A stretch of 64,000 nt of DNA from a virus (IMGVR_UViG_3300025759_000073:1-64000), one strand, 5' to 3'. Positions 1 through 64,000 are shown, counted from the first letter of the stretch. Program-made: numbers and translations. Notes: generated by a model not told the origin, from the sequence alone.

Positions 1-121
1 TCCTAGCAGTCTGAGGCTCTTCTCCTTCTTCATACTCTTCTGGATCGTACCAATCTAGAAAGTAATTCATATTTTCGTCTGTAAACTCGAAACCGATTTT
101 GTGTACTGGATAGTATTCCAT
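1..121 (-). CDS. hypothetical protein (runs off window start)
   Basis: Read manually: AGGAG SD, then ATG at 121; MEYYPVHKIGFEFTDENMNYFLDWYDPEEYEEGEEPQTAR is open to position 1. Confidence 0.6.
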   Translation of the reverse strand, partial: MEYYPVHKIGFEFTDENMNYFLDWYDPEEYEEGEEPQTAR

Positions 122-143
122 TTTTCTCTCCTATTGATAAATT

Positions 144-527
144 TTAATGACAAAGAATAATAATTGACAAACCTGACAACAAATGCCAGAAAGTGTGATA
201 AAGATCGTATCGATCATCATAACTTTCAATCTTCAAACAAAACATTCCCAAAGTGAAGACCCCCACGCCAACAAACAAATAAATCGGAGGAGGAGGATCA
301 ACCACAATAAAGCACCAAAGAGCATATCCAACTGTTGTGCAAGCCATCTTAACATCCAGTTTATGGAAATCTTGCTCTTTCGAGTAGTGATAAAGAAAAG
401 ACAAAGTCCAAGATATTAAAATCATTACAGACAAATAAGGAAAGTTGTCTACATATGCTGAGAAAGCAGAAAATAAATAAATATTGTTCGAAATAAGAAC
501 AGGGTCGTGTAAAGGTTTTCTTCTCAT
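144..527 (-). CDS. small multi-pass membrane protein, CREST-like (SxxxH / D / HxxxH)
   Basis: Several hydrophobic segments; SFLYH...KLD and HTFWH motifs. Confidence 0.55.
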   Translation of the reverse strand: MRRKPLHDPVLISNNIYLFSAFSAYVDNFPYLSVMILISWTLSFLYHYSKEQDFHKLDVKMACTTVGYALWCFIVVDPPPPIYLFVGVGVFTLGMFCLKIESYDDRYDLYHTFWHLLSGLSIIILCH

Positions 528-608
528 TTGTCTTTCCTTTTGTGATATAAGCGGGGCAAAGCCCCAGTCGCATTAATGATATCACCTCACTTTCGGTTCC
601 GCGACTAG

Positions 609-693
609 TGGGGCTGGAGGGACTCGAACCCTCACGCTCTTACGAGCGCCGGATTTTAAATCCGGAGTGTCTACCAAATTCCACCACAGCCCC
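609..693 (-). tRNA. tRNA-Leu(TAA)
   Basis: GGGGCTG/CAGCCCC acceptor stem, CCGGA-TTTAAAA-TCCGG anticodon arm, long variable arm, GGTTCGAGTCC T arm; CCA not encoded. Confidence 0.95.
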
Positions 694-698
694 CGAAA

Positions 699-771
699 TG
701 TGCCCGATAGGACTCGAACCTATATCTTACCGCTTATGAGGCGGTGGCATTAACCATTATGCTACAGGCAC
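699..771 (-). tRNA. tRNA with CAT anticodon (elongator Met or Ile2)
   Basis: GTGCCTG/CGGGCAC acceptor, ACCGC-CTCATAA-GCGGT anticodon arm, GGTTCGAGTCC T arm; lacks initiator features. Confidence 0.92.
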
Positions 772-778
772 GATCAAA

Positions 779-1000
779 TTACTCATCTAGTATACCATAA
801 CCTGCAACAACTGTCAAGTCAATTGAGTTTCCATCAAAAGAAACCTTCCGTCTGTATATTTTTGCTTTTAGATTTGCAGCTTTGATATCTTTCTTGAGAA
901 ACTTAATGAACTTTTCTCTTTCTTCGTCAGAGTCATGGATGTGATGTGGAACGACTGCCGCCTCGACAAGATTGTTAACGTCTGCTTTCGACCTCGGCAT
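779..1000 (-). CDS. hypothetical protein
   Basis: 73-aa ORF in the co-oriented gene run. Confidence 0.6.
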   Translation of the reverse strand: MPRSKADVNNLVEAAVVPHHIHDSDEEREKFIKFLKKDIKAANLKAKIYRRKVSFDGNSIDLTVVAGYGILDE

Positions 1001-1205
1001 CTAAGTTCTCCTTTTGCTTAATAGCATAATCCAAATACCACCTTGCTTTCTTAAGATCTGTTAAAGGATCTTTCTTGTGGTTGTGTCTTGCTATATATTT
1101 TACAACATTTCCTAGGCAAAAGTCAAGCTCCCAATCTTGAATTGCGTCAATAACTTCAATTTTGCCTACATTATAATGCTTTGGATGATTAACTTTTTCT
1201 TTCAT
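975..1205 (-). CDS. DUF3310 family protein (T7 gp1.7 nucleotide kinase-like)
   Basis: VNHPKHY...IEVID...FCLGNVVKYIAR...K...DLKKARWYL signature. Confidence 0.85.
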   Translation of the reverse strand: MKEKVNHPKHYNVGKIEVIDAIQDWELDFCLGNVVKYIARHNHKKDPLTDLKKARWYLDYAIKQKENLDAEVESRR

Positions 1206-1576
1206 TTAAATCTACTCCCATCTTCAAGCCACACTTCACAATTAAGAGGATTCCCATTTAGCCAGTCGCATTCATATTTTTTTTGCCCATTATCCCACCA
1301 TGCTTCTATTTTGACAACCTCGCCGTGTAGATAGCTTACTCTCTCCTGAAGCATCAATGTCCCTTCTTTTCTGGAATAGAAACTATGTTCTCCATGAAAT
1401 TTCCCACCCACAGTTTGGTATACTACCCTATGGGGATGGTAGTGGGTCATATAATAGTCATTGTCTTCTTCGACGATTTTGATATCATTCTCTTTTAAAA
1501 GTTCTACTTCGGAGAGTAAAGATATTGGAAATTCACCCCCTTCTTTAAGCCACTTGTTAATTTCTTCGGTTCTCAT
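1202..1576 (-). CDS. MORN-variant/YwqK-like repeat protein
   Basis: HGEHSFY...YLHGE...WWDNGQKKYECDWLNG repeats; start moved to MRTEE (ATGA overlap with upstream stop). Confidence 0.6.
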   Translation of the reverse strand: MRTEEINKWLKEGGEFPISLLSEVELLKENDIKIVEEDNDYYMTHYHPHRVVYQTVGGKFHGEHSFYSRKEGTLMLQERVSYLHGEVVKIEAWWDNGQKKYECDWLNGNPLNCEVWLEDGSRFK

Positions 1577-1824
1577 CTTTTCTTCATCTTTCTCATTTCT
1601 TTGTTGGATGGTCTGGTTTTCTTTTTCTTTTTTTGACCTTCGAAAAGACCAACTCCGTGAACTCTGCAATATTCTTCAAAGAAGAGATGATTGTTCATGT
1701 CCTTTTCCAAACAAAGATCAGACAATTCCATCCAAACGATTTGCTTGTCTTCCTTGTCTCCATCAATATATTGCTTACAAAGTGAACTTAATTCAGGGTG
1801 TTCTGTGATTTTTATCTTTGACAT
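1573..1824 (-). CDS. hypothetical protein
   Basis: 83-aa ORF with AAGGAG SD. Confidence 0.65.
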   Translation of the reverse strand: MSKIKITEHPELSSLCKQYIDGDKEDKQIVWMELSDLCLEKDMNNHLFFEEYCRVHGVGLFEGQKKKKKTRPSNKEMRKMKKR

Positions 1825-1852
1825 TCTATTCTCCTTTGCTGGGAATTAATTG

Positions 1853-1924
1853 TGACTCCTACGGGATTTGAACCCGTGTTACTGATGTGAAAGACCAGCG
1901 TCCTAACCACTAGACGAAGGAGCC
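1853..1924 (-). tRNA. tRNA-Glu(TTC)
   Basis: GGCTCCT/AGGAGTC acceptor, CTGGT-CTTTCAC-ATCAG anticodon arm, GGTTCAAATCC T arm; CCA not encoded. Confidence 0.95.
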
Positions 1925-1946
1925 AAAAGAAGCCCTTTCGGGCTTC
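1925..1946 (-). terminator. GAAA-tetraloop hairpin plus short U tract (weak intrinsic terminator or processing signal)
   Basis: GAAGCCC-GAAA-GGGCTTC-TTTT directly 5' of tRNA-Glu. Confidence 0.55.
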
Positions 1947-1962
1947 AGGGTTGGAAGATATT

Positions 1963-2193
1963 TTAGTTATCTTCGCGCTCTTCTACGAAAGCTTTGATAC
2001 GATAAGCTTCGTTGAAGACTTCGTCCAAGGTGGGAAAGTCTGGACGGTTTGGAACATCGACCGAACGGCCTTCTTGAGAAAGGTTCCATGCTTGACGGTA
2101 GTCAGTCATACTTTCGTAATACTGGTCCATTTTCCTGCTCTGAGCAGCGTGAAAGATATCAAATCTCAATTCATAAGGGTTCTTGCTTCGCAT
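1963..2193 (-). CDS. conserved hypothetical phage protein
   Basis: 76 aa, KNPYELR...FPT..EV...A pattern as recalled from T4-like phage small proteins; GGAGG SD. Confidence 0.7.
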   Translation of the reverse strand: MRSKNPYELRFDIFHAAQSRKMDQYYESMTDYRQAWNLSQEGRSVDVPNRPDFPTLDEVFNEAYRIKAFVEEREDN

Positions 2194-2195
2194 TT

Positions 2196-3278
2196 TTAAT
2201 CCTCCTGTGTTTGTAATGCGTCTTCGTTATCTTCGGCTGGTTTATAGATTACATGCTCATCCATAACGTCAAAGATAACTTGTCTAAACTCTGGGTCTTG
2301 AAGTTTCTCAACCCATTGCTTTCCTTGAAACTTAAACTCTCTTCCTTCTTTCGAGGTCAGAGTGTACCAAGCTCCTCCGGTTTTTAGCCTTTCAGAGCCT
2401 TTGATGGCATCAAGCCAACTTTCCTCGTCTTGAATTCCAACTTGTTGACCCCAAAGCAACTTAAAGTTGCAAGTCCTTCCGGCGGAACCAAAACGAGACT
2501 TTTCAAGTTTGACTTTCACTTCAGAACCAATCCTAACACCATTGGAATCCAAAATGTAAGCCGCCTTTGCTTTTCTGGCGGTAAGCCAGATTCTCAAAGA
2601 ATAAGTGTAATGAGCAGCTTTACCTCCCGGTGTGAAATAAGGAGTAGTCAAAGCTTCTGCAATATTACTGGTGATATTCGTTTTAAGCTGATTAACAATC
2701 AAGAAAGTTGATTGTGTGTTCGCCAAAGGAATTGTCACCTTCGAGAAGGCTTTGGAAAGAATCCTAGCTTTCATTGCCATAGAAGATTGAGGGTTGAAGT
2801 CACCTTCAACATCTTTCTCCGCAGGAGTGTGTGCTAGGGAATCCCAAATAAACAGCCATTTCTCTTCATCTGCCAAAAGAGTTTCGATCATTTCGAACAC
2901 TTTTTCAACAGACGCTGCTTGAACATAAAGCAAGTCATCAACATTGCAACCTGCTTTTGCCAAGAAAGTTGGGTCAATTGCCGACTCAGCGTCAAAATAA
3001 GCAACTCTAATGCCCATCTTTTGTGCGTTACCAGCAATTTGTGCAGCCATGAAGCTTTTCCCACTAGCTTCAAGTCCTGCAATCTCCGTGATTTTACCAA
3101 CAGGGATACCAGCCAATTGGCCTCTGCAAATAATAGAGTCCAACCAACGTGAGCCGGTTGCAATCCACTCTTTGACTTCTGTTGGATTTTCTTCATTAAG
3201 GTTGTGTGCAACCGTCATACCTACCTTTTTATTCAGCAGCTTGCGGTACACGTCCATGTCTACTTTACCAGCATTCAT
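2196..3278 (-). CDS. recA: RecA/UvsX-like recombinase
   Basis: ATGS..LD, Walker A GLEASGKS, Walker B IWDS, VNQL, TPGGKA motifs. Confidence 0.95.
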   Translation of the reverse strand: MNAGKVDMDVYRKLLNKKVGMTVAHNLNEENPTEVKEWIATGSRWLDSIICRGQLAGIPVGKITEIAGLEASGKSFMAAQIAGNAQKMGIRVAYFDAESAIDPTFLAKAGCNVDDLLYVQAASVEKVFEMIETLLADEEKWLFIWDSLAHTPAEKDVEGDFNPQSSMAMKARILSKAFSKVTIPLANTQSTFLIVNQLKTNITSNIAEALTTPYFTPGGKAAHYTYSLRIWLTARKAKAAYILDSNGVRIGSEVKVKLEKSRFGSAGRTCNFKLLWGQQVGIQDEESWLDAIKGSERLKTGGAWYTLTSKEGREFKFQGKQWVEKLQDPEFRQVIFDVMDEHVIYKPAEDNEDALQTQED

Positions 3279-3281
3279 TTA

Positions 3282-4013
3282 TCAACCTCCGAGAAGTTCG
3301 TTAAAAGCCTTTCCAACTTTATCGTCAACATTGGAAGAGTATTTTTCTACATCTTCCTTGTCATCGCCAGCAAGGTATTTGTCAAGAAGTGCTTGAACAT
3401 CTTGCGTGGTTTTTCTTTCGAAAAGACCATCAAAGTCCGGAATGTTTTCCAGAAGTTTAGCACATTCCTCATCACCATCTTCGCATGCTTTCGAAGCTCG
3501 ACGCTTCGGAGTAAGAACGGTAGAGGGGAACATTGCTCCCGGTGCTTTACCATAGGCAAGAACCAAGTCGGTCCCAGTGTTAGTATCGGTAATATCACCG
3601 TAGTCGGGGTTCAAAACCAATTGCAGAAGTTGCTCATAAACAGTCTTGGAGTAACCCCAAATCTTCACACCTTCATCTTCTTTTCCTCGAACGAGGACAG
3701 GCGAGAAGAACCTTTGCTTTGGAAACAGCTTTTTAGCCATTTCAATAGACTCCGGAGTGCCTTCGCGATAAAGTTCGGAAGCAAAGTCCAAAACGGGACT
3801 TTCATCACCAAAGTTACGCTTCGGACAAAGAGTGGGTGCTTTGTCCAATCCGTAGTAGAACCAAAACTCTTTGAACGGATCGCCATCCGAAGTAGGAAGA
3901 ATACGGATCACTTGTTCTCCGTCTTCCGGCTTCCAGAAAAGATTGTCTTTACCGCCTCCTTTGTTTTTCAGACGGTTGTACTTTTCTTTCATCTTTTTCA
4001 TGTCAATAGCCAT
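3282..4013 (-). CDS. single-stranded DNA-binding protein (T4 gp32-like)
   Basis: FWKP..G...IRILP, CP, acidic C-terminus ending FNELL; next to recA; start set at MAIDMKK after AAGGAG. Confidence 0.85.
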   Translation of the reverse strand: MAIDMKKMKEKYNRLKNKGGGKDNLFWKPEDGEQVIRILPTSDGDPFKEFWFYYGLDKAPTLCPKRNFGDESPVLDFASELYREGTPESIEMAKKLFPKQRFFSPVLVRGKEDEGVKIWGYSKTVYEQLLQLVLNPDYGDITDTNTGTDLVLAYGKAPGAMFPSTVLTPKRRASKACEDGDEECAKLLENIPDFDGLFERKTTQDVQALLDKYLAGDDKEDVEKYSSNVDDKVGKAFNELLGG

Positions 4014-4059
4014 TGTCATTTCTCCTTTGTGTTGTTGACAGCCTTTGAGCTTGTGTAAT

Positions 4060-4088
4060 ATCATACCAAAACGAATTCAAAAAGTCAA
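4060..4088 (-). promoter_or_regulatory. sigma70-type promoter for ssb-recA
   Basis: TTGACT-17 nt-TATGAT. Confidence 0.8.
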
Positions 4089-4102
4089 GAACTTTTTTCA
4101 AA

Positions 4103-4354
4103 TTATTTCAAATTCAAAGTTCCAGACATATGATAAGAAACCAATTCACCAATCAAAGTGTTATGATTGATCACTCTGTACCCTTTATTTTCCATATCCC
4201 AAACCAACTCCATTCCTTCCTGAAGCTTTGCTTTCTTTCCACCTTTTCCTTCCGGAAGAGCTTCTTTTGGAATCTCGTCCAACCTTACAAATTGCATATT
4301 TCGAATTGTTCCGTCTTTCTTTTTGAAAGTGCCATGGTATACATTAAACTTCAT
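4103..4354 (-). CDS. SH3-fold (WYL_2-like) small protein
   Basis: FKKKDGTIR.M...VWDME.KGYR.IN pattern. Confidence 0.7.
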   Translation of the reverse strand: MKFNVYHGTFKKKDGTIRNMQFVRLDEIPKEALPEGKGGKKAKLQEGMELVWDMENKGYRVINHNTLIGELVSYHMSGTLNLK

Positions 4355-5171
4355 CTTTTTCTCCTAGTTTTGTGCCTTGATGAAAGTGTGTTCTTTTCAC
4401 TACCAAACCAAAATTATAACCAGATTCATTCGGATAAATCTTATAACAAAAATTCTTCTTTTCTTTAAAGTTTCCCTTGATCAGAGGGATCAGATTAACA
4501 TCTTCTTCCAAGCGCTTTTTATCGATGGACATATAATACCAGAACTCATTTTGATTGTCAAGCAAAAAATAATCATTTTCAGAATTATTTTCAAAATCAT
4601 ATGATCCAATCGACAAGATCCTATTTCTCTCCATTGAAGAAAACTTCGTTGCTGTAATCGGCTTTGCATTCTCAAAGTAATTCAGCATATGAATTGAGTA
4701 GCTGATTACGTCGTTGATTTTATCAAACTTATTCATAAATGTCAAGCCTGAAATTGAACTTTCTAATTTCTCGTTTGAAATTAAGACGATATCTTTGAAC
4801 ATACCAGACCTCGCATAGTCTTGCAAGGCATTGAAAATCAATTTATGCTGCAAAGAATACTGATCATAAAGTTGATCTTCTTCCGGAATGATCAGGATCA
4901 CTCTGATCTTTGTTTCTTTGAATTGCTCCAAGATCCTCAAAGAGGCCCCAGCAGTTGTGCCGGAAGTTGAAACAAAAAAAAGAGTTTCAGAATGTTTTGG
5001 GCAAACTTGAACATTGAAATGATCTTCATATTCCTTGTGTGATCCTCTTTCTTCGATCAGAAAGCCCCCTTCCCTTTTTTCTGTATCGAAAAGATAAAGA
5101 TCGTATTGAGGATATTGTCTAAACTTTTCTGCAATATTGCAACCACAATTGCCCAAACCAATCACATTCAT
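4344..5171 (-). CDS. divergent tubulin/FtsZ-superfamily (PhuZ-like) protein
   Basis: N-terminal VIGLGNCGCNIA loop, degenerate signature loop STSGTTAGAS, later IIP and LISN motifs; start at MNVIG (ATGA overlap). Confidence 0.7.
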   Translation of the reverse strand: MNVIGLGNCGCNIAEKFRQYPQYDLYLFDTEKREGGFLIEERGSHKEYEDHFNVQVCPKHSETLFFVSTSGTTAGASLRILEQFKETKIRVILIIPEEDQLYDQYSLQHKLIFNALQDYARSGMFKDIVLISNEKLESSISGLTFMNKFDKINDVISYSIHMLNYFENAKPITATKFSSMERNRILSIGSYDFENNSENDYFLLDNQNEFWYYMSIDKKRLEEDVNLIPLIKGNFKEKKNFCYKIYPNESGYNFGLVVKRTHFHQGTKLGEKDEV

Positions 5172-5842
5172 TCTTTTTCTTCCTTGCAAAGTTTTTTATG
5201 CCATTCCAAAACAGCAGCTTTTGGATCTTCGGAATTGTAAATGCTCCTTCCTAGAATAGGATAATCCGTGAATAAGTTTTCTTCACAACCTTGTGCTCCA
5301 AATCCCGGAGAATAGATGATCTTATCTTCTCCCAAGATATTTGAAACTTTGTTGTAAAATTCGTGTTTACTAGGAGGAAGCACAAACCTTTTCACTCCAA
5401 ACTCTGCTGCTTGCTTGTAAATCTTCAAAGAATCTTCATCAGAAAAAAAGCCCCCTTCTTCTTTTGAAAACCCTTGATGAGTCATTTTGCCGCCAACAAT
5501 CGTTTTAATGTTTCTTTTTCTCAACTCTTTCAACCAAAAATCCAAAGAGTCAGGGCCGGCAAAAGGAAACAAGATCGCTTCATCAACGCCTGCCATCTTC
5601 ATCGCAGAAGCAAAGTTCATTCCCATTTGTGGGATGTCGTTTCCTGCTTTTTGATGATCGTAGATCACCTTTTTATTTGGTGCTCTAAACTTTACTTCAT
5701 TCACGCAGCGAATCAAACCAAATGTAAAAACAAGATGAAATCCAATCTTATAACCATAAACCTCTTCCATATCCCCTGTTTGCTTCATAATCTTGACCGC
5801 TTTTTGCATAGGGCAGTCTAGAGAGATAATAATCTTTTTCAT
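5168..5842 (-). CDS. pyrF: orotidine 5'-phosphate decarboxylase
   Basis: IISLD, GYKIG, DHQKAGNDIP catalytic segment, MTH, SPGFGAQG, GRSIY. Confidence 0.88.
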   Translation of the reverse strand: MKKIIISLDCPMQKAVKIMKQTGDMEEVYGYKIGFHLVFTFGLIRCVNEVKFRAPNKKVIYDHQKAGNDIPQMGMNFASAMKMAGVDEAILFPFAGPDSLDFWLKELRKRNIKTIVGGKMTHQGFSKEEGGFFSDEDSLKIYKQAAEFGVKRFVLPPSKHEFYNKVSNILGEDKIIYSPGFGAQGCEENLFTDYPILGRSIYNSEDPKAAVLEWHKKLCKEEKE

Positions 5843-6984
5843 ATATTCATTTCCTTCATTTGTCCGAAGTTTCTTCCTCCGGCAATATTTGTTTTGAATT
5901 TCCCAAACCTTGTTTCTTCAAACCTTCCAAGTATGCTTTTGATAATCTCCATATCTTCCAAGTCGAAATCAATAACCAAAGAATCGTGAATAGTAAAAGC
6001 CACATTAGATCTCCTCCCTTCCAGCATTTTGTCAACTTTCATTGCTTGCTCCAAGAAAAGATCAGAAGTTGTAGATTGAATAAGATAATTTAAAGCGTGA
6101 TGATCATCTGCTTCTATTTTCCTTCCAAATGGAGTTGTTATTATACCATCTTTATACCATCTTTGCAAGATCTTTTTTCTGTTGAAGATCTTTTCCAAAG
6201 CTTTGTTTTCTTTTTCAGGGTTGTAAAACCAAGCAAATGTTTTTTGTTTTGACTTTTCTCTAGTGTATTTGCCTTCGAACACTTCCTCAGCAATCCAAGA
6301 GTGAAGATCTCCTTCCGGCTGTTCTTGTTCGGCCAAAGCCAAGAACGTTCTTAGTTCAGCAGCGTTGAAATCCAACTCCACGAAACAAGCCCTATGAGGC
6401 TCAACAAGCCCCCTCAATTCCTTTTTGAGGGTCAGTATAGGGAAAGAGCCTTTACGTGTCGTTAAGCGCCCTGTAACGCTCTTGAAAGGGTTGTATTTGA
6501 CCTTTGTTGGAACGTCTTTGAACTTTTTTCTCAAATGAAAGGGAATATTCGAAAGATTGATTTTGATTTCTTGCCCTGAGATCTTTGAACAGAAAGAATA
6601 AATCTGGTTCAGAAAATCAGAATTCTCTTTTTCTTCATATGTTTCGAACACATGTTGACAAATCTGATTTTTTAGTGTAAAATATTGATTGATCAAATCA
6701 AAAGGAAAAACTGTATGAACATTCATTCTTGCTGGATCGCATCCAACGTGTTGGAAAGACTTCACAAAAGCCTTCATCTTTTTTTGACAGTTTTCCCATT
6801 CTTTGGAGATTGTGGCGGGGCAGACATCGGAAAGACCTTGTCCTTCGGTCAGAACAATTCCGTATTTTGTGCCGCTTGTTGGGAACTTAGGGTTGAACTC
6901 CCACGTTTTGGTTGCGGATTTGGGGATGTAGTCAATAACTTGACCTTGAAGAAATACCTTGTTTTGAAGTGTTTGAAAGTACAT
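5839..6984 (-). CDS. compact family A DNA polymerase
   Basis: TGRL, motif A DFNAAELR, motif B R..SKQKTFAWFY, NYLIQS, motif C IHDS; start MYFQ after GGAGG. Confidence 0.85.
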   Translation of the reverse strand: MYFQTLQNKVFLQGQVIDYIPKSATKTWEFNPKFPTSGTKYGIVLTEGQGLSDVCPATISKEWENCQKKMKAFVKSFQHVGCDPARMNVHTVFPFDLINQYFTLKNQICQHVFETYEEKENSDFLNQIYSFCSKISGQEIKINLSNIPFHLRKKFKDVPTKVKYNPFKSVTGRLTTRKGSFPILTLKKELRGLVEPHRACFVELDFNAAELRTFLALAEQEQPEGDLHSWIAEEVFEGKYTREKSKQKTFAWFYNPEKENKALEKIFNRKKILQRWYKDGIITTPFGRKIEADDHHALNYLIQSTTSDLFLEQAMKVDKMLEGRRSNVAFTIHDSLVIDFDLEDMEIIKSILGRFEETRFGKFKTNIAGGRNFGQMKEMNI

Positions 6985-8242
6985 TTGTCCTCCGTGTCTG
7001 TTTGGAACAATTTTTGAGCGTGTTGTAAGTATACTCGATGACTGACCTTCTGTCAACATCTTTTTTCAAAATTCTTTCTATATTAAATTTTAATTTATTT
7101 ATATTCTTATTACTTTTAAAAATAAAACTTAAAAGATCTGAATAATAATAAATTAAATTATTGTTTTTTAAATAATTTTCAATATAATAATCTTTGTATT
7201 CATTTTCTGTTAAGATCTTTCTTTGAATAGAATAAGATCTATTAATTTTAGTATTTGATTTAGAACAAGATTTAACAATTTGTTCAGATTTAAAGATCAA
7301 AGAATTTTCTTTTAAAACTTTCAAATAAGCTTTAAAAAAAGAATAATACAAAAGTTCAAATTCTTTATAACTACCTTCGACAACTTCGAAGTTTTCTTTA
7401 AAGTAATCTTTCAAAGTTTTATTTTTCAATTGACTTTTTGTTGAAGGTAAGTTAAAATCCATAAAAAACCGCCAAGGAACATTTTTGTCATATCTCATAC
7501 CAGAAAGATAACAAAGACAAGCCAATCCACCATACTGCGGGATTCTATAAAAGTTATCAAACTTAAATTCATTGTTATCGTAAGGTGCATTAGCATCTTG
7601 GATTTCAAACCCAAGTCCTGAATTCAACATTGAATTTCGAAAAGAAAGAATGTAATTTGAATATAAGATTTCAGGACCTATTCTTTGCTCTTTGAAAAGT
7701 GAATAGATTGTTTTTATAAAAAGATCAAAGTTGGAAGCTTGATCTAAGGGTGTTCCTAAGATAAAATCTTCAAACTTATCCAAGATCAGATCAGAAGCAA
7801 AATCCAAGTATTCTTCTTCTACTTCTTCTGGAAGTTGTGCCCCCTTTTGAATAAGAAAAACTTCAGAGAATAAATCAATTTGGTTTTTGCCTATTGCAAA
7901 GTCATATTTTCTTATATCATAAAAGTTTTGATATATGTTATAAAGGTCTTTGTTAAGGTAAACCTCTTCATCATCTGTGAATTTTGGATCAACCAATTGA
8001 AAGGAAGATCTTTTTGGGATTATAGCTTGTCCTTTTTCGTTTACTTTTCCAAAGTAAAATCCTGTTTTAACAAAGTCAAAACCATCAGGAAGAAGGATTG
8101 GAGAACCTCCTTTGATAAACTTCAACCTTTCAACAAATGCTTCTTTTAAAGAAGATTGGTTGGACTGATTTGAAGGAATAACATCGTTTGTATAATTTTC
8201 GCTAAGATCTAAACTGATCTTATCAAGATCAAACTTTTCCAT
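6932..8242 (-). CDS. hypothetical protein (end of tail/baseplate gene run)
   Basis: 436-aa ORF following the baseplate hub gene. Confidence 0.75.
   Translation of the reverse strand: MEKFDLDKISLDLSENYTNDVIPSNQSNQSSLKEAFVERLKFIKGGSPILLPDGFDFVKTGFYFGKVNEKGQAIIPKRSSFQLVDPKFTDDEEVYLNKDLYNIYQNFYDIRKYDFAIGKNQIDLFSEVFLIQKGAQLPEEVEEEYLDFASDLILDKFEDFILGTPLDQASNFDLFIKTIYSLFKEQRIGPEILYSNYILSFRNSMLNSGLGFEIQDANAPYDNNEFKFDNFYRIPQYGGLACLCYLSGMRYDKNVPWRFFMDFNLPSTKSQLKNKTLKDYFKENFEVVEGSYKEFELLYYSFFKAYLKVLKENSLIFKSEQIVKSCSKSNTKINRSYSIQRKILTENEYKDYYIENYLKNNNLIYYYSDLLSFIFKSNKNINKLKFNIERILKKDVDRRSVIEYTYNTLKNCSKQTRRTNVLSNTSKQGISSRSSY
7028..7056 (-). promoter_or_regulatory. sigma70-type promoter for the polA-pyrF-tubulin operon (inside upstream CDS)
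   Basis: TTGACA-17 nt-TATACT. Confidence 0.8.
7061..7330. other. extremely AT-rich tract with AGATCT repeats (candidate replication origin)
   Basis: About 10 G/C in 120 nt at 7081-7200; AGATCT at 7134, 7213, 7235 and AGATCA at 7294. Confidence 0.4.
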
Positions 8243-8253
8243 TTATTAATTCC

Positions 8254-11200
8254 TTACTTGTTGAATACATCTGCAAAAAGTTCTCTGAATTTTTTCATCA
8301 ACTCTCGTCTTGTAGCATCTTTATCAGGAACTTGTCTTGTCTTAGTTACATTTTTGTATTGAAGAGTGCGAGCGTAGGGGCTAGTAGGTGTAACAGTCTG
8401 CACCTCCGTATATTTCTCCTTTCTAGTTAAGAGCTTCCCTTTCAAAATGTTATTAACTTGCTGATCAATACTATCCAAGTTTTGGAACTTGTTTAATTTA
8501 TTGCCGGCATTTTCTATAGCGCCTGAGCCGAATTTAACCCTAGGGCCTACCCCAAAGCCAACCCAAATAGCTTTAAAAGAGGTATTATAAGCGCCTCCCT
8601 CAAAAGAATTTGAAACTTCTGTGATCACATAATAACCACCCAAACCCAAACTCAAAGCAGTAGATGAATTCTTTGAAATAGAGTCCGCGTTAACATAAAC
8701 CATTTGGCCGGGGACAAAAGCAGAGTTGCCAAATAATTCAACTTGAATATTATAGATTCTTCTAAACAATTCTAATTTTGTATTTGGATTAGATTTAGTT
8801 AAGTTTACTTCTTCAAGATACTTTTGATCTGCTTTGGAAAAGTTGATAGTTTTTACCAAGCCATTGTCGCGACCCAAGAAAAGATGAAAGATGCCAGCTT
8901 TTGTGTCCCTTACGATATTTGACCGCCTATCCCCCAAGAAAGAATTTCTGGCACTTATAAAAAGATAGTTATAGATACTAGCATTTGAATTAAATTCACC
9001 CCTATCTCTATCAAAGTTTGCCAACACTTGCATATCCGGCTTTCCTCTAAGATCTGAATAGGGTCTTGTTGCGAGCTTTACCCCTCCAAACTGCCGAACT
9101 ATCGGGTCAAGTTCACTATTCAAATTTTGATAGTTAGTCCTTAGTTGTGGTTTAGGAAAACTTTTAAAGGATGCGTCTTGTCTTCTAAAGCAGTTTGTGC
9201 CAACAGAAGAAACAATCAATTCTGACACAAAGCGATTGAATAATCTTAGTAAACTTATTGAAGAAGCCCCGGTGTCTATCATATTTCTTAAAAACCAAGC
9301 ATTAAAGTATTTTAAAGAAACAGGTAAGTCATTTAAACTAACTGTAGTTGTCCTAGAGGAGCCGTTTCTAAGATAAGACAACAGCTTTATATTTCCAAAA
9401 GCAATTCTAGAATAAGAGAGAAAAGCATCAATCTCATCTTTTCTAGCAATCATTGACTTTGACTCCGTACAAGCATCGATAATAGCATCAAAAATATCTC
9501 CAATTGTGGTATATTGTATGATATATGTGGTTTCTTTTCCAATGCTTGTTGTGGCTGTTTTGTTTATAATTTTTTGTATTTCTTTTTTTAAATTCTTTGT
9601 TCTTAAATTTATATTCCCTGTTCTTAAATTCTTTGCCAAATCGCCTAAGCTAGCTATCAATTCTTTAATCAGTGATTCATCCGAGGGAGAAGGTTTAAAA
9701 AAAGCTTCATACTTTTTTTCTTTCTTGGGTTTGCTTAAAAAAGATTTGTAAGATTCTGATGTGATTAATTTTTTAATATCTTCTTTTTCAAAAAACTGTT
9801 TAAGATTTGTTAAGCCAGTAATATGAGCTAGCTCTTGTATATCGACTGTCACTTCCCTGATGGAGTTGAGATATTTTTCACCCCCGTTATCAAACATGGT
9901 TGCCCTAGGGCCATCGTAACCTTCGACTTTTTTTCCTCTTGCTAATATCTGATTGATCAGTTGTAAGGTTGTTGTTTTGGAAGCTATTTTTTTCAAACTA
10001 TCAGCATCCAAAGTCTTTCTCATCATTCTAAGTTTTTGTTGGTGGTTGTCATATTTGATCTGTGTGCTATAGCTGTTAGCCACGTTTTGATCGTTTGTGG
10101 CGGTGTTTCTATCAATTTTAATCCCGTCTCTACCAAGACTACCAAAAATACCATCTAAAAACGAAGAAGAAGATGACGGCTTAGGTGGTGTCAATTTCTC
10201 ATATGCTTTCAATATTTTATTACCGGTAGATTTTAGCCTTTGTATATATTGCTTCCTATCGTTCTCTTTTACAAATTCTTTTTGCACCTCTCTGTAGGCT
10301 GATGGGCCTAAGTCATTATAAAGCATAATTTTTGACATTCTTTCTTCAAAATAACCAACATATCTGATTGTCATATAAATCATACCAGTCTGATCAAATT
10401 CAATATCCTGAGAGGTAAACTTCAAATTCAAGATTTTGTTGCTTCTTTCAATTGCTCTTGTTATTTTTTTATATCTTTCTTCGTTTCTAACAATTGTTTT
10501 GAAGTTTTTATCTGGGACTTCATAACCAACTGACAAAACAATGTTGTATGAAGTGTCCACTTCTCTCTTGAAATCTGGAATTAGATCGATGTATGGCGGG
10601 GCAATCGTTCCCGGAGCGCCGTTAGAAAGAAGTGTTTCAATCGAAGAAAAGAAAAACTTGATCTGGACATCTACCAACCTTTCTGCTTCCGCGGGGTTTT
10701 TTCCCATCAAGTTCCAATTGCAACTAACAATTCCTGCTTCTTGGACGCGGTCTCTCCTACCAGTTATGATAGCTTCTATATCTGCATTGTCTTGAAAATT
10801 TTCAAATTTAAATTCTAGAATTTCTTGTTTAGTTTTTACTTTTTTAAGTCTTTTTTCTAATTTGTCACGCTGATCATATGTTTTCTTCATTCTTGTGAGG
10901 TCTGCAAAGCGTCCTTTCTTCTCTTCTCTTGTTAGAGACGCATTTTTTGATTTAATCTTCTTTTGTAACTTTTTAACTATCTGCTCACCATCAAAAACGC
11001 GAAATAGCCTAATTTTTGGAGCTAAATAAGATATTTCTTCTTCGTCCAAGTCCATAAAGGTTTGCATTTCAGAACCAACAAAAACAGTTCCTATAACTTC
11101 TTCTAAAATATCTTCGTCTGTTCCAAGTGATATATGATGTTTGTTTAAGCACTTGTAAAGCGTGTGTTCATCGCCTTTTGTCTCTCTGGTCGCATTAGAA

Positions 11201-11298
11201 TCAACTAAAGTTGCTACATTTCCAACCAAGAGGCATTGCTCTGCTCTGTGGATTCTGGAAGAAAGTTTGTTTTTGTTAATTTTTTTATCGTCTGCCAT
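8254..11298 (-). CDS. putative baseplate hub protein (gp27/late control D-like C-terminus)
   Basis: C-terminal VELFGN..FVPGQMVYV...GGYYVITEVSNSF...YNTSF; lies after tape measure and LysM-like gene. Confidence 0.65.
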   Translation of the reverse strand: MADDKKINKNKLSSRIHRAEQCLLVGNVATLVDSNATRETKGDEHTLYKCLNKHHISLGTDEDILEEVIGTVFVGSEMQTFMDLDEEEISYLAPKIRLFRVFDGEQIVKKLQKKIKSKNASLTREEKKGRFADLTRMKKTYDQRDKLEKRLKKVKTKQEILEFKFENFQDNADIEAIITGRRDRVQEAGIVSCNWNLMGKNPAEAERLVDVQIKFFFSSIETLLSNGAPGTIAPPYIDLIPDFKREVDTSYNIVLSVGYEVPDKNFKTIVRNEERYKKITRAIERSNKILNLKFTSQDIEFDQTGMIYMTIRYVGYFEERMSKIMLYNDLGPSAYREVQKEFVKENDRKQYIQRLKSTGNKILKAYEKLTPPKPSSSSSFLDGIFGSLGRDGIKIDRNTATNDQNVANSYSTQIKYDNHQQKLRMMRKTLDADSLKKIASKTTTLQLINQILARGKKVEGYDGPRATMFDNGGEKYLNSIREVTVDIQELAHITGLTNLKQFFEKEDIKKLITSESYKSFLSKPKKEKKYEAFFKPSPSDESLIKELIASLGDLAKNLRTGNINLRTKNLKKEIQKIINKTATTSIGKETTYIIQYTTIGDIFDAIIDACTESKSMIARKDEIDAFLSYSRIAFGNIKLLSYLRNGSSRTTTVSLNDLPVSLKYFNAWFLRNMIDTGASSISLLRLFNRFVSELIVSSVGTNCFRRQDASFKSFPKPQLRTNYQNLNSELDPIVRQFGGVKLATRPYSDLRGKPDMQVLANFDRDRGEFNSNASIYNYLFISARNSFLGDRRSNIVRDTKAGIFHLFLGRDNGLVKTINFSKADQKYLEEVNLTKSNPNTKLELFRRIYNIQVELFGNSAFVPGQMVYVNADSISKNSSTALSLGLGGYYVITEVSNSFEGGAYNTSFKAIWVGFGVGPRVKFGSGAIENAGNKLNKFQNLDSIDQQVNNILKGKLLTRKEKYTEVQTVTPTSPYARTLQYKNVTKTRQVPDKDATRRELMKKFRELFADVFNK

Positions 11299-11300
11299 TT

Positions 11301-11645
11301 TTAAAACCCGTACTGTTCAATTAAAAAGTCAATTTCAACTGGAACTAATATTTTATCACCTGCTTTAAAATGAAATTCGGTTGGTTTATTATTGAAGAGT
11401 GGGATGATCCACCAATAATCAACATTTCCATAATAAAGATCTGCCAATTTATAAAACTTGTCCCCTCTTTTCCATTCGTGTTCATAATAAGAAAGAAGAC
11501 TTTCAACACTTTCTGGGATGGGATTAAAGCGCAGGTTTGAAGAAAACTGAATTGCTTCCATATTCCTTCTTTCGCTGATTTGTTTAAACATATCAAACTT
11601 TGTTACAAAAAGGCTACCTCTTGCTTCTTCTTTATTCCTAGGCAT
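11301..11645 (-). CDS. LysM-like baseplate protein (gp53/tail X-like)
   Basis: GDKFYKLADLYYGNVDYWWII..FN...AGDKILVP. Confidence 0.8.
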   Translation of the reverse strand: MPRNKEEARGSLFVTKFDMFKQISERRNMEAIQFSSNLRFNPIPESVESLLSYYEHEWKRGDKFYKLADLYYGNVDYWWIIPLFNNKPTEFHFKAGDKILVPVEIDFLIEQYGF

Positions 11646-12580
11646 TATTTTTTCAACCTCTTGATATTTCTTTGGGCTCCATATGGGAAATGTTGGAACC
11701 TTCTACTTTTGTTTTTAAATTTTCTGTTTATCTTCTTTGCATCTGTTTTAACCGAATACCTATCAGATTCCCCTAGATCGTGGTTGTGAATTACTGTATA
11801 GGTGGTTGCCAGTGAAATTTTTGTTGGCAAAACGGCAACACCACAATTTATAGAGCGAATAAGAGAACCTTCATCGTGAATGTGATTATCAACAGTCAAA
11901 GAGCCCGGAGCAACAATAATACCGTGTGTTTTTGCCGTTCCGTGAGTGTATCCAAACTTTATAAGGTTGGATTTTTTTGGAGCTTTGTCCGCACCAAGAT
12001 ACAAATTGGATAACCTCACTTCTCTCAAGTCGAACTCTTTTATCCCAAGACCTCCAAATGGAGTTCTACCCTCTTTCTTTCTAGATGGTCCAACTCCAAT
12101 AGAGTTTAAATCACGATCGGTGTCCGCTTCTTCTTCTACTTTTTGGAAAGCAGATCTGGAAGAGTCTGCAATAAGGTTGATAAACTTCATTTTCAAAAGC
12201 GGAGGTGCGCCAACAACTGAAACAGAGTAGCTTGTTCTTCCACTTCCGTACACATATTCGTTGTAACGAGGGTACATCATTTGAATGTATTTTTGAACTC
12301 TTTGAAGGTTTGTGTATGCTTCTGCTTCTGTTTCTGCCACGACATCCCACCCCAAGGAGATTGTTCTTTTAGTTCCTTTGTAAATTGTAATTGGGTCTAG
12401 TCGTCCATACACATCAACAGGATCAAAAGAAGTGTCATAAGTTTCATTATAGTTTGTTATATATGCTTTAAACTTGATTGATTTATTTGTTGGAATGTGA
12501 TAAAACTCTAAGTATATTCCATTGTTAGAGAAGATATCTGTTCCACCTATTTTTAAACCATCTTTAAATTCTTTTGCCAC
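11645..12580 (-). CDS. putative tail tube initiator/baseplate protein
   Basis: KFKAYIT...VYGRLDPI..YKGTKRTISLGW...PPLL; typical position directly after tape measure. Confidence 0.6.
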   Translation of the reverse strand: MAKEFKDGLKIGGTDIFSNNGIYLEFYHIPTNKSIKFKAYITNYNETYDTSFDPVDVYGRLDPITIYKGTKRTISLGWDVVAETEAEAYTNLQRVQKYIQMMYPRYNEYVYGSGRTSYSVSVVGAPPLLKMKFINLIADSSRSAFQKVEEEADTDRDLNSIGVGPSRKKEGRTPFGGLGIKEFDLREVRLSNLYLGADKAPKKSNLIKFGYTHGTAKTHGIIVAPGSLTVDNHIHDEGSLIRSINCGVAVLPTKISLATTYTVIHNHDLGESDRYSVKTDAKKINRKFKNKSRRFQHFPYGAQRNIKRLKK

Positions 12581-12598
12581 TTCTCTGTTCCTTTATGC

Positions 12599-14713
12599 TT
12601 ATGAAGAAAAACCACCAGCAAGAGTCATTTTTACACTATTCAATTTTGCAATTTCATTGCCTAATTTCTTAATTGTTTTTTCCAAATCTTCTTTGCTTTT
12701 GTCTAAGTTTGCAAAGTCAATAGTTACCTTGTAATCTAAGTCGCCAACAACTCTAATTTCATTTAGATTGACGGTTAGCTTTTCTGCTTCTGCGTTTTTC
12801 AACTTTTTCACCGTGTTTACTAACTTTGTTGCTTTTTCTAGTCGACCACCAGCGCCAAACATTCCGCCGATTGCTGAAACTGCCCCCCCTGCCAATGTCA
12901 AAATCCCAGACATAGTTGTCAGGCCAGCAATACCAGCAAAAAGAATTCCTAATTCCTTAACAACATTAAATGCTCCACCCGCTTTTGATAAAGCTTCCAT
13001 CAAGGGAGTTAGACCTTCACTAAGTTTTTTAAAGCCAATACCCAAAGCAGGCATAACTACAGCGCCTAAGAAGTATAAAGCAGTTCCAGCAACTGCCAAC
13101 CCTAAAGCAACAATTCCTAACCCTTTAAGAGCCGCTAGCCCGCCTGCGGCTGCTGCACCGCCTGCGGCTGCACCACCTGCGGCACCGGCAAATCCCAGAG
13201 AACCAAGTAACGCACCAATACCGGTCAAAGCTAGTTTGATGGCCACCAAAGATCCGAGCAGTATCCCCAAGCCAACAGCCAAAGCACGACCTGATTGATC
13301 TGCTTTTTTAAACCCTTCCATTAATCCTGCTAAAAACTTTGCAACTTTTGCAAGAAAATCAATAACAGGCTTGAAGGCGAATGCCAAGTTTTGCATTGCC
13401 ATTTTAAATTGTTCTGAAACTTTTTGTGTTGCTGTTATTCTTTCTTTCATTTCTTCTGCCGAAAGACCAAACTTCTCACCTTGCTTTGTTAGCCTTTCTA
13501 ATTCTTCTGCTTCTTTTTCCTGTTCTGTTCTCAAAAGCTTTTGTGCTTCTGCGACAGAAGAAAGCCCAAGCGACTGTGCGACAAACTTTTTCTCAAAACG
13601 AGAAAGATCTTGGAACCTTTTGCCTGAAAGTGCAATACCTTGACGGATAATATCAACCCTTTCGGACTCCGATGCTCTCAAAAGCTCCAAGGAGTTGAAA
13701 TAGTTGCCACCCAAAGCAGCATTCAACTTTCCAACAGCAGAAGCAGCGCCTTCAAATGTATCAAACTGTTCTGCGAATGCTCTTAGTTTTGACAATTCCA
13801 AGCCTGTTTTCTTTGATTGAATTGCCAATTCTTTGAAAACTTGAATTGCCTTGCCTTTTGTGTGAGCAGCCAAAGATTCCATTGCTGGTCCGAAATCAGA
13901 GTCAATCATTTTTTTGAACCTAGGCCCCAATGCAGAACCCAACCCAAGCAGTTCCTTTTGGGCCTCCATTGCTTGGTCTTGGGTCATTCCCAAGCCTTGA
14001 ACTCCCATCTCCAAGTTCTTTATGAAATTATCCATACCAAGCCGGCTCATTTGACTAGCTAGAGTGCCAATTTCTTTTCTTGTGCTAGCACTTAATGATC
14101 CAAAGGAAGTAAGCTCTCCGGCGGCTGCGTTGAATGATTCTCCAAACTCTTTCATTGTCACACCGGAAAGAGATGCCTGATTCATTCCGTCTGCTAGTTC
14201 TTGATTGTATCTAGACAAGCCACCAGTTAACTTTGCAAGGGCTGCTCTTTGCTCATCATAAGTTTTTGTCGCTGCGATGCTTAGATTAATAAGGTAATTT
14301 AAACCTTTTCCTAGTGCCTCATATGGATTTTTAAGGGCTCCCATTGCCTTTTCTAGCTTTTTATAAACATCTATCTGATTTAAAGTTGTTTTAAAGTTTC
14401 TTTCTTTTGATTCCTGTAAAGCTTCTTCTGATTTTTTAAGTTTTTCGTTGGCTTTTTCTAGTTTTTCATCAAGTTCAAGAATTTCTTTAAGTTTTTTTGT
14501 TCTTTCTTCGTCGTTTTCTGCTGTTTTAGCATCTAGTTTAAGAATTTGTATTTGATTTTCTATTTGTTTAACTTGATTATCCAGTAATTTTTTCTGCACC
14601 TCTGCGGTTTGCTTGGCATTTTTAAGCTTTTCTTCCCGCAGTTCCAAAAGTTTTTTTTCTTCTGCGGCCGCTCTTTTTAGATCTTCTATTTCTTTTATAT
14701 AATCTTCAGCCAT
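12599..14713 (-). CDS. tape measure protein
   Basis: 704 aa, Ala/Gly/Leu-rich helical coiled coil with hydrophobic C-terminal segments; follows tube and chaperone genes. Confidence 0.8.
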   Translation of the reverse strand: MAEDYIKEIEDLKRAAAEEKKLLELREEKLKNAKQTAEVQKKLLDNQVKQIENQIQILKLDAKTAENDEERTKKLKEILELDEKLEKANEKLKKSEEALQESKERNFKTTLNQIDVYKKLEKAMGALKNPYEALGKGLNYLINLSIAATKTYDEQRAALAKLTGGLSRYNQELADGMNQASLSGVTMKEFGESFNAAAGELTSFGSLSASTRKEIGTLASQMSRLGMDNFIKNLEMGVQGLGMTQDQAMEAQKELLGLGSALGPRFKKMIDSDFGPAMESLAAHTKGKAIQVFKELAIQSKKTGLELSKLRAFAEQFDTFEGAASAVGKLNAALGGNYFNSLELLRASESERVDIIRQGIALSGKRFQDLSRFEKKFVAQSLGLSSVAEAQKLLRTEQEKEAEELERLTKQGEKFGLSAEEMKERITATQKVSEQFKMAMQNLAFAFKPVIDFLAKVAKFLAGLMEGFKKADQSGRALAVGLGILLGSLVAIKLALTGIGALLGSLGFAGAAGGAAAGGAAAAGGLAALKGLGIVALGLAVAGTALYFLGAVVMPALGIGFKKLSEGLTPLMEALSKAGGAFNVVKELGILFAGIAGLTTMSGILTLAGGAVSAIGGMFGAGGRLEKATKLVNTVKKLKNAEAEKLTVNLNEIRVVGDLDYKVTIDFANLDKSKEDLEKTIKKLGNEIAKLNSVKMTLAGGFSS

Positions 14714-14755
14714 CTGACAAAGTTCCTTAAATTAATCATTCCTATAGAACACACA

Positions 14756-14763
14756 ATAAATAG
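14756..14763 (-). promoter_or_regulatory. candidate late promoter motif CTATTTAT
   Basis: Intergenic copy 43 nt upstream of the tape measure start. Confidence 0.6.
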
Positions 14764-14776
14764 ATGAGAAGTAAGA

Positions 14777-14974
14777 TTATTTAGATTTGTAGGATTTTTC
14801 GATTTGTTCGTTCTGGCGTTCGATCTCTTCATTCAATCTTTGAAGAAACCATCTTCTGAGGGTGATAGGCAGGTTGTAAAGTTCAAAAAGGGACCATCCA
14901 CCGTGATACTTCAAGAGGAACATCTCTTCGTATACGTGTTGGATGTATTCGTCACTTAGGCCAAAAAAAGTCAA
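14777..14974 (-). CDS. small tail assembly chaperone ORF (probable frameshift extension)
   Basis: YEEMFLLKYHGGWS..ELYNLPI.LRRWFL; only a TTG start, overlapping the upstream stop across a T7 run. Confidence 0.7.
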   Translation of the reverse strand: MTFFGLSDEYIQHVYEEMFLLKYHGGWSLFELYNLPITLRRWFLQRLNEEIERQNEQIEKSYKSK

Positions 14975-15791
14975 CGGTGAGAGGTACCTCGATGACCTCT
15001 AGATGCTCGCACTCCCTACATTCAAACTCTGTAACCATTTGAACATCTGGTGCTAATTTATCATAAACCTTTCTTAAGAACCTTGCATCCGAAGCTGGCA
15101 TATGATCAACAAAGAACTCAATCTTTTTCTTGTCTTCGTCACCGTTGAGAGCAACGATTGTTTCTTTTAATTGATCTGTCAAGGTTGTGTTTTTCTTTTT
15201 CTTTGAATTAAAATCAAAGTTTTTCAAGATCTTCTTTTCTTCCTTGCCTGTCAAAAGCTTCACTTCACAAGTATACTTAACCAAGGGAAGTTGAACAAGA
15301 AAAGTGCCTCTTTCTGTTTTTTGGATCTCTTCCAACTCTTGGCTTTCTTTTGTTTGAAGACATTCTTCAATGTCGTACTCTTTCTTTTCTTTTGCGCCGC
15401 AATTGGGACAAGTTATCTCAACTGTATAGTCCGCTCCATATCCTGCAACTCTGGCATTCAAAAGAATAGCATTTTTGTCTCCAACAAGAAGGTCGTCAAC
15501 CCTCAATCTTTTATCAACCAAAAGAGATTGAATCAAACGATCCAAAACCACTTTCTTTTTGATCAAATCAGGGTTCGTCAAAAGGTCTTCATCTTTAGCT
15601 GTCATCATTCTGATTTCAACTGCGTCAAGACCGTGGAGAGGGTGCCCTTCCAAATAAAACTCTCCCTTGGAAGGAAGTTCAACAAACATTGTAGGAAGGA
15701 CAAAGGAAAATTGATTTTCTGCAAAGGCAGGAGCCGGCGCTTCACTGGTAGGGTGAGCGCCAAGCCGTTCTGAATTGTTTCTTAAAGACAT
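14952..15791 (-). CDS. tail/baseplate assembly chaperone (T4 gp26-like)
   Basis: VELPSKG.FY, MTAKDEDLL, LLVGDKNAIL..AR..GYG, CPNC and CREC zinc motifs; ends FFWP. Confidence 0.8.
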   Translation of the reverse strand: MSLRNNSERLGAHPTSEAPAPAFAENQFSFVLPTMFVELPSKGEFYLEGHPLHGLDAVEIRMMTAKDEDLLTNPDLIKKKVVLDRLIQSLLVDKRLRVDDLLVGDKNAILLNARVAGYGADYTVEITCPNCGAKEKKEYDIEECLQTKESQELEEIQKTERGTFLVQLPLVKYTCEVKLLTGKEEKKILKNFDFNSKKKKNTTLTDQLKETIVALNGDEDKKKIEFFVDHMPASDARFLRKVYDKLAPDVQMVTEFECRECEHLEVIEVPLTVDFFWPK

Positions 15792-15817
15792 TAATCACCT
15801 CATAAGTCTATTTTATT

Positions 15818-16474
15818 TTAAGTGTCCGAGGGAAGGTCACCGCTCATAGTTCTTGCGCGGCTTACTTGTCGGTCTGCATCGGAAGTGAGACCTCCGTAAG
15901 ATTGGTCAAGAGAGCCTCGAAGTCCCGGCTGAATTTCCGCCCAATCATAACGAATGTCGATATTGGGCATAACAAACTCTTCTACATTGTAATCAAAATC
16001 CCCACCAAAGTTAACTTTCGTGATAAAAGGATTGTGGAATGTGTAAGTTTCCAAAACGCGATTCTCTGCATCCAATTGGAAGACCTCCAAGTTGCTCATA
16101 GCGACCACTGCCTTCCCTTTTGTAATTCCGATGGTTGCATCGGGCAAGCTTTTTGGGTAAATATAACCAGCAGCATAAACTGCATTTTGAAGAAACAAAG
16201 CAGCGTTTTGAACATCTCCTTCGTCTGCATAATCTCTTGCGATATCCATAAATTCAATGTTAACAACATTCCATTGCTGAGTTCCAACGGGAAAATGAAA
16301 CTCATGACCCAAGATCTTGTGCTGTTTGTCCGCCATTGTAAGTTCGGGTCGGGTAACTTTCCTTAACAGGTAGGGATAAAGAACCCTACCATTCCCAACC
16401 TCTGCGACAAACTTGAATTGACGCTTTGGCTGAATTGTGCTTTGGTGCCAAAATCTATTCTTTGCTCTAGCCAT
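15818..16474 (-). CDS. tail tube protein (gp19-like)
   Basis: QPKRQFKF...W..VNIEF.D...QLD...E.YTF.NPFIT.VNFG.DFDY...IRYDWA; directly after sheath. Confidence 0.8.
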   Translation of the reverse strand: MARAKNRFWHQSTIQPKRQFKFVAEVGNGRVLYPYLLRKVTRPELTMADKQHKILGHEFHFPVGTQQWNVVNIEFMDIARDYADEGDVQNAALFLQNAVYAAGYIYPKSLPDATIGITKGKAVVAMSNLEVFQLDAENRVLETYTFHNPFITKVNFGGDFDYNVEEFVMPNIDIRYDWAEIQPGLRGSLDQSYGGLTSDADRQVSRARTMSGDLPSDT

Positions 16475-16518
16475 TTATTCATATTCTCCTACTTTTATTA
16501 TTAACTAGTTCTTTTATA

Positions 16519-19491
16519 TTATTCTGGAAACTCTGCACCGGTGTTCGTCAGGATGAAGTCCAGAGCAATAAACTCAATTGCTCTTGCCGGCTTAATGAAA
16601 AGTTTCGCATAAAGAATGTTTTGGTCAACAAGGTCAGGAGTAGTAGTTTTGTTGTCCAGAACAAATCTGTAATCTACCAGACCTAATCCGTCCTTCACTT
16701 CTTCCAGAACTTCGTTTGCTCTTCTAGAGAAATCCGACCACGTTGCTTGAACGTTCTGTTCGAAAAGTACAGTTTTTGCGATTGCCGAAATTCTTCTTCT
16801 CAGGAAGATAAGCAGTCGTCGAACATTGATTCTATCCAGCGCCGATCTTTCTAATTGAAGAGTCTTCTGCCCAAAGACCACGATACCTTCCGAGGGGAAA
16901 TTAGCAATTGGGTTAACTCCATTGTCGTAAAGGTCGTCTCTTTCAGAAGAGGTCAATCTATCTTTCACATTGACAACAGTCACGCCGGCCAGACCGGAAG
17001 AAAGACCGCCCCGATTGAAGCCAGCCGGAGCAAACCAAACATCGGAAGTTTGCTTAACTCGTCCAAACACACCAAGCATTGGGACAGAGGGAGGAACAGC
17101 AACAGTCGCATCATTTCTTGTATCAACAATGTCAACCCAAGGATAGAAAGTACAAGCGTAAGAGTGATTGACTTGTGCCAAGTCACCTCGCCTATGATTG
17201 ATGGCACCAGAGACGGTTCCTCTTTTGGCATCTGTGCCAACTTCAGAGGGTTTGAGAACTTCAAGCGGACGGTATTGTGAATCCAAATCAAGAACTGCTA
17301 GCATATCACCTCTTTCGCGAGCATAGTCAGCCAGTTGAACGTTCAAGTTGGGCTCCATAAGACCGGGAACTGCTGCAACATCTGCATCCAAGAATTCCGG
17401 ATCTTTGAACATTTTGATAGCCGTGAGAACCGAGTACCAAGCATAGTTTCCACGTCCATCAGTAGAAGCGCCGCCATCCAACTCATCAATCGAGAAAGGA
17501 TCTTTTTGTTTGATATCAACACCATCCAAGCCGCCGTGCAGAGGCATTGTGAATTTATTATAACCAGCATCCAAAACAGTTTTCCAACCTTCGGAAGTGT
17601 TGCTGTAGAGTCTCACCAACTCAGCAGGGGCTTTACCAGCGCCTTCTGCTTTATAATAAATACCGGTAGCAGAAAGGGAACTTCCGCCAGTTCGGTTTGT
17701 GCTAGCATAGACTGCATCATCTTGCCACCCTTTTGTAGAGGAAGAAGCTTGTCGAACATCATCCAAAGAGAACGCGAAGGTATGAACAGTGCCGGTTCCT
17801 TTTTCCCAAGAATCGCGAGCAGCGCCCGAACCATCACCTTCCAGAGGGTAAGTAAGGTCTGAATAAGCTCTAGAATAAAAGCGACCGGTATCTTCGCGTG
17901 TCGTTCGAACGCCAAAATAAGCCCCTCTTGCCAATCCACGGGTAGCGTTTGAAGCAGTCACCCGAAGAAGATAGTCTGGCCATTCCAAAGAGCCAGTGAA
18001 AACAGTGCCATTAGAAGTAATACACTTAGCAACCCCAGTAGTATCTTGACTGTATGCTACCGAGGAGGATGCGTAAGAGCCAGACCAGTTAAGATATCCA
18101 GTAGCGGGATCAAGTGCGCCAGAGCAAATCTGAAACTTTTGTCGTCGCGCTGGTCCCAAGAAGCCAAACGGAACCAGTTCCGGATTTGCGTTACCTGCCT
18201 TGACAGTTGGGTGCATTTCAACTCGAATATAACGAGATTGGTTTGGAAACTCTCCAACAACATCAAACTTGTCAGTTGTTTGATCCAATTTAAGATACTG
18301 ATCTCCAATCCTTCTAGCGACATAATCAGAAGAGCGTGGATTAAGGTTCAAATCATCAAATGCTTCCAAGATTTCCGGAGCATCATCTCTATCACCAACC
18401 CCTCGGACTTGAACACTGAAAGTAGGATAAGGATCGGCAGCAGAGTCCACCTTTGTATAGCGAATATTTGAAATGGAAACTTTAAGGTTTTTCGAAGCCC
18501 AGCTTCCTTCCGTAAGACCAACCAAGCGGAAAAGTCTCTGAGGAGGGTTATCAATCGGGTCAAAAGAACCTGACGCTCCCAGATCTTGCGAAAATACATA
18601 TCCAGTCTTTGCAGCTTGTGCTGGGTATTGATAGTCCGATTTGTTGTTCTCGGTTTCTTTATCCAAGGCTGTAATGAAAGCTAACGTATTTGAATTTGCA
18701 TCTGCATCTGCTAATTTTTTAATATTATCTTCAAAAGTCTCACCAACCCAGAAAAGTTCTCTTTTATCATTCAAGGCAGAGTTACAAGCAACAGGGCTTG
18801 TGTTCATTGCTTTGCGAATAAAGTTTGCCTTATCAGGGTTCAAAGAGACTTTATATTGCTTAGTTTGGATCTCATCATATCCAGCGGCAATAGAAGATGC
18901 AAAGTAAATATCGATGTCTGCCGTGTTCATCTTTTCAGAGAATGGAAACAATTTATGAGTTTTGGCGTTTGACGCGGTGCCGACAGAGAGAGAAGCTTTT
19001 TCATCAACGTAGAAAACTGCCGCAAGGGAGCCGGTTCCGTGATTGCCACTAGAAGCCGAAGGCAGCAGCCAAAGACCATAAGCACCACCGTTAGCCGCTA
19101 AAGCATCCGAAGGTGCGATCACGGTCGTTTTCCAACCAGCATAGCCATCAGCAGTTGGTGTTGGGTGTTGATATCCACCCAGTCGGATAAAAGTGACAGG
19201 AGCAGCATTTCTCAGATAAGCAACAGCGGCGTGTGCTCCATAGTGGGGGGAAGTTGTGTTTTCATCTCGCCATCCATCACCTGCCGAAAGACCACCAGCA
19301 GCAGGAACTCCAAAAACTCGAACAAATTCATCAACAGAACTGACAACGACCGGCTTCATAATTGGACCTTGCTGAGAACGACCAACGATCACAGGGCCAA
19401 CCTCTGAAAGAACTGGGTTATCGATCACACTTTGATCGATTTCTTCAATTCGAATTCCGGGGGATCTAAATCTAAAATTTTTAGCGGACAT
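16519..19491 (-). CDS. contractile tail sheath protein (gp18-like)
   Basis: SPGI..EEID N-terminus; YPWV, PPS, WFAPAGFNRG, VNPIA.FP..GIVVFGQKTL, DRINVRRL, KPARAIEFI. Confidence 0.95.
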   Translation of the reverse strand: MSAKNFRFRSPGIRIEEIDQSVIDNPVLSEVGPVIVGRSQQGPIMKPVVVSSVDEFVRVFGVPAAGGLSAGDGWRDENTTSPHYGAHAAVAYLRNAAPVTFIRLGGYQHPTPTADGYAGWKTTVIAPSDALAANGGAYGLWLLPSASSGNHGTGSLAAVFYVDEKASLSVGTASNAKTHKLFPFSEKMNTADIDIYFASSIAAGYDEIQTKQYKVSLNPDKANFIRKAMNTSPVACNSALNDKRELFWVGETFEDNIKKLADADANSNTLAFITALDKETENNKSDYQYPAQAAKTGYVFSQDLGASGSFDPIDNPPQRLFRLVGLTEGSWASKNLKVSISNIRYTKVDSAADPYPTFSVQVRGVGDRDDAPEILEAFDDLNLNPRSSDYVARRIGDQYLKLDQTTDKFDVVGEFPNQSRYIRVEMHPTVKAGNANPELVPFGFLGPARRQKFQICSGALDPATGYLNWSGSYASSSVAYSQDTTGVAKCITSNGTVFTGSLEWPDYLLRVTASNATRGLARGAYFGVRTTREDTGRFYSRAYSDLTYPLEGDGSGAARDSWEKGTGTVHTFAFSLDDVRQASSSTKGWQDDAVYASTNRTGGSSLSATGIYYKAEGAGKAPAELVRLYSNTSEGWKTVLDAGYNKFTMPLHGGLDGVDIKQKDPFSIDELDGGASTDGRGNYAWYSVLTAIKMFKDPEFLDADVAAVPGLMEPNLNVQLADYARERGDMLAVLDLDSQYRPLEVLKPSEVGTDAKRGTVSGAINHRRGDLAQVNHSYACTFYPWVDIVDTRNDATVAVPPSVPMLGVFGRVKQTSDVWFAPAGFNRGGLSSGLAGVTVVNVKDRLTSSERDDLYDNGVNPIANFPSEGIVVFGQKTLQLERSALDRINVRRLLIFLRRRISAIAKTVLFEQNVQATWSDFSRRANEVLEEVKDGLGLVDYRFVLDNKTTTPDLVDQNILYAKLFIKPARAIEFIALDFILTNTGAEFPE

Positions 19492-19530
19492 TCAATAATC
19501 TCCTATACATCAAATATCATTTTTCTTATA

Positions 19531-19538
19531 ATAAATAG
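19531..19538 (-). promoter_or_regulatory. candidate late promoter motif CTATTTAT
   Basis: Intergenic copy 40 nt upstream of the sheath start. Confidence 0.65.
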
Positions 19539-19559
19539 GTTGATTAGGTTCAAAAAGAA

Positions 19560-20441
19560 TTATTCTCCAAAGTTTCTATAATCTTTTACAGGATCAGTTC
19601 GATCATTCTTTTCGCCTAAACTAGACTTTTCTCTCATAAACCTAACTTGAACTGGGTTTTCTCTTTCGACCAAGAAAGGCTTCGCTTGGTTATCACCTTC
19701 GCCGACAAGATAAGCAAAGACATTTATATTTACTTTTGCTTCGTATGTTCTTTCTTCGGAGCCCATATTCTCAACGTTGTTTGCAATTCCAAAATCATCT
19801 TGGATGAAGGCTTCATAAAAATGACCATTTCTAGAAAGGGGGAAATAGTTAATCCCACCAACATTAGAAATAAATGGATTGATCATTTGGTTCATTTGCT
19901 GCTGGAACTGGGCCTTGATACTGATCTGATAGTTTGCTTCAATGTAAACCGGAAGTGGAATAGAAATTGTTTTAAAAACCTCTTTCTTTTCTCTTTTCTT
20001 TGGAAGAACAAAGTTGATTTGTCTTATTCCGGGGTTTTTGAAAGCATCAGCGTTTGCAAAGTTTGCTGTTTTGTTTTGATTTAATTTCTTTGTGATTTTT
20101 ACTGCCCCGCCTCTATAGTCATTGATTTCCGGCATTGGAGCAAAAAAGACACCGCGCTTGTCTCTTGGCTTTGTGACGCTTGTTCTTGCAATTGTCATAA
20201 TAGGATAGATCAAGCCGCCTTCAGAGTCTCGAAGCTCTTTGTCGTTTTTAGACTGAAAGGATCTTTCAGCCGAAGTCCAAATAACTGGAACCTTTTCAAA
20301 GCCTTTGTTTGTTTCTATAGAAATATTAAGATGCTCATCAACCCATTCAAAAACAGAGAAATCAATGTTTTCCAAGTTTGAAGGTTGAAGATAAACAACT
20401 TCCGCATTTTCTAGCTTTTCATCTCTTTTTTTATTGTGCAT
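19560..20441 (-). CDS. putative tail terminator/sheath stabiliser (gp15-like)
   Basis: KVPVIW...ER, YPIMTIAR, PVYIEANYQISI...QQMNQM; between neck and sheath. Confidence 0.65.
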   Translation of the reverse strand: MHNKKRDEKLENAEVVYLQPSNLENIDFSVFEWVDEHLNISIETNKGFEKVPVIWTSAERSFQSKNDKELRDSEGGLIYPIMTIARTSVTKPRDKRGVFFAPMPEINDYRGGAVKITKKLNQNKTANFANADAFKNPGIRQINFVLPKKREKKEVFKTISIPLPVYIEANYQISIKAQFQQQMNQMINPFISNVGGINYFPLSRNGHFYEAFIQDDFGIANNVENMGSEERTYEAKVNINVFAYLVGEGDNQAKPFLVERENPVQVRFMREKSSLGEKNDRTDPVKDYRNFGE

Positions 20442-20922
20442 TGAAAGTTCCTTCTCTTGCTCGGATACATTCTGCCATTATCTCAAAAGACTTGTCCCCT
20501 CGCCCAAATAGTTGACGAGGTTCAGTCAAGGTGACAATCTCATAAAAGAAATCAGCATAAAGAACAAAGTCGCCCTCTCTAACAAAAAGGTCTTGGTCTT
20601 CTGTCAACCTTCTTTTGTGAAAGTTGATTGAGATCTTCCTTAAGCGATCAATCCCATACCCTGTATTATTTGTTTCGTGGGAATCCCACTTAACCATTGC
20701 GTGAACCCTGACCGGAGGAAGAAAGGTCTTTTCTATAGACTCTCCATAAAGAGGATGGAAGTTTGTCAACTCCAAATCAATAGGGTAATAAAGGATAGTT
20801 TGTCCAATAACACGCTCGATCAGTTCATCGTTGACTTGCTTAACCAGATCTCTTTCTTTCTGGTTCAAAAACATTGGAGGAGGTGGAGCGTCCGGCTGTG
20901 ACCATTTATTGTTTGTTGACAT
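20431..20922 (-). CDS. putative head closure/neck protein (gp14-like)
   Basis: GQTILYY...HPLYGE...F.PPV...REGDFV...YEI; position in neck module. Confidence 0.65.
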   Translation of the reverse strand: MSTNNKWSQPDAPPPPMFLNQKERDLVKQVNDELIERVIGQTILYYPIDLELTNFHPLYGESIEKTFLPPVRVHAMVKWDSHETNNTGYGIDRLRKISINFHKRRLTEDQDLFVREGDFVLYADFFYEIVTLTEPRQLFGRGDKSFEIMAECIRAREGTFNAQ

Positions 20923-20933
20923 TGATTACTTCC

Positions 20934-22208
20934 TTATCCCATCAAGATATAATTTGGAGCAGATGTGAAAACCTTTTGTGCATTCTCTGTCATTTGAGCA
21001 TCTGTTTCAATTAGCTTTGGATAAGTCATTTCATCCAAGATTGTTTTTAGTTCTTCTCTTAGTTTATCTTGCTCTTCTTTACCTTGTGAAAGCAATTCAG
21101 AGTGGTTAAGAGTAACAGACTCGCCGGGAATTGGAAGGGTGCTGAATTTCCCTCGAATTTGTCCCAGCATTTCTTTTGAAAGGGCCAAGGCAAACCTTCT
21201 AATCCATTGCTTTCCGATTGAGTTGATACTTTCAAATGGAATATTTGCAAATGGAAGAGTGTTCATATTGTTGACACCATCAACACCGGAGGGTCGATCT
21301 GCGTCATCCTCCCAAGGATCTCCATCTACAGTGAACTCAAACCACATCTTTTTGTTGTTCAAGAGAGAAGGCGGAATAGGAAAGATCCTAATCTTGTTAT
21401 TTCTAATCTCATAAGAATAGTTGGACGTTCTGGTTCTGATTGCATCTTCATACTCGGCTGCTTGGGCCTTGTTCTGCCAAACTGGAACCAATTGGAAAGT
21501 AGAATCGTCTGCAAACTGACCATATGTACTCAAGTTGCCTGTTGCGCCCAGACCGCCATAATACCCATAAAACCTCCAGATTGCTCTAGGAGAAAGATAA
21601 TAAACTCTTCTGATCATAATTCTTTTGTTTTGATAATCAATTGTTGCTGGTAGGGAACCAGATCCAACAGAAGAAGAAATTGCTGAGATCAGATCATAAT
21701 CTTGCACGTCATCTTTCAAAGTAAACGAAGAAGAATAGAAGTTTTGAGTACCTCCAACAGTCGCTTCTGTGGCCGCTGCATCTCCAAACCTCCTAGCATA
21801 ACCATAAGAAAATTTTGTATACTTTAAAGCCACGTTTCCGCCGCTTAAAGACGAAGAAAGGGTTCCAGCCTTGTACTCCCCTAAATGATCAAAAGAAGCT
21901 GTTGTAGCCCCCAAAGAATCGCCCAGAGAGTTCTTTGCTTGGTGGATGTTTACAAGATAAGAGTATTCAAGTGTTGCTTCTTCATAAGCAGTGTAAACTT
22001 GCTTTTCTGATAATTCAATTTCAAGAAGATCTCCACCCAACTTTCGGTAGGTATAATCCACCTGATCTGCCGCTCCTGATAAGAAGTCGGTGGAATTAAG
22101 GTAAATCCCAAAAGGAACTGCTGTGCTTGTTACATTTGCAACAGACCCAGTTTCAGGTAAGATATTTTTGCTTGTTTGACTAACAGGTGTTAATGTGGGG
22201 ATAGCCAT
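20934..22208 (-). CDS. neck/adaptor protein (gp13-like)
   Basis: KLGG...IEL...Q, WIRRFALALSKEMLGQIRGKF..PIPG..VTLN; follows major capsid. Confidence 0.75.
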   Translation of the reverse strand: MAIPTLTPVSQTSKNILPETGSVANVTSTAVPFGIYLNSTDFLSGAADQVDYTYRKLGGDLLEIELSEKQVYTAYEEATLEYSYLVNIHQAKNSLGDSLGATTASFDHLGEYKAGTLSSSLSGGNVALKYTKFSYGYARRFGDAAATEATVGGTQNFYSSSFTLKDDVQDYDLISAISSSVGSGSLPATIDYQNKRIMIRRVYYLSPRAIWRFYGYYGGLGATGNLSTYGQFADDSTFQLVPVWQNKAQAAEYEDAIRTRTSNYSYEIRNNKIRIFPIPPSLLNNKKMWFEFTVDGDPWEDDADRPSGVDGVNNMNTLPFANIPFESINSIGKQWIRRFALALSKEMLGQIRGKFSTLPIPGESVTLNHSELLSQGKEEQDKLREELKTILDEMTYPKLIETDAQMTENAQKVFTSAPNYILMG

Positions 22209-22240
22209 TCATTAGATCTCCCGATTCATAAGGTTTTCTA

Positions 22241-22248
22241 ATAAATAG
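22241..22248 (-). promoter_or_regulatory. candidate late promoter motif CTATTTAT
   Basis: Between the capsid terminator and the neck gene, 33 nt upstream of its start. Confidence 0.65.
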
Positions 22249-22256
22249 TTGAAGAC

Positions 22257-22291
22257 AAAAGAAAACCCCCAACCAACAAAGGAAGGGGGTT
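22257..22291 (-). terminator. intrinsic terminator after major capsid gene
   Basis: AACCCCC...GGGGGTT stem followed by TTCTTTT. Confidence 0.75.
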
Positions 22292-22332
22292 AACTCAAAG
22301 GAGGAGAACCATATGCTAAACTAAGTTAGCAA

Positions 22333-24099
22333 TTAAGCTCCGCTTTCGCCGTTAAGTCCACGACAAACAACCAGACCGTACATATCGGGTCGGACCATTT
22401 TCTTGGCGTAACGAGTCATGACACCCTTTCGGGGCACGAAATCTTCGACACCAAAGATGGTCGGGGTCACTTGCAGGGGCACATAAGGTGCGTACACATA
22501 ACCGCTTTCAAGGAAGCTAGAGCCTTTACGACCAACAAGAATCACGTTCTTGAGGAAGTAGGGATCAACGTAAACGTCAAACTTCTTGGAAAGGCTACCG
22601 GTCTTGACAGCACCGATGTCGCCTTTGGCAACATCAGCAGTGACGGAAGCACGGAAACCAGAGGTAAACTCAAGAATGTTTGCAATCTGCGGCGAACAAA
22701 CAATGAAGTTTGCACCACCACGGAGAGTTTTGGTGTGGATCTCTGCGGACACATCGTTGATGGTCTCGACCAGAGTTTCATACCACTCGGAAACAGTACC
22801 GGTGAAGTCTGGAGCAGCGGTATTTGCGCCAACTTCTGCACCGGTGGTTCGGTCCACGAAAAGACCGGGCGAACGCGACCAGTAGCGGGTAGCAGCAGTA
22901 GCACCGTTCACGAGGTCGTTCAGAAGCTCGCGGTCGATTTCAAGAGCAATCTGCTCGGAAAGGATCGAGGTAAGTTCAACTTCTGCATCCAAGTTGTGGT
23001 ATGCGTTGAGGTCTTGGCCAAGTTCCGGAGACCATTTTGCTTTGAGCTTTTTGGTCTGTGCCGTAACAGCAATCGAGTCCACTTTGATGTCGATCTCGGG
23101 GATTTCATCTTTGTTGACACTAGAGCCAACATTACCAGTTGACGGAGTAGGCTCTTCCAGACCCCAAGGATCAGCACCAACAACAGAACCAATAGAACCA
23201 CCTGCGTTGAAGTTATCGCGAATTGGCTGATCAATTTCAAGAACACCACTGCTGGTCTTCTTGGTAGCAGCGGCAGAGTTAGTAGTGACAAAGAAAAGTC
23301 TAAGATCGGTGCCGCTTTTGGCGGTCAAGCGACGAATAAGTTTAGTGTTTGCGTTGGTAAACGCATCCGTTGAAGAGGTCACAACTTGGTTCACGCTGGC
23401 ACCGGTGGTTGAAAGAGCAGACAGATTGTCATAATCCAAATCAGCGTTAAGCTCTGCTTGGGGGATATCCAACCGAAGGACATAATGTGTGCTATCAAGG
23501 TCAAAAAGATCCGGGTCATAATCCACAAGTTTCTTGTTTGCATCAGTAGCGCTAGAAGTGATTTGCCACTGAGTGACAACGGTCAAACTACCAGTTCCAA
23601 GTTCGGCAACAATTCGAGGGCTAGAATAAGCACCACCCATCAGGTAAGGTCCGCCATTAGACTCTCCACGAGAGCCAACAATGTTCACACCGGACTGGAT
23701 GCCTTTTGCCACTTTGTCAGTACCATAAATAGAGCGAGCAGCGGTATTACCAAATCGGCTAGCTTCATAGGTAAAGTCCAAGAAGAAGATCAGACCAGAG
23801 GGAAGGCTCATGGGCTGAACCGAAACGATATCGTTAGCAACGAGACCGCCAAAGACACGACGAACAATCGGGAAAGCAACAGCAGAGAAGCCTTCCACAT
23901 CACCAGCAGCCATCGAGGATGCTTCTTTCAAGAGTTGTTTTGCTTGGTTTTCAAGCAGACGAGACATTGACTGACGCTGATAGTCAGAAGTGAGACCTTC
24001 GAGAAGACCAGTTCTTTCCCATTTGGAAAGAAGTGCTTTGCCTTCTTGTGCAAGGTCGCGCTCAACAATGCCTTCTGTCAAAGTTTTCAATACAGACAT
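22333..24099 (-). CDS. major capsid protein (T4 gp23-like)
   Basis: KWERTGLLEG, LLENQ, VQPMSLPSGLIF, KLKAKWSPELGQDL.A.H.LDAE.EL, YAPYVPL, TRYA. Confidence 0.97.
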   Translation of the reverse strand: MSVLKTLTEGIVERDLAQEGKALLSKWERTGLLEGLTSDYQRQSMSRLLENQAKQLLKEASSMAAGDVEGFSAVAFPIVRRVFGGLVANDIVSVQPMSLPSGLIFFLDFTYEASRFGNTAARSIYGTDKVAKGIQSGVNIVGSRGESNGGPYLMGGAYSSPRIVAELGTGSLTVVTQWQITSSATDANKKLVDYDPDLFDLDSTHYVLRLDIPQAELNADLDYDNLSALSTTGASVNQVVTSSTDAFTNANTKLIRRLTAKSGTDLRLFFVTTNSAAATKKTSSGVLEIDQPIRDNFNAGGSIGSVVGADPWGLEEPTPSTGNVGSSVNKDEIPEIDIKVDSIAVTAQTKKLKAKWSPELGQDLNAYHNLDAEVELTSILSEQIALEIDRELLNDLVNGATAATRYWSRSPGLFVDRTTGAEVGANTAAPDFTGTVSEWYETLVETINDVSAEIHTKTLRGGANFIVCSPQIANILEFTSGFRASVTADVAKGDIGAVKTGSLSKKFDVYVDPYFLKNVILVGRKGSSFLESGYVYAPYVPLQVTPTIFGVEDFVPRKGVMTRYAKKMVRPDMYGLVVCRGLNGESGA

Positions 24100-24122
24100 T
24101 TGTTTTCTCCTTAATTATAATT

Positions 24123-25199
24123 TTAATTTTTAATTCCTGCCAATCTCTTCCAACGACTAGAGATGGCTTCTTCAATGGTCTCCTGAGTTTCTTTTCTCTT
24201 AGGAGCCACTGTCAACAGACTTCGTTTCTCGACTGCTTCACTCAGTGATTTTGGAGCAGACTTGCCGCTTCCCACTGCGTTTTGTGATAATGTCTCAAAA
24301 ATTATCTTAGCCTGTTCTTCATTCTTGGCGCTTGACAAACTTTCGGCAATCTTTTGTTTTTGCCGCTCATTAAGGGAGTCGTTCATCAGGGCCTTGTTGG
24401 TATACATCAATTTTGTGTTATCTAATTTAACTTTTGCAAAACTTTCTTTCAGTTTCTTAAAGTAATTCTCATATTTTTTGTTTTTGGCTTCAAGATCTTC
24501 AATGATCTCGACTGCTTCTTGCATAATGCCTTGTTGGTGTTCAATCTTATCTTCATATTTTTCTTTGATTGCTTCAAGATCCATTGCCAATTCCATTTCA
24601 GAATCGGTGAAAGCACCAACATGACCTGTGGGTTGAGTTTTATAATCCAAGTGGAACGCTTCTTCTAGGAAAAGATCATCATCCAATTCAATTTCTTCTT
24701 CGAGTCTTTCTTTACACTTTTCACACTTACAGTCTGAAGGGCATTTGCCTTCTTCAAGTTTTTCTTCTTCGTCTTCTTCCATATAGACTGCATCTTCGTC
24801 TTCTTCCATATAGACTGCATCTTCGTCTTCTTTGTGAGGTCCGCCACAACTGGCTTCTTCCAGAACTTCTGGCTCTGCAATCAGAAAAGATTTTCTTTCT
24901 TCGAGCACACCTTCAAATCTTTTGTTGATTTCTTCTTCCAGTTGTTGAAGGTCAATGGAAACCATTTGAGGCTCAATATCAGAAGTCCTATGGGCAAAAG
25001 GAATTTCCTCTTCCAATGCCGGTTCCAAGTCGCCATTACCAACTTCTTCGCCAGCAGGCTCTTCTTGTTCCAGAAGTTGATCCAAAGTAGAACGAACTTC
25101 GTCGGAATACTTTTCAATGATTGCTCTTTCAGCGTTTTGAATTGCAACTTCTTTTAATGCTTTTGCATCTACGATTGCTTGCTCTAACAAAGAAGACAT
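24123..25199 (-). CDS. prohead scaffold/core protein (gp22-like)
   Basis: Acidic coiled-coil protein directly upstream of MCP, many L/I-x-E sites, ends RWKRLAGI. Confidence 0.8.
   Translation of the reverse strand: MSSLLEQAIVDAKALKEVAIQNAERAIIEKYSDEVRSTLDQLLEQEEPAGEEVGNGDLEPALEEEIPFAHRTSDIEPQMVSIDLQQLEEEINKRFEGVLEERKSFLIAEPEVLEEASCGGPHKEDEDAVYMEEDEDAVYMEEDEEEKLEEGKCPSDCKCEKCKERLEEEIELDDDLFLEEAFHLDYKTQPTGHVGAFTDSEMELAMDLEAIKEKYEDKIEHQQGIMQEAVEIIEDLEAKNKKYENYFKKLKESFAKVKLDNTKLMYTNKALMNDSLNERQKQKIAESLSSAKNEEQAKIIFETLSQNAVGSGKSAPKSLSEAVEKRSLLTVAPKRKETQETIEEAISSRWKRLAGIKN
24766..24832. repeat. 27-bp tandem repeat (about 2.5 copies) within scaffold
   Basis: TCTTCGTCTTCTTCCATATAGACTGCA twice plus a partial copy; encodes EDEDAVYME repeats. 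Confidence 0.9.
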
Positions 25200-25232
25200 G
25201 TTTTATACTCCTAGTAAACTTAAATTTTATAA

Positions 25233-25240
25233 ATAAATAG
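25233..25240 (-). promoter_or_regulatory. candidate late promoter motif CTATTTAT
   Basis: Intergenic copy 34 nt upstream of the scaffold-MCP unit. Confidence 0.65.
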
Positions 25241-25270
25241 TTGTTATTTCTAATAAACACTTTATTTTGA

Positions 25271-25492
25271 TCAAGAAGAGCCTGTCGGGGCAGTCCATGC
25301 TGCCGTTGACATTATTGTTTGTGCTTCTTCTTGTGTTAAAACTGATGCTGAAAGGTTTACAACCCACTGAGGGTCTAAGCCTTCCCACTCTACAACAGCT
25401 AATGTTTCATCCAAAGACTTTCTTACACTGCCCAAATAAGAGAAGTCATAAGATGATAGGTCTGAAGATGAAATAATTGCATACTTTGACAT
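25271..25492 (-). CDS. small hypothetical virion-associated protein
   Basis: SVRKSLD.T.AVV.WEG..P pattern, as recalled next to fibre genes in T4-like phages. Confidence 0.65.
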   Translation of the reverse strand: MSKYAIISSSDLSSYDFSYLGSVRKSLDETLAVVEWEGLDPQWVVNLSASVLTQEEAQTIMSTAAWTAPTGSS

Positions 25493-25494
25493 TT

Positions 25495-26301
25495 TTATTC
25501 CTCTAACGCGGTGTTGTTATCAATAACTTCACCTGAGTTATAGAGAGTTGTTACCTGATCTGCTGTTAAAACTTGACCCCAAAGTGCAAGCTCATCAACA
25601 AAGAAATCTTGGTTTGCTGTTGAAGTGTTATTTCTGGCTATTTCGAACTTAGCACTAGTTGGTATCAAAGGATCGCCAGATGCAGGGTTTCCGGAACGAA
25701 GTAGGGTGCCATTTCCATATTGCTTATGTGTGTCTGTTGTTGGATCATAAGTCCAAACAACGTGAAACCAAGATGTTGCAGCGCTCCATCCAGCGCCGTA
25801 TGAAAAATCAATACCACCAAAACCAACACTAACACCACTAAACCCAGCGGTACCCCTGTGCATACCGGACACACCCCAGCCATACGTTGGGCTGCTGTGA
25901 CCGTATAAACTACCATCTGCAACGTTTCTGTAGTTAGCATTTCCGTTGCCACTGTCGTATATATTCCAAAATGGCACACTCGTATTGCCAAACTGAGTTG
26001 GAGAAAGGTTGATCCAAGCTGAGACCGAGTATCCCCCATCTATAGCAGAGCCAATTGTAGCATTGTCAGAGGTAGAGCCGTAATCATTAACGCCGTCGAT
26101 AACAAGAGAGTAGGAGCCGCCACCTGTGGGGACAGAACCGGTAAAGGCCGGGGAGCCGTTTAGAGTAAAGTCAAAAGAATTACCAGCATCAGAAGTATCT
26201 GAGCCGTCCTGACTTTCAAACTTATAGTAAACAACTGGGAGAATATAACTTGCTCCGCCACCACTAGCTCTACCATATATTCCCATTGGCATAGTAAACA
26301 T
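25495..26301 (-). CDS. LamG/concanavalin A-like lectin domain protein
   Basis: YYKFE, DGVNDY, YSVSAWIN, WFHVVWTYD, VDELALW..VLT..QV..LYN. Confidence 0.85.
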   Translation of the reverse strand: MFTMPMGIYGRASGGGASYILPVVYYKFESQDGSDTSDAGNSFDFTLNGSPAFTGSVPTGGGSYSLVIDGVNDYGSTSDNATIGSAIDGGYSVSAWINLSPTQFGNTSVPFWNIYDSGNGNANYRNVADGSLYGHSSPTYGWGVSGMHRGTAGFSGVSVGFGGIDFSYGAGWSAATSWFHVVWTYDPTTDTHKQYGNGTLLRSGNPASGDPLIPTSAKFEIARNNTSTANQDFFVDELALWGQVLTADQVTTLYNSGEVIDNNTALEE

Positions 26302-26312
26302 GATATCTTACC

Positions 26313-27146
26313 TTATGCGCTTGAAGAGAAGTTGTTAACAGCGGAGCAAAGAAGTGAGCCGCCATCAACATCTCCTGTATAAATGCAAGAAACAACGTCA
26401 ACAGCATTTGCGGCTTCTGTCAAGGTAGGGAGCGTACCTCCCGGAAACAAATACTTTGAACCAAATGTTAACGCCCTAGAGCCTGTTTCGTCTTGTTTGA
26501 AAATAAAGTTGTATACTCCACCGTCTTGGCCGTTGGTTGGGTTTGACATTGTTACATTAGTGGCATTAACAAAGAAAATTTGACTTGTTCCGTTGTTTAA
26601 GTTAACAGAAACTGAGCCGGAGTTTTCAATTGTTGTTCCATACATCACTGCATATGCCTGACCTGACTCGACAGAAAGATTGCCCTGCACGGAAGTTGTT
26701 CCCAAGTTTGTTGCACCTAAAGTGGTAGCGCCATCGACACCCAAAGATCCAGTGATTTGAGTCCCAGAGGACGCACTTAGCTGAACCGAGCCTAACTCTG
26801 AATGTAGAGCGATAGACGCGGAGCCTGAAAGTCCGACAGACTCTGCTGCCAATTCAGCAATCGTAGATCCGTTAAGATAGGCTGCGGCGGCGGCGTTGAT
26901 CTGAAGCTGGTTGGCATCTGCTTGGATGTTGTTTCCACCTTCAACGCCGGAATAAAGATAAAGAGTTGCCGGAGTTTCAAATTCCCCAACAGCACCAGTC
27001 AAAGAAAGGTGTTTGTTTTCCACAGCAACAGAAGATTCTGATACTTTAAAATTTTGACTTCCTGATAAGGTGGTGCCGGTTGAAACATGTTGCACCGCTC
27101 CTGCGCCACCAACACCATCTACCTCTGCACCCTGTTTATAAGCCAT
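26313..27146 (-). CDS. fibre/decoration protein
   Basis: Ser/Gly/Thr-rich beta repeats plus C-terminal QD.TGSR.LTF...Y.FPGG..PTLT..ANAVDV domain typical of phage fibre tips. Confidence 0.65.
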   Translation of the reverse strand: MAYKQGAEVDGVGGAGAVQHVSTGTTLSGSQNFKVSESSVAVENKHLSLTGAVGEFETPATLYLYSGVEGGNNIQADANQLQINAAAAAYLNGSTIAELAAESVGLSGSASIALHSELGSVQLSASSGTQITGSLGVDGATTLGATNLGTTSVQGNLSVESGQAYAVMYGTTIENSGSVSVNLNNGTSQIFFVNATNVTMSNPTNGQDGGVYNFIFKQDETGSRALTFGSKYLFPGGTLPTLTEAANAVDVVSCIYTGDVDGGSLLCSAVNNFSSSA

Positions 27147-27162
27147 TTTCTATATCCTTTTA

Positions 27163-27657
27163 TTAATAAACAAACCAGTTGGAGCCGTTTGTAACAAAGT
27201 TGATAGCAGCATAGTTTTTAGTAATCGTGAAGGTTGCTCCGCCATCAATTGTTTCAGAGCCATATGCATCTACAACAATGTTATAATCTGCTGCACTTCC
27301 TTCGGTGTCTTTAACAATAAGCGCAAATCCGTTCCTAACAGTCGCAGCAGCGGGAAGATTGATTGTAACAGAAGCCTCAGCAGTGGTTGTTTTAACACCA
27401 ATCACACGGTCATTTGCAGTGACCGTTGTACTTTCTGTAATTTCTCTAAAATTAAAATTCATATTTTCAACCTCAAATAAAAAATCTTTTGGGCTTTCTC
27501 TCTCTGAAACAATATAAGCATTGTTTCTTTGATGCAACCCTGCTGCTGTTAGCGGCCCAATTGAAAAAGGAACCTGATCAATCGTCTTATCTCTTTGACT
27601 AGAAAGCTCTGCCAAAGTTTGAATAACAAAAGAAGAATCAGTATACCTTCTAGCCAT
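27163..27657 (-). CDS. virion structural/fibre-tip domain protein
   Basis: TINLP.A.....IVKD..G.A...NI.V...GSETIDG...NGSNW domain common in phage fibres. Confidence 0.6.
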   Translation of the reverse strand: MARRYTDSSFVIQTLAELSSQRDKTIDQVPFSIGPLTAAGLHQRNNAYIVSERESPKDFLFEVENMNFNFREITESTTVTANDRVIGVKTTTAEASVTINLPAAATVRNGFALIVKDTEGSAADYNIVVDAYGSETIDGGATFTITKNYAAINFVTNGSNWFVY

Positions 27658-28046
27658 TACTCGTCAATTCCTGAGCCTGTTAGGGCAAACATTCTAGCGT
27701 CATCAATCCTTGTCAATTCTGCAAAAACTTCGTAGGAACCAGCAGCCAAGTTTGGCTCTGTAATGTACATTTTGTCACATTTAACTTCGAAGCGATATCC
27801 TTGCGGCAAAGAACCAGTGTTCTTGACCGTGACATAATGATCTGCTTTTGCGTTAGTGTTGTTTAAAAAATGAACACGAAGATCATTAGCACCTTTGTTA
27901 ATCACAGTAAATGCCTTTGTGACAAAGGGAAAAGAAATCTCAACAGTTGTATTTTGAGTTAATGCAGAGCCAGTAACCCACGGGTGTCCACTCACTTGAT
28001 AAGACGCGGTGTTTCCAATTCCAGCATCGTAATATTTCCAAGTCAT
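27657..28046 (-). CDS. putative capsid decoration protein (paralog of 39023-39433)
   Basis: GIGNTASYQVSGHPWVT versus GLGHVGSYQVSSRPYLT in the paralog. Confidence 0.55.
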   Translation of the reverse strand: MTWKYYDAGIGNTASYQVSGHPWVTGSALTQNTTVEISFPFVTKAFTVINKGANDLRVHFLNNTNAKADHYVTVKNTGSLPQGYRFEVKCDKMYITEPNLAAGSYEVFAELTRIDDARMFALTGSGIDE

Positions 28047-28291
28047 TTTGATTTATTCCTTTTTCTTGCCTTGAACTTTTCGAACTGCTTTGCAGCCTTT
28101 CGAGCATCTCTTTCTCTTTGTCTTTGCGCTCTTTCGCGCTTTCTTCTCTTTCTTACAGAAGGTTTAAGATATTCTTTTCTTTCCCTTGCTTCTTCAACGA
28201 TCCTTTCTTTTTTGCACTTTTTGATGAATCGCCTAACAAGGTTTTCTTCTGTTTCATTTTTTCTTTTAAAGATTTTTACATTTGTAGCCAT
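28043..28291 (-). CDS. rpsU: ribosomal protein bS21
   Basis: NE..E.LVRRF.KKC....IV.E.R.R..YLKPS..KRRK signature; 82 aa, highly basic. Confidence 0.9.
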   Translation of the reverse strand: MATNVKIFKRKNETEENLVRRFIKKCKKERIVEEARERKEYLKPSVRKRRKRERAQRQRERDARKAAKQFEKFKARKRNKSK

Positions 28292-28300
28292 TTTATTCCC

Positions 28301-28696
28301 TTAAATTAGTTTAGACCAGTTTCCCATTCCCGGGAGTGCTGTAATATCAATACCAGCATCATTTGGATCTTGATTTGCCAAAGGGGAACGGCTGCTTTCC
28401 TGAGCAGTCATTGGCTTTGTGTTTTCAAAAACATTCACACCATTGAACCTTTGGCTCCCAATCGAATCCAAAAGCTTTTTTCTTGCTTCTTGATTTTTTC
28501 TATTTTGTTCTTCCACTCTAATCTTTTGAGATTGATTGGTTTTCTTTTCTTCGACAATAACTTGTGCCTTAGCCAAGCCAATTGCTGTCTCTTGAATAAT
28601 AGAAGCTAAAAGGCCGTCTTTTGTCAAAGATTCTTCAATAACTTCTTTAACAATGGGTCTGATAATGTTTTTTAGCTTTTCGAGATTGATCTTCAT
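28301..28696 (-). CDS. hypothetical head-module protein
   Basis: N-terminal LKNIIRPIVKEVIEE leader-like helix; C-terminal DPNDAGIDI. Confidence 0.7.
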   Translation of the reverse strand: MKINLEKLKNIIRPIVKEVIEESLTKDGLLASIIQETAIGLAKAQVIVEEKKTNQSQKIRVEEQNRKNQEARKKLLDSIGSQRFNGVNVFENTKPMTAQESSRSPLANQDPNDAGIDITALPGMGNWSKLI

Positions 28697-28697
28697 A

Positions 28698-29297
28698 TTA
28701 TCCCTTTAAAATATCGTCTAAAAGTGAATTGATTTTTACATTTTTGTTTTCGTGAAGCCTTTGTTTTTCTTCTTGGAAAAGAAAAGCACCAGAAGTAGAA
28801 GGTTCTTGTACAATGTCAAAGCAAATAAGTTGGAAGTCATCTTCTACTAATGTTCTGCCGGCAGACTCAACAACAGAGCCTAATCCACGCGATGAGATCC
28901 CAATCTTAACTCCACCTTCAACCAAAGCGCGAAGAGTTTGACCAGAAGGTGTATTCAGCACTTGCAATTTTCCATAAACGTTATTACCATCCCACCAGCA
29001 ATCAGTAACTTTGTGGGAAACATTGCGAAGGTTAACAACAGAAGAGTCTGGGTGATCTAATTCACCAACTGCTCTTCCTTCTTCGATCAGTCTGCGGTAA
29101 GTGTCCATTTCTCTTTGCAGGATAGGTCGGGGATAAACTCTGCCATTACCATTCAAATGCTCTGCTCTTTGGATCACACCAGAAAGAAAAAGAGCACCGT
29201 TTTCCCTAACCATTCTTTTTTCCGATTCCGTTAATATATCTTCGCAAACCCCATTGGGGCATAATTCATAAAACTCTGTTAATAACTTCTTTGACAT
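28698..29297 (-). CDS. prohead core protease (T4 gp21-like)
   Basis: NGNGRVYP, GELDHP, VSH, TPSG, GISSRGLGS, FDIV.EPST. Confidence 0.95.
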   Translation of the reverse strand: MSKKLLTEFYELCPNGVCEDILTESEKRMVRENGALFLSGVIQRAEHLNGNGRVYPRPILQREMDTYRRLIEEGRAVGELDHPDSSVVNLRNVSHKVTDCWWDGNNVYGKLQVLNTPSGQTLRALVEGGVKIGISSRGLGSVVESAGRTLVEDDFQLICFDIVQEPSTSGAFLFQEEKQRLHENKNVKINSLLDDILKG

Positions 29298-29344
29298 TAT
29301 ACAAGTCCCTTTTACTTTTTGAACGCCGCCGCTAGCGGCACGAG

Positions 29345-29401
29345 CTACTTACCTTTACAACAGCGTCGAACTGGTTGCAATTTCCATTTTTCGTTCCACA
29401 T
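29345..29401 (-). CDS. 18-aa Cys-containing micropeptide MWNEKWKLQPVRRCCKGK
   Basis: AAGGAG SD 6 nt before ATG; fills the gap between two genes; below the ORF-track length cutoff. Confidence 0.6.
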   Translation of the reverse strand: MWNEKWKLQPVRRCCKGK

Positions 29402-29403
29402 AG

Positions 29404-29688
29404 TTAGCTCCTTTCCACTCTTATTCCAGAGTCTCCAAAAAGATTACACAAAACATATGCTGTGCCTGAATTTAAACAACCCAAACAAAAGCAATTTGCT
29501 ATTGTGACATCAAAATTAAATAGTGATACAAAGGGATTTATTGTACACAAAAAAACCCCAACCCAAAAACCGACGCACATCGGACAATGAAAAAAATGAT
29601 GCTTTGGACGAATGTTATCAAAAATAAAACCATAAACCAAAATCTGTGTCATTCCAAAACCAACTAGCAAAAAATAAAATAAATCCAT
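29404..29688 (-). CDS. small membrane protein with CPxC motif (DUF1360-like)
   Basis: Hydrophobic segments, FHCPMCVGFWVG; ATG overlaps upstream TGA. Confidence 0.7.
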   Translation of the reverse strand: MDLFYFLLVGFGMTQILVYGFIFDNIRPKHHFFHCPMCVGFWVGVFLCTINPFVSLFNFDVTIANCFCLGCLNSGTAYVLCNLFGDSGIRVERS

Positions 29689-30239
29689 CAATTATCCTTC
29701 TCAATGCCCTCATAGACATAGGGCCTGTATCCATAACCATATCCATAATATTTATTAGGAGGAACTGATCCTTGTCTTTCTTTGTGTGGAACTTCGCCAA
29801 GCTCCGTGGACTCTTCCGGTGTTGGATTGGTTAGATCTTCTTCATATTGATCTTCAAAAGTTTCAATAAAATTAATATACTTTTCGTTTTCTTTTAGATA
29901 CTTGTGGATTAGAAAAATAACAACATCGAAAGAATTTAAGTCATCATCTTTTGGCTCTAACAGTTTCGCACCCAAAGAGTTTGGAACATAGCCGGCTTTA
30001 ATGGACGTGTAATCTGTTGCACCTTTTTGACATAGATAATTTAAAAACTCATCTTGAATCGGATAAGCGTCTGCACCGTGCTCCTGCTTTGCAACGGTGA
30101 TAACCTTTTTGTTTTTCACATCCAAATGTATATCGAATTCAGGATGACTATTAAACATTAGATCGCCATTCAAGGTCTTGACGCATTCAATTTCAATCTC
30201 TTTATGATAGCCCGGAGGTTGAATTTTAATCTTAAACAT
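29688..30239 (-). CDS. hypothetical head-module protein
   Basis: 183-aa ORF, coupled to neighbours; P..E.STELGEVP motif. Confidence 0.75.
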   Translation of the reverse strand: MFKIKIQPPGYHKEIEIECVKTLNGDLMFNSHPEFDIHLDVKNKKVITVAKQEHGADAYPIQDEFLNYLCQKGATDYTSIKAGYVPNSLGAKLLEPKDDDLNSFDVVIFLIHKYLKENEKYINFIETFEDQYEEDLTNPTPEESTELGEVPHKERQGSVPPNKYYGYGYGYRPYVYEGIEKDN

Positions 30240-31044
30240 TCTTGAACTCTCTTATAAGCTGCTGGATTTTAAGAATTTTAAGGACCATTTTGTCGTCAAT
30301 CTGCTCCGCCTCTTTGAGGGTCTGTTTTACTTTGGAAATCTTATCTTTAACTTGTGGGTTGATCTCTTTTGTTTCGATCAAACGAAGATCAGCTTCAATT
30401 TTTTCCATTTCCTGCTCCAAGAAGAGAACAACCTCAGAATTGGAGCCATCTAGGGAGAAAAGATATCTTTTGATCAGATCTTTTTGTTCTTCGAAGAGAT
30501 CTTCTCCGTATTTCTCGTTGAACTTTTTCATAAAAACATCAAAAACAAGATTGTCTGTAACAACTTCTTTCTTTTCTTGGATTGGTTTCAACATTCCTTT
30601 AACAACTTCATTCTCCAACAGAACGCGGTTTTTAACACTCGTATCCCTATTGAAGATCTGTGAAATAGAAGCGATTGTTTTGTAATTGGGAAGAAAGTAA
30701 TTGAAAATACCAGAACCCAACTCTTTGTTCATAAAATTGATCAATCTTGTTTGCTCGTTGAAAAGCTCTTTTTCATCAATCTTGTAATTTTTATCTTTCG
30801 CTTCGTGAAGAAGACGATGAGCATTGTTCAAAGAACAATTGGTGGTATTGTAAAGAGTCTTATAGGTATCCAATTGCCTATTCAGACTTGTACCTTTTTT
30901 GAAAAACTCTTTAAGACAATCTTTAATCTTTGCAGCCTTCTCTTTATCTTTGTTTAATACTGAGATTGTCATTTCCCTGACTAAACACTCATAAAGAAAA
31001 GCAGTGTTTCTTTTCTTATTATGCTTGAGCTTTTTAGTTTTCAT
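30232..31044 (-). CDS. conserved hypothetical head-module protein
   Basis: KHNKKRNTAFLYECLVRE N-terminus; directly after portal. Confidence 0.8.
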   Translation of the reverse strand: MKTKKLKHNKKRNTAFLYECLVREMTISVLNKDKEKAAKIKDCLKEFFKKGTSLNRQLDTYKTLYNTTNCSLNNAHRLLHEAKDKNYKIDEKELFNEQTRLINFMNKELGSGIFNYFLPNYKTIASISQIFNRDTSVKNRVLLENEVVKGMLKPIQEKKEVVTDNLVFDVFMKKFNEKYGEDLFEEQKDLIKRYLFSLDGSNSEVVLFLEQEMEKIEADLRLIETKEINPQVKDKISKVKQTLKEAEQIDDKMVLKILKIQQLIREFKNV

Positions 31045-33001
31045 CTTTATTCTCCAATTCTTTCAAGAGCTTATCCACTTCTCTTGTGTTGTTTATAACA
31101 TCTGAATAATTAGATCCTTTTCCCTCATACATCCCCCTGCTCGATCTTACAAATGAATTAAAATCTGGAAAGATATTCTCTTTAGATCTACTAGCGGAAC
31201 GATCTGAATACTTTGCTTTGTAGTTTTTCTTTTTTGGAGCCAGTGATGTTCTTTTATCACTGGTGACTGGTTTATACCACTTTCCTTTTGATTTGGAAGT
31301 TGTTGTCATTCCATCTTTTTCGTATTTATATTCTTCGTCATCTCTCTTACCCGGGGTAGCTAGCAGCATAGGCTCTTCTCCACCTCCGCCGGCATCACCG
31401 CCTAAATCTAAACCGGTGTCTTCACCACCGCCGGCTTCGCCACCAAGATCTAAATCTAAACCGGTGTCTAATTCTCCAGCATCTGTTCCGGCAGCATCTC
31501 CGCCTAGGTCATCTCCAGCGCCGCCAATTCCACCTCTTTCATTTTCTGCCACTTCTGCTACTTTTTCCAATTCTGCAATAAACACGCGGTCGTAGAACTG
31601 CTCTCTTTCGTTTCTTAGTTGATCTGCCTCGGAAAGGTTGAAAATATTCTCACCAATCCAACGACGAGAGAAGTAAGTTTCAGTTGCAGATGCAGCAATA
31701 TCAAACTTGGTTCGCCAGTATTCCAACTCTTGGAGTTCTGCAATTCTGGACGGGTTGCTCAAACGCAGCTTGAAAGAAACCAGATCTTTGTTTTTGTAGC
31801 CTAAAGTGTGAAGGTGAATGATCCCGATCTTTTCCAATTCAGAGATCACCGATCTTTGCAACCTTTGAATTGTTCTTGCAAAGCGAACGTCTTTTTGCGC
31901 CAGAGCGCCTTTTTCGACTTCACCACCAGCCTCTCCGCCGGCAAGGTAAGACTCTGGAACTTTCAAAGCAGCAAACAACTTAGCACGAAGATACTTTACA
32001 TCATCAATATCACCGGTAAACTGACCACCGGCCAAAGAAGAAATGTCAGAGCCAACTCCGTTTCGCACAGGAAGGAAGTAATCTTCTTCAACAGAAAGAG
32101 GGTTATAGCGAAGGTCAACGCGACCGGTGTCAGGGTCAATAACCTGATTTCTTTTCATTTGGGTCATAACCCTTTGGACATACTGCTCCACTTCCTGCGG
32201 AGGAATGTTACCAACTTCAATCTTGAAGATCCTTCTTTCCGGAGAGCGAACAATGCGATAAGCCATCATTGCATCTTCAATAAGAGTTAATTGTCGCCAA
32301 ATCCTTCTCGCTGGCTCCAAAACAGAAGTCCCATAGGGAGAATATTTATCATTTCCTAAGATGCGGAAGTGAGCAACTTGCCAGTTTTCAAAAGTTAAAC
32401 CACCCGAGTTCCACTGGTATTGAATATAATTTGGATTTGTTTTATCCAAACCTTCCAACCTTTCAAGCTCGTGCGTTGGAAGCCCAATGGCATTTGTGAT
32501 ACCTTTTCCTTCTTCGATATCCAAGTAAAGAAAGAAGTCTCCGAACTTACACATCGAACGACACCATCCAAAAAGATTAAACTCAACATTCAAAATGTCC
32601 ATATAAAGCTCTTCTAGAATATATTTAATCTCTTGATTTCTGGTGTCAATTGTTAAAAGATTGTTGATGAAAGTAGAGGTTGTCATTTCATCTGCGTAAA
32701 TATCAATGGCTGACGCAATCTCTGGCATATACTCCATTTGCTCGAAGTCTGCGTATCTTTCTGCTCGCCCTTGGGATGCAACATAATTGTAGGTTGTATT
32801 GGCGAATGGATCGTGAATAGATTTTTTGAATTGCTTACCAGAAGCAGACGTAAAGTTGTACTTATCCATCTGCCTTCTTCGCTCTTTTCGATAGGTTTGA
32901 GAGCGATAATTAACAATCGGACCAGAGAAAAGCCTAGTCAATCTTTGGAAAAGATTAGAATTAGGGTTTCTGTTACCTTTATCATTTTTCGGAGCAGCCA
33001 T
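31034..33001 (-). CDS. portal protein (T4 gp20-like)
   Basis: PEIASAIDIYADE, YGTSVLE, EDAMMAYRIVRSPERRIF.I.VGN, EDYFLPVR, DDVKY...KLF.ALKVP, D.RF. Confidence 0.95.
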   Translation of the reverse strand: MAAPKNDKGNRNPNSNLFQRLTRLFSGPIVNYRSQTYRKERRRQMDKYNFTSASGKQFKKSIHDPFANTTYNYVASQGRAERYADFEQMEYMPEIASAIDIYADEMTTSTFINNLLTIDTRNQEIKYILEELYMDILNVEFNLFGWCRSMCKFGDFFLYLDIEEGKGITNAIGLPTHELERLEGLDKTNPNYIQYQWNSGGLTFENWQVAHFRILGNDKYSPYGTSVLEPARRIWRQLTLIEDAMMAYRIVRSPERRIFKIEVGNIPPQEVEQYVQRVMTQMKRNQVIDPDTGRVDLRYNPLSVEEDYFLPVRNGVGSDISSLAGGQFTGDIDDVKYLRAKLFAALKVPESYLAGGEAGGEVEKGALAQKDVRFARTIQRLQRSVISELEKIGIIHLHTLGYKNKDLVSFKLRLSNPSRIAELQELEYWRTKFDIAASATETYFSRRWIGENIFNLSEADQLRNEREQFYDRVFIAELEKVAEVAENERGGIGGAGDDLGGDAAGTDAGELDTGLDLDLGGEAGGGEDTGLDLGGDAGGGGEEPMLLATPGKRDDEEYKYEKDGMTTTSKSKGKWYKPVTSDKRTSLAPKKKNYKAKYSDRSASRSKENIFPDFNSFVRSSRGMYEGKGSNYSDVINNTREVDKLLKELENKDEN

Positions 33002-33004
33002 TTT

Positions 33005-34603
33005 TTATCCTTTGTATACCCAGCTAAATTGTTCTTGTTGTTTCGCAGCTTGTCTTGCTTTTCTTTGCAGATCTGCACTTCTATTATAGTCTTTTTGGCC
33101 CGGAACTCTAACATCTAATCCGGATCTTGTTGACATAATCCCACCAATCAAGGCTCTTTTAAAGTCATCGTTTCTTCTTCCTTGCACAATGGCAGTGTCC
33201 CTAACCCAACAGGCAATTGCCAAAGACATTGTAAGGTCATCGTTGTAACCTTTCATCGCCTCTGGGCGACCATTGTTCCAAACAAACGTTCTTAGCTCTT
33301 GTATAAGGCGGTTTGACTTGATATTAAGTAGTTTATTTCTTATGAATTCTTCCAACTTTGCAATGATCAGGGGTCTGGTCTTATGAGAAGTTGAAAAACC
33401 GGGAACAGACCCAGTTCTCGTTTCAGCGGTGAAAGAATCAATATATTCACCTGAACCTTTAATAGAAAAATAAAGATTTGGATATCCTGCTTCAATCAAT
33501 TTTTCTAAAACCGCGTATCCAATGTTGTTATTTTCGACAACCAAAAGAGGATTTCCATATTCCCTTGCAACATCTTGCAAAAAGGTCGCAAAAAGATCAA
33601 TTGAAGGCTTCCCGCAGTATTCTGCTACGATGTCCATCTCTTCAACGTCAATAACATGGAAAGCAGAGTGGTCTCTTCCGTCGCCCCTAGCAACATCTGC
33701 CGAGATAAGGTAGTTTTTACCTTTTTCGGCCTCTTTCCAGATCCAATAGTTCCTGTCAAACCCTGACTTGTACTTTGGAACTGCCACTTTCTTCTCATAA
33801 TAAGTAAGATCGTCGGCGTGAACAACGGTTTCACCGGAAGCATTGAAAGAGCAAAGGTATTCCTGTGCAATTTTTCTTTGCGGAAGGTTATTTGTCTCTT
33901 TTTTGAACCAATTATCATCTCTTTCAGGGTGGACATCCCATGGCAAAGTGGTCAAAAAGAAGTCGTTTTCGCTGTTTTCTGCTCCAACACACATTTTGTG
34001 GAACCAGTTCCCAACACCCATTGGAGAAGAAAGTGCAATAACGCGACCACCGGTTGAAATTGTAGGATAAAGACCAGCCCAAAGCTCATCCATATTCTCA
34101 ATGTGAGCGGCCTCATCAATAACCAAAAGAGAAAGAGCTTCTGAACGACCTGCATCAGCAGAAGTCGCAGATGCTTTGATTTGTGAGCCGTTTGAAAGTT
34201 CAAAAGAAGTTCGGTTGTCAATCTTGATTGATGCAATCCTCATCCAGCTAGGGAGAGAGTTCATCATTTGCTTAACTTTTCTAACCAAGTTTCCTGCTGT
34301 TTGAAGCTTTGTTGCAATAACAAGAATGTTTTTGTTTTGAGAAAACAACATCATCCAAAGAATATAGGATGCACTCAAAGTAGAGATGCCCAACTGCCTT
34401 GCTTTAAGGATAATGTTGTAGCGATTGTTTTGAAATTCTTTTAAAAGCTCTGTCTGGAAGGGGTAAGTTTTGAAAGGGACTGCGCCACGAACTGGGTGGA
34501 CAGTTTTTACATAATTGTTGATAAAATAAACCGGGTCTCTACCTGATTTGAGAATTTCCGCTTTAATTTGTTTCTTTGAGATTCTTGCAGCATTTTTAGA
34601 CAT
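33005..34603 (-). CDS. terminase large subunit (gp17-like)
   Basis: KARQLGIST Walker A, LVIDEAAH Walker B, QEYLC.F, DVARGDG.D.S, VENN, NDDL.M nuclease motifs. Confidence 0.95.
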   Translation of the reverse strand: MSKNAARISKKQIKAEILKSGRDPVYFINNYVKTVHPVRGAVPFKTYPFQTELLKEFQNNRYNIILKARQLGISTLSASYILWMMLFSQNKNILVIATKLQTAGNLVRKVKQMMNSLPSWMRIASIKIDNRTSFELSNGSQIKASATSADAGRSEALSLLVIDEAAHIENMDELWAGLYPTISTGGRVIALSSPMGVGNWFHKMCVGAENSENDFFLTTLPWDVHPERDDNWFKKETNNLPQRKIAQEYLCSFNASGETVVHADDLTYYEKKVAVPKYKSGFDRNYWIWKEAEKGKNYLISADVARGDGRDHSAFHVIDVEEMDIVAEYCGKPSIDLFATFLQDVAREYGNPLLVVENNNIGYAVLEKLIEAGYPNLYFSIKGSGEYIDSFTAETRTGSVPGFSTSHKTRPLIIAKLEEFIRNKLLNIKSNRLIQELRTFVWNNGRPEAMKGYNDDLTMSLAIACWVRDTAIVQGRRNDDFKRALIGGIMSTRSGLDVRVPGQKDYNRSADLQRKARQAAKQQEQFSWVYKG

Positions 34604-34611
34604 TTCAATCC

Positions 34612-35124
34612 TTAAAATGGAGTGTTGTTCTTACCCAAGGCGATAAATCTTTTGGTTGCATCTCTTACGAGGTCTTCACCATCATCGTAGGGGTTAGGCT
34701 CTCCCTTGATATTGTTAATCTTGTAATGCTTGACACATTGAACAAAGTTTCTTTTTCTAGAGACCGACTGCATAAGAATGTCACACTCACCTTCTTCGGT
34801 CAAACGAAGGGAACGACCGGTGTGTTTTTTGTATTCTGTTTGAAGATATTTGACAATATTAGCATAAATCTCTTCTACTTCTTGTTCGTAGTCACAACTA
34901 TGAATATGCTTCAGATCGACATCAGCTTGATAAGTGATAACCATTTTATTTCCGTGAAAACGAACTTTAAAGCCGTCCAAAAGTTGATGCTCTGTATGGG
35001 GAACTTCTTGATCTCGTTTCAAGCCCACTTTAATTTTCTCACCAGTTCTAGGATCGTAAGCGCCGTGATAGGTATTTGCCAATACTTGGGAAATTCCTCT
35101 AACTACTGCTAACATTTCTGACAT
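34612..35124 (-). CDS. conserved hypothetical protein
   Basis: 170-aa ORF with SD directly upstream of terminase. Confidence 0.75.
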   Translation of the reverse strand: MSEMLAVVRGISQVLANTYHGAYDPRTGEKIKVGLKRDQEVPHTEHQLLDGFKVRFHGNKMVITYQADVDLKHIHSCDYEQEVEEIYANIVKYLQTEYKKHTGRSLRLTEEGECDILMQSVSRKRNFVQCVKHYKINNIKGEPNPYDDGEDLVRDATKRFIALGKNNTPF

Positions 35125-35156
35125 ATTTAAATCTCCAATAAAACAATTTGTTTGTA

Positions 35157-35164
35157 ATAAATAG
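35157..35164 (-). promoter_or_regulatory. candidate late promoter motif CTATTTAT
   Basis: Intergenic copy 33 nt upstream of the first gene of the terminase-portal run. Confidence 0.65.
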
Positions 35165-35183
35165 TAATTAGAAGGTTAAAAGA

Positions 35184-35525
35184 CTATTTTTTGTCTGGTC
35201 TCCAACCTTCCTTCCATCTTTGTTCTCTGCCTTCAATCCACTGTACATAGCAATCAAAACAGCAGGAAAACTTTGTGAAATAAACATCGTGTCTTGAGCC
35301 AATCTTTGTTTGTTCACAAGTTGAACAAACTCTTGCTACTTTTGAGAGGTTTTGTTTTGCTTTCTTCTCTAAATCTCTCTTTCTTTTTTCCTTTTCTTTC
35401 AATTGTTCAAGATATTCTTTTTCTTTTTCTTGATCCCAGCCTGCTTTTGGGTTTTGAACTGCCTCTGCACCCCATTTTTCGGAGATTGCTTTCTCCATTT
35501 TCACAACGTAGTTTTGGTCTTTCAT
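35184..35525 (-). CDS. zinc-finger-containing hypothetical protein
   Basis: CSTC...CCFDC; WIEGRE.RW. Confidence 0.7.
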   Translation of the reverse strand: MKDQNYVVKMEKAISEKWGAEAVQNPKAGWDQEKEKEYLEQLKEKEKRKRDLEKKAKQNLSKVARVCSTCEQTKIGSRHDVYFTKFSCCFDCYVQWIEGREQRWKEGWRPDKK

Positions 35526-36313
35526 TAAACCTCCTTAAGTTTCTTTTGAATCAATGGCCACAATTTTTTGTAAAGATGTTTTAAATAAGGTTGCTTATCT
35601 CTCATTGTATGTTGCAGTGTTTTATTATTTATAAATCTGGGATCGTCTCCCAATTTCGCCTCTTTAAACGCTCGACTAACTCCTAATAAGAGTTTAAATA
35701 GATTTAACTGCGTAACCTGCCCTTCCTTGTAAAAATTAAACAAACTGTTTAAGTATTCTTTATCTTGTTCGTCTTCTGAATTTAAAAAGTCAACAACCTC
35801 TTTGTATATTTCGCTAGAGTGTGCTAAGATTTCTCTTTTTTGGGAAAGATAACCTTTTTTAAAATCTGATTTTTTAAAATATTTTGAATCTATCAGGTGA
35901 ATCAACTCGTGATCAAGCATCCTACTTATGGCAAAGTCAATAGTTTCTTTGTCGAAATCTTCCTTGTATGCTACAACTATTTTTAAATGATAATAACCTT
36001 TATCGCTTTCTTCCGAAAGAAATGCCAGAGAGTCTTCTTCTCCCTTTAGGGGCCGACCAACTGAAAGAATTAAGTCAACAACCTGCTCCTCTCCGGCAAC
36101 ATTTTTAAACTTAAAGCCTTCGGCTTGATCATAAATTTCCTCTTCTTTATCGGAAGTTAAATATATATTTAAAAGCTCACGAAACTTGTCTTCAATCAAT
36201 TTTAAATTTTCATTTGAAATATGATTTTGAATTTTTAAAACACCTTCTTTCAAAAGTTCTCTTTCGATCTCTTCTTTGATGATTTTGAGAATGGTTTCTT
36301 TCTTGATCTTCAC
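35525..36313 (-). CDS. zincin-like metallopeptidase with N-terminal leader
   Basis: HELIH plus downstream Y.....EI.A; start set at GTG (GTGA overlap) giving MKIKKETILKIIKEE. Confidence 0.65.
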   Translation of the reverse strand: MKIKKETILKIIKEEIERELLKEGVLKIQNHISNENLKLIEDKFRELLNIYLTSDKEEEIYDQAEGFKFKNVAGEEQVVDLILSVGRPLKGEEDSLAFLSEESDKGYYHLKIVVAYKEDFDKETIDFAISRMLDHELIHLIDSKYFKKSDFKKGYLSQKREILAHSSEIYKEVVDFLNSEDEQDKEYLNSLFNFYKEGQVTQLNLFKLLLGVSRAFKEAKLGDDPRFINNKTLQHTMRDKQPYLKHLYKKLWPLIQKKLKEV

Positions 36314-36750
36314 TTTTGAATTCCTTGTATTCCGTAAAGAATTAAAATTGTTGTTCCTGCTCCGGCAACAAAGCCAATTGTGATCCAAAGAGGTGTCCAA
36401 TTGTTTTGCGGCTTTGCAATCTTTCTTAATCTTGTAATCTCTTCTTGATCAATCTTTCTTAAGTTTTTTCTCAATTCTTTTTCAATCTTGAAGTCTACTT
36501 TGCACTGATCAATCTTCAATTGAAGCTTTGCTTTTTCTTTTTGTTTCTGATAAGAACAATCCAGCTTCAAGCTTTTTTTCAAGTAATCTTGTTTTGCTAA
36601 AATCTTTGCCACCGCTTCATCATCCAAGAGCGTTCCAGAGAAGGGCGCTTTTGCCCCTTTTTGGAGTCTTGTGGACTTATTGGCATAGCAGGGCGAAATT
36701 GTGATGAAAGTGGCTAGAATGGTGCTTAAAATGCGTTTAAAGGTGATCAT
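36310..36750 (-). CDS. putative spanin-like protein (signal peptide, coiled coil, C-terminal TM)
   Basis: N-terminal signal, APFSGTLL, basic coiled coil, C-terminal WITIGFVAGAGTTILILY. Confidence 0.45.
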   Translation of the reverse strand: MITFKRILSTILATFITISPCYANKSTRLQKGAKAPFSGTLLDDEAVAKILAKQDYLKKSLKLDCSYQKQKEKAKLQLKIDQCKVDFKIEKELRKNLRKIDQEEITRLRKIAKPQNNWTPLWITIGFVAGAGTTILILYGIQGIQK

Positions 36751-37151
36751 TCTCCCTCCTTATAATCAAGACCAAATTCGTCTGCCAATCTTTTGGACAA
36801 TTGGGAAGGATCTTTCTTTGTTTGTTTCAAGATCTTTTTAACTTTCTTGTCGTATTCTTTCTTGGCGTTTTCTTTTCCAATCTTGTATTCTTTTCCAATT
36901 TCTTCCAAGATCTTTTCGTGTTTCTTTTCTAGATCTTTCTTTTCTTTTTGTTTTTGATCTTGCTTTTGCTGGATCTCGTACAATTCATCTTCTCTTCTTT
37001 TCTGCAAAGATCTTATAATTTGTCTTAGTCTTTTTTGACCGTCACTGGATACTAAAAGAAAAAGAGCAACTGTCACAAAGACAAAGACAATTGCTATAAA
37101 ATATTTGGATTCTGTCCACTTTCTTTTAATCTCTGCCCAAATCTCATTCAT
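36747..37151 (-). CDS. putative inner-membrane spanin-like protein
   Basis: Single N-terminal TM followed by charged coiled coil; directly after holin-like gene. Confidence 0.5.
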   Translation of the reverse strand: MNEIWAEIKRKWTESKYFIAIVFVFVTVALFLLVSSDGQKRLRQIIRSLQKRREDELYEIQQKQDQKQKEKKDLEKKHEKILEEIGKEYKIGKENAKKEYDKKVKKILKQTKKDPSQLSKRLADEFGLDYKEGE

Positions 37152-37459
37152 TTTGTCACCGTATCACCTGTTGTATCGGAAAGGGGAACTTTTCCTTTCT
37201 CATCTTTCTTGTCTTTGTCGGACATGATTGTTTTCACTGCTGTTTCAACTTTCGTTGTAACATTGGTCGAACCTTTCATTGCTTTCACTGCATCAATAAC
37301 AGATTGTCCACCAATATAAATAGCAGAGATCACAAGCCAGTCTCCTGATTTAAGATTGCCGGTTGTTAAAAATACGATTGTTGCGACAATCCAAACCAAT
37401 AACTTTTTTGAAATAAATGATGATAAATATTTATCAACAAATGCTTTTTTTCTAGCCAT
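37148..37459 (-). CDS. holin-like membrane protein
   Basis: SKKLLVWIVATIV and DWLVISAIYIGGQ TM segments, charged C-terminal tail, 103 aa. Confidence 0.55.
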   Translation of the reverse strand: MARKKAFVDKYLSSFISKKLLVWIVATIVFLTTGNLKSGDWLVISAIYIGGQSVIDAVKAMKGSTNVTTKVETAVKTIMSDKDKKDEKGKVPLSDTTGDTVTK

Positions 37460-37486
37460 TTTAAACTCCTATTTAAATTTAATTTG

Positions 37487-39022
37487 TTATTGCTGTTCAA
37501 ACCAGTTAACCAAAACTTGACCTGCAACGTTTCCGGTGGTTTTTACAGCAATTAGAATATCCTGACCTAATCCAAAAGCAAATTGCAATTCTGTAATGTC
37601 CTTTTGGACACCTTGTCCAGCGCCAACGATAAAGGTATAAAAAGGATCAATATCAGCCAAATTTGAAATTGCATTCGTAGATGGGCTTAATTGAGCATAA
37701 GAAACTACACTGTTATTTTCGTCAACATATTCGAAACTAACGTCCCCGGAGATTTTTGCTTTTTTAAACAATCCAACAACCAATGTTTTTGGAGAAGCAG
37801 CAGCAGACTCATTGGAAGCACCAATCTCCAAGAGATCAAATTCTCCATAGCAACTCTGATCTCTATAGACTCTATTAACTTTTAAAAGCGCCACGGGCTT
37901 ATAGGTTGCACTGTTGACAGTTGGGAACGTAAATGATTTACCAAACTTTGGATCTAATTTTTGAATTTGCCCTTCAACAAACCCAGCCATCGAAGCGGTT
38001 TTCAAAGTTTTGCCAGTTGTTCCGCCAATGTTTGCAGATGTTACTAAGACTGATGTGTTTGGATTTTTCAAAACCGGCGTGGTTCTAGCGTTTGCGTTTT
38101 TGATCATATGAAAAGGAGCCAACACTCCGGTTTCAGGATTTTCAACAGAAAATGATGCGTTTCCAAACCCAAGATATTGATATTGAATTTCATATACATT
38201 TCCTTTTGTAAGATCAATTGTCATGCCGGATGGCCCTTTTCCATCTAATCGATCAATATTAAAAGAAGATGCTGTAATGAATGTTGTTGTTTGCGCGGTG
38301 CTATCCTGTATTTGTGAAAATGAACCAACAATAGAACCACCAGAAGAAACAGAGTAAGAACCATCAAAAGCAGCGGCGGCGCGAGCAGAGATAAAATAAA
38401 CAGAGGAAGAAACTGCATCTGCTAACCAACCTCCGGGTGCCAATTGTGAATAGTCCCCCAAAGCAATCTGATAGGCTGTTTGGGTTACATCTGCTCCGCC
38501 GGTGACAGGCACAACAATAGAATTGCCATCCAAAGTAATTGTAACATCCTCTGTACCAGCGCCAGTCGTAATCTCTAGCTTTCTTATTTCTCTATCGCCG
38601 TCCTCTGCGTGTAAAATACCAAAAGAAGTTCCAAAGTATCCAATAAAATACCCATTCTCTGCGTTGCCAACTCCAATAAACTGTGCGTTTCCTGCATCTG
38701 GGGTGTCGTACAAGGCTGTTGCTTTCATTGAAGCGCCTTGTCCGGGGCGATATTTAAGACTCCTCCTCAACTGAACTGTAGCAGAACCTGATGCGTTTGT
38801 GCCACTTTGGAGAGAGCATATTCCATTTGTTGATGAAACTGTCGCGCCCATCAAAGACGATGTGGTAAAGTTTTGATCATTAATTCCATAGACAAAATCA
38901 CCTTGGGCAACTGGAAAAAAACTTTCTACCATCACTTGCCCAAACGTAGAAATAGGAGAAGCAATATTAACATTGTCCGCTCCAAGAGTTTTTTTAGGTT
39001 TATTTAAATCTGAAAATCCCAT
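37487..39022 (-). CDS. virion structural protein (beta-rich)
   Basis: 511 aa, Ser/Thr/Gly-rich; YRPGQG, FNIDRLDG.GPSG, YQYLGFG motifs. Confidence 0.6.
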   Translation of the reverse strand: MGFSDLNKPKKTLGADNVNIASPISTFGQVMVESFFPVAQGDFVYGINDQNFTTSSLMGATVSSTNGICSLQSGTNASGSATVQLRRSLKYRPGQGASMKATALYDTPDAGNAQFIGVGNAENGYFIGYFGTSFGILHAEDGDREIRKLEITTGAGTEDVTITLDGNSIVVPVTGGADVTQTAYQIALGDYSQLAPGGWLADAVSSSVYFISARAAAAFDGSYSVSSGGSIVGSFSQIQDSTAQTTTFITASSFNIDRLDGKGPSGMTIDLTKGNVYEIQYQYLGFGNASFSVENPETGVLAPFHMIKNANARTTPVLKNPNTSVLVTSANIGGTTGKTLKTASMAGFVEGQIQKLDPKFGKSFTFPTVNSATYKPVALLKVNRVYRDQSCYGEFDLLEIGASNESAAASPKTLVVGLFKKAKISGDVSFEYVDENNSVVSYAQLSPSTNAISNLADIDPFYTFIVGAGQGVQKDITELQFAFGLGQDILIAVKTTGNVAGQVLVNWFEQQ

Positions 39023-39433
39023 TTATCCTACCCCCACTGAGCCTGACCAGTTGTTAGCCAATCTTTGCTTTGGTATACCTGTCAACCCTGCAATGACAGA
39101 AGCCGAGCATTCATTTAAAGTATCCGACATTAAATAAAGATCTGTTACTTTAAACTCTGCTTCAAAGCTTTCTCCATTGTTCAATGTAAAATAATTGTTA
39201 TCAACCAAACCTTTCACTCCATTTTCAGATATTCCTACCCGAAGAGGCACGTTTGTTGCGCTCCCGTCTAGCGTGTTGGTAATTACAACAAATCTAGTGA
39301 CAGACTCAAAAGAAATGTTCTTTGGTGTCGATCCGGACGCTGGTACCGTTAAAGAAGAAGTCAGATAAGGTCTGGAACTGACTTGGTACGAACCAACGTG
39401 ACCCAAACCAACATCATATTTTGTCCAAGTCAT
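39023..39433 (-). CDS. putative capsid decoration protein (paralog of 27657-28046)
   Basis: Shared N-terminus, ISF..VT.....N, and LT.I C-terminal pattern. Confidence 0.55.
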   Translation of the reverse strand: MTWTKYDVGLGHVGSYQVSSRPYLTSSLTVPASGSTPKNISFESVTRFVVITNTLDGSATNVPLRVGISENGVKGLVDNNYFTLNNGESFEAEFKVTDLYLMSDTLNECSASVIAGLTGIPKQRLANNWSGSVGVG

Positions 39434-39443
39434 TTATAAACTC

Positions 39444-40160
39444 CTATTTTTGAACCAATCTTGAAACAAAGAACTTTCTTTTAAAACCATTCTTTGTTAC
39501 GTTTAGACGATAATAATCAAAGCCGTTCCCTGTTGAATAAGGATTTTCAACACCTTTTTCTTTCATCCAAGTTTTATCATAATAAGTAGTTGAGGAATAA
39601 ACGTTGACAACGTCGTTGCCTTTGTATTTGTCCAATCCCAATCCAACTGTAGCGTGACCAGATGAATAATCTTCTGCGAACTGCATTGAAACCCAATCTC
39701 CAAATTGGATCTGATAAGGATCGTGCGTTGTGAAAGTTTCAAACCAATCAAAGCGTTCCGGTCTATTTGCTAGCCACTTAAACCAACCCATTGCTCCAAG
39801 TTCGTCTGTTCGCATTCCATCAATCTCTTCGTCTTTATAAGCAAAGAAAAAGGCCCTTGCAACCTCCCAAGCTTCTCTGCCTGTAAAGTTGCCTTCTGGT
39901 GTTTCAAGATAATCCCCTGTGAACTCCTTCCACGCACGGAAAAAGATTTCCGAAGTGCATCCAACACAATAAGTTCCTTCGCCTTTTCTCAAAATCCTTC
40001 TTTTGTCATAATAGATATCTTCAGTTGAACCACCCCAGCTACCCCTTTTGTAAGGCATTGCTTTGGCATGAATATCAATGATTGCTTTTTTAATGCACCA
40101 TTGCCAATCTGAAATCTCTTCATCGTGTGGTAGAAGAGGGTACTTTTCGTCCATCTTCAT
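39444..40160 (-). CDS. NlpC/P60-like (papain-fold) Cys-His hydrolase, candidate lysin
   Basis: GTYCVG, GDWV, SGHATV ordering matches the Cys...GD...His pattern. Confidence 0.55.
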   Translation of the reverse strand: MKMDEKYPLLPHDEEISDWQWCIKKAIIDIHAKAMPYKRGSWGGSTEDIYYDKRRILRKGEGTYCVGCTSEIFFRAWKEFTGDYLETPEGNFTGREAWEVARAFFFAYKDEEIDGMRTDELGAMGWFKWLANRPERFDWFETFTTHDPYQIQFGDWVSMQFAEDYSSGHATVGLGLDKYKGNDVVNVYSSTTYYDKTWMKEKGVENPYSTGNGFDYYRLNVTKNGFKRKFFVSRLVQK

Positions 40161-41974
40161 GATTTCAAAATCCTTACAACAAATCTTCTTTTGCTTTCTT
40201 TGATGAAGTAGTCCTTGGAGGCTTTTGCTTCAGAATCAAATCTGCCCAGAATGTAATCAACAGCCTTTTCTTTAGAGAAGTCATCACTCAAGTACAAAAG
40301 AATTGAGTCGTGAAGGTTATTGAACTTTCCGGTTCGCATCTGAATGACTTCATTCATAACATAAAATGTTTTAAGTTCTCCGTATTTTTCTGCGTCTTGA
40401 TATCTTGTGTCCTTTGGCTTCTTCTTCTTCTCTTTCTTTTCTTTCTTATCTTTCTTTGGTTTAAACTCTGGGCGAACAGGATTAAAGCGATCTGGTTCTT
40501 TCCCTTTCTTACCAGAGGCTGTGATAGAGCGCACACCGGGAACAACCGTTTTGTCTCCTTTTTTAATTCCCAAGATATAATCAGCAGCCTCATCAAAACC
40601 TTCTGTTTCAATCTTATCCAAAATAACTTTAAGCCAGCTTTGATCTCCAAACTGTTCTGTATATTCTTTGTCCATATCCAACTCTTTAAGGTATGGGCCG
40701 ACCAACTTCTTATTAATCCTTTCCTCTTCGCTGAATTGTTGTTTAATCTTTTCTAGGTTGACGATAGATTGTTTAATTTGATTGATTGCAAATTCAGTAG
40801 TAACACCAAGACCTTTCTCTCCAGTCTTTCTGATTTGAGAAGCAACCCACACAATAGCTTGAAGCTCGTGAGGTAAGAGGCCTAGTTTTTTCGCTTCTTC
40901 AGCAACCAGTCCTGCCATATACCGATAAGTAACAACGTTACCCATCATCTTGCCTTTGATCTTTTCCCACTCTTTTGCCGTTGTAACACCTCTGACATTT
41001 GGATAAAAAGCGTCAATCATCCAAGTGTCAATTGTGGAGTTCCACATATAAAGCTCATCGTAGCTAATTTTCCCTTCTTTATCTCGCCCACCAGACAAAT
41101 CTGGGGCGATCAAATTCAGGGTGAAGTTTGGAACTTTGTGCGCATTTGTAAACCCTCGAAATTCTCCCTGATTTTTCTTTTTACCACCGGGAAAGATATT
41201 AATATATTCTCTCAAAAGCTCTTTGTTGTCTTTTGCATCCATTTCAACTGCCTTGAACATAAAGGCCGCTTCAGCCAAGTTCAAAGCAAACTTGGCTCTG
41301 GGGCTGTACGTTGCAATAAGAAGACCTAGCAAAGTAGCGTCTTGATCGTTTCCGGTTTCTTCATCGAGGAGATCTCTAATTTTATGATACCAATCTCTAG
41401 CTTTTTCAAAGAGACTATCAACTTCACCACCCTCTTTTAACTCATTAACCATGGCCTGAAAATCTTCCAGAACCCCTGCGGAAACGGGGAGGACATACCC
41501 CCCTTTTTCGAATTCCTCTGGACTCATACGGCCCAGACCTTTTTTCAAACCACTAACGGCCCCAATGTTCTGCTTCATTTGACCGGACGGGGTGAAAAGC
41601 TCCAACCTTCTCATCACAAGTTCTTTGTCTTCTTCGGGCAATTCGCTCCATGAATCGTATCCAAAATGGCGTAGAGCAATATAATCCTTTTCCTCTTCGG
41701 TGGGCTCCACACCTTGCTCTGCCGACTCATTCAAAGCGGTCGCAACAGGCTCTAGATCTTCTACTTCGATTCTGGGAATATCTTCCGCAGTTCCTCCGGT
41801 TCTTTCTTCAAATGCTTTGTAGATCTTTTCGATTGCTTGGTTGATTTTTGACAAGTCTTCTTTTGAAACAACAAAACCACCCAAAGAAGAATCATAAGAC
41901 ATTGTTTTGCCTTCTCTCTCTTTGAATTCTTTCATTGTTTTTCGAAAGCTTTCCATGATTAATTTCATCTTCAT
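40157..41974 (-). CDS. putative internal head protein with DNA-glycosylase-like helical domain
   Basis: MKLIMESFRK leader; WY...A.YSP...N, K..NF, TIDTWM, Y...A..LG..P..LQA..W. Confidence 0.55.
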   Translation of the reverse strand: MKMKLIMESFRKTMKEFKEREGKTMSYDSSLGGFVVSKEDLSKINQAIEKIYKAFEERTGGTAEDIPRIEVEDLEPVATALNESAEQGVEPTEEEKDYIALRHFGYDSWSELPEEDKELVMRRLELFTPSGQMKQNIGAVSGLKKGLGRMSPEEFEKGGYVLPVSAGVLEDFQAMVNELKEGGEVDSLFEKARDWYHKIRDLLDEETGNDQDATLLGLLIATYSPRAKFALNLAEAAFMFKAVEMDAKDNKELLREYINIFPGGKKKNQGEFRGFTNAHKVPNFTLNLIAPDLSGGRDKEGKISYDELYMWNSTIDTWMIDAFYPNVRGVTTAKEWEKIKGKMMGNVVTYRYMAGLVAEEAKKLGLLPHELQAIVWVASQIRKTGEKGLGVTTEFAINQIKQSIVNLEKIKQQFSEEERINKKLVGPYLKELDMDKEYTEQFGDQSWLKVILDKIETEGFDEAADYILGIKKGDKTVVPGVRSITASGKKGKEPDRFNPVRPEFKPKKDKKEKKEKKKKPKDTRYQDAEKYGELKTFYVMNEVIQMRTGKFNNLHDSILLYLSDDFSKEKAVDYILGRFDSEAKASKDYFIKESKRRFVVRILKS

Positions 41975-42249
41975 TTAACTTCTTCCTTTTTTATTTTAAC
42001 AATAAGGTCGCCACTGCCTTTGATTACTCTGTGATAAACAAAAGCAGGAATATAATAAGTTTTTCCTTCTTCAAGGGTTTTTGGAATTTCATTGTCCATT
42101 TGAAGTTGCCAGTCAGAAGATTGCAAAATTGTAACTTCTCTATTTTCTTTGTCTCTATGCCAGATAAGCTCTTCGGAGTCAACGTTCTCTTTGAACTCTC
42201 TGATTACAATATTATTTTCTAGTTTCTTCTCTTTAAAAGGGAATTCCAT
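41971..42249 (-). CDS. small cupin-like protein
   Basis: ELIWHRD.E.R, WQLQMDNE.P, IP...YHRVIKG. Confidence 0.65.
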   Translation of the reverse strand: MEFPFKEKKLENNIVIREFKENVDSEELIWHRDKENREVTILQSSDWQLQMDNEIPKTLEEGKTYYIPAFVYHRVIKGSGDLIVKIKKEEVK

Positions 42250-42250
42250 A

Positions 42251-43096
42251 TTACCACCAAGTAAACCTTTTCTTTGAACCGGTTAAATGCGGATAGCGAC
42301 CAACACGACAAGCCCAATATCCTGCTTTTGTTTTGTCTTTCTTTTGTTTGCATTTGTGTCGTGCTGCAAAAGACTTTCTTCTTTCTGGGCTGGCGACTTT
42401 GACCGACATTCCTTTGGAGCCAAACGAAACTTTGCGAATGTTTTTGGTTTTTGGGTCTCTGACATAAACATAAAACTTCTTGGAACCACCCCTTTGGGGT
42501 TTATTAAGCTTAACGTCCTTTCCTTTGTACTTTGCCTCCAAAAGAGACTCTTCCACCATTGGAAAGTCCAATGGAACTCTTTCGCCCTCAAAGATGCCGA
42601 ATTCTCCAATTTCAGTTTCAGAGATATAATATCTTTCAGCTTCTGTTAAACTAACCAAGCCTTTTTTCCAAAGGTTTCTTGCTTCTTTGAAAAGAGAAAA
42701 GAAGTTGTCAGAGTGAATACGATAAATGTTTTTATCAATGGTAATATTGTTGTCCATATGATACTTCATCCCTTCGGAAAGTCTTTCTTCAAGCATTCCC
42801 TGATCTCTGGCAATCTCACCGGCCAGATAATGTTTAACAGAAGAAAGATAATCGGATGCTTTTGTGATCTTTGCATCAACCCACTCCGGAAGATCATCTT
42901 CGTCTCTGATCATGGAGAGTAGCTTTTCACAATATCTTTGCGCTTTAGCAAGATTTGTCCTAGCCATTGAACCTTCGTGATCGTGCTTATCAAAGTCGCG
43001 ACCGTGTTCGCTCCTGCAATAAGAGCACCCGGAATGTGGACATCTTTCATAAACACCAATACATCCTTTCATCTCTTTCAAAATCTTTATTTTCAT
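42251..43096 (-). CDS. multi-module putative internal head protein
   Basis: DHEGSMAR..LPEWV..KIT.A.DY module; GMKYH...YR..S..FF.LF.EAR module; KKFYVYV...FG...RRKSF.ARH.C...GYWAC module. Confidence 0.65.
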   Translation of the reverse strand: MKIKILKEMKGCIGVYERCPHSGCSYCRSEHGRDFDKHDHEGSMARTNLAKAQRYCEKLLSMIRDEDDLPEWVDAKITKASDYLSSVKHYLAGEIARDQGMLEERLSEGMKYHMDNNITIDKNIYRIHSDNFFSLFKEARNLWKKGLVSLTEAERYYISETEIGEFGIFEGERVPLDFPMVEESLLEAKYKGKDVKLNKPQRGGSKKFYVYVRDPKTKNIRKVSFGSKGMSVKVASPERRKSFAARHKCKQKKDKTKAGYWACRVGRYPHLTGSKKRFTWW

Positions 43097-45078
43097 TTCT
43101 TTTTTCCTTTTTTAGAACTTAAAATGTTTATTTTAAATCTCTTTCTTTCAAACATCAACCGGCCTGTTGAAGATTCTCCTCTGGCGTAACCTTGAATTGC
43201 ATTCATAATATTTTTATTGTCTTTGTACTTAGATGACAACTTATTGAGAAGGGAGCGGAATCCAGCTTGATCTTTAGACATGTACGTAATTGCTTCCTTG
43301 CTTTCCATTACGCTAATTAAATGTTCATTATTCTTTGGCAAACTCAACAGCATACTTACATAATCCACCAGCAGACTAGGTGAAATTCCATATTTCTTAA
43401 AGTTTTTCTCGGCAAAGCCGTAATACTCTATTACTTCTCCAATATAATCATACCCTTTCTCAAAGTCTTTTTTACCATATTTTAACACAATTTCCTTTTT
43501 TATATCTTCTGGTGTTTGTTTATTTGCTAACAAATATTTCCTCATCAACATTCTTTGTTCTGTGTAGGGTTTCTCGTACTCTTTGACTTTTTCACGATAA
43601 TAGCGTTTTATTTGATTTGCATTGAGCTTTTTTATGACTCTCGAAAGATAGCTACTAACGTCTTCTCTATCTTTGGTGCTAGCCCCTTTGCCAACGTAAT
43701 CTTCAGTAGATTTCTGGTCCTTGTCGAGTGAACCCTCAAAATAAGGATTTTTGAAAATATCTACTATTTCAAAGCCAGTTTTACTTAAGACAACAAACTC
43801 ATCAGGGTGTTTACCTCGGCTCTCTTGGGCTCGGGCATCTCCTGTTTGACCGGTACCTCTTTGGAATTTTTGATATATCCTTCTTCTTACGTTGAAACCC
43901 ATTCTTGCTAGGTAGAATCCGGCGTTGAAGTCAAGGCCATATTTTCTAAGCTTATGTTCCACATCTAAAACCACTTGATATAATTGGGTTAAAGCACCGC
44001 CTTCTTCCCAGTCTCGAATCCCAGCCCACCCACGATGGCCAAACTCTTTTTCTCTTCTTCCTGTTTTTGCAAAATCGTCAACTTTTGTGATCAATCTTTC
44101 CATATCATTTTTTAATGTACCATTGTCGATGACTTGATTTACTTGTCTGCCGATGGTATGCCTCTCTTTGTTGATATCATTTTTAAATCTGGAAACAAAA
44201 TCATCAAAATTAAAATATTTCCCCATATACCCTTTATAATGGTTTAACACTTCTTGTTGTTTGAAGGCTTTTTTGAATAAAATGGGAAGAAATTCTTCAT
44301 AAACTTTAGCAATATCGATAGACGAATGACTAGTCTGTCTATTCGTCTTAAATATATCAAAAAAATCGGTGTTATGATCAATTGTTTTTCCAACTGCACT
44401 TATCCACAAAGATTTTGTCATAGGATTATTCCGCTCGAAATCGTTCGCTGCTCTGCGGGCCTTCTTTTGATCTTCTTCACCTAAGCCTTCGATAGCGTCC
44501 TCAAGCATATATACTTTCGCCATAATTATCCAACTATCCATAATAGAAGCTATCACCTCAACCTGATCTTTTTGTGCTTTTTTGATTGCAACCTTTGAGT
44601 GTTTTGTGGCCATTTTTTTTAAGATTTTGGCTTTTTCAGCTATTTCCTCTTCAGAGATATTCTCATTACCATCGACCAGATCAAGAACTTCATCTGGTCC
44701 TGATTTAAATTTAATCAAGAAAATAAAAGGAAGCCCTGCTGCGTATACTGGTGCGCCAACATTTCTATAGTATTCCAAACTTTCCTCACTAAGGCCCCAC
44801 CCATATAATCCGGGAGTGTTTGTTTTATAATCTCTGCCATGGAATGCCGGTCTTTCAGATCTAGCATTGAAGTGAAGCATGTGGTCCTCCTCTCCAACGG
44901 GCTTGGCATACTTTTCTAGATGTTTAAAAAGCTTTTCAAGATCCGGTTCTTGAACCTCTTCTGCTGAAACTTCACCTTTTACCGTTTTAAACGCGGTTTT
45001 TCCTTTTTCAACTTCTTTGTCTAATCTAGTTTTCTCTTTTAAAAGGAACTTCCGCCAGCTTTCCATTGTCAACTTCAC
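43093..45078 (-). CDS. putative internal head protein with ADP-ribosyltransferase-like motifs
   Basis: MKLTMESWRKFLLKE leader; LHF, NTPGLYGW, VLDL, PDEFVVL motifs. Confidence 0.5.
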   Translation of the reverse strand: MKLTMESWRKFLLKEKTRLDKEVEKGKTAFKTVKGEVSAEEVQEPDLEKLFKHLEKYAKPVGEEDHMLHFNARSERPAFHGRDYKTNTPGLYGWGLSEESLEYYRNVGAPVYAAGLPFIFLIKFKSGPDEVLDLVDGNENISEEEIAEKAKILKKMATKHSKVAIKKAQKDQVEVIASIMDSWIIMAKVYMLEDAIEGLGEEDQKKARRAANDFERNNPMTKSLWISAVGKTIDHNTDFFDIFKTNRQTSHSSIDIAKVYEEFLPILFKKAFKQQEVLNHYKGYMGKYFNFDDFVSRFKNDINKERHTIGRQVNQVIDNGTLKNDMERLITKVDDFAKTGRREKEFGHRGWAGIRDWEEGGALTQLYQVVLDVEHKLRKYGLDFNAGFYLARMGFNVRRRIYQKFQRGTGQTGDARAQESRGKHPDEFVVLSKTGFEIVDIFKNPYFEGSLDKDQKSTEDYVGKGASTKDREDVSSYLSRVIKKLNANQIKRYYREKVKEYEKPYTEQRMLMRKYLLANKQTPEDIKKEIVLKYGKKDFEKGYDYIGEVIEYYGFAEKNFKKYGISPSLLVDYVSMLLSLPKNNEHLISVMESKEAITYMSKDQAGFRSLLNKLSSKYKDNKNIMNAIQGYARGESSTGRLMFERKRFKINILSSKKGKKK

Positions 45079-46841
45079 TTCTTTTTTCCCTTTTTGGCAG
45101 ATTTTTTACCCCAAGACTTCCCTTTACCTTTGCTTCCACAAGCAGCCGGCGTTGGACGGCAAGAGGGGTATTTTGCTCTTTTCTCACCTTTCTGACGACC
45201 ACAAGACTTGCAGGTTTTCTTTCCTGTTTTCTTGTCTGTTCGGCAAGTATTGCAATCAACCCAGCCTTTGCTTTTTCCTTTACCACCTTGCCTTTCAAAC
45301 CAACCGTGAAGACCTTTATCTTTTTCTTTGGAAAAGTCAGTCTTTACTTTTTTTTTAGCCTTCTTTTTTTTCTTCTTTTTTCTTTCTTGGATCATTTTCT
45401 CTAATTTATCTGCTTGGCTAGAATGAGCCTCTGAACCTTTTTCAAGTTTTGCTGCGCCATCTTCTAAGTCTTTTGCCATTTGAGCGTGAGACTCTGATGC
45501 TGCTCTTAGCTTTGTTACAATGTCAGCAATTGTTTCCTTGTCTTCTGGAGTGATTTCCCTCTCTTCTGTCAGACCTTTCCAGATATTTCTCCTTCGCCTT
45601 CTTTCTTGCAAAGTATCCACTTTCTCGCAGCCATTCTGCGTTCCGTATAGTTGTTTGCCAAACTCAGCACAATTGATCCTATCATCTAAATATTGATATT
45701 GCTCAGTTCTATTGTGTCTTTTTAATACCTCTCTTGCTTTTTTCTGAATGTCTATGTCTTTATCCATGTGTTGGACGATTATGTGAAAATGGTCCCAATT
45801 TTGGTCAGAAAAGTTATTATAATCTGCATCAGACATCATATTGAATAATTTTTTAAATTCTTCTTGTCTAGAGTGATCACCAAACAAATCTTCCTTATCA
45901 GTTCCATGTTCTTTTGCAAATTCATCAACTAGTTCTTCCGACCATCCACCTGCCGCCTTCAACCGAATCGCCCAAATTTGTCTTAATTCCTGATCGCCTT
46001 TTGCTAGTTGCGATAGTTTTTGTTTAATGTCGCCCTCACCTGCCGCCTCGTTTAGCTCTTCTGTTAGACCTTTCCAGATCTTTCCCCTGCGACACTGAAC
46101 AACTGCGCCGCTAGCGTAGGCTGAAGGCCACACATCATATTTTCTTTTTGCAATGCGAGTGCAACGATCGTCTTTGCCTTTCTTCTTTTTGGATTTTTTC
46201 TTCTTTTTTTTCTTTTTGGCCTCTTCCAGTGCTAATCTAACCTCCTCTAGAATGATCGCACTTAATTCTTCAATATTCATATTTTTGCTTTCCTTATAAA
46301 GAACATAATCCATTTCATCAATATGTTCAGGGGCGTTTCTTAACATTTGAGTTGCTTCTTCAAAAGGCACAATCCTAACATCGTATATGGGAAGCCTTTC
46401 AACATCCCACTTCACCTCTTCAACGTAACCATACTTTGGAGGGACATCAGTCTTGAAAATGATTGCTACGATGTCCTCATCGCCTAGGTGAGTAGTTTGC
46501 ACTCCGGGTACAAAATCTCCCCAAATCAATGAAACCGCGTCAATCGTATCTGTTCCAAACTTCTTTATACCTTCGGGCTGTCGAAGTAGTACTCCCATCT
46601 CTCTAATCTTGTAAGCTCTATCTCGCAGGGTGAAGTGCAGAAATACATCATCTTCTACGTTTTTGTACAAAGTGTCTTCCAAGATCAGATCCTCGTTAAC
46701 TTCTGCTGCATAAAGCGCTTTTTTGTAATCCTCCGGATCGTCTGTGCATCCGACACGCTTTCCGCTTTTTTTGTAGACAACGTGCGTTCCGGAAGAGCCA
46801 TCTGATTTTTTACACTTTGTTTTTCTAATCTTATAAGGCAT
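45075..46841 (-). CDS. modular polyprotein-like putative internal head protein
   Basis: Six apparent modules separated by L/I-x-E junctions and poly-Lys tracts; includes DUF6624-like and PSAYASG / GL.GWF...CGR...YP.CRP modules. Confidence 0.7.
   Translation of the reverse strand: MPYKIRKTKCKKSDGSSGTHVVYKKSGKRVGCTDDPEDYKKALYAAEVNEDLILEDTLYKNVEDDVFLHFTLRDRAYKIREMGVLLRQPEGIKKFGTDTIDAVSLIWGDFVPGVQTTHLGDEDIVAIIFKTDVPPKYGYVEEVKWDVERLPIYDVRIVPFEEATQMLRNAPEHIDEMDYVLYKESKNMNIEELSAIILEEVRLALEEAKKKKKKKKSKKKKGKDDRCTRIAKRKYDVWPSAYASGAVVQCRRGKIWKGLTEELNEAAGEGDIKQKLSQLAKGDQELRQIWAIRLKAAGGWSEELVDEFAKEHGTDKEDLFGDHSRQEEFKKLFNMMSDADYNNFSDQNWDHFHIIVQHMDKDIDIQKKAREVLKRHNRTEQYQYLDDRINCAEFGKQLYGTQNGCEKVDTLQERRRRRNIWKGLTEEREITPEDKETIADIVTKLRAASESHAQMAKDLEDGAAKLEKGSEAHSSQADKLEKMIQERKKKKKKKAKKKVKTDFSKEKDKGLHGWFERQGGKGKSKGWVDCNTCRTDKKTGKKTCKSCGRQKGEKRAKYPSCRPTPAACGSKGKGKSWGKKSAKKGKKK
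45561..46079. repeat. 24-bp direct repeats (45561-45584 and 46056-46079) flanking an in-frame module
   Basis: CTCTTCTGT(C/T)AGACCTTTCCAGAT, 23/24 identical, both encoding IWKGLTEE; period 495 nt. Confidence 0.9.
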
Positions 46842-47260
46842 TATTTTTCACCTTTTTCTTGCCATTCGTAAGAAACTTTATCTTCTTTAATTGGCCCGCC
46901 TGCTGCCCAAGTGTAGCAAGTTCTTGCGCTGTGGCATTTGAAGTGGTGCATCCAGCAATAGCCCAATCGACCATCTTCATCAGAGACAGGGCCGGGCATA
47001 CAATCGTCCATTCTGGGTGAAATATCAAAAGCAACACAATTGCCGCATTTGGACTTTTTAGCCACGTCGGGGGTAGTGTTCCAATGCTCTGCGGCTCTTT
47101 CCCAGTAAGCCTCGTCAGAGAGGTTCAAAGGGCCGTATTGGATGTGTTTTGCCTTGATTGAAGCGTTTCTGTTTTTGGTGTTTAGCTCTAGATCTTGTGT
47201 GGCAGGAGGGCATTTACCTCCTGAAATGGGGAGTTTTTTGAGGAATTTAATTTTGATCAT
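46841..47260 (-). CDS. Cys/His-rich protein with HiPIP-like cysteine spacing
   Basis: CGNC..F...GYC.....C....TC..W. Confidence 0.6.
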   Translation of the reverse strand: MIKIKFLKKLPISGGKCPPATQDLELNTKNRNASIKAKHIQYGPLNLSDEAYWERAAEHWNTTPDVAKKSKCGNCVAFDISPRMDDCMPGPVSDEDGRLGYCWMHHFKCHSARTCYTWAAGGPIKEDKVSYEWQEKGEK

Positions 47261-47287
47261 TGTTGAGCGCCTTTTATATATTTATAT

Positions 47288-47295
47288 ATAAATAG
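47288..47295 (-). promoter_or_regulatory. candidate late promoter motif CTATTTAT
   Basis: Intergenic copy 28 nt upstream of the first gene of the cargo/lysis run. Confidence 0.65.
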
Positions 47296-47302
47296 GTGCT
47301 TT

Positions 47303-50300
47303 TTATTGATTTACTCTCGCAAATCCATCAACTCTATCAATATCAATTGTTGAATCAACAATGTCCTTGAGAGAATCCATATGACTTATGATCAAAACCG
47401 TTTTAAAGTAGTTTTTAATCATTTGAAGTATTCTAGTGAAGCCTTCCAAGTTATTTTCATCCAAAGCTGTTCCCGGCTCATCTAAGATGAAAATATCGCT
47501 TTTTGGAAGAGAAGAGACATTCAACAGGGCCAGTCTTATAGCCATAGCAGCAATGGACTTTTCGGCTCCAGAACCTAATTCTAGAGGTCTAGGATCGTGC
47601 CCTTGATGTTGGATAAGAATGTTCAATTTCTTTTCTTCTGTTTCAAAGAAAACTTCAAAATCAACAACCCCTGTCAAGATCTTTTGAACCTCTTCGTTGA
47701 TCTTTGGGAGTCTTTTTTTGATAATCTCGTATGAGATGCCAGAGTTGTGATAGCAAGTCATGAACAAATGATATGCTGCAAACTTCTTTTTATTTTCTTC
47801 ATACTCTTCGGCTTCTTTTTTGACAGTTTCCAGTTTTTGCTCAATCTGACCCTTAACGGTGTGAAGATGAATATACTCTGCTTCGCAGGTGTTATATTCG
47901 TTTTCTTTTTGTTTGAGGTCTTTTTTAAGCTGCTTCTCTTCTTTTATCAAAGCTTCGAGATTTTCAATCGCTTCCTTGTTATCTTCGTATTCTTTAATAT
48001 CAGACCTCAATTCAGAAATAATGCTTTCAGTAGATGAAATCTTGGTTTCACCTTGAAGCACTTTGTTCTTCAATTTAAGCAGTTCAGAGCTAACTTTGTC
48101 CTTTTTCTCAACTAACTTCTCATAGTTTTGAACATACTCTTCTGCTTTCTTATATTCGTCACCATCAATGTAATCCTGTGCTTCTTCTTTTTCTTTTTGA
48201 AGTCCTTTCAAGGCCAACTCCAACTCTGAAACTGTTGTTTTTGCAACAAAAGCATCTTTGATAAATTTGCAAGTTTTAAACTGATCTCCACAGGGAACCT
48301 GATCGAGAAGAGAGATCTTTTTCTCTTCCATTTTCTTCTTGATTTCCTCTTGTTTTACCTCATTTAAGATCAATTTAACTTGCTTTGCTTTCTCTTTACC
48401 AACCTCGTAAGATTGGTAGTATTCTTCCGGATCAAAAGTGGAAAGGAACTCTTTGATTTTGTTCAAATAAGCACTTTTTTCTTCTTTTTGCCCTTCCAAA
48501 TTAGCTTGGCTTGCTCTCAAGGTTTCCAAGATTTGATTAGAGTTTTTCAACTCTTTTCTGCACTTCTCAACATTGATGATTTTTGCTGGAACTGACTTGA
48601 TTTTGTGCTCTAAAAGAGAAAGCTCTTTTTCCATTCCTTTCTTCTCATTTTTCAGTATATCGCAGCATTCCTTTTTCTCATCTAGATCTAATTGGTTGTA
48701 GATTAGTGCGCTTTGTTGTTCAAAAATCTCATCTTTGAAGTTTCTTTCTTCTTCTTTTTTGATCAAAGCTTTAAGGTCTCTGGAATCTTCCTTTGCCGCT
48801 TTGAATTTTTCTTCAAAAAACACCAAATCTAGGAATTTTGCCAAGATTTCCTTGCGTTTGGTAGAGCCTTCATTTACAAACTGCAATGCTCCGTGTTGTG
48901 CTGACATTGATGTAATCAGAAAATCTTCAATTGAGCCAATATATTTGCGAATATTCCTATCTGTCTCCGCCCTTGTATTTCCATTCAATTCTACAACTTT
49001 TTTCGCAGCAGGGTCAAAACAAGAAAAATCAACATTCACTTTTGCTTCATCTGTTGTCTTTCCTTTGAGCTTTTTTACATACTTTTCAATGCTTCTGGAA
49101 ATAGTGTACTCTTCCCCTCCAATGTCAAATTTAAGTTCAATGTTTGCATCTGTCTTATTTTGGTTGATAAAGGAAATATTCTTCTTTGCCGGCTTTGAAG
49201 TGGTGTTAAACGCACCCAAGAGGAAAGAGTCAATAATACTGGACTTTCCAGAGTAGTTCTTCCCAAAGATTCCAATGATTCCTTTCATTTTTTCAAAGTC
49301 TAGAGAGTTATCACCCCCATAGTTGAAAAGGTTTTCCCATTCCATAGACTTCATCTTCCAGTTCAAATTGCGAAGTTGATCATCACTACCTTCAACTAAT
49401 GAATTATATTTTGCATTAAGCTCTACGACCTTGTCCATAATATCATCTTCAACTTCAAACTCTTCAAGGTACTCTTTCATAAGCTTTTTCTGGACTTCTA
49501 CATCGCGAAGGTTTTCAATCTCGCCGTCCTTTAGATCAACATTTTTTTTAGCCAACTCTGCTTTGCTCAAGTGGGTGACAGACTCTGCTTTAAAGTTGAT
49601 TTTAGCGTCTTCAATAGCTTTTTTAAGAACGTCAAGTGTGATGTTGCTTTCAGACACCAATCGAATCCTAGCTCCGGCCTTTGGATTGGCTGATTTTGGA
49701 ATCTTTCCTTTCTTAGTCAACTTGATCGTAACAAAAGGCTTTGGATTCTCCAGAAGAATGTGTCGAACAGAAAACTTGTCTTTGTCTTCGATCTCCCAAA
49801 CCAAAAAACCTTTGTCGTCTGTTTCGCCAAAGTTTTGTTGCACGGTTGACCCGGCATACCTGATCTTTCCTTTGCGATCGATCTTCTGATTTGTCTTGTG
49901 GATGTCTCCCAGAAAGCCATAATCGAACTTTTTAAGGTCTTCAATCTCAACATCGCCGTGTTCGATCACATATCCAACATCTGTTACCGACCCTTTGACC
50001 GCTCCATGGTAAAGAGCAATGTTGATCCGATCAGGATCTTGTGTTAGATCCCAATTGTCTTCGTCAAAGATGCTCAACACATTCAGCGTAAAGGGCTCTG
50101 TAAGCCTTATTTTAGCCGCCTTCTTGATCAAATGGAGGTTAGCTATACCTAGGGCATCTACAATGGGAGAAATGGCATCCTGACGGCTTTTATTGCGCAG
50201 GTTTCCATCGTGGTTCCCCAAGATGATATAAGTTGGCGCAATTGCTGCCAAGTTCTTGAAGAAATCGGAGCAGATTTCAACAAATTCTGGTGAGATTTGG

Positions 50301-50452
50301 GTTTTGGTGTGAGCAATATCACCACAATGAATAATATAATCTGGCCTTTCTCTTTTCAACTCTTTATAAAGTTGCTTGAAAACTAGATCATACTCGTAGT
50401 GATATTTAAGGTTTTTAATGTGGGTGTCTGCAATATGGGCAAACTTAGTCAT
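47303..50452 (-). CDS. fused Mre11/SbcD nuclease and Rad50/SbcC ATPase (gp47-gp46 fusion)
   Basis: DTH, GDIAH, GNHD, GDIH phosphoesterase motifs; GKNYSGKS, coiled coil, SGAEK, ILDEP, ISH; start MTKF after GGAGG. Confidence 0.92.
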   Translation of the reverse strand: MTKFAHIADTHIKNLKYHYEYDLVFKQLYKELKRERPDYIIHCGDIAHTKTQISPEFVEICSDFFKNLAAIAPTYIILGNHDGNLRNKSRQDAISPIVDALGIANLHLIKKAAKIRLTEPFTLNVLSIFDEDNWDLTQDPDRINIALYHGAVKGSVTDVGYVIEHGDVEIEDLKKFDYGFLGDIHKTNQKIDRKGKIRYAGSTVQQNFGETDDKGFLVWEIEDKDKFSVRHILLENPKPFVTIKLTKKGKIPKSANPKAGARIRLVSESNITLDVLKKAIEDAKINFKAESVTHLSKAELAKKNVDLKDGEIENLRDVEVQKKLMKEYLEEFEVEDDIMDKVVELNAKYNSLVEGSDDQLRNLNWKMKSMEWENLFNYGGDNSLDFEKMKGIIGIFGKNYSGKSSIIDSFLLGAFNTTSKPAKKNISFINQNKTDANIELKFDIGGEEYTISRSIEKYVKKLKGKTTDEAKVNVDFSCFDPAAKKVVELNGNTRAETDRNIRKYIGSIEDFLITSMSAQHGALQFVNEGSTKRKEILAKFLDLVFFEEKFKAAKEDSRDLKALIKKEEERNFKDEIFEQQSALIYNQLDLDEKKECCDILKNEKKGMEKELSLLEHKIKSVPAKIINVEKCRKELKNSNQILETLRASQANLEGQKEEKSAYLNKIKEFLSTFDPEEYYQSYEVGKEKAKQVKLILNEVKQEEIKKKMEEKKISLLDQVPCGDQFKTCKFIKDAFVAKTTVSELELALKGLQKEKEEAQDYIDGDEYKKAEEYVQNYEKLVEKKDKVSSELLKLKNKVLQGETKISSTESIISELRSDIKEYEDNKEAIENLEALIKEEKQLKKDLKQKENEYNTCEAEYIHLHTVKGQIEQKLETVKKEAEEYEENKKKFAAYHLFMTCYHNSGISYEIIKKRLPKINEEVQKILTGVVDFEVFFETEEKKLNILIQHQGHDPRPLELGSGAEKSIAAMAIRLALLNVSSLPKSDIFILDEPGTALDENNLEGFTRILQMIKNYFKTVLIISHMDSLKDIVDSTIDIDRVDGFARVNQ

Positions 50453-50840
50453 TGAAGCCTCCATTTTTAACTTTTTCTATTGTTTCGCTGATTTCACTTC
50501 TGACAACATTAAATATTGCCGGTGACAGGTTGTACAACTCTTTAAATGCTTCGTCTCGCCAAAGATCAACATCTTTCTCCCTTTTATCAAATTCTTTTTC
50601 CAAAGCATAATCTGTATAATCTGGATTTACTCTTTTGAAGCTTTCTTTTTGCTCTTGTATCTCCCTTCTAGTATCGACATAAACTTGCAAAAGAAAAGAA
50701 AGAGATAAATACATTGCAGATTTCATAATTTTATACGCTTGTGCCACACCCACGACAAATTGTAGGCTCATGTAGGCCAGAATACCACCTAAAAACCAGA
50801 CCAACTCATAAACACCTTGTTGTTTCAAAAATTCAATCAT
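50445..50840 (-). CDS. hypothetical membrane protein
   Basis: Two N-terminal hydrophobic segments; AGGAG SD. Confidence 0.7.
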   Translation of the reverse strand: MIEFLKQQGVYELVWFLGGILAYMSLQFVVGVAQAYKIMKSAMYLSLSFLLQVYVDTRREIQEQKESFKRVNPDYTDYALEKEFDKREKDVDLWRDEAFKELYNLSPAIFNVVRSEISETIEKVKNGGFND

Positions 50841-50849
50841 TTGTGTCTC

Positions 50850-51773
50850 CTATATGTTAATCATTGAAAATAAAGTATCAAATCTAACTTCAACTGCTGT
50901 CATTTTTAGCCTTTGATATTCATATTTTGAAATGTCGTTCAAATCTTTTCCTTCTGGGACTTCTATTTTCCAAACGTCTACTCCATATTTGATCAAGCTT
51001 GAAATAATGTCAAGCTCTTTTTTGTAAGCATCTGGATCTAAAGCAATAAAAACCTTTTTGGCTTTTTCGACAATCTTTTGAAAAAGGTCTGACCTTTCTG
51101 AAAGGGTTGATCCTAAGATTGGGATCATATTCTTTTCGTGAATTGCATCAAAAACACCCTCGACCAAGATGATTGGCTTTTCCCAATCAATTAAAAGGTC
51201 ATTAAAAACAATATCTTTTGATGCTTTTGGGTTTTTGTACTTTTTCCAATCTTTTTCATATGTTCTTGAAACAAAATAACTAACATCCCCTTCATCATCA
51301 AAAGAAGGAATGATTATTCTTCCTTTGTATTCTCCCGATGGGCAATACCCAACCTTCCATTCTAAGATCTTTTCTTGTGAAAAGCCTCTTGATTTAAGAT
51401 AATTCAAAGGCTTTTGAGAATAAAGGTCAATTGACCCTGTGAAAAGCGGCTTGTACTCTTTTGGCAGATCGATCTTTTGCTTGATCTTCTCTTGTACCGT
51501 TGAGCCAGTGATCATCAGTTCAAAATCACGAACATCGATCTGATTTGTGATCTTAAGCCATTCTTGCTGGTTATCAAATGATCCAAATCTTTTTAGAAGG
51601 TAATAGACGTTTTTACCACTTGTGTCACAAACCCAACATTTGAATACGTTCTTAGAGATGTTCACAGACATTTTTGGCTTATGGTGCTTGCAGAAAGGAC
51701 AATAGAAAAGATGCTCGCTCCCTTTGGAGTAAGCATAATCTAATGTGTTTTTAAGGATGGATAGTTCTTTCAT
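50850..51773 (-). CDS. DNA primase (zinc finger plus TOPRIM)
   Basis: CPFC...CWVC, YLKSRG, RIIIP, KYKNP, VEGVFD, LDPD. Confidence 0.9.
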   Translation of the reverse strand: MKELSILKNTLDYAYSKGSEHLFYCPFCKHHKPKMSVNISKNVFKCWVCDTSGKNVYYLLKRFGSFDNQQEWLKITNQIDVRDFELMITGSTVQEKIKQKIDLPKEYKPLFTGSIDLYSQKPLNYLKSRGFSQEKILEWKVGYCPSGEYKGRIIIPSFDDEGDVSYFVSRTYEKDWKKYKNPKASKDIVFNDLLIDWEKPIILVEGVFDAIHEKNMIPILGSTLSERSDLFQKIVEKAKKVFIALDPDAYKKELDIISSLIKYGVDVWKIEVPEGKDLNDISKYEYQRLKMTAVEVRFDTLFSMINI

Positions 51774-51802
51774 GTGTGGCTTCCTTTGAAAAAGTTACAC
51801 AC

Positions 51803-51831
51803 ATTATATCAAGGATGGGGGGTGTTGTCAA
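51803..51831 (-). promoter_or_regulatory. perfect sigma70 consensus promoter for primase-Mre11/Rad50
   Basis: TTGACA-17 nt-TATAAT. Confidence 0.88.
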
Positions 51832-51844
51832 GAGGTTTATTTTC

Positions 51845-52303
51845 TCATCCCATAGGATAATCTTCCATATTCCCACTGTCTTCGTAAATAATAGCGCCAC
51901 CACCGGGAGAATACACATATCTTTTCCATGTTCCTTCACTAACATTAGTCGAATCTGAGAAGAACGAGGACTTCTTCTTAAGGTTAAATTTAATAACTTG
52001 TGTATAGTAACCTGTTTCTTCTCTTAACTCTCCACTTAAGATATCTTCTCTTGTCGCAGGAGGAAGAGGAGGGACATCTTCCGGCGCGAGTTCCACCGAA
52101 TACTGCTTGTTGCGTCCGACCTGCTTGGCTAAACTGTGATGGTCATATTTCTTAAGTTTTTCTAGATGTTGCTTATAGGCTTTCTGATCGGGTCGGCCCT
52201 TCCTATCTACAAAGTTACTCTGATCATAATCCCGCACTTCTCTTTCTTCCCTAAGTAACTCCTCCTTGATGATCTTCATTAGAAACTTCTTGGTGATTTT
52301 CAT
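51845..52303 (-). CDS. hypothetical protein with MKITK..L..IIKEE leader
   Basis: AGGAG SD, ATGA-type overlap; leader shared with 35525-36313. Confidence 0.7.
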   Translation of the reverse strand: MKITKKFLMKIIKEELLREEREVRDYDQSNFVDRKGRPDQKAYKQHLEKLKKYDHHSLAKQVGRNKQYSVELAPEDVPPLPPATREDILSGELREETGYYTQVIKFNLKKKSSFFSDSTNVSEGTWKRYVYSPGGGAIIYEDSGNMEDYPMG

Positions 52304-52818
52304 TTATTTGCTCTCCTTTTTAAAAATCCTGATTTTGCAATGACAATTGCGTCTGACATATCGTAATAAATAGGTTTTGGATTTCCTTTTTTCGTATATT
52401 CCGGATTGATTAACCCTTCTTTCACCAAAACCCCTAGAACAAAGGGCTTTGCCTTTTGGCCTTTTGGAACTTTGATACCGCAATCTTTTCTTGCGGAGGA
52501 AGCCGAAATGTATTCTGGGGGCATTCCATAGACCTCATAACAGAACCAAGATACAATCCCATTGAAAGCAGACAATGTTGAAAGAACTTTTGCAGAGGAG
52601 AAGCCTGATCTAAAAGATTGTAAAGACTTTTCAATATAAATGTTATTAATATCATATTCTTTTTTTAATTCTTCAAGTTTTTCTTTTACTTTTTCTGCTT
52701 TTTCATACATATTTTTGTATTTTCTTGTGTCAACAGCAGCATTGTACACAATATTTTCTTCTTTGTCAAGTACACAAATTCCAGTTATGCTTGTGCTAAC
52801 ATCCAAACCTAATATCAT
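52300..52818 (-). CDS. RuvC-like Holliday junction resolvase
   Basis: ILGLD.S...TG, IYIE, DMSDAIVIA acidic triad pattern. Confidence 0.8.
   Translation of the reverse strand: MILGLDVSTSITGICVLDKEENIVYNAAVDTRKYKNMYEKAEKVKEKLEELKKEYDINNIYIEKSLQSFRSGFSSAKVLSTLSAFNGIVSWFCYEVYGMPPEYISASSARKDCGIKVPKGQKAKPFVLGVLVKEGLINPEYTKKGNPKPIYYDMSDAIVIAKSGFLKRRANK
52366..52373 (-). promoter_or_regulatory. candidate late promoter motif CTATTTAT inside the resolvase gene
   Basis: 63 nt upstream of the leader-bearing gene 51845-52303. Confidence 0.45.
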
Positions 52819-52836
52819 TTAAACCTCCAAAGATAT

Positions 52837-52865
52837 ATTATACCACATTATAAGTCCATTTTTAA
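52837..52865 (-). promoter_or_regulatory. extended -10 sigma70-type promoter for the resolvase
   Basis: TGgTATAAT with TTAAAA 17 nt upstream of the -10 box. Confidence 0.55.
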
Positions 52866-54038
52866 CTTAAATGTGAATGAATCTTTTTCTCTTTTTCTAA
52901 CAGGATTTGCCAAGTTAGCAACTGCGATCAAGTTCTTGTATTCGTCATAAATGCCAATTTTGGTGATATAAGTGATCTTTTCAAACGAACCGGTGGTCTG
53001 TGTAAAAGAAGAAGACACGATATTCTTGATTGCTCTTTCTGGATTTTCTTTGTAATAAAGAGAGCCCGTTGTAATTGTCGGTAATGTTGAGCTAGAAGAG
53101 ATAAAAGTTGGATTATTTGAGTAATTCAATTCTCCTCTGTTGGCGTGAGCTAGCATAGTTAAGTTTGGAATCTTCTCTGTTGCTTGAAAGTCCAAAGTAT
53201 AGCTGGAAGAAGGCGTTGAGATACCTGTAAAAGTCTCTGATAAGGCACTTCCGTAGTAAATCCACTTGGGATTGTCGTTTCCATCGCCGGTGTAATCTTC
53301 TTGGTGGCTGGCATCCAAGGCCCAAGCCCCTGTGAGAAGGATAAACCCTTCATTATAAAGAACCAGTCCTGCTACTTTACCATCATTTGCTGCGATTGTT
53401 CCGGAAACTTGAACCAATTCGCCTCTTTCGTTTTTATAATCTGTCAATTCCGCAACCATTGTGCCAGAGACATAATATTTTAAAGAAACAGAGCCCTTTT
53501 TAATGTTATTTCCAGTAATAATTGCAGGAATATTGATCAAATTAACGTTTTCTTCGTCCAAATTCCTTGTTCTATAGGCCGAACCAGCAGGGATCTGACC
53601 TGAATAATTGAAATGAGGGCTCATCGGGCGATAATGATTGATTGTATTCTTCAAAGAGCGCAGCTTGTGTTTTACAGAAGTGTCGCCACTTTCAAAATAA
53701 AACAAACTGATCGACGAAGAAAGTGGATAAGACCCTGTAATGGAGCCCGTAATCTGCTGAACCTGAGAAGCTGTCGGCAAAGTGGATAAAGCAAATGTCT
53801 GATCATACCTAGGATAAACAAAAGGATAGATCAAATTGCCAGAAGCTCGGTTGACGTTTAGTTCGTAAAGGTTGACATAGCCCGGTGGAACATTTGTAAC
53901 GCTAGACGAGTAAGTTCCAGACATTGGCTCATGTTCATTAAGGTAGAGATCATTCTGATAAATGAAAAAATTATAGGAAGGTCTCGCTACCAAAGTATTA
54001 AGCAGGGTGTCGCCCTTGTTAAATTTATACAAAGACAC
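52848..54038 (-). CDS. virion structural protein (tail-collar-like C-terminus)
   Basis: NYSNNPTF...YITKIGIYD...LIAVA.L..PV.K...FKLKMDL; paralog of 54058-55188. Confidence 0.65.
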   Translation of the reverse strand: MSLYKFNKGDTLLNTLVARPSYNFFIYQNDLYLNEHEPMSGTYSSSVTNVPPGYVNLYELNVNRASGNLIYPFVYPRYDQTFALSTLPTASQVQQITGSITGSYPLSSSISLFYFESGDTSVKHKLRSLKNTINHYRPMSPHFNYSGQIPAGSAYRTRNLDEENVNLINIPAIITGNNIKKGSVSLKYYVSGTMVAELTDYKNERGELVQVSGTIAANDGKVAGLVLYNEGFILLTGAWALDASHQEDYTGDGNDNPKWIYYGSALSETFTGISTPSSSYTLDFQATEKIPNLTMLAHANRGELNYSNNPTFISSSSTLPTITTGSLYYKENPERAIKNIVSSSFTQTTGSFEKITYITKIGIYDEYKNLIAVANLANPVRKREKDSFTFKLKMDL

Positions 54039-54057
54039 TTTTTACCTCCTTAATAGT

Positions 54058-55188
54058 TTAGTAGTCAAGGCGCACTTTGATTTTCAAGGCTTGTGCGGGG
54101 TTGTTTTCAATTGGCTTGGAAAGCTTTGCAACTGCAAGAAGCTGATCCGCCCCATTGTAAAGGCCGACAGTAGTGATATATGCCTTGGGAGGAGATTGTG
54201 GGTCGTTTCCTTTAACTCTAATCTTGCTTCCGGTCAGATAAGTTGGGTTAGCACTGAAGTTGAAATCTTCCGGCTCAATATCGCAAAAGTACATTGTCGA
54301 AACCAAGTTCGTAGTGTTGTTGAATGTCATATTGTACATTCTTCTGCGAAGTCCAGTTGCAACCTCTTCGATCGAACCCGAAGTCAAAATCTCGTGAATA
54401 TCTTCTTGTCTAGACGAAGAAGAAAGCCAAAGCAGGTTATTGGTAGACGCACTCATAATCCCGCCATTGGCAGATGGCATAAACATCGAAGCAGAAAGAA
54501 CTGCAACACCTGCTTGGTAGTAAATCAAACCACAAGGAGCAGTTTTATCTGTCGGATCAATACCAACGCCGTCCAAAGGAGTTCCTGTGGAGTTGTTTGC
54601 ATAAAGAATGCCATACTCTCCCTTGGGGGAGTTTACTTTGTAAGAAGAAGTTCCGTTAAGGTCTTTGATCTTGATTCTTTGTTCAAACGGAGCACTATAT
54701 CCAGCATCTGATCCGGAAACGCCAAGCTCCAACTCAAACGTTCCTTTTTGAATTCCGTCTTTTGCCAAAAGACGAGCAACGTTGATTGTGATGACTTCAT
54801 CAAACTTTGCACCACCGGTAAGGTCGCCGTCTTTGTCGAAACGATGAATGTTATTGTTAATGTCAAAACCAACAAGAACTTGTGCCATTTCATTATAAAT
54901 GTTGTTCTTCTTGGAGCCGGACACTTCCCCAGTAACACCATCCAAGTCGGAGTTTGTTCCATACCCAGCAGTCAAATCAAAAAGATGGTTTGCCGAGGAG
55001 GAAGCATAAGGATAGTCGTAAACAGATTGGAACATCTCGTGAGTATACTCTTTAATGTTCGAGGTTGTTCCTGCGCCGTTCGGTTCTGCGTATGTCCCAG
55101 ACACAATTGAGCCAGTAATAGGGATGGATTCCCTTAGTTTGGTTGTAATTGGTTGAGTTTTGGTAATTTTTTTAGTCGTACCAGCCAT
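54058..55188 (-). CDS. virion structural protein (tail-collar-like C-terminus)
   Basis: FNFSANPTY...YITTVGLYN...LLAVAKLSKP...KVRLDY. Confidence 0.65.
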   Translation of the reverse strand: MAGTTKKITKTQPITTKLRESIPITGSIVSGTYAEPNGAGTTSNIKEYTHEMFQSVYDYPYASSSANHLFDLTAGYGTNSDLDGVTGEVSGSKKNNIYNEMAQVLVGFDINNNIHRFDKDGDLTGGAKFDEVITINVARLLAKDGIQKGTFELELGVSGSDAGYSAPFEQRIKIKDLNGTSSYKVNSPKGEYGILYANNSTGTPLDGVGIDPTDKTAPCGLIYYQAGVAVLSASMFMPSANGGIMSASTNNLLWLSSSSRQEDIHEILTSGSIEEVATGLRRRMYNMTFNNTTNLVSTMYFCDIEPEDFNFSANPTYLTGSKIRVKGNDPQSPPKAYITTVGLYNGADQLLAVAKLSKPIENNPAQALKIKVRLDY

Positions 55189-55204
55189 TTTTTATCCCTT
55201 TGAA

Positions 55205-56131
55205 TTAAATTTCTTTGATAAATCTTAATGGAATATCCAATTGATATCCTGTAACTTTTGCTCGAACTCGAATGATAGCATCAATAAAGTAAAGATCGTC
55301 TGACCCGGATGCCCCAAAGGTTGTTGAACTCATTGTTCCGCCAAGCTCCGTAAAGATTGTAGTGGAAGTAGTGAGAAGTTCGGAAGCTTTAATCTTGAAT
55401 TGCAGGAAAGTTCCTCTTGGCCCCAAGATTGTCATAAATTTTGAATCAGTGTCGTTGCTGATTGGCTGAACGAAAACTGTTTCCCCACCATCAGACTCCA
55501 AAGACATATCATAAAATGCAACGTTGTCGTCGTCAATGAAAGTCAAAGGAGCATTAACAGCAGTAGTCCCAACTGAGACCACAGATCCAAAGCGGTTGTC
55601 CAGTTCGGCAACATATCCAGTTTCAAAAAACTCTGGACTCAAAGATTGCTTTGGCGAGATAAGGTCTGTGTCCAAACCTTGGTGCAAAAGAACAAAAGTG
55701 TCTTGCTCAGTCGGGTTTGCACCGGCGAGAACACCCTGAACTGTGGTGTTATTGGTGAAGATTAAATCTTCTGTGTTTTTGTCAACACAAACCGCAAAAT
55801 ACCCACCAGATGCTTTTTGAGTATTTCTTTGAAGCTCATTCAACTTCACAATTGGCATAAATAAAGTATTGTTGTTTGTCATTGAGACCAAACGATACTT
55901 CAAGCCAATTGAGCTTTCAGTAGATGCTTCAAAAACAGGCAACTGACGTAAAGAAGTAGACTCGGTTCCAGTGCTAGCAGTAGCATCATAAAGGCTGTAA
56001 TCAATCTCGTCATCGCCCAAAGCAAAATGCGTAATCTTATAACTTCCATCTGCTCTTGAAAGCAGGTCTCTTCCTAGGTCTGTAAGGACTGCATCTAAAA
56101 TAATGTCCCCACTGTTGTCAATAAAACCCAT
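55205..56131 (-). CDS. virion structural protein (tail-collar-like N-terminus)
   Basis: ILDAVLTDLGRDLL...ITHFALGDDEIDY. Confidence 0.65.
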   Translation of the reverse strand: MGFIDNSGDIILDAVLTDLGRDLLSRADGSYKITHFALGDDEIDYSLYDATASTGTESTSLRQLPVFEASTESSIGLKYRLVSMTNNNTLFMPIVKLNELQRNTQKASGGYFAVCVDKNTEDLIFTNNTTVQGVLAGANPTEQDTFVLLHQGLDTDLISPKQSLSPEFFETGYVAELDNRFGSVVSVGTTAVNAPLTFIDDDNVAFYDMSLESDGGETVFVQPISNDTDSKFMTILGPRGTFLQFKIKASELLTTSTTIFTELGGTMSSTTFGASGSDDLYFIDAIIRVRAKVTGYQLDIPLRFIKEI

Positions 56132-56160
56132 TTTTAGTCTCCTAATTTATAAAACTTAAA

Positions 56161-56168
56161 ATAAATAG
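56161..56168 (-). promoter_or_regulatory. candidate late promoter motif CTATTTAT
   Basis: Intergenic copy 30 nt upstream of the 55205-56131 start. Confidence 0.65.
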
Positions 56169-56172
56169 TCTT

Positions 56173-59100
56173 TTATTCTTCTTTTCGTTTAAAGAAGTCA
56201 CTATCTTCTAGGATTGGTGTTGATTGTCCTAACTCTTGTGTTGGTCTTTCGCTTTCTGGTAGGGTTGCCATATTTGTCCTGTCTTCTTCGCTTATAACGC
56301 CATAGCCTGCCACGTCTGATGCGGTAACTACATCTCCAACATATTTTTTTGTAAAATCAAAGTTAATATCTACTTTTTTGCCGGACGATTTTGATGTAAT
56401 CCTAACTTTAAACTTTTTACCCCAAGCGTTATCCACTCCTGAACCCAAAGGCGCAACACCTCCAAGCCCCAATCCATATGCTGATTTAAAATTATCAGTT
56501 ATATCTGTATCTATAATTGTGTTTTCAAAACTTGGTTTGATTTCCAAGTATTTTCTGAACGATTGTGTATATTGATAATAATCTTTATCTTCCAATTGAA
56601 TTACTTTGAACTCTGGGAATATAAACCCAGCCTGATCGTTAACAACAACTTCATAAACCGGCGATGGGTTTGAAAGGTTGTCGTGGACATCCATCGATCT
56701 AAAAGTGTAATAATACTTTTTATTTGGCAGCAAGCGGTCTCTATAGGTTGCTCCGGCATATTTTCCTTGAAGGTCGATCTCTCTTCTTATTTGTTGATCA
56801 AAGTCTTTGTACGACTTTGGCCTCTCTTCCAATCGGAATATTTGAAACTTTCTATTTTCATCGTCTGTTTTGAAAAGCAACCTTCCGTTCCGATCAGTTC
56901 CCTTGCTTTTGATCAGATTATTAAAATAATCTTCTTCAATGTCGTTAAAAGGAATTGGCTTTTCATACATTCTTGTAGTTTGCGTTTTCAAACTAATAAA
57001 GATTTGATTGTTCTTGCCTTTCACGCCGGAAAAATGAACTTCCGGATAGATTGGAGGATTTTCCAAAACTTTCCCTTCGATAGAGAATAGCGGCACCTCC
57101 ATAAGAACAATATAATCAGATGTACTAATTTTTATCTTATCAAAATCCGTTGTGAATAAATTTCTTCCCTGTGCTATTTCAAAGTTTCTTATTGCGGTAT
57201 TGAAATATTCATTTGTAGTTGCTGTGATTTCTTTTCGCAAATCAGATGTAGTTGTGAGCCCCTCTGTTATAAGAAGACCGGTTGTAAACAAAAGAACAAA
57301 ATTAACCATAGCGTCTCTATAGCCCGCAATTGGGAAGCCCAATTGTTGCTGCGCCTGTGGGTTGGAAAAGATACTTTTTGTTGTCCCCCCTCCAGAGTTA
57401 ATATAGAAATCATAAACGACCGTGTCAATTTGCTTAAACAACTGATCATAATAGCCGCGCCTACCACTGGCGGAAGTAAATCCTGTAAAATACTTCTGAA
57501 AGTCAAGCTGTGCATTTTGTAAATTTCTAAAAAGATTTTGGAAATCTAAAAGTATTGCCAAGATAGTGAGATTGAATGCTTGTTTCTGTCCTGAACTTTT
57601 ATAGTTTGAGGTATTTGTTTTTTCCCATTGCCTAATGTATGTCAAAATACGATTTTCAAAAGTGTCTAAACCTTTTCCAAGATTTGCGGCTAGTTTAATT
57701 TTGGGGCTGTTTATAAAAAATTCCGTTCTCAAATCTCTCATCAAGTTCATGAACGTCTTCCATCTAAAAGCATTTTTATCGTCTGCATAAAACGGAGAGT
57801 AATAATATTTCTTTGCTAATACAAGAGGATAAGCGCTAATCTCGTACTCGTATTGCTTATCATACTTAACTTGTGCATCAAAAAAGTTCAACAATTTTCT
57901 TCTTGTTTTGCTTTCTTCTGCCGGTGATGGTAATATAAATGTTTGAAGTTGATTACCATTTCGATCTTTTTTAACGATCTTGTAAAACAAAATTTCGTGA
58001 GGGGTCTCACTTGAATCAATAAAACACTGCTTTGCTGTTAAACTATTTTTATTGACCAAATTTTTGAAACCTATATTAGCTGCCTCCAGCATAAGGTCTT
58101 GAAAAAACTTATAAGTTGTATTATTTTGATATTTTTGTATTGCTTCGCTGGATTCTCCCAGAACGGTCACATTTTTATTGTTGGCTATGTTTAAAATATT
58201 TTTAAGAACTGTTTGTGATTGCTTTTTATAATCTAAAAAGAAATCTGTCAGATCCCAAGTCTTATAGCCCACCTTGTCTAGAGAAAAATCCAAAGGCAAT
58301 TTTGCTTTCCCTACATTTCCAAACTCAACAAAAGAAAGTTGAGAAATGTATTCAAGACTATCAAACTTTGATATACTGCTAGCGGTCAAGTTATTGACAC
58401 TTTCTTGTGTTAATTGCCCACCTACTCGCTGTGTAGTGTTTCCTTCTGACCGGATCACCAAGTCATACAAATTTAAATCAGTATTTGTTTTTTTGAAAAG
58501 GTTTTTGAAGTCATCCAGATCATCTTCTTTCCCAGTAAGAGTTGGGGGCTCGTATGGAAACTCCAAATAAAAACCAAAGTTTGCACCACCTCTATATTGT
58601 TCTGCTAATTGATTATATTCAATAACATCATCTTGGGTTACAACATAGTTTTTTGCTTTATTCTTTGTAGTTTGTGGCGCATTTTTAAAGTAATCTTCTT
58701 TTGCCGGAAGATAGCCATTTTGATATTCTTGAAAACTAAAATTAATAGTATTCATTCTATTTTTTAGCTTTACCTCATCTCCGCCATACGACATAAGTTC
58801 CAAATATTCTTTATCAAAGTTTTTAACATCTTGATCTGTCAAACTTTCCTTCAAGAAAGAAAACATATGTGCATTTGGGATAATCCACTCTTCTTGATTT
58901 GTTCTTTCGATTAGTTTTTCATAATCTCTCAAATAAAAGTTGTAAACAAATTCAGATTGAAAAGTAGAAATCCTAGGATCATTATCAACAAATCCGGATT
59001 GATGATCTGGCCTTCCAGAGGAGACTTGGTTTTGCCTTACTTCCTCTTGAGAGAAAGGTATGTCTAAGACAAAGTTCAAATAAACAAATTCTTTTCCTTT

Positions 59101-59499
59101 AACGTACTTTTCAAAATCTGATAATGCTTTCGTCTCTTTACTTGAAGGTACGTCAAAAGAAATGGTATCTTTATTGACTTCTGTCGTGCTAGACTTAACT
59201 TGCCCACTAGCGACATCTTTGATCAGAGAGCTAACATCTCCTGTCTGGGAAGTTATGAAGCTATCAAAACCATAGCCGTCCACCGAAGAGCGAAAGATAT
59301 CAACACTACTGCCCAAAGAACCAAAATAAATGTCTTTGGAAATAATTCTCAAATGTTTTGAACGAAGGTTCTTGCCTTTTATAATATTCGGTTGTGATTT
59401 AACCGGTGTAAATGGCAAGCCAGTGCTCGGGCCGGTTGGCTTACTCTTTTTAGCAGCAGACTCTTCTTGGCAAATATTAGTAATTTTTGTATTAGCCAT
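56173..59499 (-). CDS. large putative virion protein with FnIII-like segments
   Basis: 1108 aa; FFDAQVKYDKQYEYEI and LLPNKKYYYTFRS.D...N.SNPS. Confidence 0.6.
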   Translation of the reverse strand: MANTKITNICQEESAAKKSKPTGPSTGLPFTPVKSQPNIIKGKNLRSKHLRIISKDIYFGSLGSSVDIFRSSVDGYGFDSFITSQTGDVSSLIKDVASGQVKSSTTEVNKDTISFDVPSSKETKALSDFEKYVKGKEFVYLNFVLDIPFSQEEVRQNQVSSGRPDHQSGFVDNDPRISTFQSEFVYNFYLRDYEKLIERTNQEEWIIPNAHMFSFLKESLTDQDVKNFDKEYLELMSYGGDEVKLKNRMNTINFSFQEYQNGYLPAKEDYFKNAPQTTKNKAKNYVVTQDDVIEYNQLAEQYRGGANFGFYLEFPYEPPTLTGKEDDLDDFKNLFKKTNTDLNLYDLVIRSEGNTTQRVGGQLTQESVNNLTASSISKFDSLEYISQLSFVEFGNVGKAKLPLDFSLDKVGYKTWDLTDFFLDYKKQSQTVLKNILNIANNKNVTVLGESSEAIQKYQNNTTYKFFQDLMLEAANIGFKNLVNKNSLTAKQCFIDSSETPHEILFYKIVKKDRNGNQLQTFILPSPAEESKTRRKLLNFFDAQVKYDKQYEYEISAYPLVLAKKYYYSPFYADDKNAFRWKTFMNLMRDLRTEFFINSPKIKLAANLGKGLDTFENRILTYIRQWEKTNTSNYKSSGQKQAFNLTILAILLDFQNLFRNLQNAQLDFQKYFTGFTSASGRRGYYDQLFKQIDTVVYDFYINSGGGTTKSIFSNPQAQQQLGFPIAGYRDAMVNFVLLFTTGLLITEGLTTTSDLRKEITATTNEYFNTAIRNFEIAQGRNLFTTDFDKIKISTSDYIVLMEVPLFSIEGKVLENPPIYPEVHFSGVKGKNNQIFISLKTQTTRMYEKPIPFNDIEEDYFNNLIKSKGTDRNGRLLFKTDDENRKFQIFRLEERPKSYKDFDQQIRREIDLQGKYAGATYRDRLLPNKKYYYTFRSMDVHDNLSNPSPVYEVVVNDQAGFIFPEFKVIQLEDKDYYQYTQSFRKYLEIKPSFENTIIDTDITDNFKSAYGLGLGGVAPLGSGVDNAWGKKFKVRITSKSSGKKVDINFDFTKKYVGDVVTASDVAGYGVISEEDRTNMATLPESERPTQELGQSTPILEDSDFFKRKEE

Positions 59500-59501
59500 T
59501 T

Positions 59502-61994
59502 TTATTCTCTAGACCTCTCTTCTCTAATGAAGTATTCATTATAAATAGCAAATTGAGAATCTTTTTGAACTGGCTTGGCTCTAAATAAATAAGTCTTTCC
59601 TTCTTCCAAAGGCTCACTGTATTCTAGGAATATAGGCGATCTCATAATATTTTCTTTGTTTGGGTTCTTTTGATATCCTGAAAGGTATTCCAGCCGGACT
59701 GTGGCGGTCGGAACTTCTGCGTCAACCTTGGAAAGCGCATCGTTAAAGGCAGCATTCTCAAAAGACATTCCTAAATTATCAGAGAAAATAAACTTTTTAT
59801 CACCTTCATCTAGTCTTTCTAACTGTTTTAGTTTTTTATCTGGCTGTTCACCGGTGGTTGCCGATGGAATAAAGTTGTAAACAATGCCTTGAGGAAAAGT
59901 CAATACTTCTTCTTTTTCTATTGTCTCTTGTTCGCCAGAGAAAAGAACTTCTTCATTATATTCAAACGCTTCATTATAGCTAGCAGGAACAAAAATGTTT
60001 TTAAATACAAATTTAATTGGTTCTAACCTAACTTGTCTAGTTTTGTTTTGGTTTGATTGGTTTTTCACATTTTTAGTTTCTAAATCTTTTGCGTTTGTCA
60101 ACTGCTGCAAAGAAACAACAAAATCTTCAATATTCTTTTGAAGATTTTTAAACTGCTCAACATCTGTATTGCTCAGATTGTAGCTTTGCATAAACTCTTC
60201 CCTAGTATAAGAAAGATTTGGGCTGTAAGTGACTTCTTCAAAAGAGAACATTTGTATTTCGCCGGCTGAAATAACATCTGTAAAAAGAGTTATGGGCGTG
60301 GTATAGCTTAAAACAACATCTTCACCGGTGAATTGGTCTTCTTCTTTTTTGAAGATCTCTTCTTTTACTCTTTTTCTTTTCAAAGTAAGAGCGCCAATTG
60401 CAAAATCAGCTAAAAAGTTGGTAGTTAAAGCATCGTAAACTTCATTTGCGACTTGATCAATGTCCTTTTGCATGCCATTTCCGCCAGTTTCAGCGAAACT
60501 TCTAGAAAACTCTCTTGTTACTTTATCGTAATTTTCTTCTTTTTTGGCCTCTTCGAATGCGTTATTCAACAACCTTTGAGAGTCTGTCAGTCTTTTGATC
60601 AAAGTTTCCACATTCTGCTTGAATGTTTCTGAAATTTTGACTTCCAATGAGTATTGATGGCGACCAGAGACCACTGTCGCGGCTCCTCTGTCGTATATTT
60701 CAAATGTTTTTACTGTATCCCCTGTTAACCCTTTTTGAACAAAATCTAAAAGGCTTTCTGGAAGTTCTGAATGTTGTTTAATAAGCTCAAACAGATCCAA
60801 AGAAAACAAAACCTTTACATCTCCGCTCTTTTCCTTTGATAAATAAATATCAGAATTTGGAGTTGGGATTTGAACTGTTTGTATCTTCTTATTCAAGCCA
60901 ATATCCAACTTTTTATCTACTGTTTTTAAATTACTTACAACCGGCTTCAACAGATCATCAGAGAGATCTTGCTTTGAGAACAAAACATCCATAAAGAAAA
61001 GCTGTCTGGGTATAAACGTGAAGTCTGCCCTCAGATTATCCGCTGCATAATATTTCTGATTTTCAAAGAAAAAGGAAAACGCACCGTTCCAAAACTCTTG
61101 GGAGCCTTTATCAAAGTAGTAAGCTCTAATTCTCTTATAAGAAACAACTTCGGAATTAGATGTTTTCTCAATCTTTATTGCGTCCCACAGCCCATTGTTC
61201 TGATTATTCAACATATCTAATACTTGATTTTTCGTATTGTTCAAAAAATCTCTGGAAAAGTCAGGCTGACTGAAAAAAGTGCGAACTACGACATAATGCT
61301 CGTATTGGCCTGTTAAAAACTTCTCTGGTATTTCAATCTGCGCTTCAAAGAAATACTTATTTTCTAATTTATTGCTTTTATTTTCAAGATCAGTTATGCT
61401 TAAAAATGATTTCTTCTCTCTTTTAAAGTCAATTTGATTTGTATAGCCGACATAATCATCAAAAAGAGAAGTTCTTGTAATGCTTTCATTCTCTATTTCG
61501 TCTGTGTTCGGCACCAAATAAGCCTTGAATTTAAAATATTCTAGAAAATCTTCCCAAAACCACTCATCTGACAAGAAATCTCCAGAAACTTTAACTTTGA
61601 TTGACAAAACTTTGTTCAAAAGAGGACCACGGTCATTCAACTTAAGATCAATAATCTCTGGCATAGGGAAAGAAGCGTGAATAGTCTTCAAAAAAGGGTG
61701 TATGTCTCCGCCACCACTTAAAGAATTCAGAGCATTGGATAAGGCTGTTGGGTCTACAGTGGGCGCAACAGAGACAGTTTGCACTCCAGTTCCGTCTTCG
61801 GGCTGCTGCGAGGTTACAGACAAGGCAGACTGCAAATCTGTTGGTGCCCCTGCCGCTTGGCTCAGAATGTCGCCCGGATCTGGGAGTGGACTTTCTCCAA
61901 GCCCCGGCTCGGTCACTAATTGATTGCCGGCTTGGTTTCCCATTCCCGGATCAGCTAACCCCCCTATGAAATCATCATAGCCAAAATCTGACAT
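59502..61994 (-). CDS. large hypothetical protein (probably virion)
   Basis: 830-aa ORF coupled to neighbours; low-complexity N-terminus. Confidence 0.7.
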   Translation of the reverse strand: MSDFGYDDFIGGLADPGMGNQAGNQLVTEPGLGESPLPDPGDILSQAAGAPTDLQSALSVTSQQPEDGTGVQTVSVAPTVDPTALSNALNSLSGGGDIHPFLKTIHASFPMPEIIDLKLNDRGPLLNKVLSIKVKVSGDFLSDEWFWEDFLEYFKFKAYLVPNTDEIENESITRTSLFDDYVGYTNQIDFKREKKSFLSITDLENKSNKLENKYFFEAQIEIPEKFLTGQYEHYVVVRTFFSQPDFSRDFLNNTKNQVLDMLNNQNNGLWDAIKIEKTSNSEVVSYKRIRAYYFDKGSQEFWNGAFSFFFENQKYYAADNLRADFTFIPRQLFFMDVLFSKQDLSDDLLKPVVSNLKTVDKKLDIGLNKKIQTVQIPTPNSDIYLSKEKSGDVKVLFSLDLFELIKQHSELPESLLDFVQKGLTGDTVKTFEIYDRGAATVVSGRHQYSLEVKISETFKQNVETLIKRLTDSQRLLNNAFEEAKKEENYDKVTREFSRSFAETGGNGMQKDIDQVANEVYDALTTNFLADFAIGALTLKRKRVKEEIFKKEEDQFTGEDVVLSYTTPITLFTDVISAGEIQMFSFEEVTYSPNLSYTREEFMQSYNLSNTDVEQFKNLQKNIEDFVVSLQQLTNAKDLETKNVKNQSNQNKTRQVRLEPIKFVFKNIFVPASYNEAFEYNEEVLFSGEQETIEKEEVLTFPQGIVYNFIPSATTGEQPDKKLKQLERLDEGDKKFIFSDNLGMSFENAAFNDALSKVDAEVPTATVRLEYLSGYQKNPNKENIMRSPIFLEYSEPLEEGKTYLFRAKPVQKDSQFAIYNEYFIREERSRE
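59541..59548 (-). promoter_or_regulatory. candidate late promoter motif CTATTTAT at the 3' end of the upstream CDS
   Basis: 42 nt upstream of the 59499 start. Confidence 0.5.
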
Positions 61995-63046
61995 TATTCA
62001 CACTCCTCGTCCAACGTTGAAATAAACAAATCAATCCCACCTTCGCTTAAATTATTGTCATAAACAGATGTGGCTCTCTGCTCTGCCAACACTTCGTCAC
62101 AATTGATTGGATTTTTAAAGAAAAGAGTTGTGTCGTCTTTTTCTTCGTTTCTACAAACTAAAACCTGATCAACGTCCGCATCGTATGATATATCTAAATA
62201 ATAAGATACAAATCCATTGTTAACTTTGTCCAGTGAATCTAAAATTTCCGTATCAGGTTCGACCAAAAGATTATTTTGAATTTGTTTTTCTTCTTTCAAA
62301 AACTTCAATGGTACTAAAAATTCAGTATTCGTCGCAGATACAGGAGTTTCTTTTAAATCAACAACCTCAAACACTTCAATTTCAAAGTTATCTTTCAAAG
62401 AAAGTGTGTTTTTCTCCTCCACCTTTAATAAGATCTTGCCTTCTTTGATTTCCAAAGTTGTTCCATCTCCAAAAACAACTTCTGAATTGAAAAAAGCACT
62501 TTCTTCTCTTTCACAAGGCTCTAGATCATTGAATTGATCAACGTTTTCAGAGCTTGGTCGCACTTCGTATTGAATACTTTCTTGATCGATATTAATTTGC
62601 GGGATTGGAATATCTCTGCTCTCCGCCGATGCTGTTAAAAAGTTATTAGAACCTGTGATCTCTGCTGAGAAGCAAGAAATAGCCCAAGCAGGGGCGTTGT
62701 TATTTGTATTCCTAGAAGCTCCAAGTTGGTTTTCAAACGTTGAGTTAAAATCCATAAGCGGCAAAACATTCTTTTCAAACTCATCTGGAATAAGAATGGG
62801 ATTTTTTGCAAAACGATCTGCTTGTTCATAATCGTCAACATCTTTCATAAAGATTGTTTCGTTTTTAACACGATATTGAACATCGTTTTGAACTTCTGTT
62901 AAGCCACCTTTTGCGCCATCATACATAATTCCATCATCAAAAAAAGCATAATAAGCCGGCTTCATCATTCCCTTGGAAAGCAATTGGCGACCATAGGAAG
63001 TTAATTGAATTTCCATAACTTCTTCTTTTTTATCAAAAAATTCCAT
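61994..63046 (-). CDS. virion structural protein (N-terminus paralogous to 55205-56131)
   Basis: MEFFD...IQLTSYGRQLLSKG...YYAFFDD.I.YD. Confidence 0.65.
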   Translation of the reverse strand: MEFFDKKEEVMEIQLTSYGRQLLSKGMMKPAYYAFFDDGIMYDGAKGGLTEVQNDVQYRVKNETIFMKDVDDYEQADRFAKNPILIPDEFEKNVLPLMDFNSTFENQLGASRNTNNNAPAWAISCFSAEITGSNNFLTASAESRDIPIPQINIDQESIQYEVRPSSENVDQFNDLEPCEREESAFFNSEVVFGDGTTLEIKEGKILLKVEEKNTLSLKDNFEIEVFEVVDLKETPVSATNTEFLVPLKFLKEEKQIQNNLLVEPDTEILDSLDKVNNGFVSYYLDISYDADVDQVLVCRNEEKDDTTLFFKNPINCDEVLAEQRATSVYDNNLSEGGIDLFISTLDEECE

Positions 63047-64000
63047 TATTCTTCACCTTCCAAAATCTTTCCAAGCTTGATACCCGCTTCTTCTGCTGTA
63101 TCTTTTGGCACAATTTTAAGAGTTGCTTCCACCTTTGCCATCTCAACAATGGAGCAGTAGTCGTATGGCCAGTTATAACCATAGTCATCAATTGCCGTCT
63201 CTCTCAAGTTAACTACATCTAAATAATCTTTTCTTGCTTTTTGTTTAACTTTAAAGATCAGCCAACGAACATCTGATGGAATCTCTTTTCCGTGGAAGAA
63301 TTCATCTTTTCCAGTCATATGCTTGATTGTAACTTCGTCAAACTCTTCATTTCCGGTCAAGGACGCGTCTGGCATAACACCTTGCCACATGTAGGCTAGG
63401 TCTTGCTGATCAAACTCTACATCGAATTCAAAAAGATACATAACAAAAGGATTGATATCCCTATACTTAACAAAGTTATAGTTAGGCGGGATAACATAGT
63501 TTTGCATTCTTCTGTACATTCTTGTCAACGTAGTGTCTTTATTGTCTTTTATCTGCTGCTCCAAGATCTCACGGTCAACAGAGAAGAAGTTTTGTTTTTC
63601 AATAACAGTCAAATCCGCTTCTTCTTGTGAAATATTCTCCCTCTCCAAGAAAGGAATGGCAACAATTGCTTCTTTAATAACAGTTTTTTCTGCGATTGCT
63701 CCAATTCTTTTCTTTTCTGGTTTAAAGCCCAACTGATCCGCCAAAGAGCCGGTATTGTTCGTTGTAAAGTAAGAGCCGGAAAAACTTGGCAAGACCGAAA
63801 GGAAAATGCCTTCTTTTTCATTGGTTGGCAATTCACCCAAGCCACTCCACATCCCGCGAGAATGGAAAACAACCGCCTCCTGTTCGTAAAAGTTCAAGAC
63901 AGGGCATTCGTATTTAGTAGAAATTCTCCAAGATGCCTTGTTTGTATTCAAAGGCTCACCAAGCTCAATTGATACATCTGCTTGTGGTTGAAATACGTTA
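63046..64000 (-). CDS. C-terminal part of a large hypothetical (probably virion) protein, 5'-truncated by the window
   Basis: Frame stays open from 63951 to the window end; ends with W..FKVKQ...YGYNWPYDYCS.VE. Confidence 0.75.
   Translation of the reverse strand, partial: NVFQPQADVSIELGEPLNTNKASWRISTKYECPVLNFYEQEAVVFHSRGMWSGLGELPTNEKEGIFLSVLPSFSGSYFTTNNTGSLADQLGFKPEKKRIGAIAEKTVIKEAIVAIPFLERENISQEEADLTVIEKQNFFSVDREILEQQIKDNKDTTLTRMYRRMQNYVIPPNYNFVKYRDINPFVMYLFEFDVEFDQQDLAYMWQGVMPDASLTGNEEFDEVTIKHMTGKDEFFHGKEIPSDVRWLIFKVKQKARKDYLDVVNLRETAIDDYGYNWPYDYCSIVEMAKVEATLKIVPKDTAEEAGIKLGKILEGEE

Follow-up and report, generated by a model that had tools for sequence, protein, structure and literature searches.

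The head-loading peptides of phage T4 are the closest known parallel to the sequences reported here. In T4, the prohead protease gp21 cleaves at the consensus L/I-x-E, the core genes 67, 68 and 22 neighbour the protease gene, and the sequences of the internal proteins IPII and IPIII show an IAE/A junction (a slash marks a known or candidate junction). The T4 CTS carried by IPI, IPII, IPIII and Alt is removed by gp21 (Mullaney and Black 1996, as cited in PMC9026906, PMC5694885 and PMC3012670); targeting has been assigned to residues 4 and 7 of the CTS and processing to residues 8 and 10 (PMC9026906). Across the T-even phages, the internal proteins are described as diverse, with the CTS alone in common (PMC3012670). 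In the giant phages phiKZ, 201phi2-1 and SPN3US, inner-head and ejection propeptides are reported to be cut after Glu by gp21-like proteases, and the SPN3US paralogues gp53 and gp54 have an identical 15-residue N-terminus that the authors considered CTS-like (PMC5694885, PMC9026906). A further class, the polyvalent proteins, comprises multi-module proteins encoded among virion genes, for which packaging and injection were predicted (Iyer et al. 2017, PMC5512222).

The locus studied here is located on an 85-kb fragment from an uncultured marine phage of T4 type ("Far-T4"), of which 64,000 nucleotides, hereafter the window, were analysed (Table 1). Two short N-terminal leaders were each found on two otherwise unrelated proteins: leader A on A1 and A2, and leader B on B1 and B2. 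We propose, with a probability of about 0.6, that both are head-loading propeptides of the T4 CTS type and are cut by the S77 prohead protease. The N-termini of the 72 minus-strand ORFs of at least 60 aa were compared in all 2556 pairs; B1-B2 (score 53) and A1-A2 (score 38) ranked second and third and were the best non-paralogous pairs, the first rank being held by true paralogues. The background had a mean of 12.2, a standard deviation of 4.2 and a 99.9th percentile of 34.7. No similarity past the N-termini was found by BLASTP within either pair. When the whole 85-kb record was searched with leader HMMs, only these four genes were matched, and a six-frame hmmsearch agreed; the two families described in the first-pass annotation were therefore recovered at the same genes. 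The start codon of A1 and B1 is GTG, in a GTGA overlap with the preceding stop, while A2 and B2 start with ATG in ATGA overlaps.

Table 1. Features of the locus, with coordinates counted from the first nucleotide of the window
Feature	Coordinates	Strand	Remarks
Candidate maturation site LLKE59/AS in gp23-type MCP (22333-24099)	23923..23934	-	
B3, 131 aa, directly after protease, conserved in relatives	28301..28696	-	N-terminal helix akin to leader B at profile level
T4 gp21-type prohead protease (Peptidase_S77)	28698..29297	-	Pfam 7.3e-30, phrog_207 2.5e-54
B1, 262 aa, leader B (VKIKKETILKIIKEEIERELLKE, 36245-36313), candidate junction E23/G24	35525..36313	-	B HMM 21.9 bits
511-aa virion structural protein (phrog_1645), within run	37487..39022	-	
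238-aa protein in run, without leader	39444..40160	-	
A2, 605-aa DUF7178 protein, leader A (MKMKLIMESFRKTMKE, 41927-41974)	40157..41974	-	A HMM 32.7 bits
92-aa cupin-like protein	41971..42249	-	
281-aa protein, basic C-terminal phrog_7595 / DUF5754-like module, without leader	42251..43096	-	
A1, 661 aa, leader A (VKLTMESWRKFLLKE, 45034-45078)	43093..45078	-	A HMM 32.6 bits
588-aa modular polybasic protein	45075..46841	-	DVWPSAYASG module = phrog_727
First gene of run, 139 aa, Cys-rich, without leader	46841..47260	-	
Late-type promoter motif CTATTTAT	47288..47295	-	TATAAATA just downstream; heads tightly packed run 47260 to 35184
B2, 152 aa, leader B (MKITKKFLMKIIKEELLREE, 52244-52303), swapped-cassette cargo body	51845..52303	-	B HMM 40.6 bits
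Late-type promoter motif CTATTTAT	52366..52373	-	63 nt upstream of B2 start, within end of RuvC-like gene

The leaders are widespread among uncultured phages. Exact pattern matches were found at 122 or more places in IMG/VR for leader B (on 119 distinct ORFs starting there, among the matches listed) and at 16 for leader A (start codon 1 to 5 codons upstream in 15 of the 16), nearly always at the N-terminus and on diverse proteins. The code is therefore not this phage's own, as had been supposed, but common to a large uncultured lineage. Columns of leader B that were not fixed by the search pattern were still conserved among the matches listed; Leu8, present in 110 of 112 of these sequences, was written with six codons, indicating selection at the protein level. 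The claim that the leaders end at hydrophobic-x-Glu was borne out: among the matches listed, the first [LIVMF]-x-E had its Glu at positions 19 to 24 in 82 of 116 B-leader proteins from IMG/VR, compared with 19.5 ± 4.0 after shuffling (maximum 34 in 500). At the protease loci of 80 relatives, the flanking ORFs bear B3-type, B-type or A-type leaders, and all 17 B-HMM matches of at least 15 bits were on the coding strand, 16 of them strictly N-terminal. The N-terminal placement for which an HMM scan had been suggested was thus seen in the 85-kb record, in IMG/VR and at the protease loci. That the resemblance arose by chance in a K/E/I/L-rich proteome is scarcely credible. The leaders are short and of low complexity, and B3 scored only 29 against B1 in the 2556-pair test, but chance is contradicted by the two high pair scores, by the IMG/VR matches at ORF starts and by the strand bias, with no HMM match of at least 15 bits on the non-coding strand of the 80 loci.

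The closest agreement with T4 was seen in leader A. Its core, M-E-S-W-R-K-[FY]-[LIV]-x-E (the final part also F-L-x-E), equals in length the T4 IPII/IPIII sequence MKTYQEFIAE/A and keeps the aromatic residues at positions 4 and 7, the aliphatic residue at 8 and the Glu at 10. As the A HMM matched nothing in T4 at E ≤10, this likeness is one of pattern rather than detectable homology. Among the matches listed, W[RKN]x[FYHLM][VILMTF]xE occurred within the first 30 aa of 96 of 120 A2 homologues, and an alignment of 63 DUF7178 proteins had E16 of A2 in at least 90% of its members. The A1 family has only 3 members in 5.8e9 proteins, and the junction FLSE/KTRLDKE is preserved in the distant one. As with the T4 CTS, the leaders resemble a short N-terminal propeptide on unrelated proteins, ending in aliphatic-x-Glu, and close relatives combine a constant leader with hypervariable cargo. 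Unlike that of the CTS, the head-loading role of the leaders is a prediction from sequence; they also differ from the CTS in sequence, and leader B is longer (19 to 24 residues). We know of no T4 counterpart of leader B. In addition, a single lineage here has at least two to three leader types that can replace one another, and the cargo reaches 600 to 660 aa and includes conserved enzyme-like proteins. Neither leader B nor the leader A core was found in any of the five cultured relatives tested (Syn9, S-PM2, HTVC008M, immuto and Mel-JY01).

A T4-like head module is also present, with gp23-type capsid and gp20-type portal genes as well as the gp21-type protease gene. The L/I-x-E site noted earlier in the MCP (LLKE-AS) was confirmed. 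In an alignment with T4 gp23, the mature N-terminus of the latter corresponds to a position 14 residues upstream of this site, which may be the MCP maturation site, the presence of the motif being no proof of cutting. An S77 protease was found in 16 of 26 leader-bearing records, including 4 of 4 that were at least 90% complete. Of the 10 records without it, 5 were searched for the gp23 capsid gene and all 5 lacked it; in one of these 5 TerL is 3.7 kb from the contig end, so the head module was cut off. Among the records so examined, every leader-bearing one with a head module has the protease, which is proposed as the leader cutter. A T4-like role in capsid targeting and processing is favoured because of the N-terminal position, the variable cargo, the Glu motif, the late-type motif, the S77 protease and the agreement with the T4 CTS positions. 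The leader genes would be expressed late, and the short amphipathic N-terminal helix would dock the protein on the scaffolding core of the prohead. Once the shell had closed, the protease would cut after the Glu of hydrophobic-x-Glu, with predicted cuts after E15 in A1, E16 in A2, E23 in B1 and approximately E19/E20 in B2. The mature protein would remain in the head with the DNA and might be delivered into the host. That the cargo serves host takeover or anti-defence, as the first-pass annotation suggested, is pure conjecture.

Late expression, which would match that of the T4 CTS genes, is suggested by the motif CTATTTAT (ATAAATAG on the + strand), a putative late promoter judging from its placement before structural genes. 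The window contains 11 copies, all in coding orientation, where 2.33 were expected, and none of 100 shuffles reached 11. All four leader genes are located behind the motif; the copy previously noted ahead of the gene run was present, as was another upstream of B2. Against the head-loading reading, B2 sits between the RuvC-like gene and a primase gene, with sigma-70-like promoters nearby. In a relative that is ~95% identical (G006), the region of the motif upstream of B2 was identical at 30 of 30 positions, and the motif was found 30 to 45 nt upstream of four of six clustered leader-B genes. The expected link between leaders and a late-type motif was therefore seen in both genomes. Differences between the two genomes concentrate at the leader genes. 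A1 is absent from G006, and B2 is only 32% identical to its counterpart, with flanking genes 96 to 99% identical; DNA identity drops sharply where the leader ends and is restored at the stop codon. The B2 cargo is thus a swapped cassette with the leader as its boundary. Together with the diverse cargo bodies in IMG/VR, this agrees with the expectation that the leaders would be fused to variable domains. The concentration of differences in the leader genes and the leader-bounded cassette also parallel the diverse internal proteins of the T-even phages with their common CTS (PMC3012670).

The same swap, as recombination at the leader, would also fit shared helices with a role outside the capsid (oligomerisation, a common partner, localisation or translation starts) that have spread among late genes by recombination. 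This explanation is distinctly improbable. The leaders are generic amphipathic K/E/I/L helices with A-rich starts, and the leader genes are not reliably close to the head module: in five genomes, between 24 of 52 (linear) and 33 of 52 (ends joined) leader matches were within 35 kb of the protease, with ~21 expected, which also counts against head loading, and clusters can be distant. A non-capsid role would leave unexplained the conservation at the amino-acid level seen at Leu8, the Glu motif at a fixed distance, the invariant junction residues of the B1 homologues, the agreement of leader A with four functional CTS positions and the constant company of the S77 protease where a head module is present in the records examined.

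The protein bodies behind the leaders were also considered. In the predicted model of A2 (pLDDT 84.6), the leader forms a helix of its own (residues 2 to 20). Residues 166 to 394 resembled, weakly, an HhH-GPD glycosylase fold in VIA (3n0u, Z 8.2, rmsd 4.1, 167 aligned; 7ugk, Z 7.1; 1xqp, Z 6.3; other glycosylases, Z 4 to 5), but Foldseek gave no glycosylase match for the fold, and DUF7178 was the only Pfam result. The conservation of DUF7178 (~50% identity) seems more typical of a core component than of a variable effector, a point against the head-loaded cargo reading. In B1, E23, G24, H135, E136, H139 and E161 were invariant in five homologues, two of which have a different leader. The invariant HExxH...E is zincin-like, but fold matches were weak (PprI, Z 5.7, rmsd 3.9, 97 aligned; other zincins, Z 3 to 4), and Foldseek found no zincin at E ≤0.001. 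The third enzyme label of the first-pass annotation, ART-like, had one Atlas lead at 0.83. Its picture of packaged, protease-matured cargo under two leaders thus held for the sequence features of the leaders, whereas the enzyme labels were weak and the idea of a private code failed.

A rather unlikely alternative is that the leaders mark assembly proteins of the prohead core or scaffold, comparable to T4 gp22, gp67 and gp68; the leader proteins would then be cut up and expelled, and the system would serve head assembly rather than delivery. T4 gp21 is reported to fragment those three proteins (PMC5694885). B3, conserved beside the protease, has an N-terminal helix related to leader B: its family profile aligned with the B profile by hhalign at 93.5% (E 2.3e-7), but the B HMM did not match B3 itself, so the related helix claimed there stands at the profile-profile level only. 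BLASTP matched 66 ORFs to B3 in the 80 protease loci, and B3 was the immediate next ORF in 42; given its helix, B3 is likely a prohead-core protein. Leader proteins often flank the protease, as the T4 core genes do, and many B-leader proteins among the matches listed are small and acidic and could be core filler. Against this alternative stand the large, well-folded and conserved bodies behind the leader, as in A2 and B1, and the single conserved junction seen per protein in the A1, A2 and B1 families; cassettes that vary between near-identical phages are unexpected for assembly parts. Head-loaded cargo of the T4 CTS type thus remains the preferred reading.

Encapsulin cargo-loading peptides offer a more distant likeness, in which a short terminal peptide sends diverse cargo inside an HK97-fold shell; they are usually C-terminal and uncleaved and bind the shell protein directly, and neither DNA nor injection is involved. 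The giant phages share with T4-like processing the maturation of many head proteins after Glu by a T4-related protease, but their propeptides, as described in those reports, are mostly longer than 100 residues, follow the motif A/S/G-x-E and were found by mass spectrometry, whereas the leaders here are short, common to unrelated families and predicted only.

Loading and cutting by the same logic probably extend within the 588-aa protein, which resembles the polyvalent proteins in being modular and in gaining and losing modules. Behind a leader-like helix (MNIEELSAIILEEVRLALEE, 46218-46283) come a stretch of poly-Lys and the DVWPSAYASG module, and a 165-aa module (45582-46076) lies between direct repeats of IWKGLTEE. 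The helix was earlier described as related to leader B, a relationship that neither leader HMM detected. The phrog_727 match was the only one, with no Pfam domain and none of the polyvalent set found here; unlike polyvalent proteins, the modules are small and basic and joined by [LIV]-x-E and poly-Lys, and the proposed processing enzyme is the head protease, not a peptidase within the protein itself. Within long proteins, an element similar to the leaders apparently links modules, a further difference from the T4 CTS. It is possible, though we hold this more tentatively than the head-loading role, that a large uncultured lineage of marine T4-like phages uses a small set of interchangeable leaders (A, B, the B3 type and at least one more on B1 homologues) to address both separate proteins and polyprotein modules to the prohead and to mark cuts by the head protease. 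If so, the whole set of packaged and injected proteins would be readable from sequence, including conserved HhH-GPD-like and zincin-like proteins reshuffled by recombination at the leaders; the tags already allow packaged, possibly injected, proteins to be guessed. Of 41 contexts of the DVWPSAYASG module, 12 had an N-terminal or internal [LIVMF]-x-E with a run of K/R ahead of it. In one case (L093), leader B is fused to this module, and in another (L256) a module homologous to the 92-aa cupin-like protein is fused upstream of it.

The first-pass annotation described two families of short N-terminal leaders, here A and B, on otherwise unrelated proteins, and as an observation this was confirmed and extended. 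For the comparison of N-termini, the first 22 residues of the 72 minus-strand ORFs of at least 60 aa were scored in 2556 pairs, giving a background mean of 12.2 (standard deviation, 4.2; 99.9th percentile, 34.7). The top-scoring pair consisted of the true paralogues 27657-28046 and 39023-39433 (score 72), directly followed by the leader B pair B1-B2 (53) and the leader A pair A1-A2 (38), while no similarity was detected by BLASTP past the N-termini within the leader pairs. All four genes start in an ATGA or GTGA overlap with the upstream stop, and the leaders are therefore truly N-terminal. Hidden Markov models (HMMs) of the two leaders matched only A1, A2, B1, and B2 in the whole 85-kb record; scans of the kind proposed in the first-pass annotation returned nearly all matches at N-termini with diverse proteins behind them, both here and in IMG/VR.

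Two further helices had been described as related to the leaders, that of B3 and an internal one in the 588-aa modular protein, and neither was matched by the leader HMMs in the record. For B3, the relationship was supported by profile alignment and not by the HMM: the N-terminus of its family is conserved (MKKsELKkxLKPLiKECIkEvllEEG), and its profile aligned in register with the B profile over 22 columns (hhalign probability, 93.5%; E = 2.3e-7). The internal helix was rejected as a formal leader since the HMMs did not detect it, and it is best regarded as showing only a resemblance, which the module contexts described below support.

The source record measures 85,075 bp, with the window as its first 64 kb and a completeness of ∼47% (CheckV). 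All genes are carried on the minus strand, and the head module is T4-type (see the table). The nearest cultured relatives of the capsid protein were found in Flavobacterium phage immuto, Microcystis phage Mel-JY01, and Rhodothermus phage RM378, all less than 50% identical. The S21 homologue belongs to the head module, where its neighbours are the B3 gene and a small gene of structural appearance; marine phage S21 genes are already in the literature. Past the capsid gene, at 22209-22332, a G+C-rich hairpin with a trailing T run (CCCCCTTCC...GGGGGTTTTCTTTT) was observed, with CTATTTAT preceding the next gene, an arrangement that looks like a terminator-promoter pair. A membrane-looking conserved protein of ∼95 to 115 aa (29404-29691, minus strand; M.L.YF.L..YG.TQILVYG) belongs to a family usually encoded next to the S77 protease gene, on its upstream side, in most of 80 related loci.

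Head module and leader-related genes in the window
Feature	Coordinates	Strand	Domain or family
gp23-type capsid protein	22333-24099	-	PF07068, 1.5e-72
Scaffold-like protein, acidic	24123-25199	-	
Ribosomal protein S21 homologue	28043-28291	-	PF01165, 5.5e-9
B3 (leader B-related; 131 aa)	28301-28696	-	
gp21-type Peptidase_S77 prohead protease	28698-29297	-	
gp20-type portal	31034-33001	-	
Large terminase	33005-34603	-	
B1 (leader B; 262 aa)	35525-36313	-	
A2 (leader A; 605 aa)	40157-41974	-	DUF7178
A1 (leader A; 661 aa)	43093-45078	-	
588-aa modular protein	45075-46841	-	phrog_727
B2 (leader B; 152 aa)	51845-52303	-	

Searched as degenerate DNA for M-K-I-x-K-x4-K-I-I-K-E-E, the leader B pattern was found at no fewer than 122 places in IMG/VR. 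Among the matches listed, 119 distinct ORF products begin exactly at the leader and run on into sequences that are diverse and reach 617 aa. Positions left free by the pattern were nevertheless kept among the 112 distinct B leaders listed: Leu8 in 110/112, Thr4 in 87/112, Leu, Ile, Val, or Met at position 16 in 99/112, and Glu22 in 45/112. Leu8 is written with six different codons, which argues for selection on the peptide rather than the DNA. The first [LIVMF]-x-E after the B core placed its Glu at positions 19 to 24 in 82 of the 116 proteins listed, compared with 19.5 ± 4.0 (maximum, 34) in 500 shuffles. The leader A pattern, K-L-x-M-E-S-[WF]-R-K-x-[LIM] with Arg limited to CGN codons, occurred at 16 places in IMG/VR with the consensus KL[IL]ME[ST]WRK[FY]LxE; a start codon lay 1 to 5 codons upstream in 15/16, with differing proteins behind. 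Neither the leader B HMM nor a degenerate leader A core pattern found anything in Syn9, S-PM2, HTVC008M, immuto, or Mel-JY01. The 25-aa B2 leader gave no tblastn match in cultured phages, for which the low-complexity filter is possibly to blame, and the pattern method yielded no IMG/VR relatives of full-length B2.

The T4 capsid targeting sequence (CTS), so far characterised mainly in T-even coliphages, is the classic example of how a phage loads its head with proteins for delivery. T4 IPII and IPIII both begin MKTYQEFIAE/A (NC_000866; the slash marks the junction). According to a review of the T4 work (PMC9026906), the first 10 residues of IPIII are enough for head incorporation, CTS targeting rests chiefly on residues 4 and 7, and processing on residues 8 and 10; another paper (PMC3012670) describes the internal proteins of T-even phages as diverse, with the CTS alone conserved. 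In leader A, the ten-residue core M-E-S-W-R-K-[FY]-[LIV]-x-E likewise has aromatic residues at positions 4 and 7, an aliphatic residue at 8, and Glu at 10. The leader A HMM found nothing in T4, and the likeness is therefore a pattern match only.

Leaders A and B would resemble the CTS in directing proteins into the head, there to be trimmed, and T4-style loading and trimming is considered the most likely mechanism (probability, about 0.6). The main rival, a core role purely in assembly, appears unlikely. Under loading and trimming, the proteins might then be delivered into the host, where some could conceivably have an anti-defence role. The idea is already known for T4. No published description of leaders A and B was found in the literature, including searches with the literal leader strings, and what appears to be unpublished is the leader sequences themselves, how many there are, how widely they occur in an uncultured marine lineage, and their use in joining modules. 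If the leaders work like the T4 CTS, the proteins packaged by one abundant group of uncultured ocean phages could be read off from sequence by a simple rule, which would also show which of them differ between near-identical strains and point out candidate early-acting or anti-defence proteins; the leaders would also be ready-made tags to load foreign proteins into such capsids.

The S77 protease was present in 16 of the 26 searchable leader-B records and in all four that were at least 90% complete. Of the 10 protease-less records, five were tested and all lacked the gp23 capsid gene, and one of the five carried, 3.7 kb from its contig end, a TerL 54% identical to that of the window; the contigs tested are therefore without the head module. 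Five near-complete relatives each contained 3 to 11 B matches and 1 to 6 A matches, often clustered, with a B-leader ORF directly upstream of the protease in two. Across 80 protease loci, 66 ORFs matched B3, and a B3 homologue was the very next ORF to the protease in 42/80. Elsewhere, protease-flanking ORFs carried B-type leaders (e.g., loci L160, L165, L170, L204, L208, and L224) or A-type leaders (L202, L219, L229, and L230). In the same 80 loci, B-HMM matches of at least 15 bits lay on the coding strand in 17/17 cases and were strictly N-terminal in 16/17, and all five broad-A matches of at least 12 bits were N-terminal and on the coding strand. In the five genomes, 24/52 (linear records) to 33/52 (ends joined) leader matches fell within 35 kb of the protease, with ∼21 expected; leader genes thus lie near the head module only as a weak tendency, not as a rule.

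Across homologues, the junctions are conserved even where the leaders differ. Five B1 homologues were found among 1.84 billion representatives, and E23/G24 was kept in all five, two of which have a different leader ending ITE/G or LNE/G. A distant A1 relative retains FLSE/KTRLDKE. DUF7178 proteins (the A2 family) showed the leader A motif in 96 of the 120 homologues listed, with a few others having B3-like helices or a basic module at the N-terminus instead; Glu16 is conserved in at least 90%. The DVWPSAYASG module of the 588-aa protein was preceded by [LIVMF]-x-E and a Lys/Arg run in 12/41 distinct contexts, seven near the N-terminus (one cut by the contig end) and five internal, and in one IMG/VR ORF (L093) leader B is fused straight to this module. 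In another (L256), a cupin-like module homologous to 41971-42249 of the window is followed by EIIEE, poly-Lys, and the DVWPSAYASG module; genes that are separate in the window are therefore joined elsewhere as modules of a single protein. The basic N-terminal module of the 588-aa protein (MPYKIRKTKCKK...VGCTD...YKKALYA) also precedes DUF7178 in the metagenomic sequences P0011, P0094, and P0112, where it replaces leader A.

Differences from the close relative G006 (157 kb, syntenic, most proteins ∼95% identical) coincide with leader genes. G006 lacks A1, has three leader-B genes at the B1 locus versus one in the window, and lacks the extra 165-aa module that the 588-aa protein carries between copies of the direct repeat IWKGLTEE. 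B2 is 32% identical to its counterpart, compared with 96 to 99% for neighbouring genes. DNA identity was 25-30/30 over the upstream gene, CTATTTAT, and the first ten B2 leader codons, 19/30 over the latter half of the leader, and 1-14/30 across most of the cargo (two stretches, 18-19/30), rising to 20/30 over the 30 bases that precede the stop and returning to 25-30/30 at the stop codon. The B2 cassette is therefore bounded by the leader. The paralogues 27657-28046 and 39023-39433 (minus strand; 129 and 136 aa; N-termini MTWKYYDAGIGN... and MTWTKYDVGLGH...) lie in the head module and the leader-gene run, respectively; the G006 run has no counterpart of the latter and no 511-aa structural protein (37487-39022).

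The enzyme labels given earlier to the cargo are weak: HExxH...E was invariant in B1, and fold matches were weak. The A2 model is confident (pLDDT, 84.6) and has its leader as a separate helix (residues 2 to 20) followed by a low-confidence linker. Foldseek found nothing in the PDB at E ≤0.001 for the A2 and B1 models. With VIA-align, A2 residues 166 to 394 were nearest HhH-GPD glycosylases (3n0u, Z 8.2, rmsd 4.1, 167 aligned; 7ugk, Z 7.1; 1xqp, Z 6.3), scores below the safe level for helical proteins that weakly suggest a glycosylase-like fold. The best zincin match noted for B1 was likewise weak (PprI, Z 5.7). A1 has three relatives in all; in the ESM Atlas it gave no score of ≥0.9 and no convincing match, with one ART-PolyVal lead (score 0.83, in 29% of a cluster). 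Sequence searches of the PDB with A1, A2, B1, and 39444-40160 returned nothing at E ≤1, and the sole tblastn match of A2 in cultured phages was weak and partial, in Mel-JY01. Cargo identity is thus weakly indicated.

The window has 11 copies of CTATTTAT, all in coding orientation (2.33 expected), and from its positions the motif is a putative late promoter. Seven copies lie 28 to 43 nt ahead of structural or packaging gene starts; one of these, at 47288, heads a compact run of genes (47260 to 35184) that includes A1, A2, B1, the 588-aa protein, and a virion structural protein (phrog_1645), in agreement with the run of leader genes first proposed behind this motif. Further copies lie 42 nt ahead of gene 56173-59499 and, within the RuvC-like gene, 63 nt ahead of B2. 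The canonical T4 late promoter TATAAATA was rejected as the recurring motif, having a single intergenic copy (47286); CTATTTAT recurs instead. A separate 7-kb cluster of six leader-B genes in G006 has CTATTTAT 30 to 45 nt upstream in 4/6. In IMG/VR, the association was modest, with CTATTTA found within 100 nt upstream of only 14/114 leader-B ORFs among the matches listed (3.5 expected); many leader-B ORFs there are located inside operons. Near-consensus sigma-70 promoters were observed among genes otherwise using CTATTTAT, ahead of the primase gene (51774-51844, TTGACA-17-TATAAT) and the RuvC-like gene (52819-52847, extended -10). Upstream of the run, 47303-50464 (minus strand) is one 1053-aa ORF in which an Mre11/SbcD-like metallophosphatase N-terminus (PF00149) is joined to an SbcC/Rad50-like body (phrog_77).
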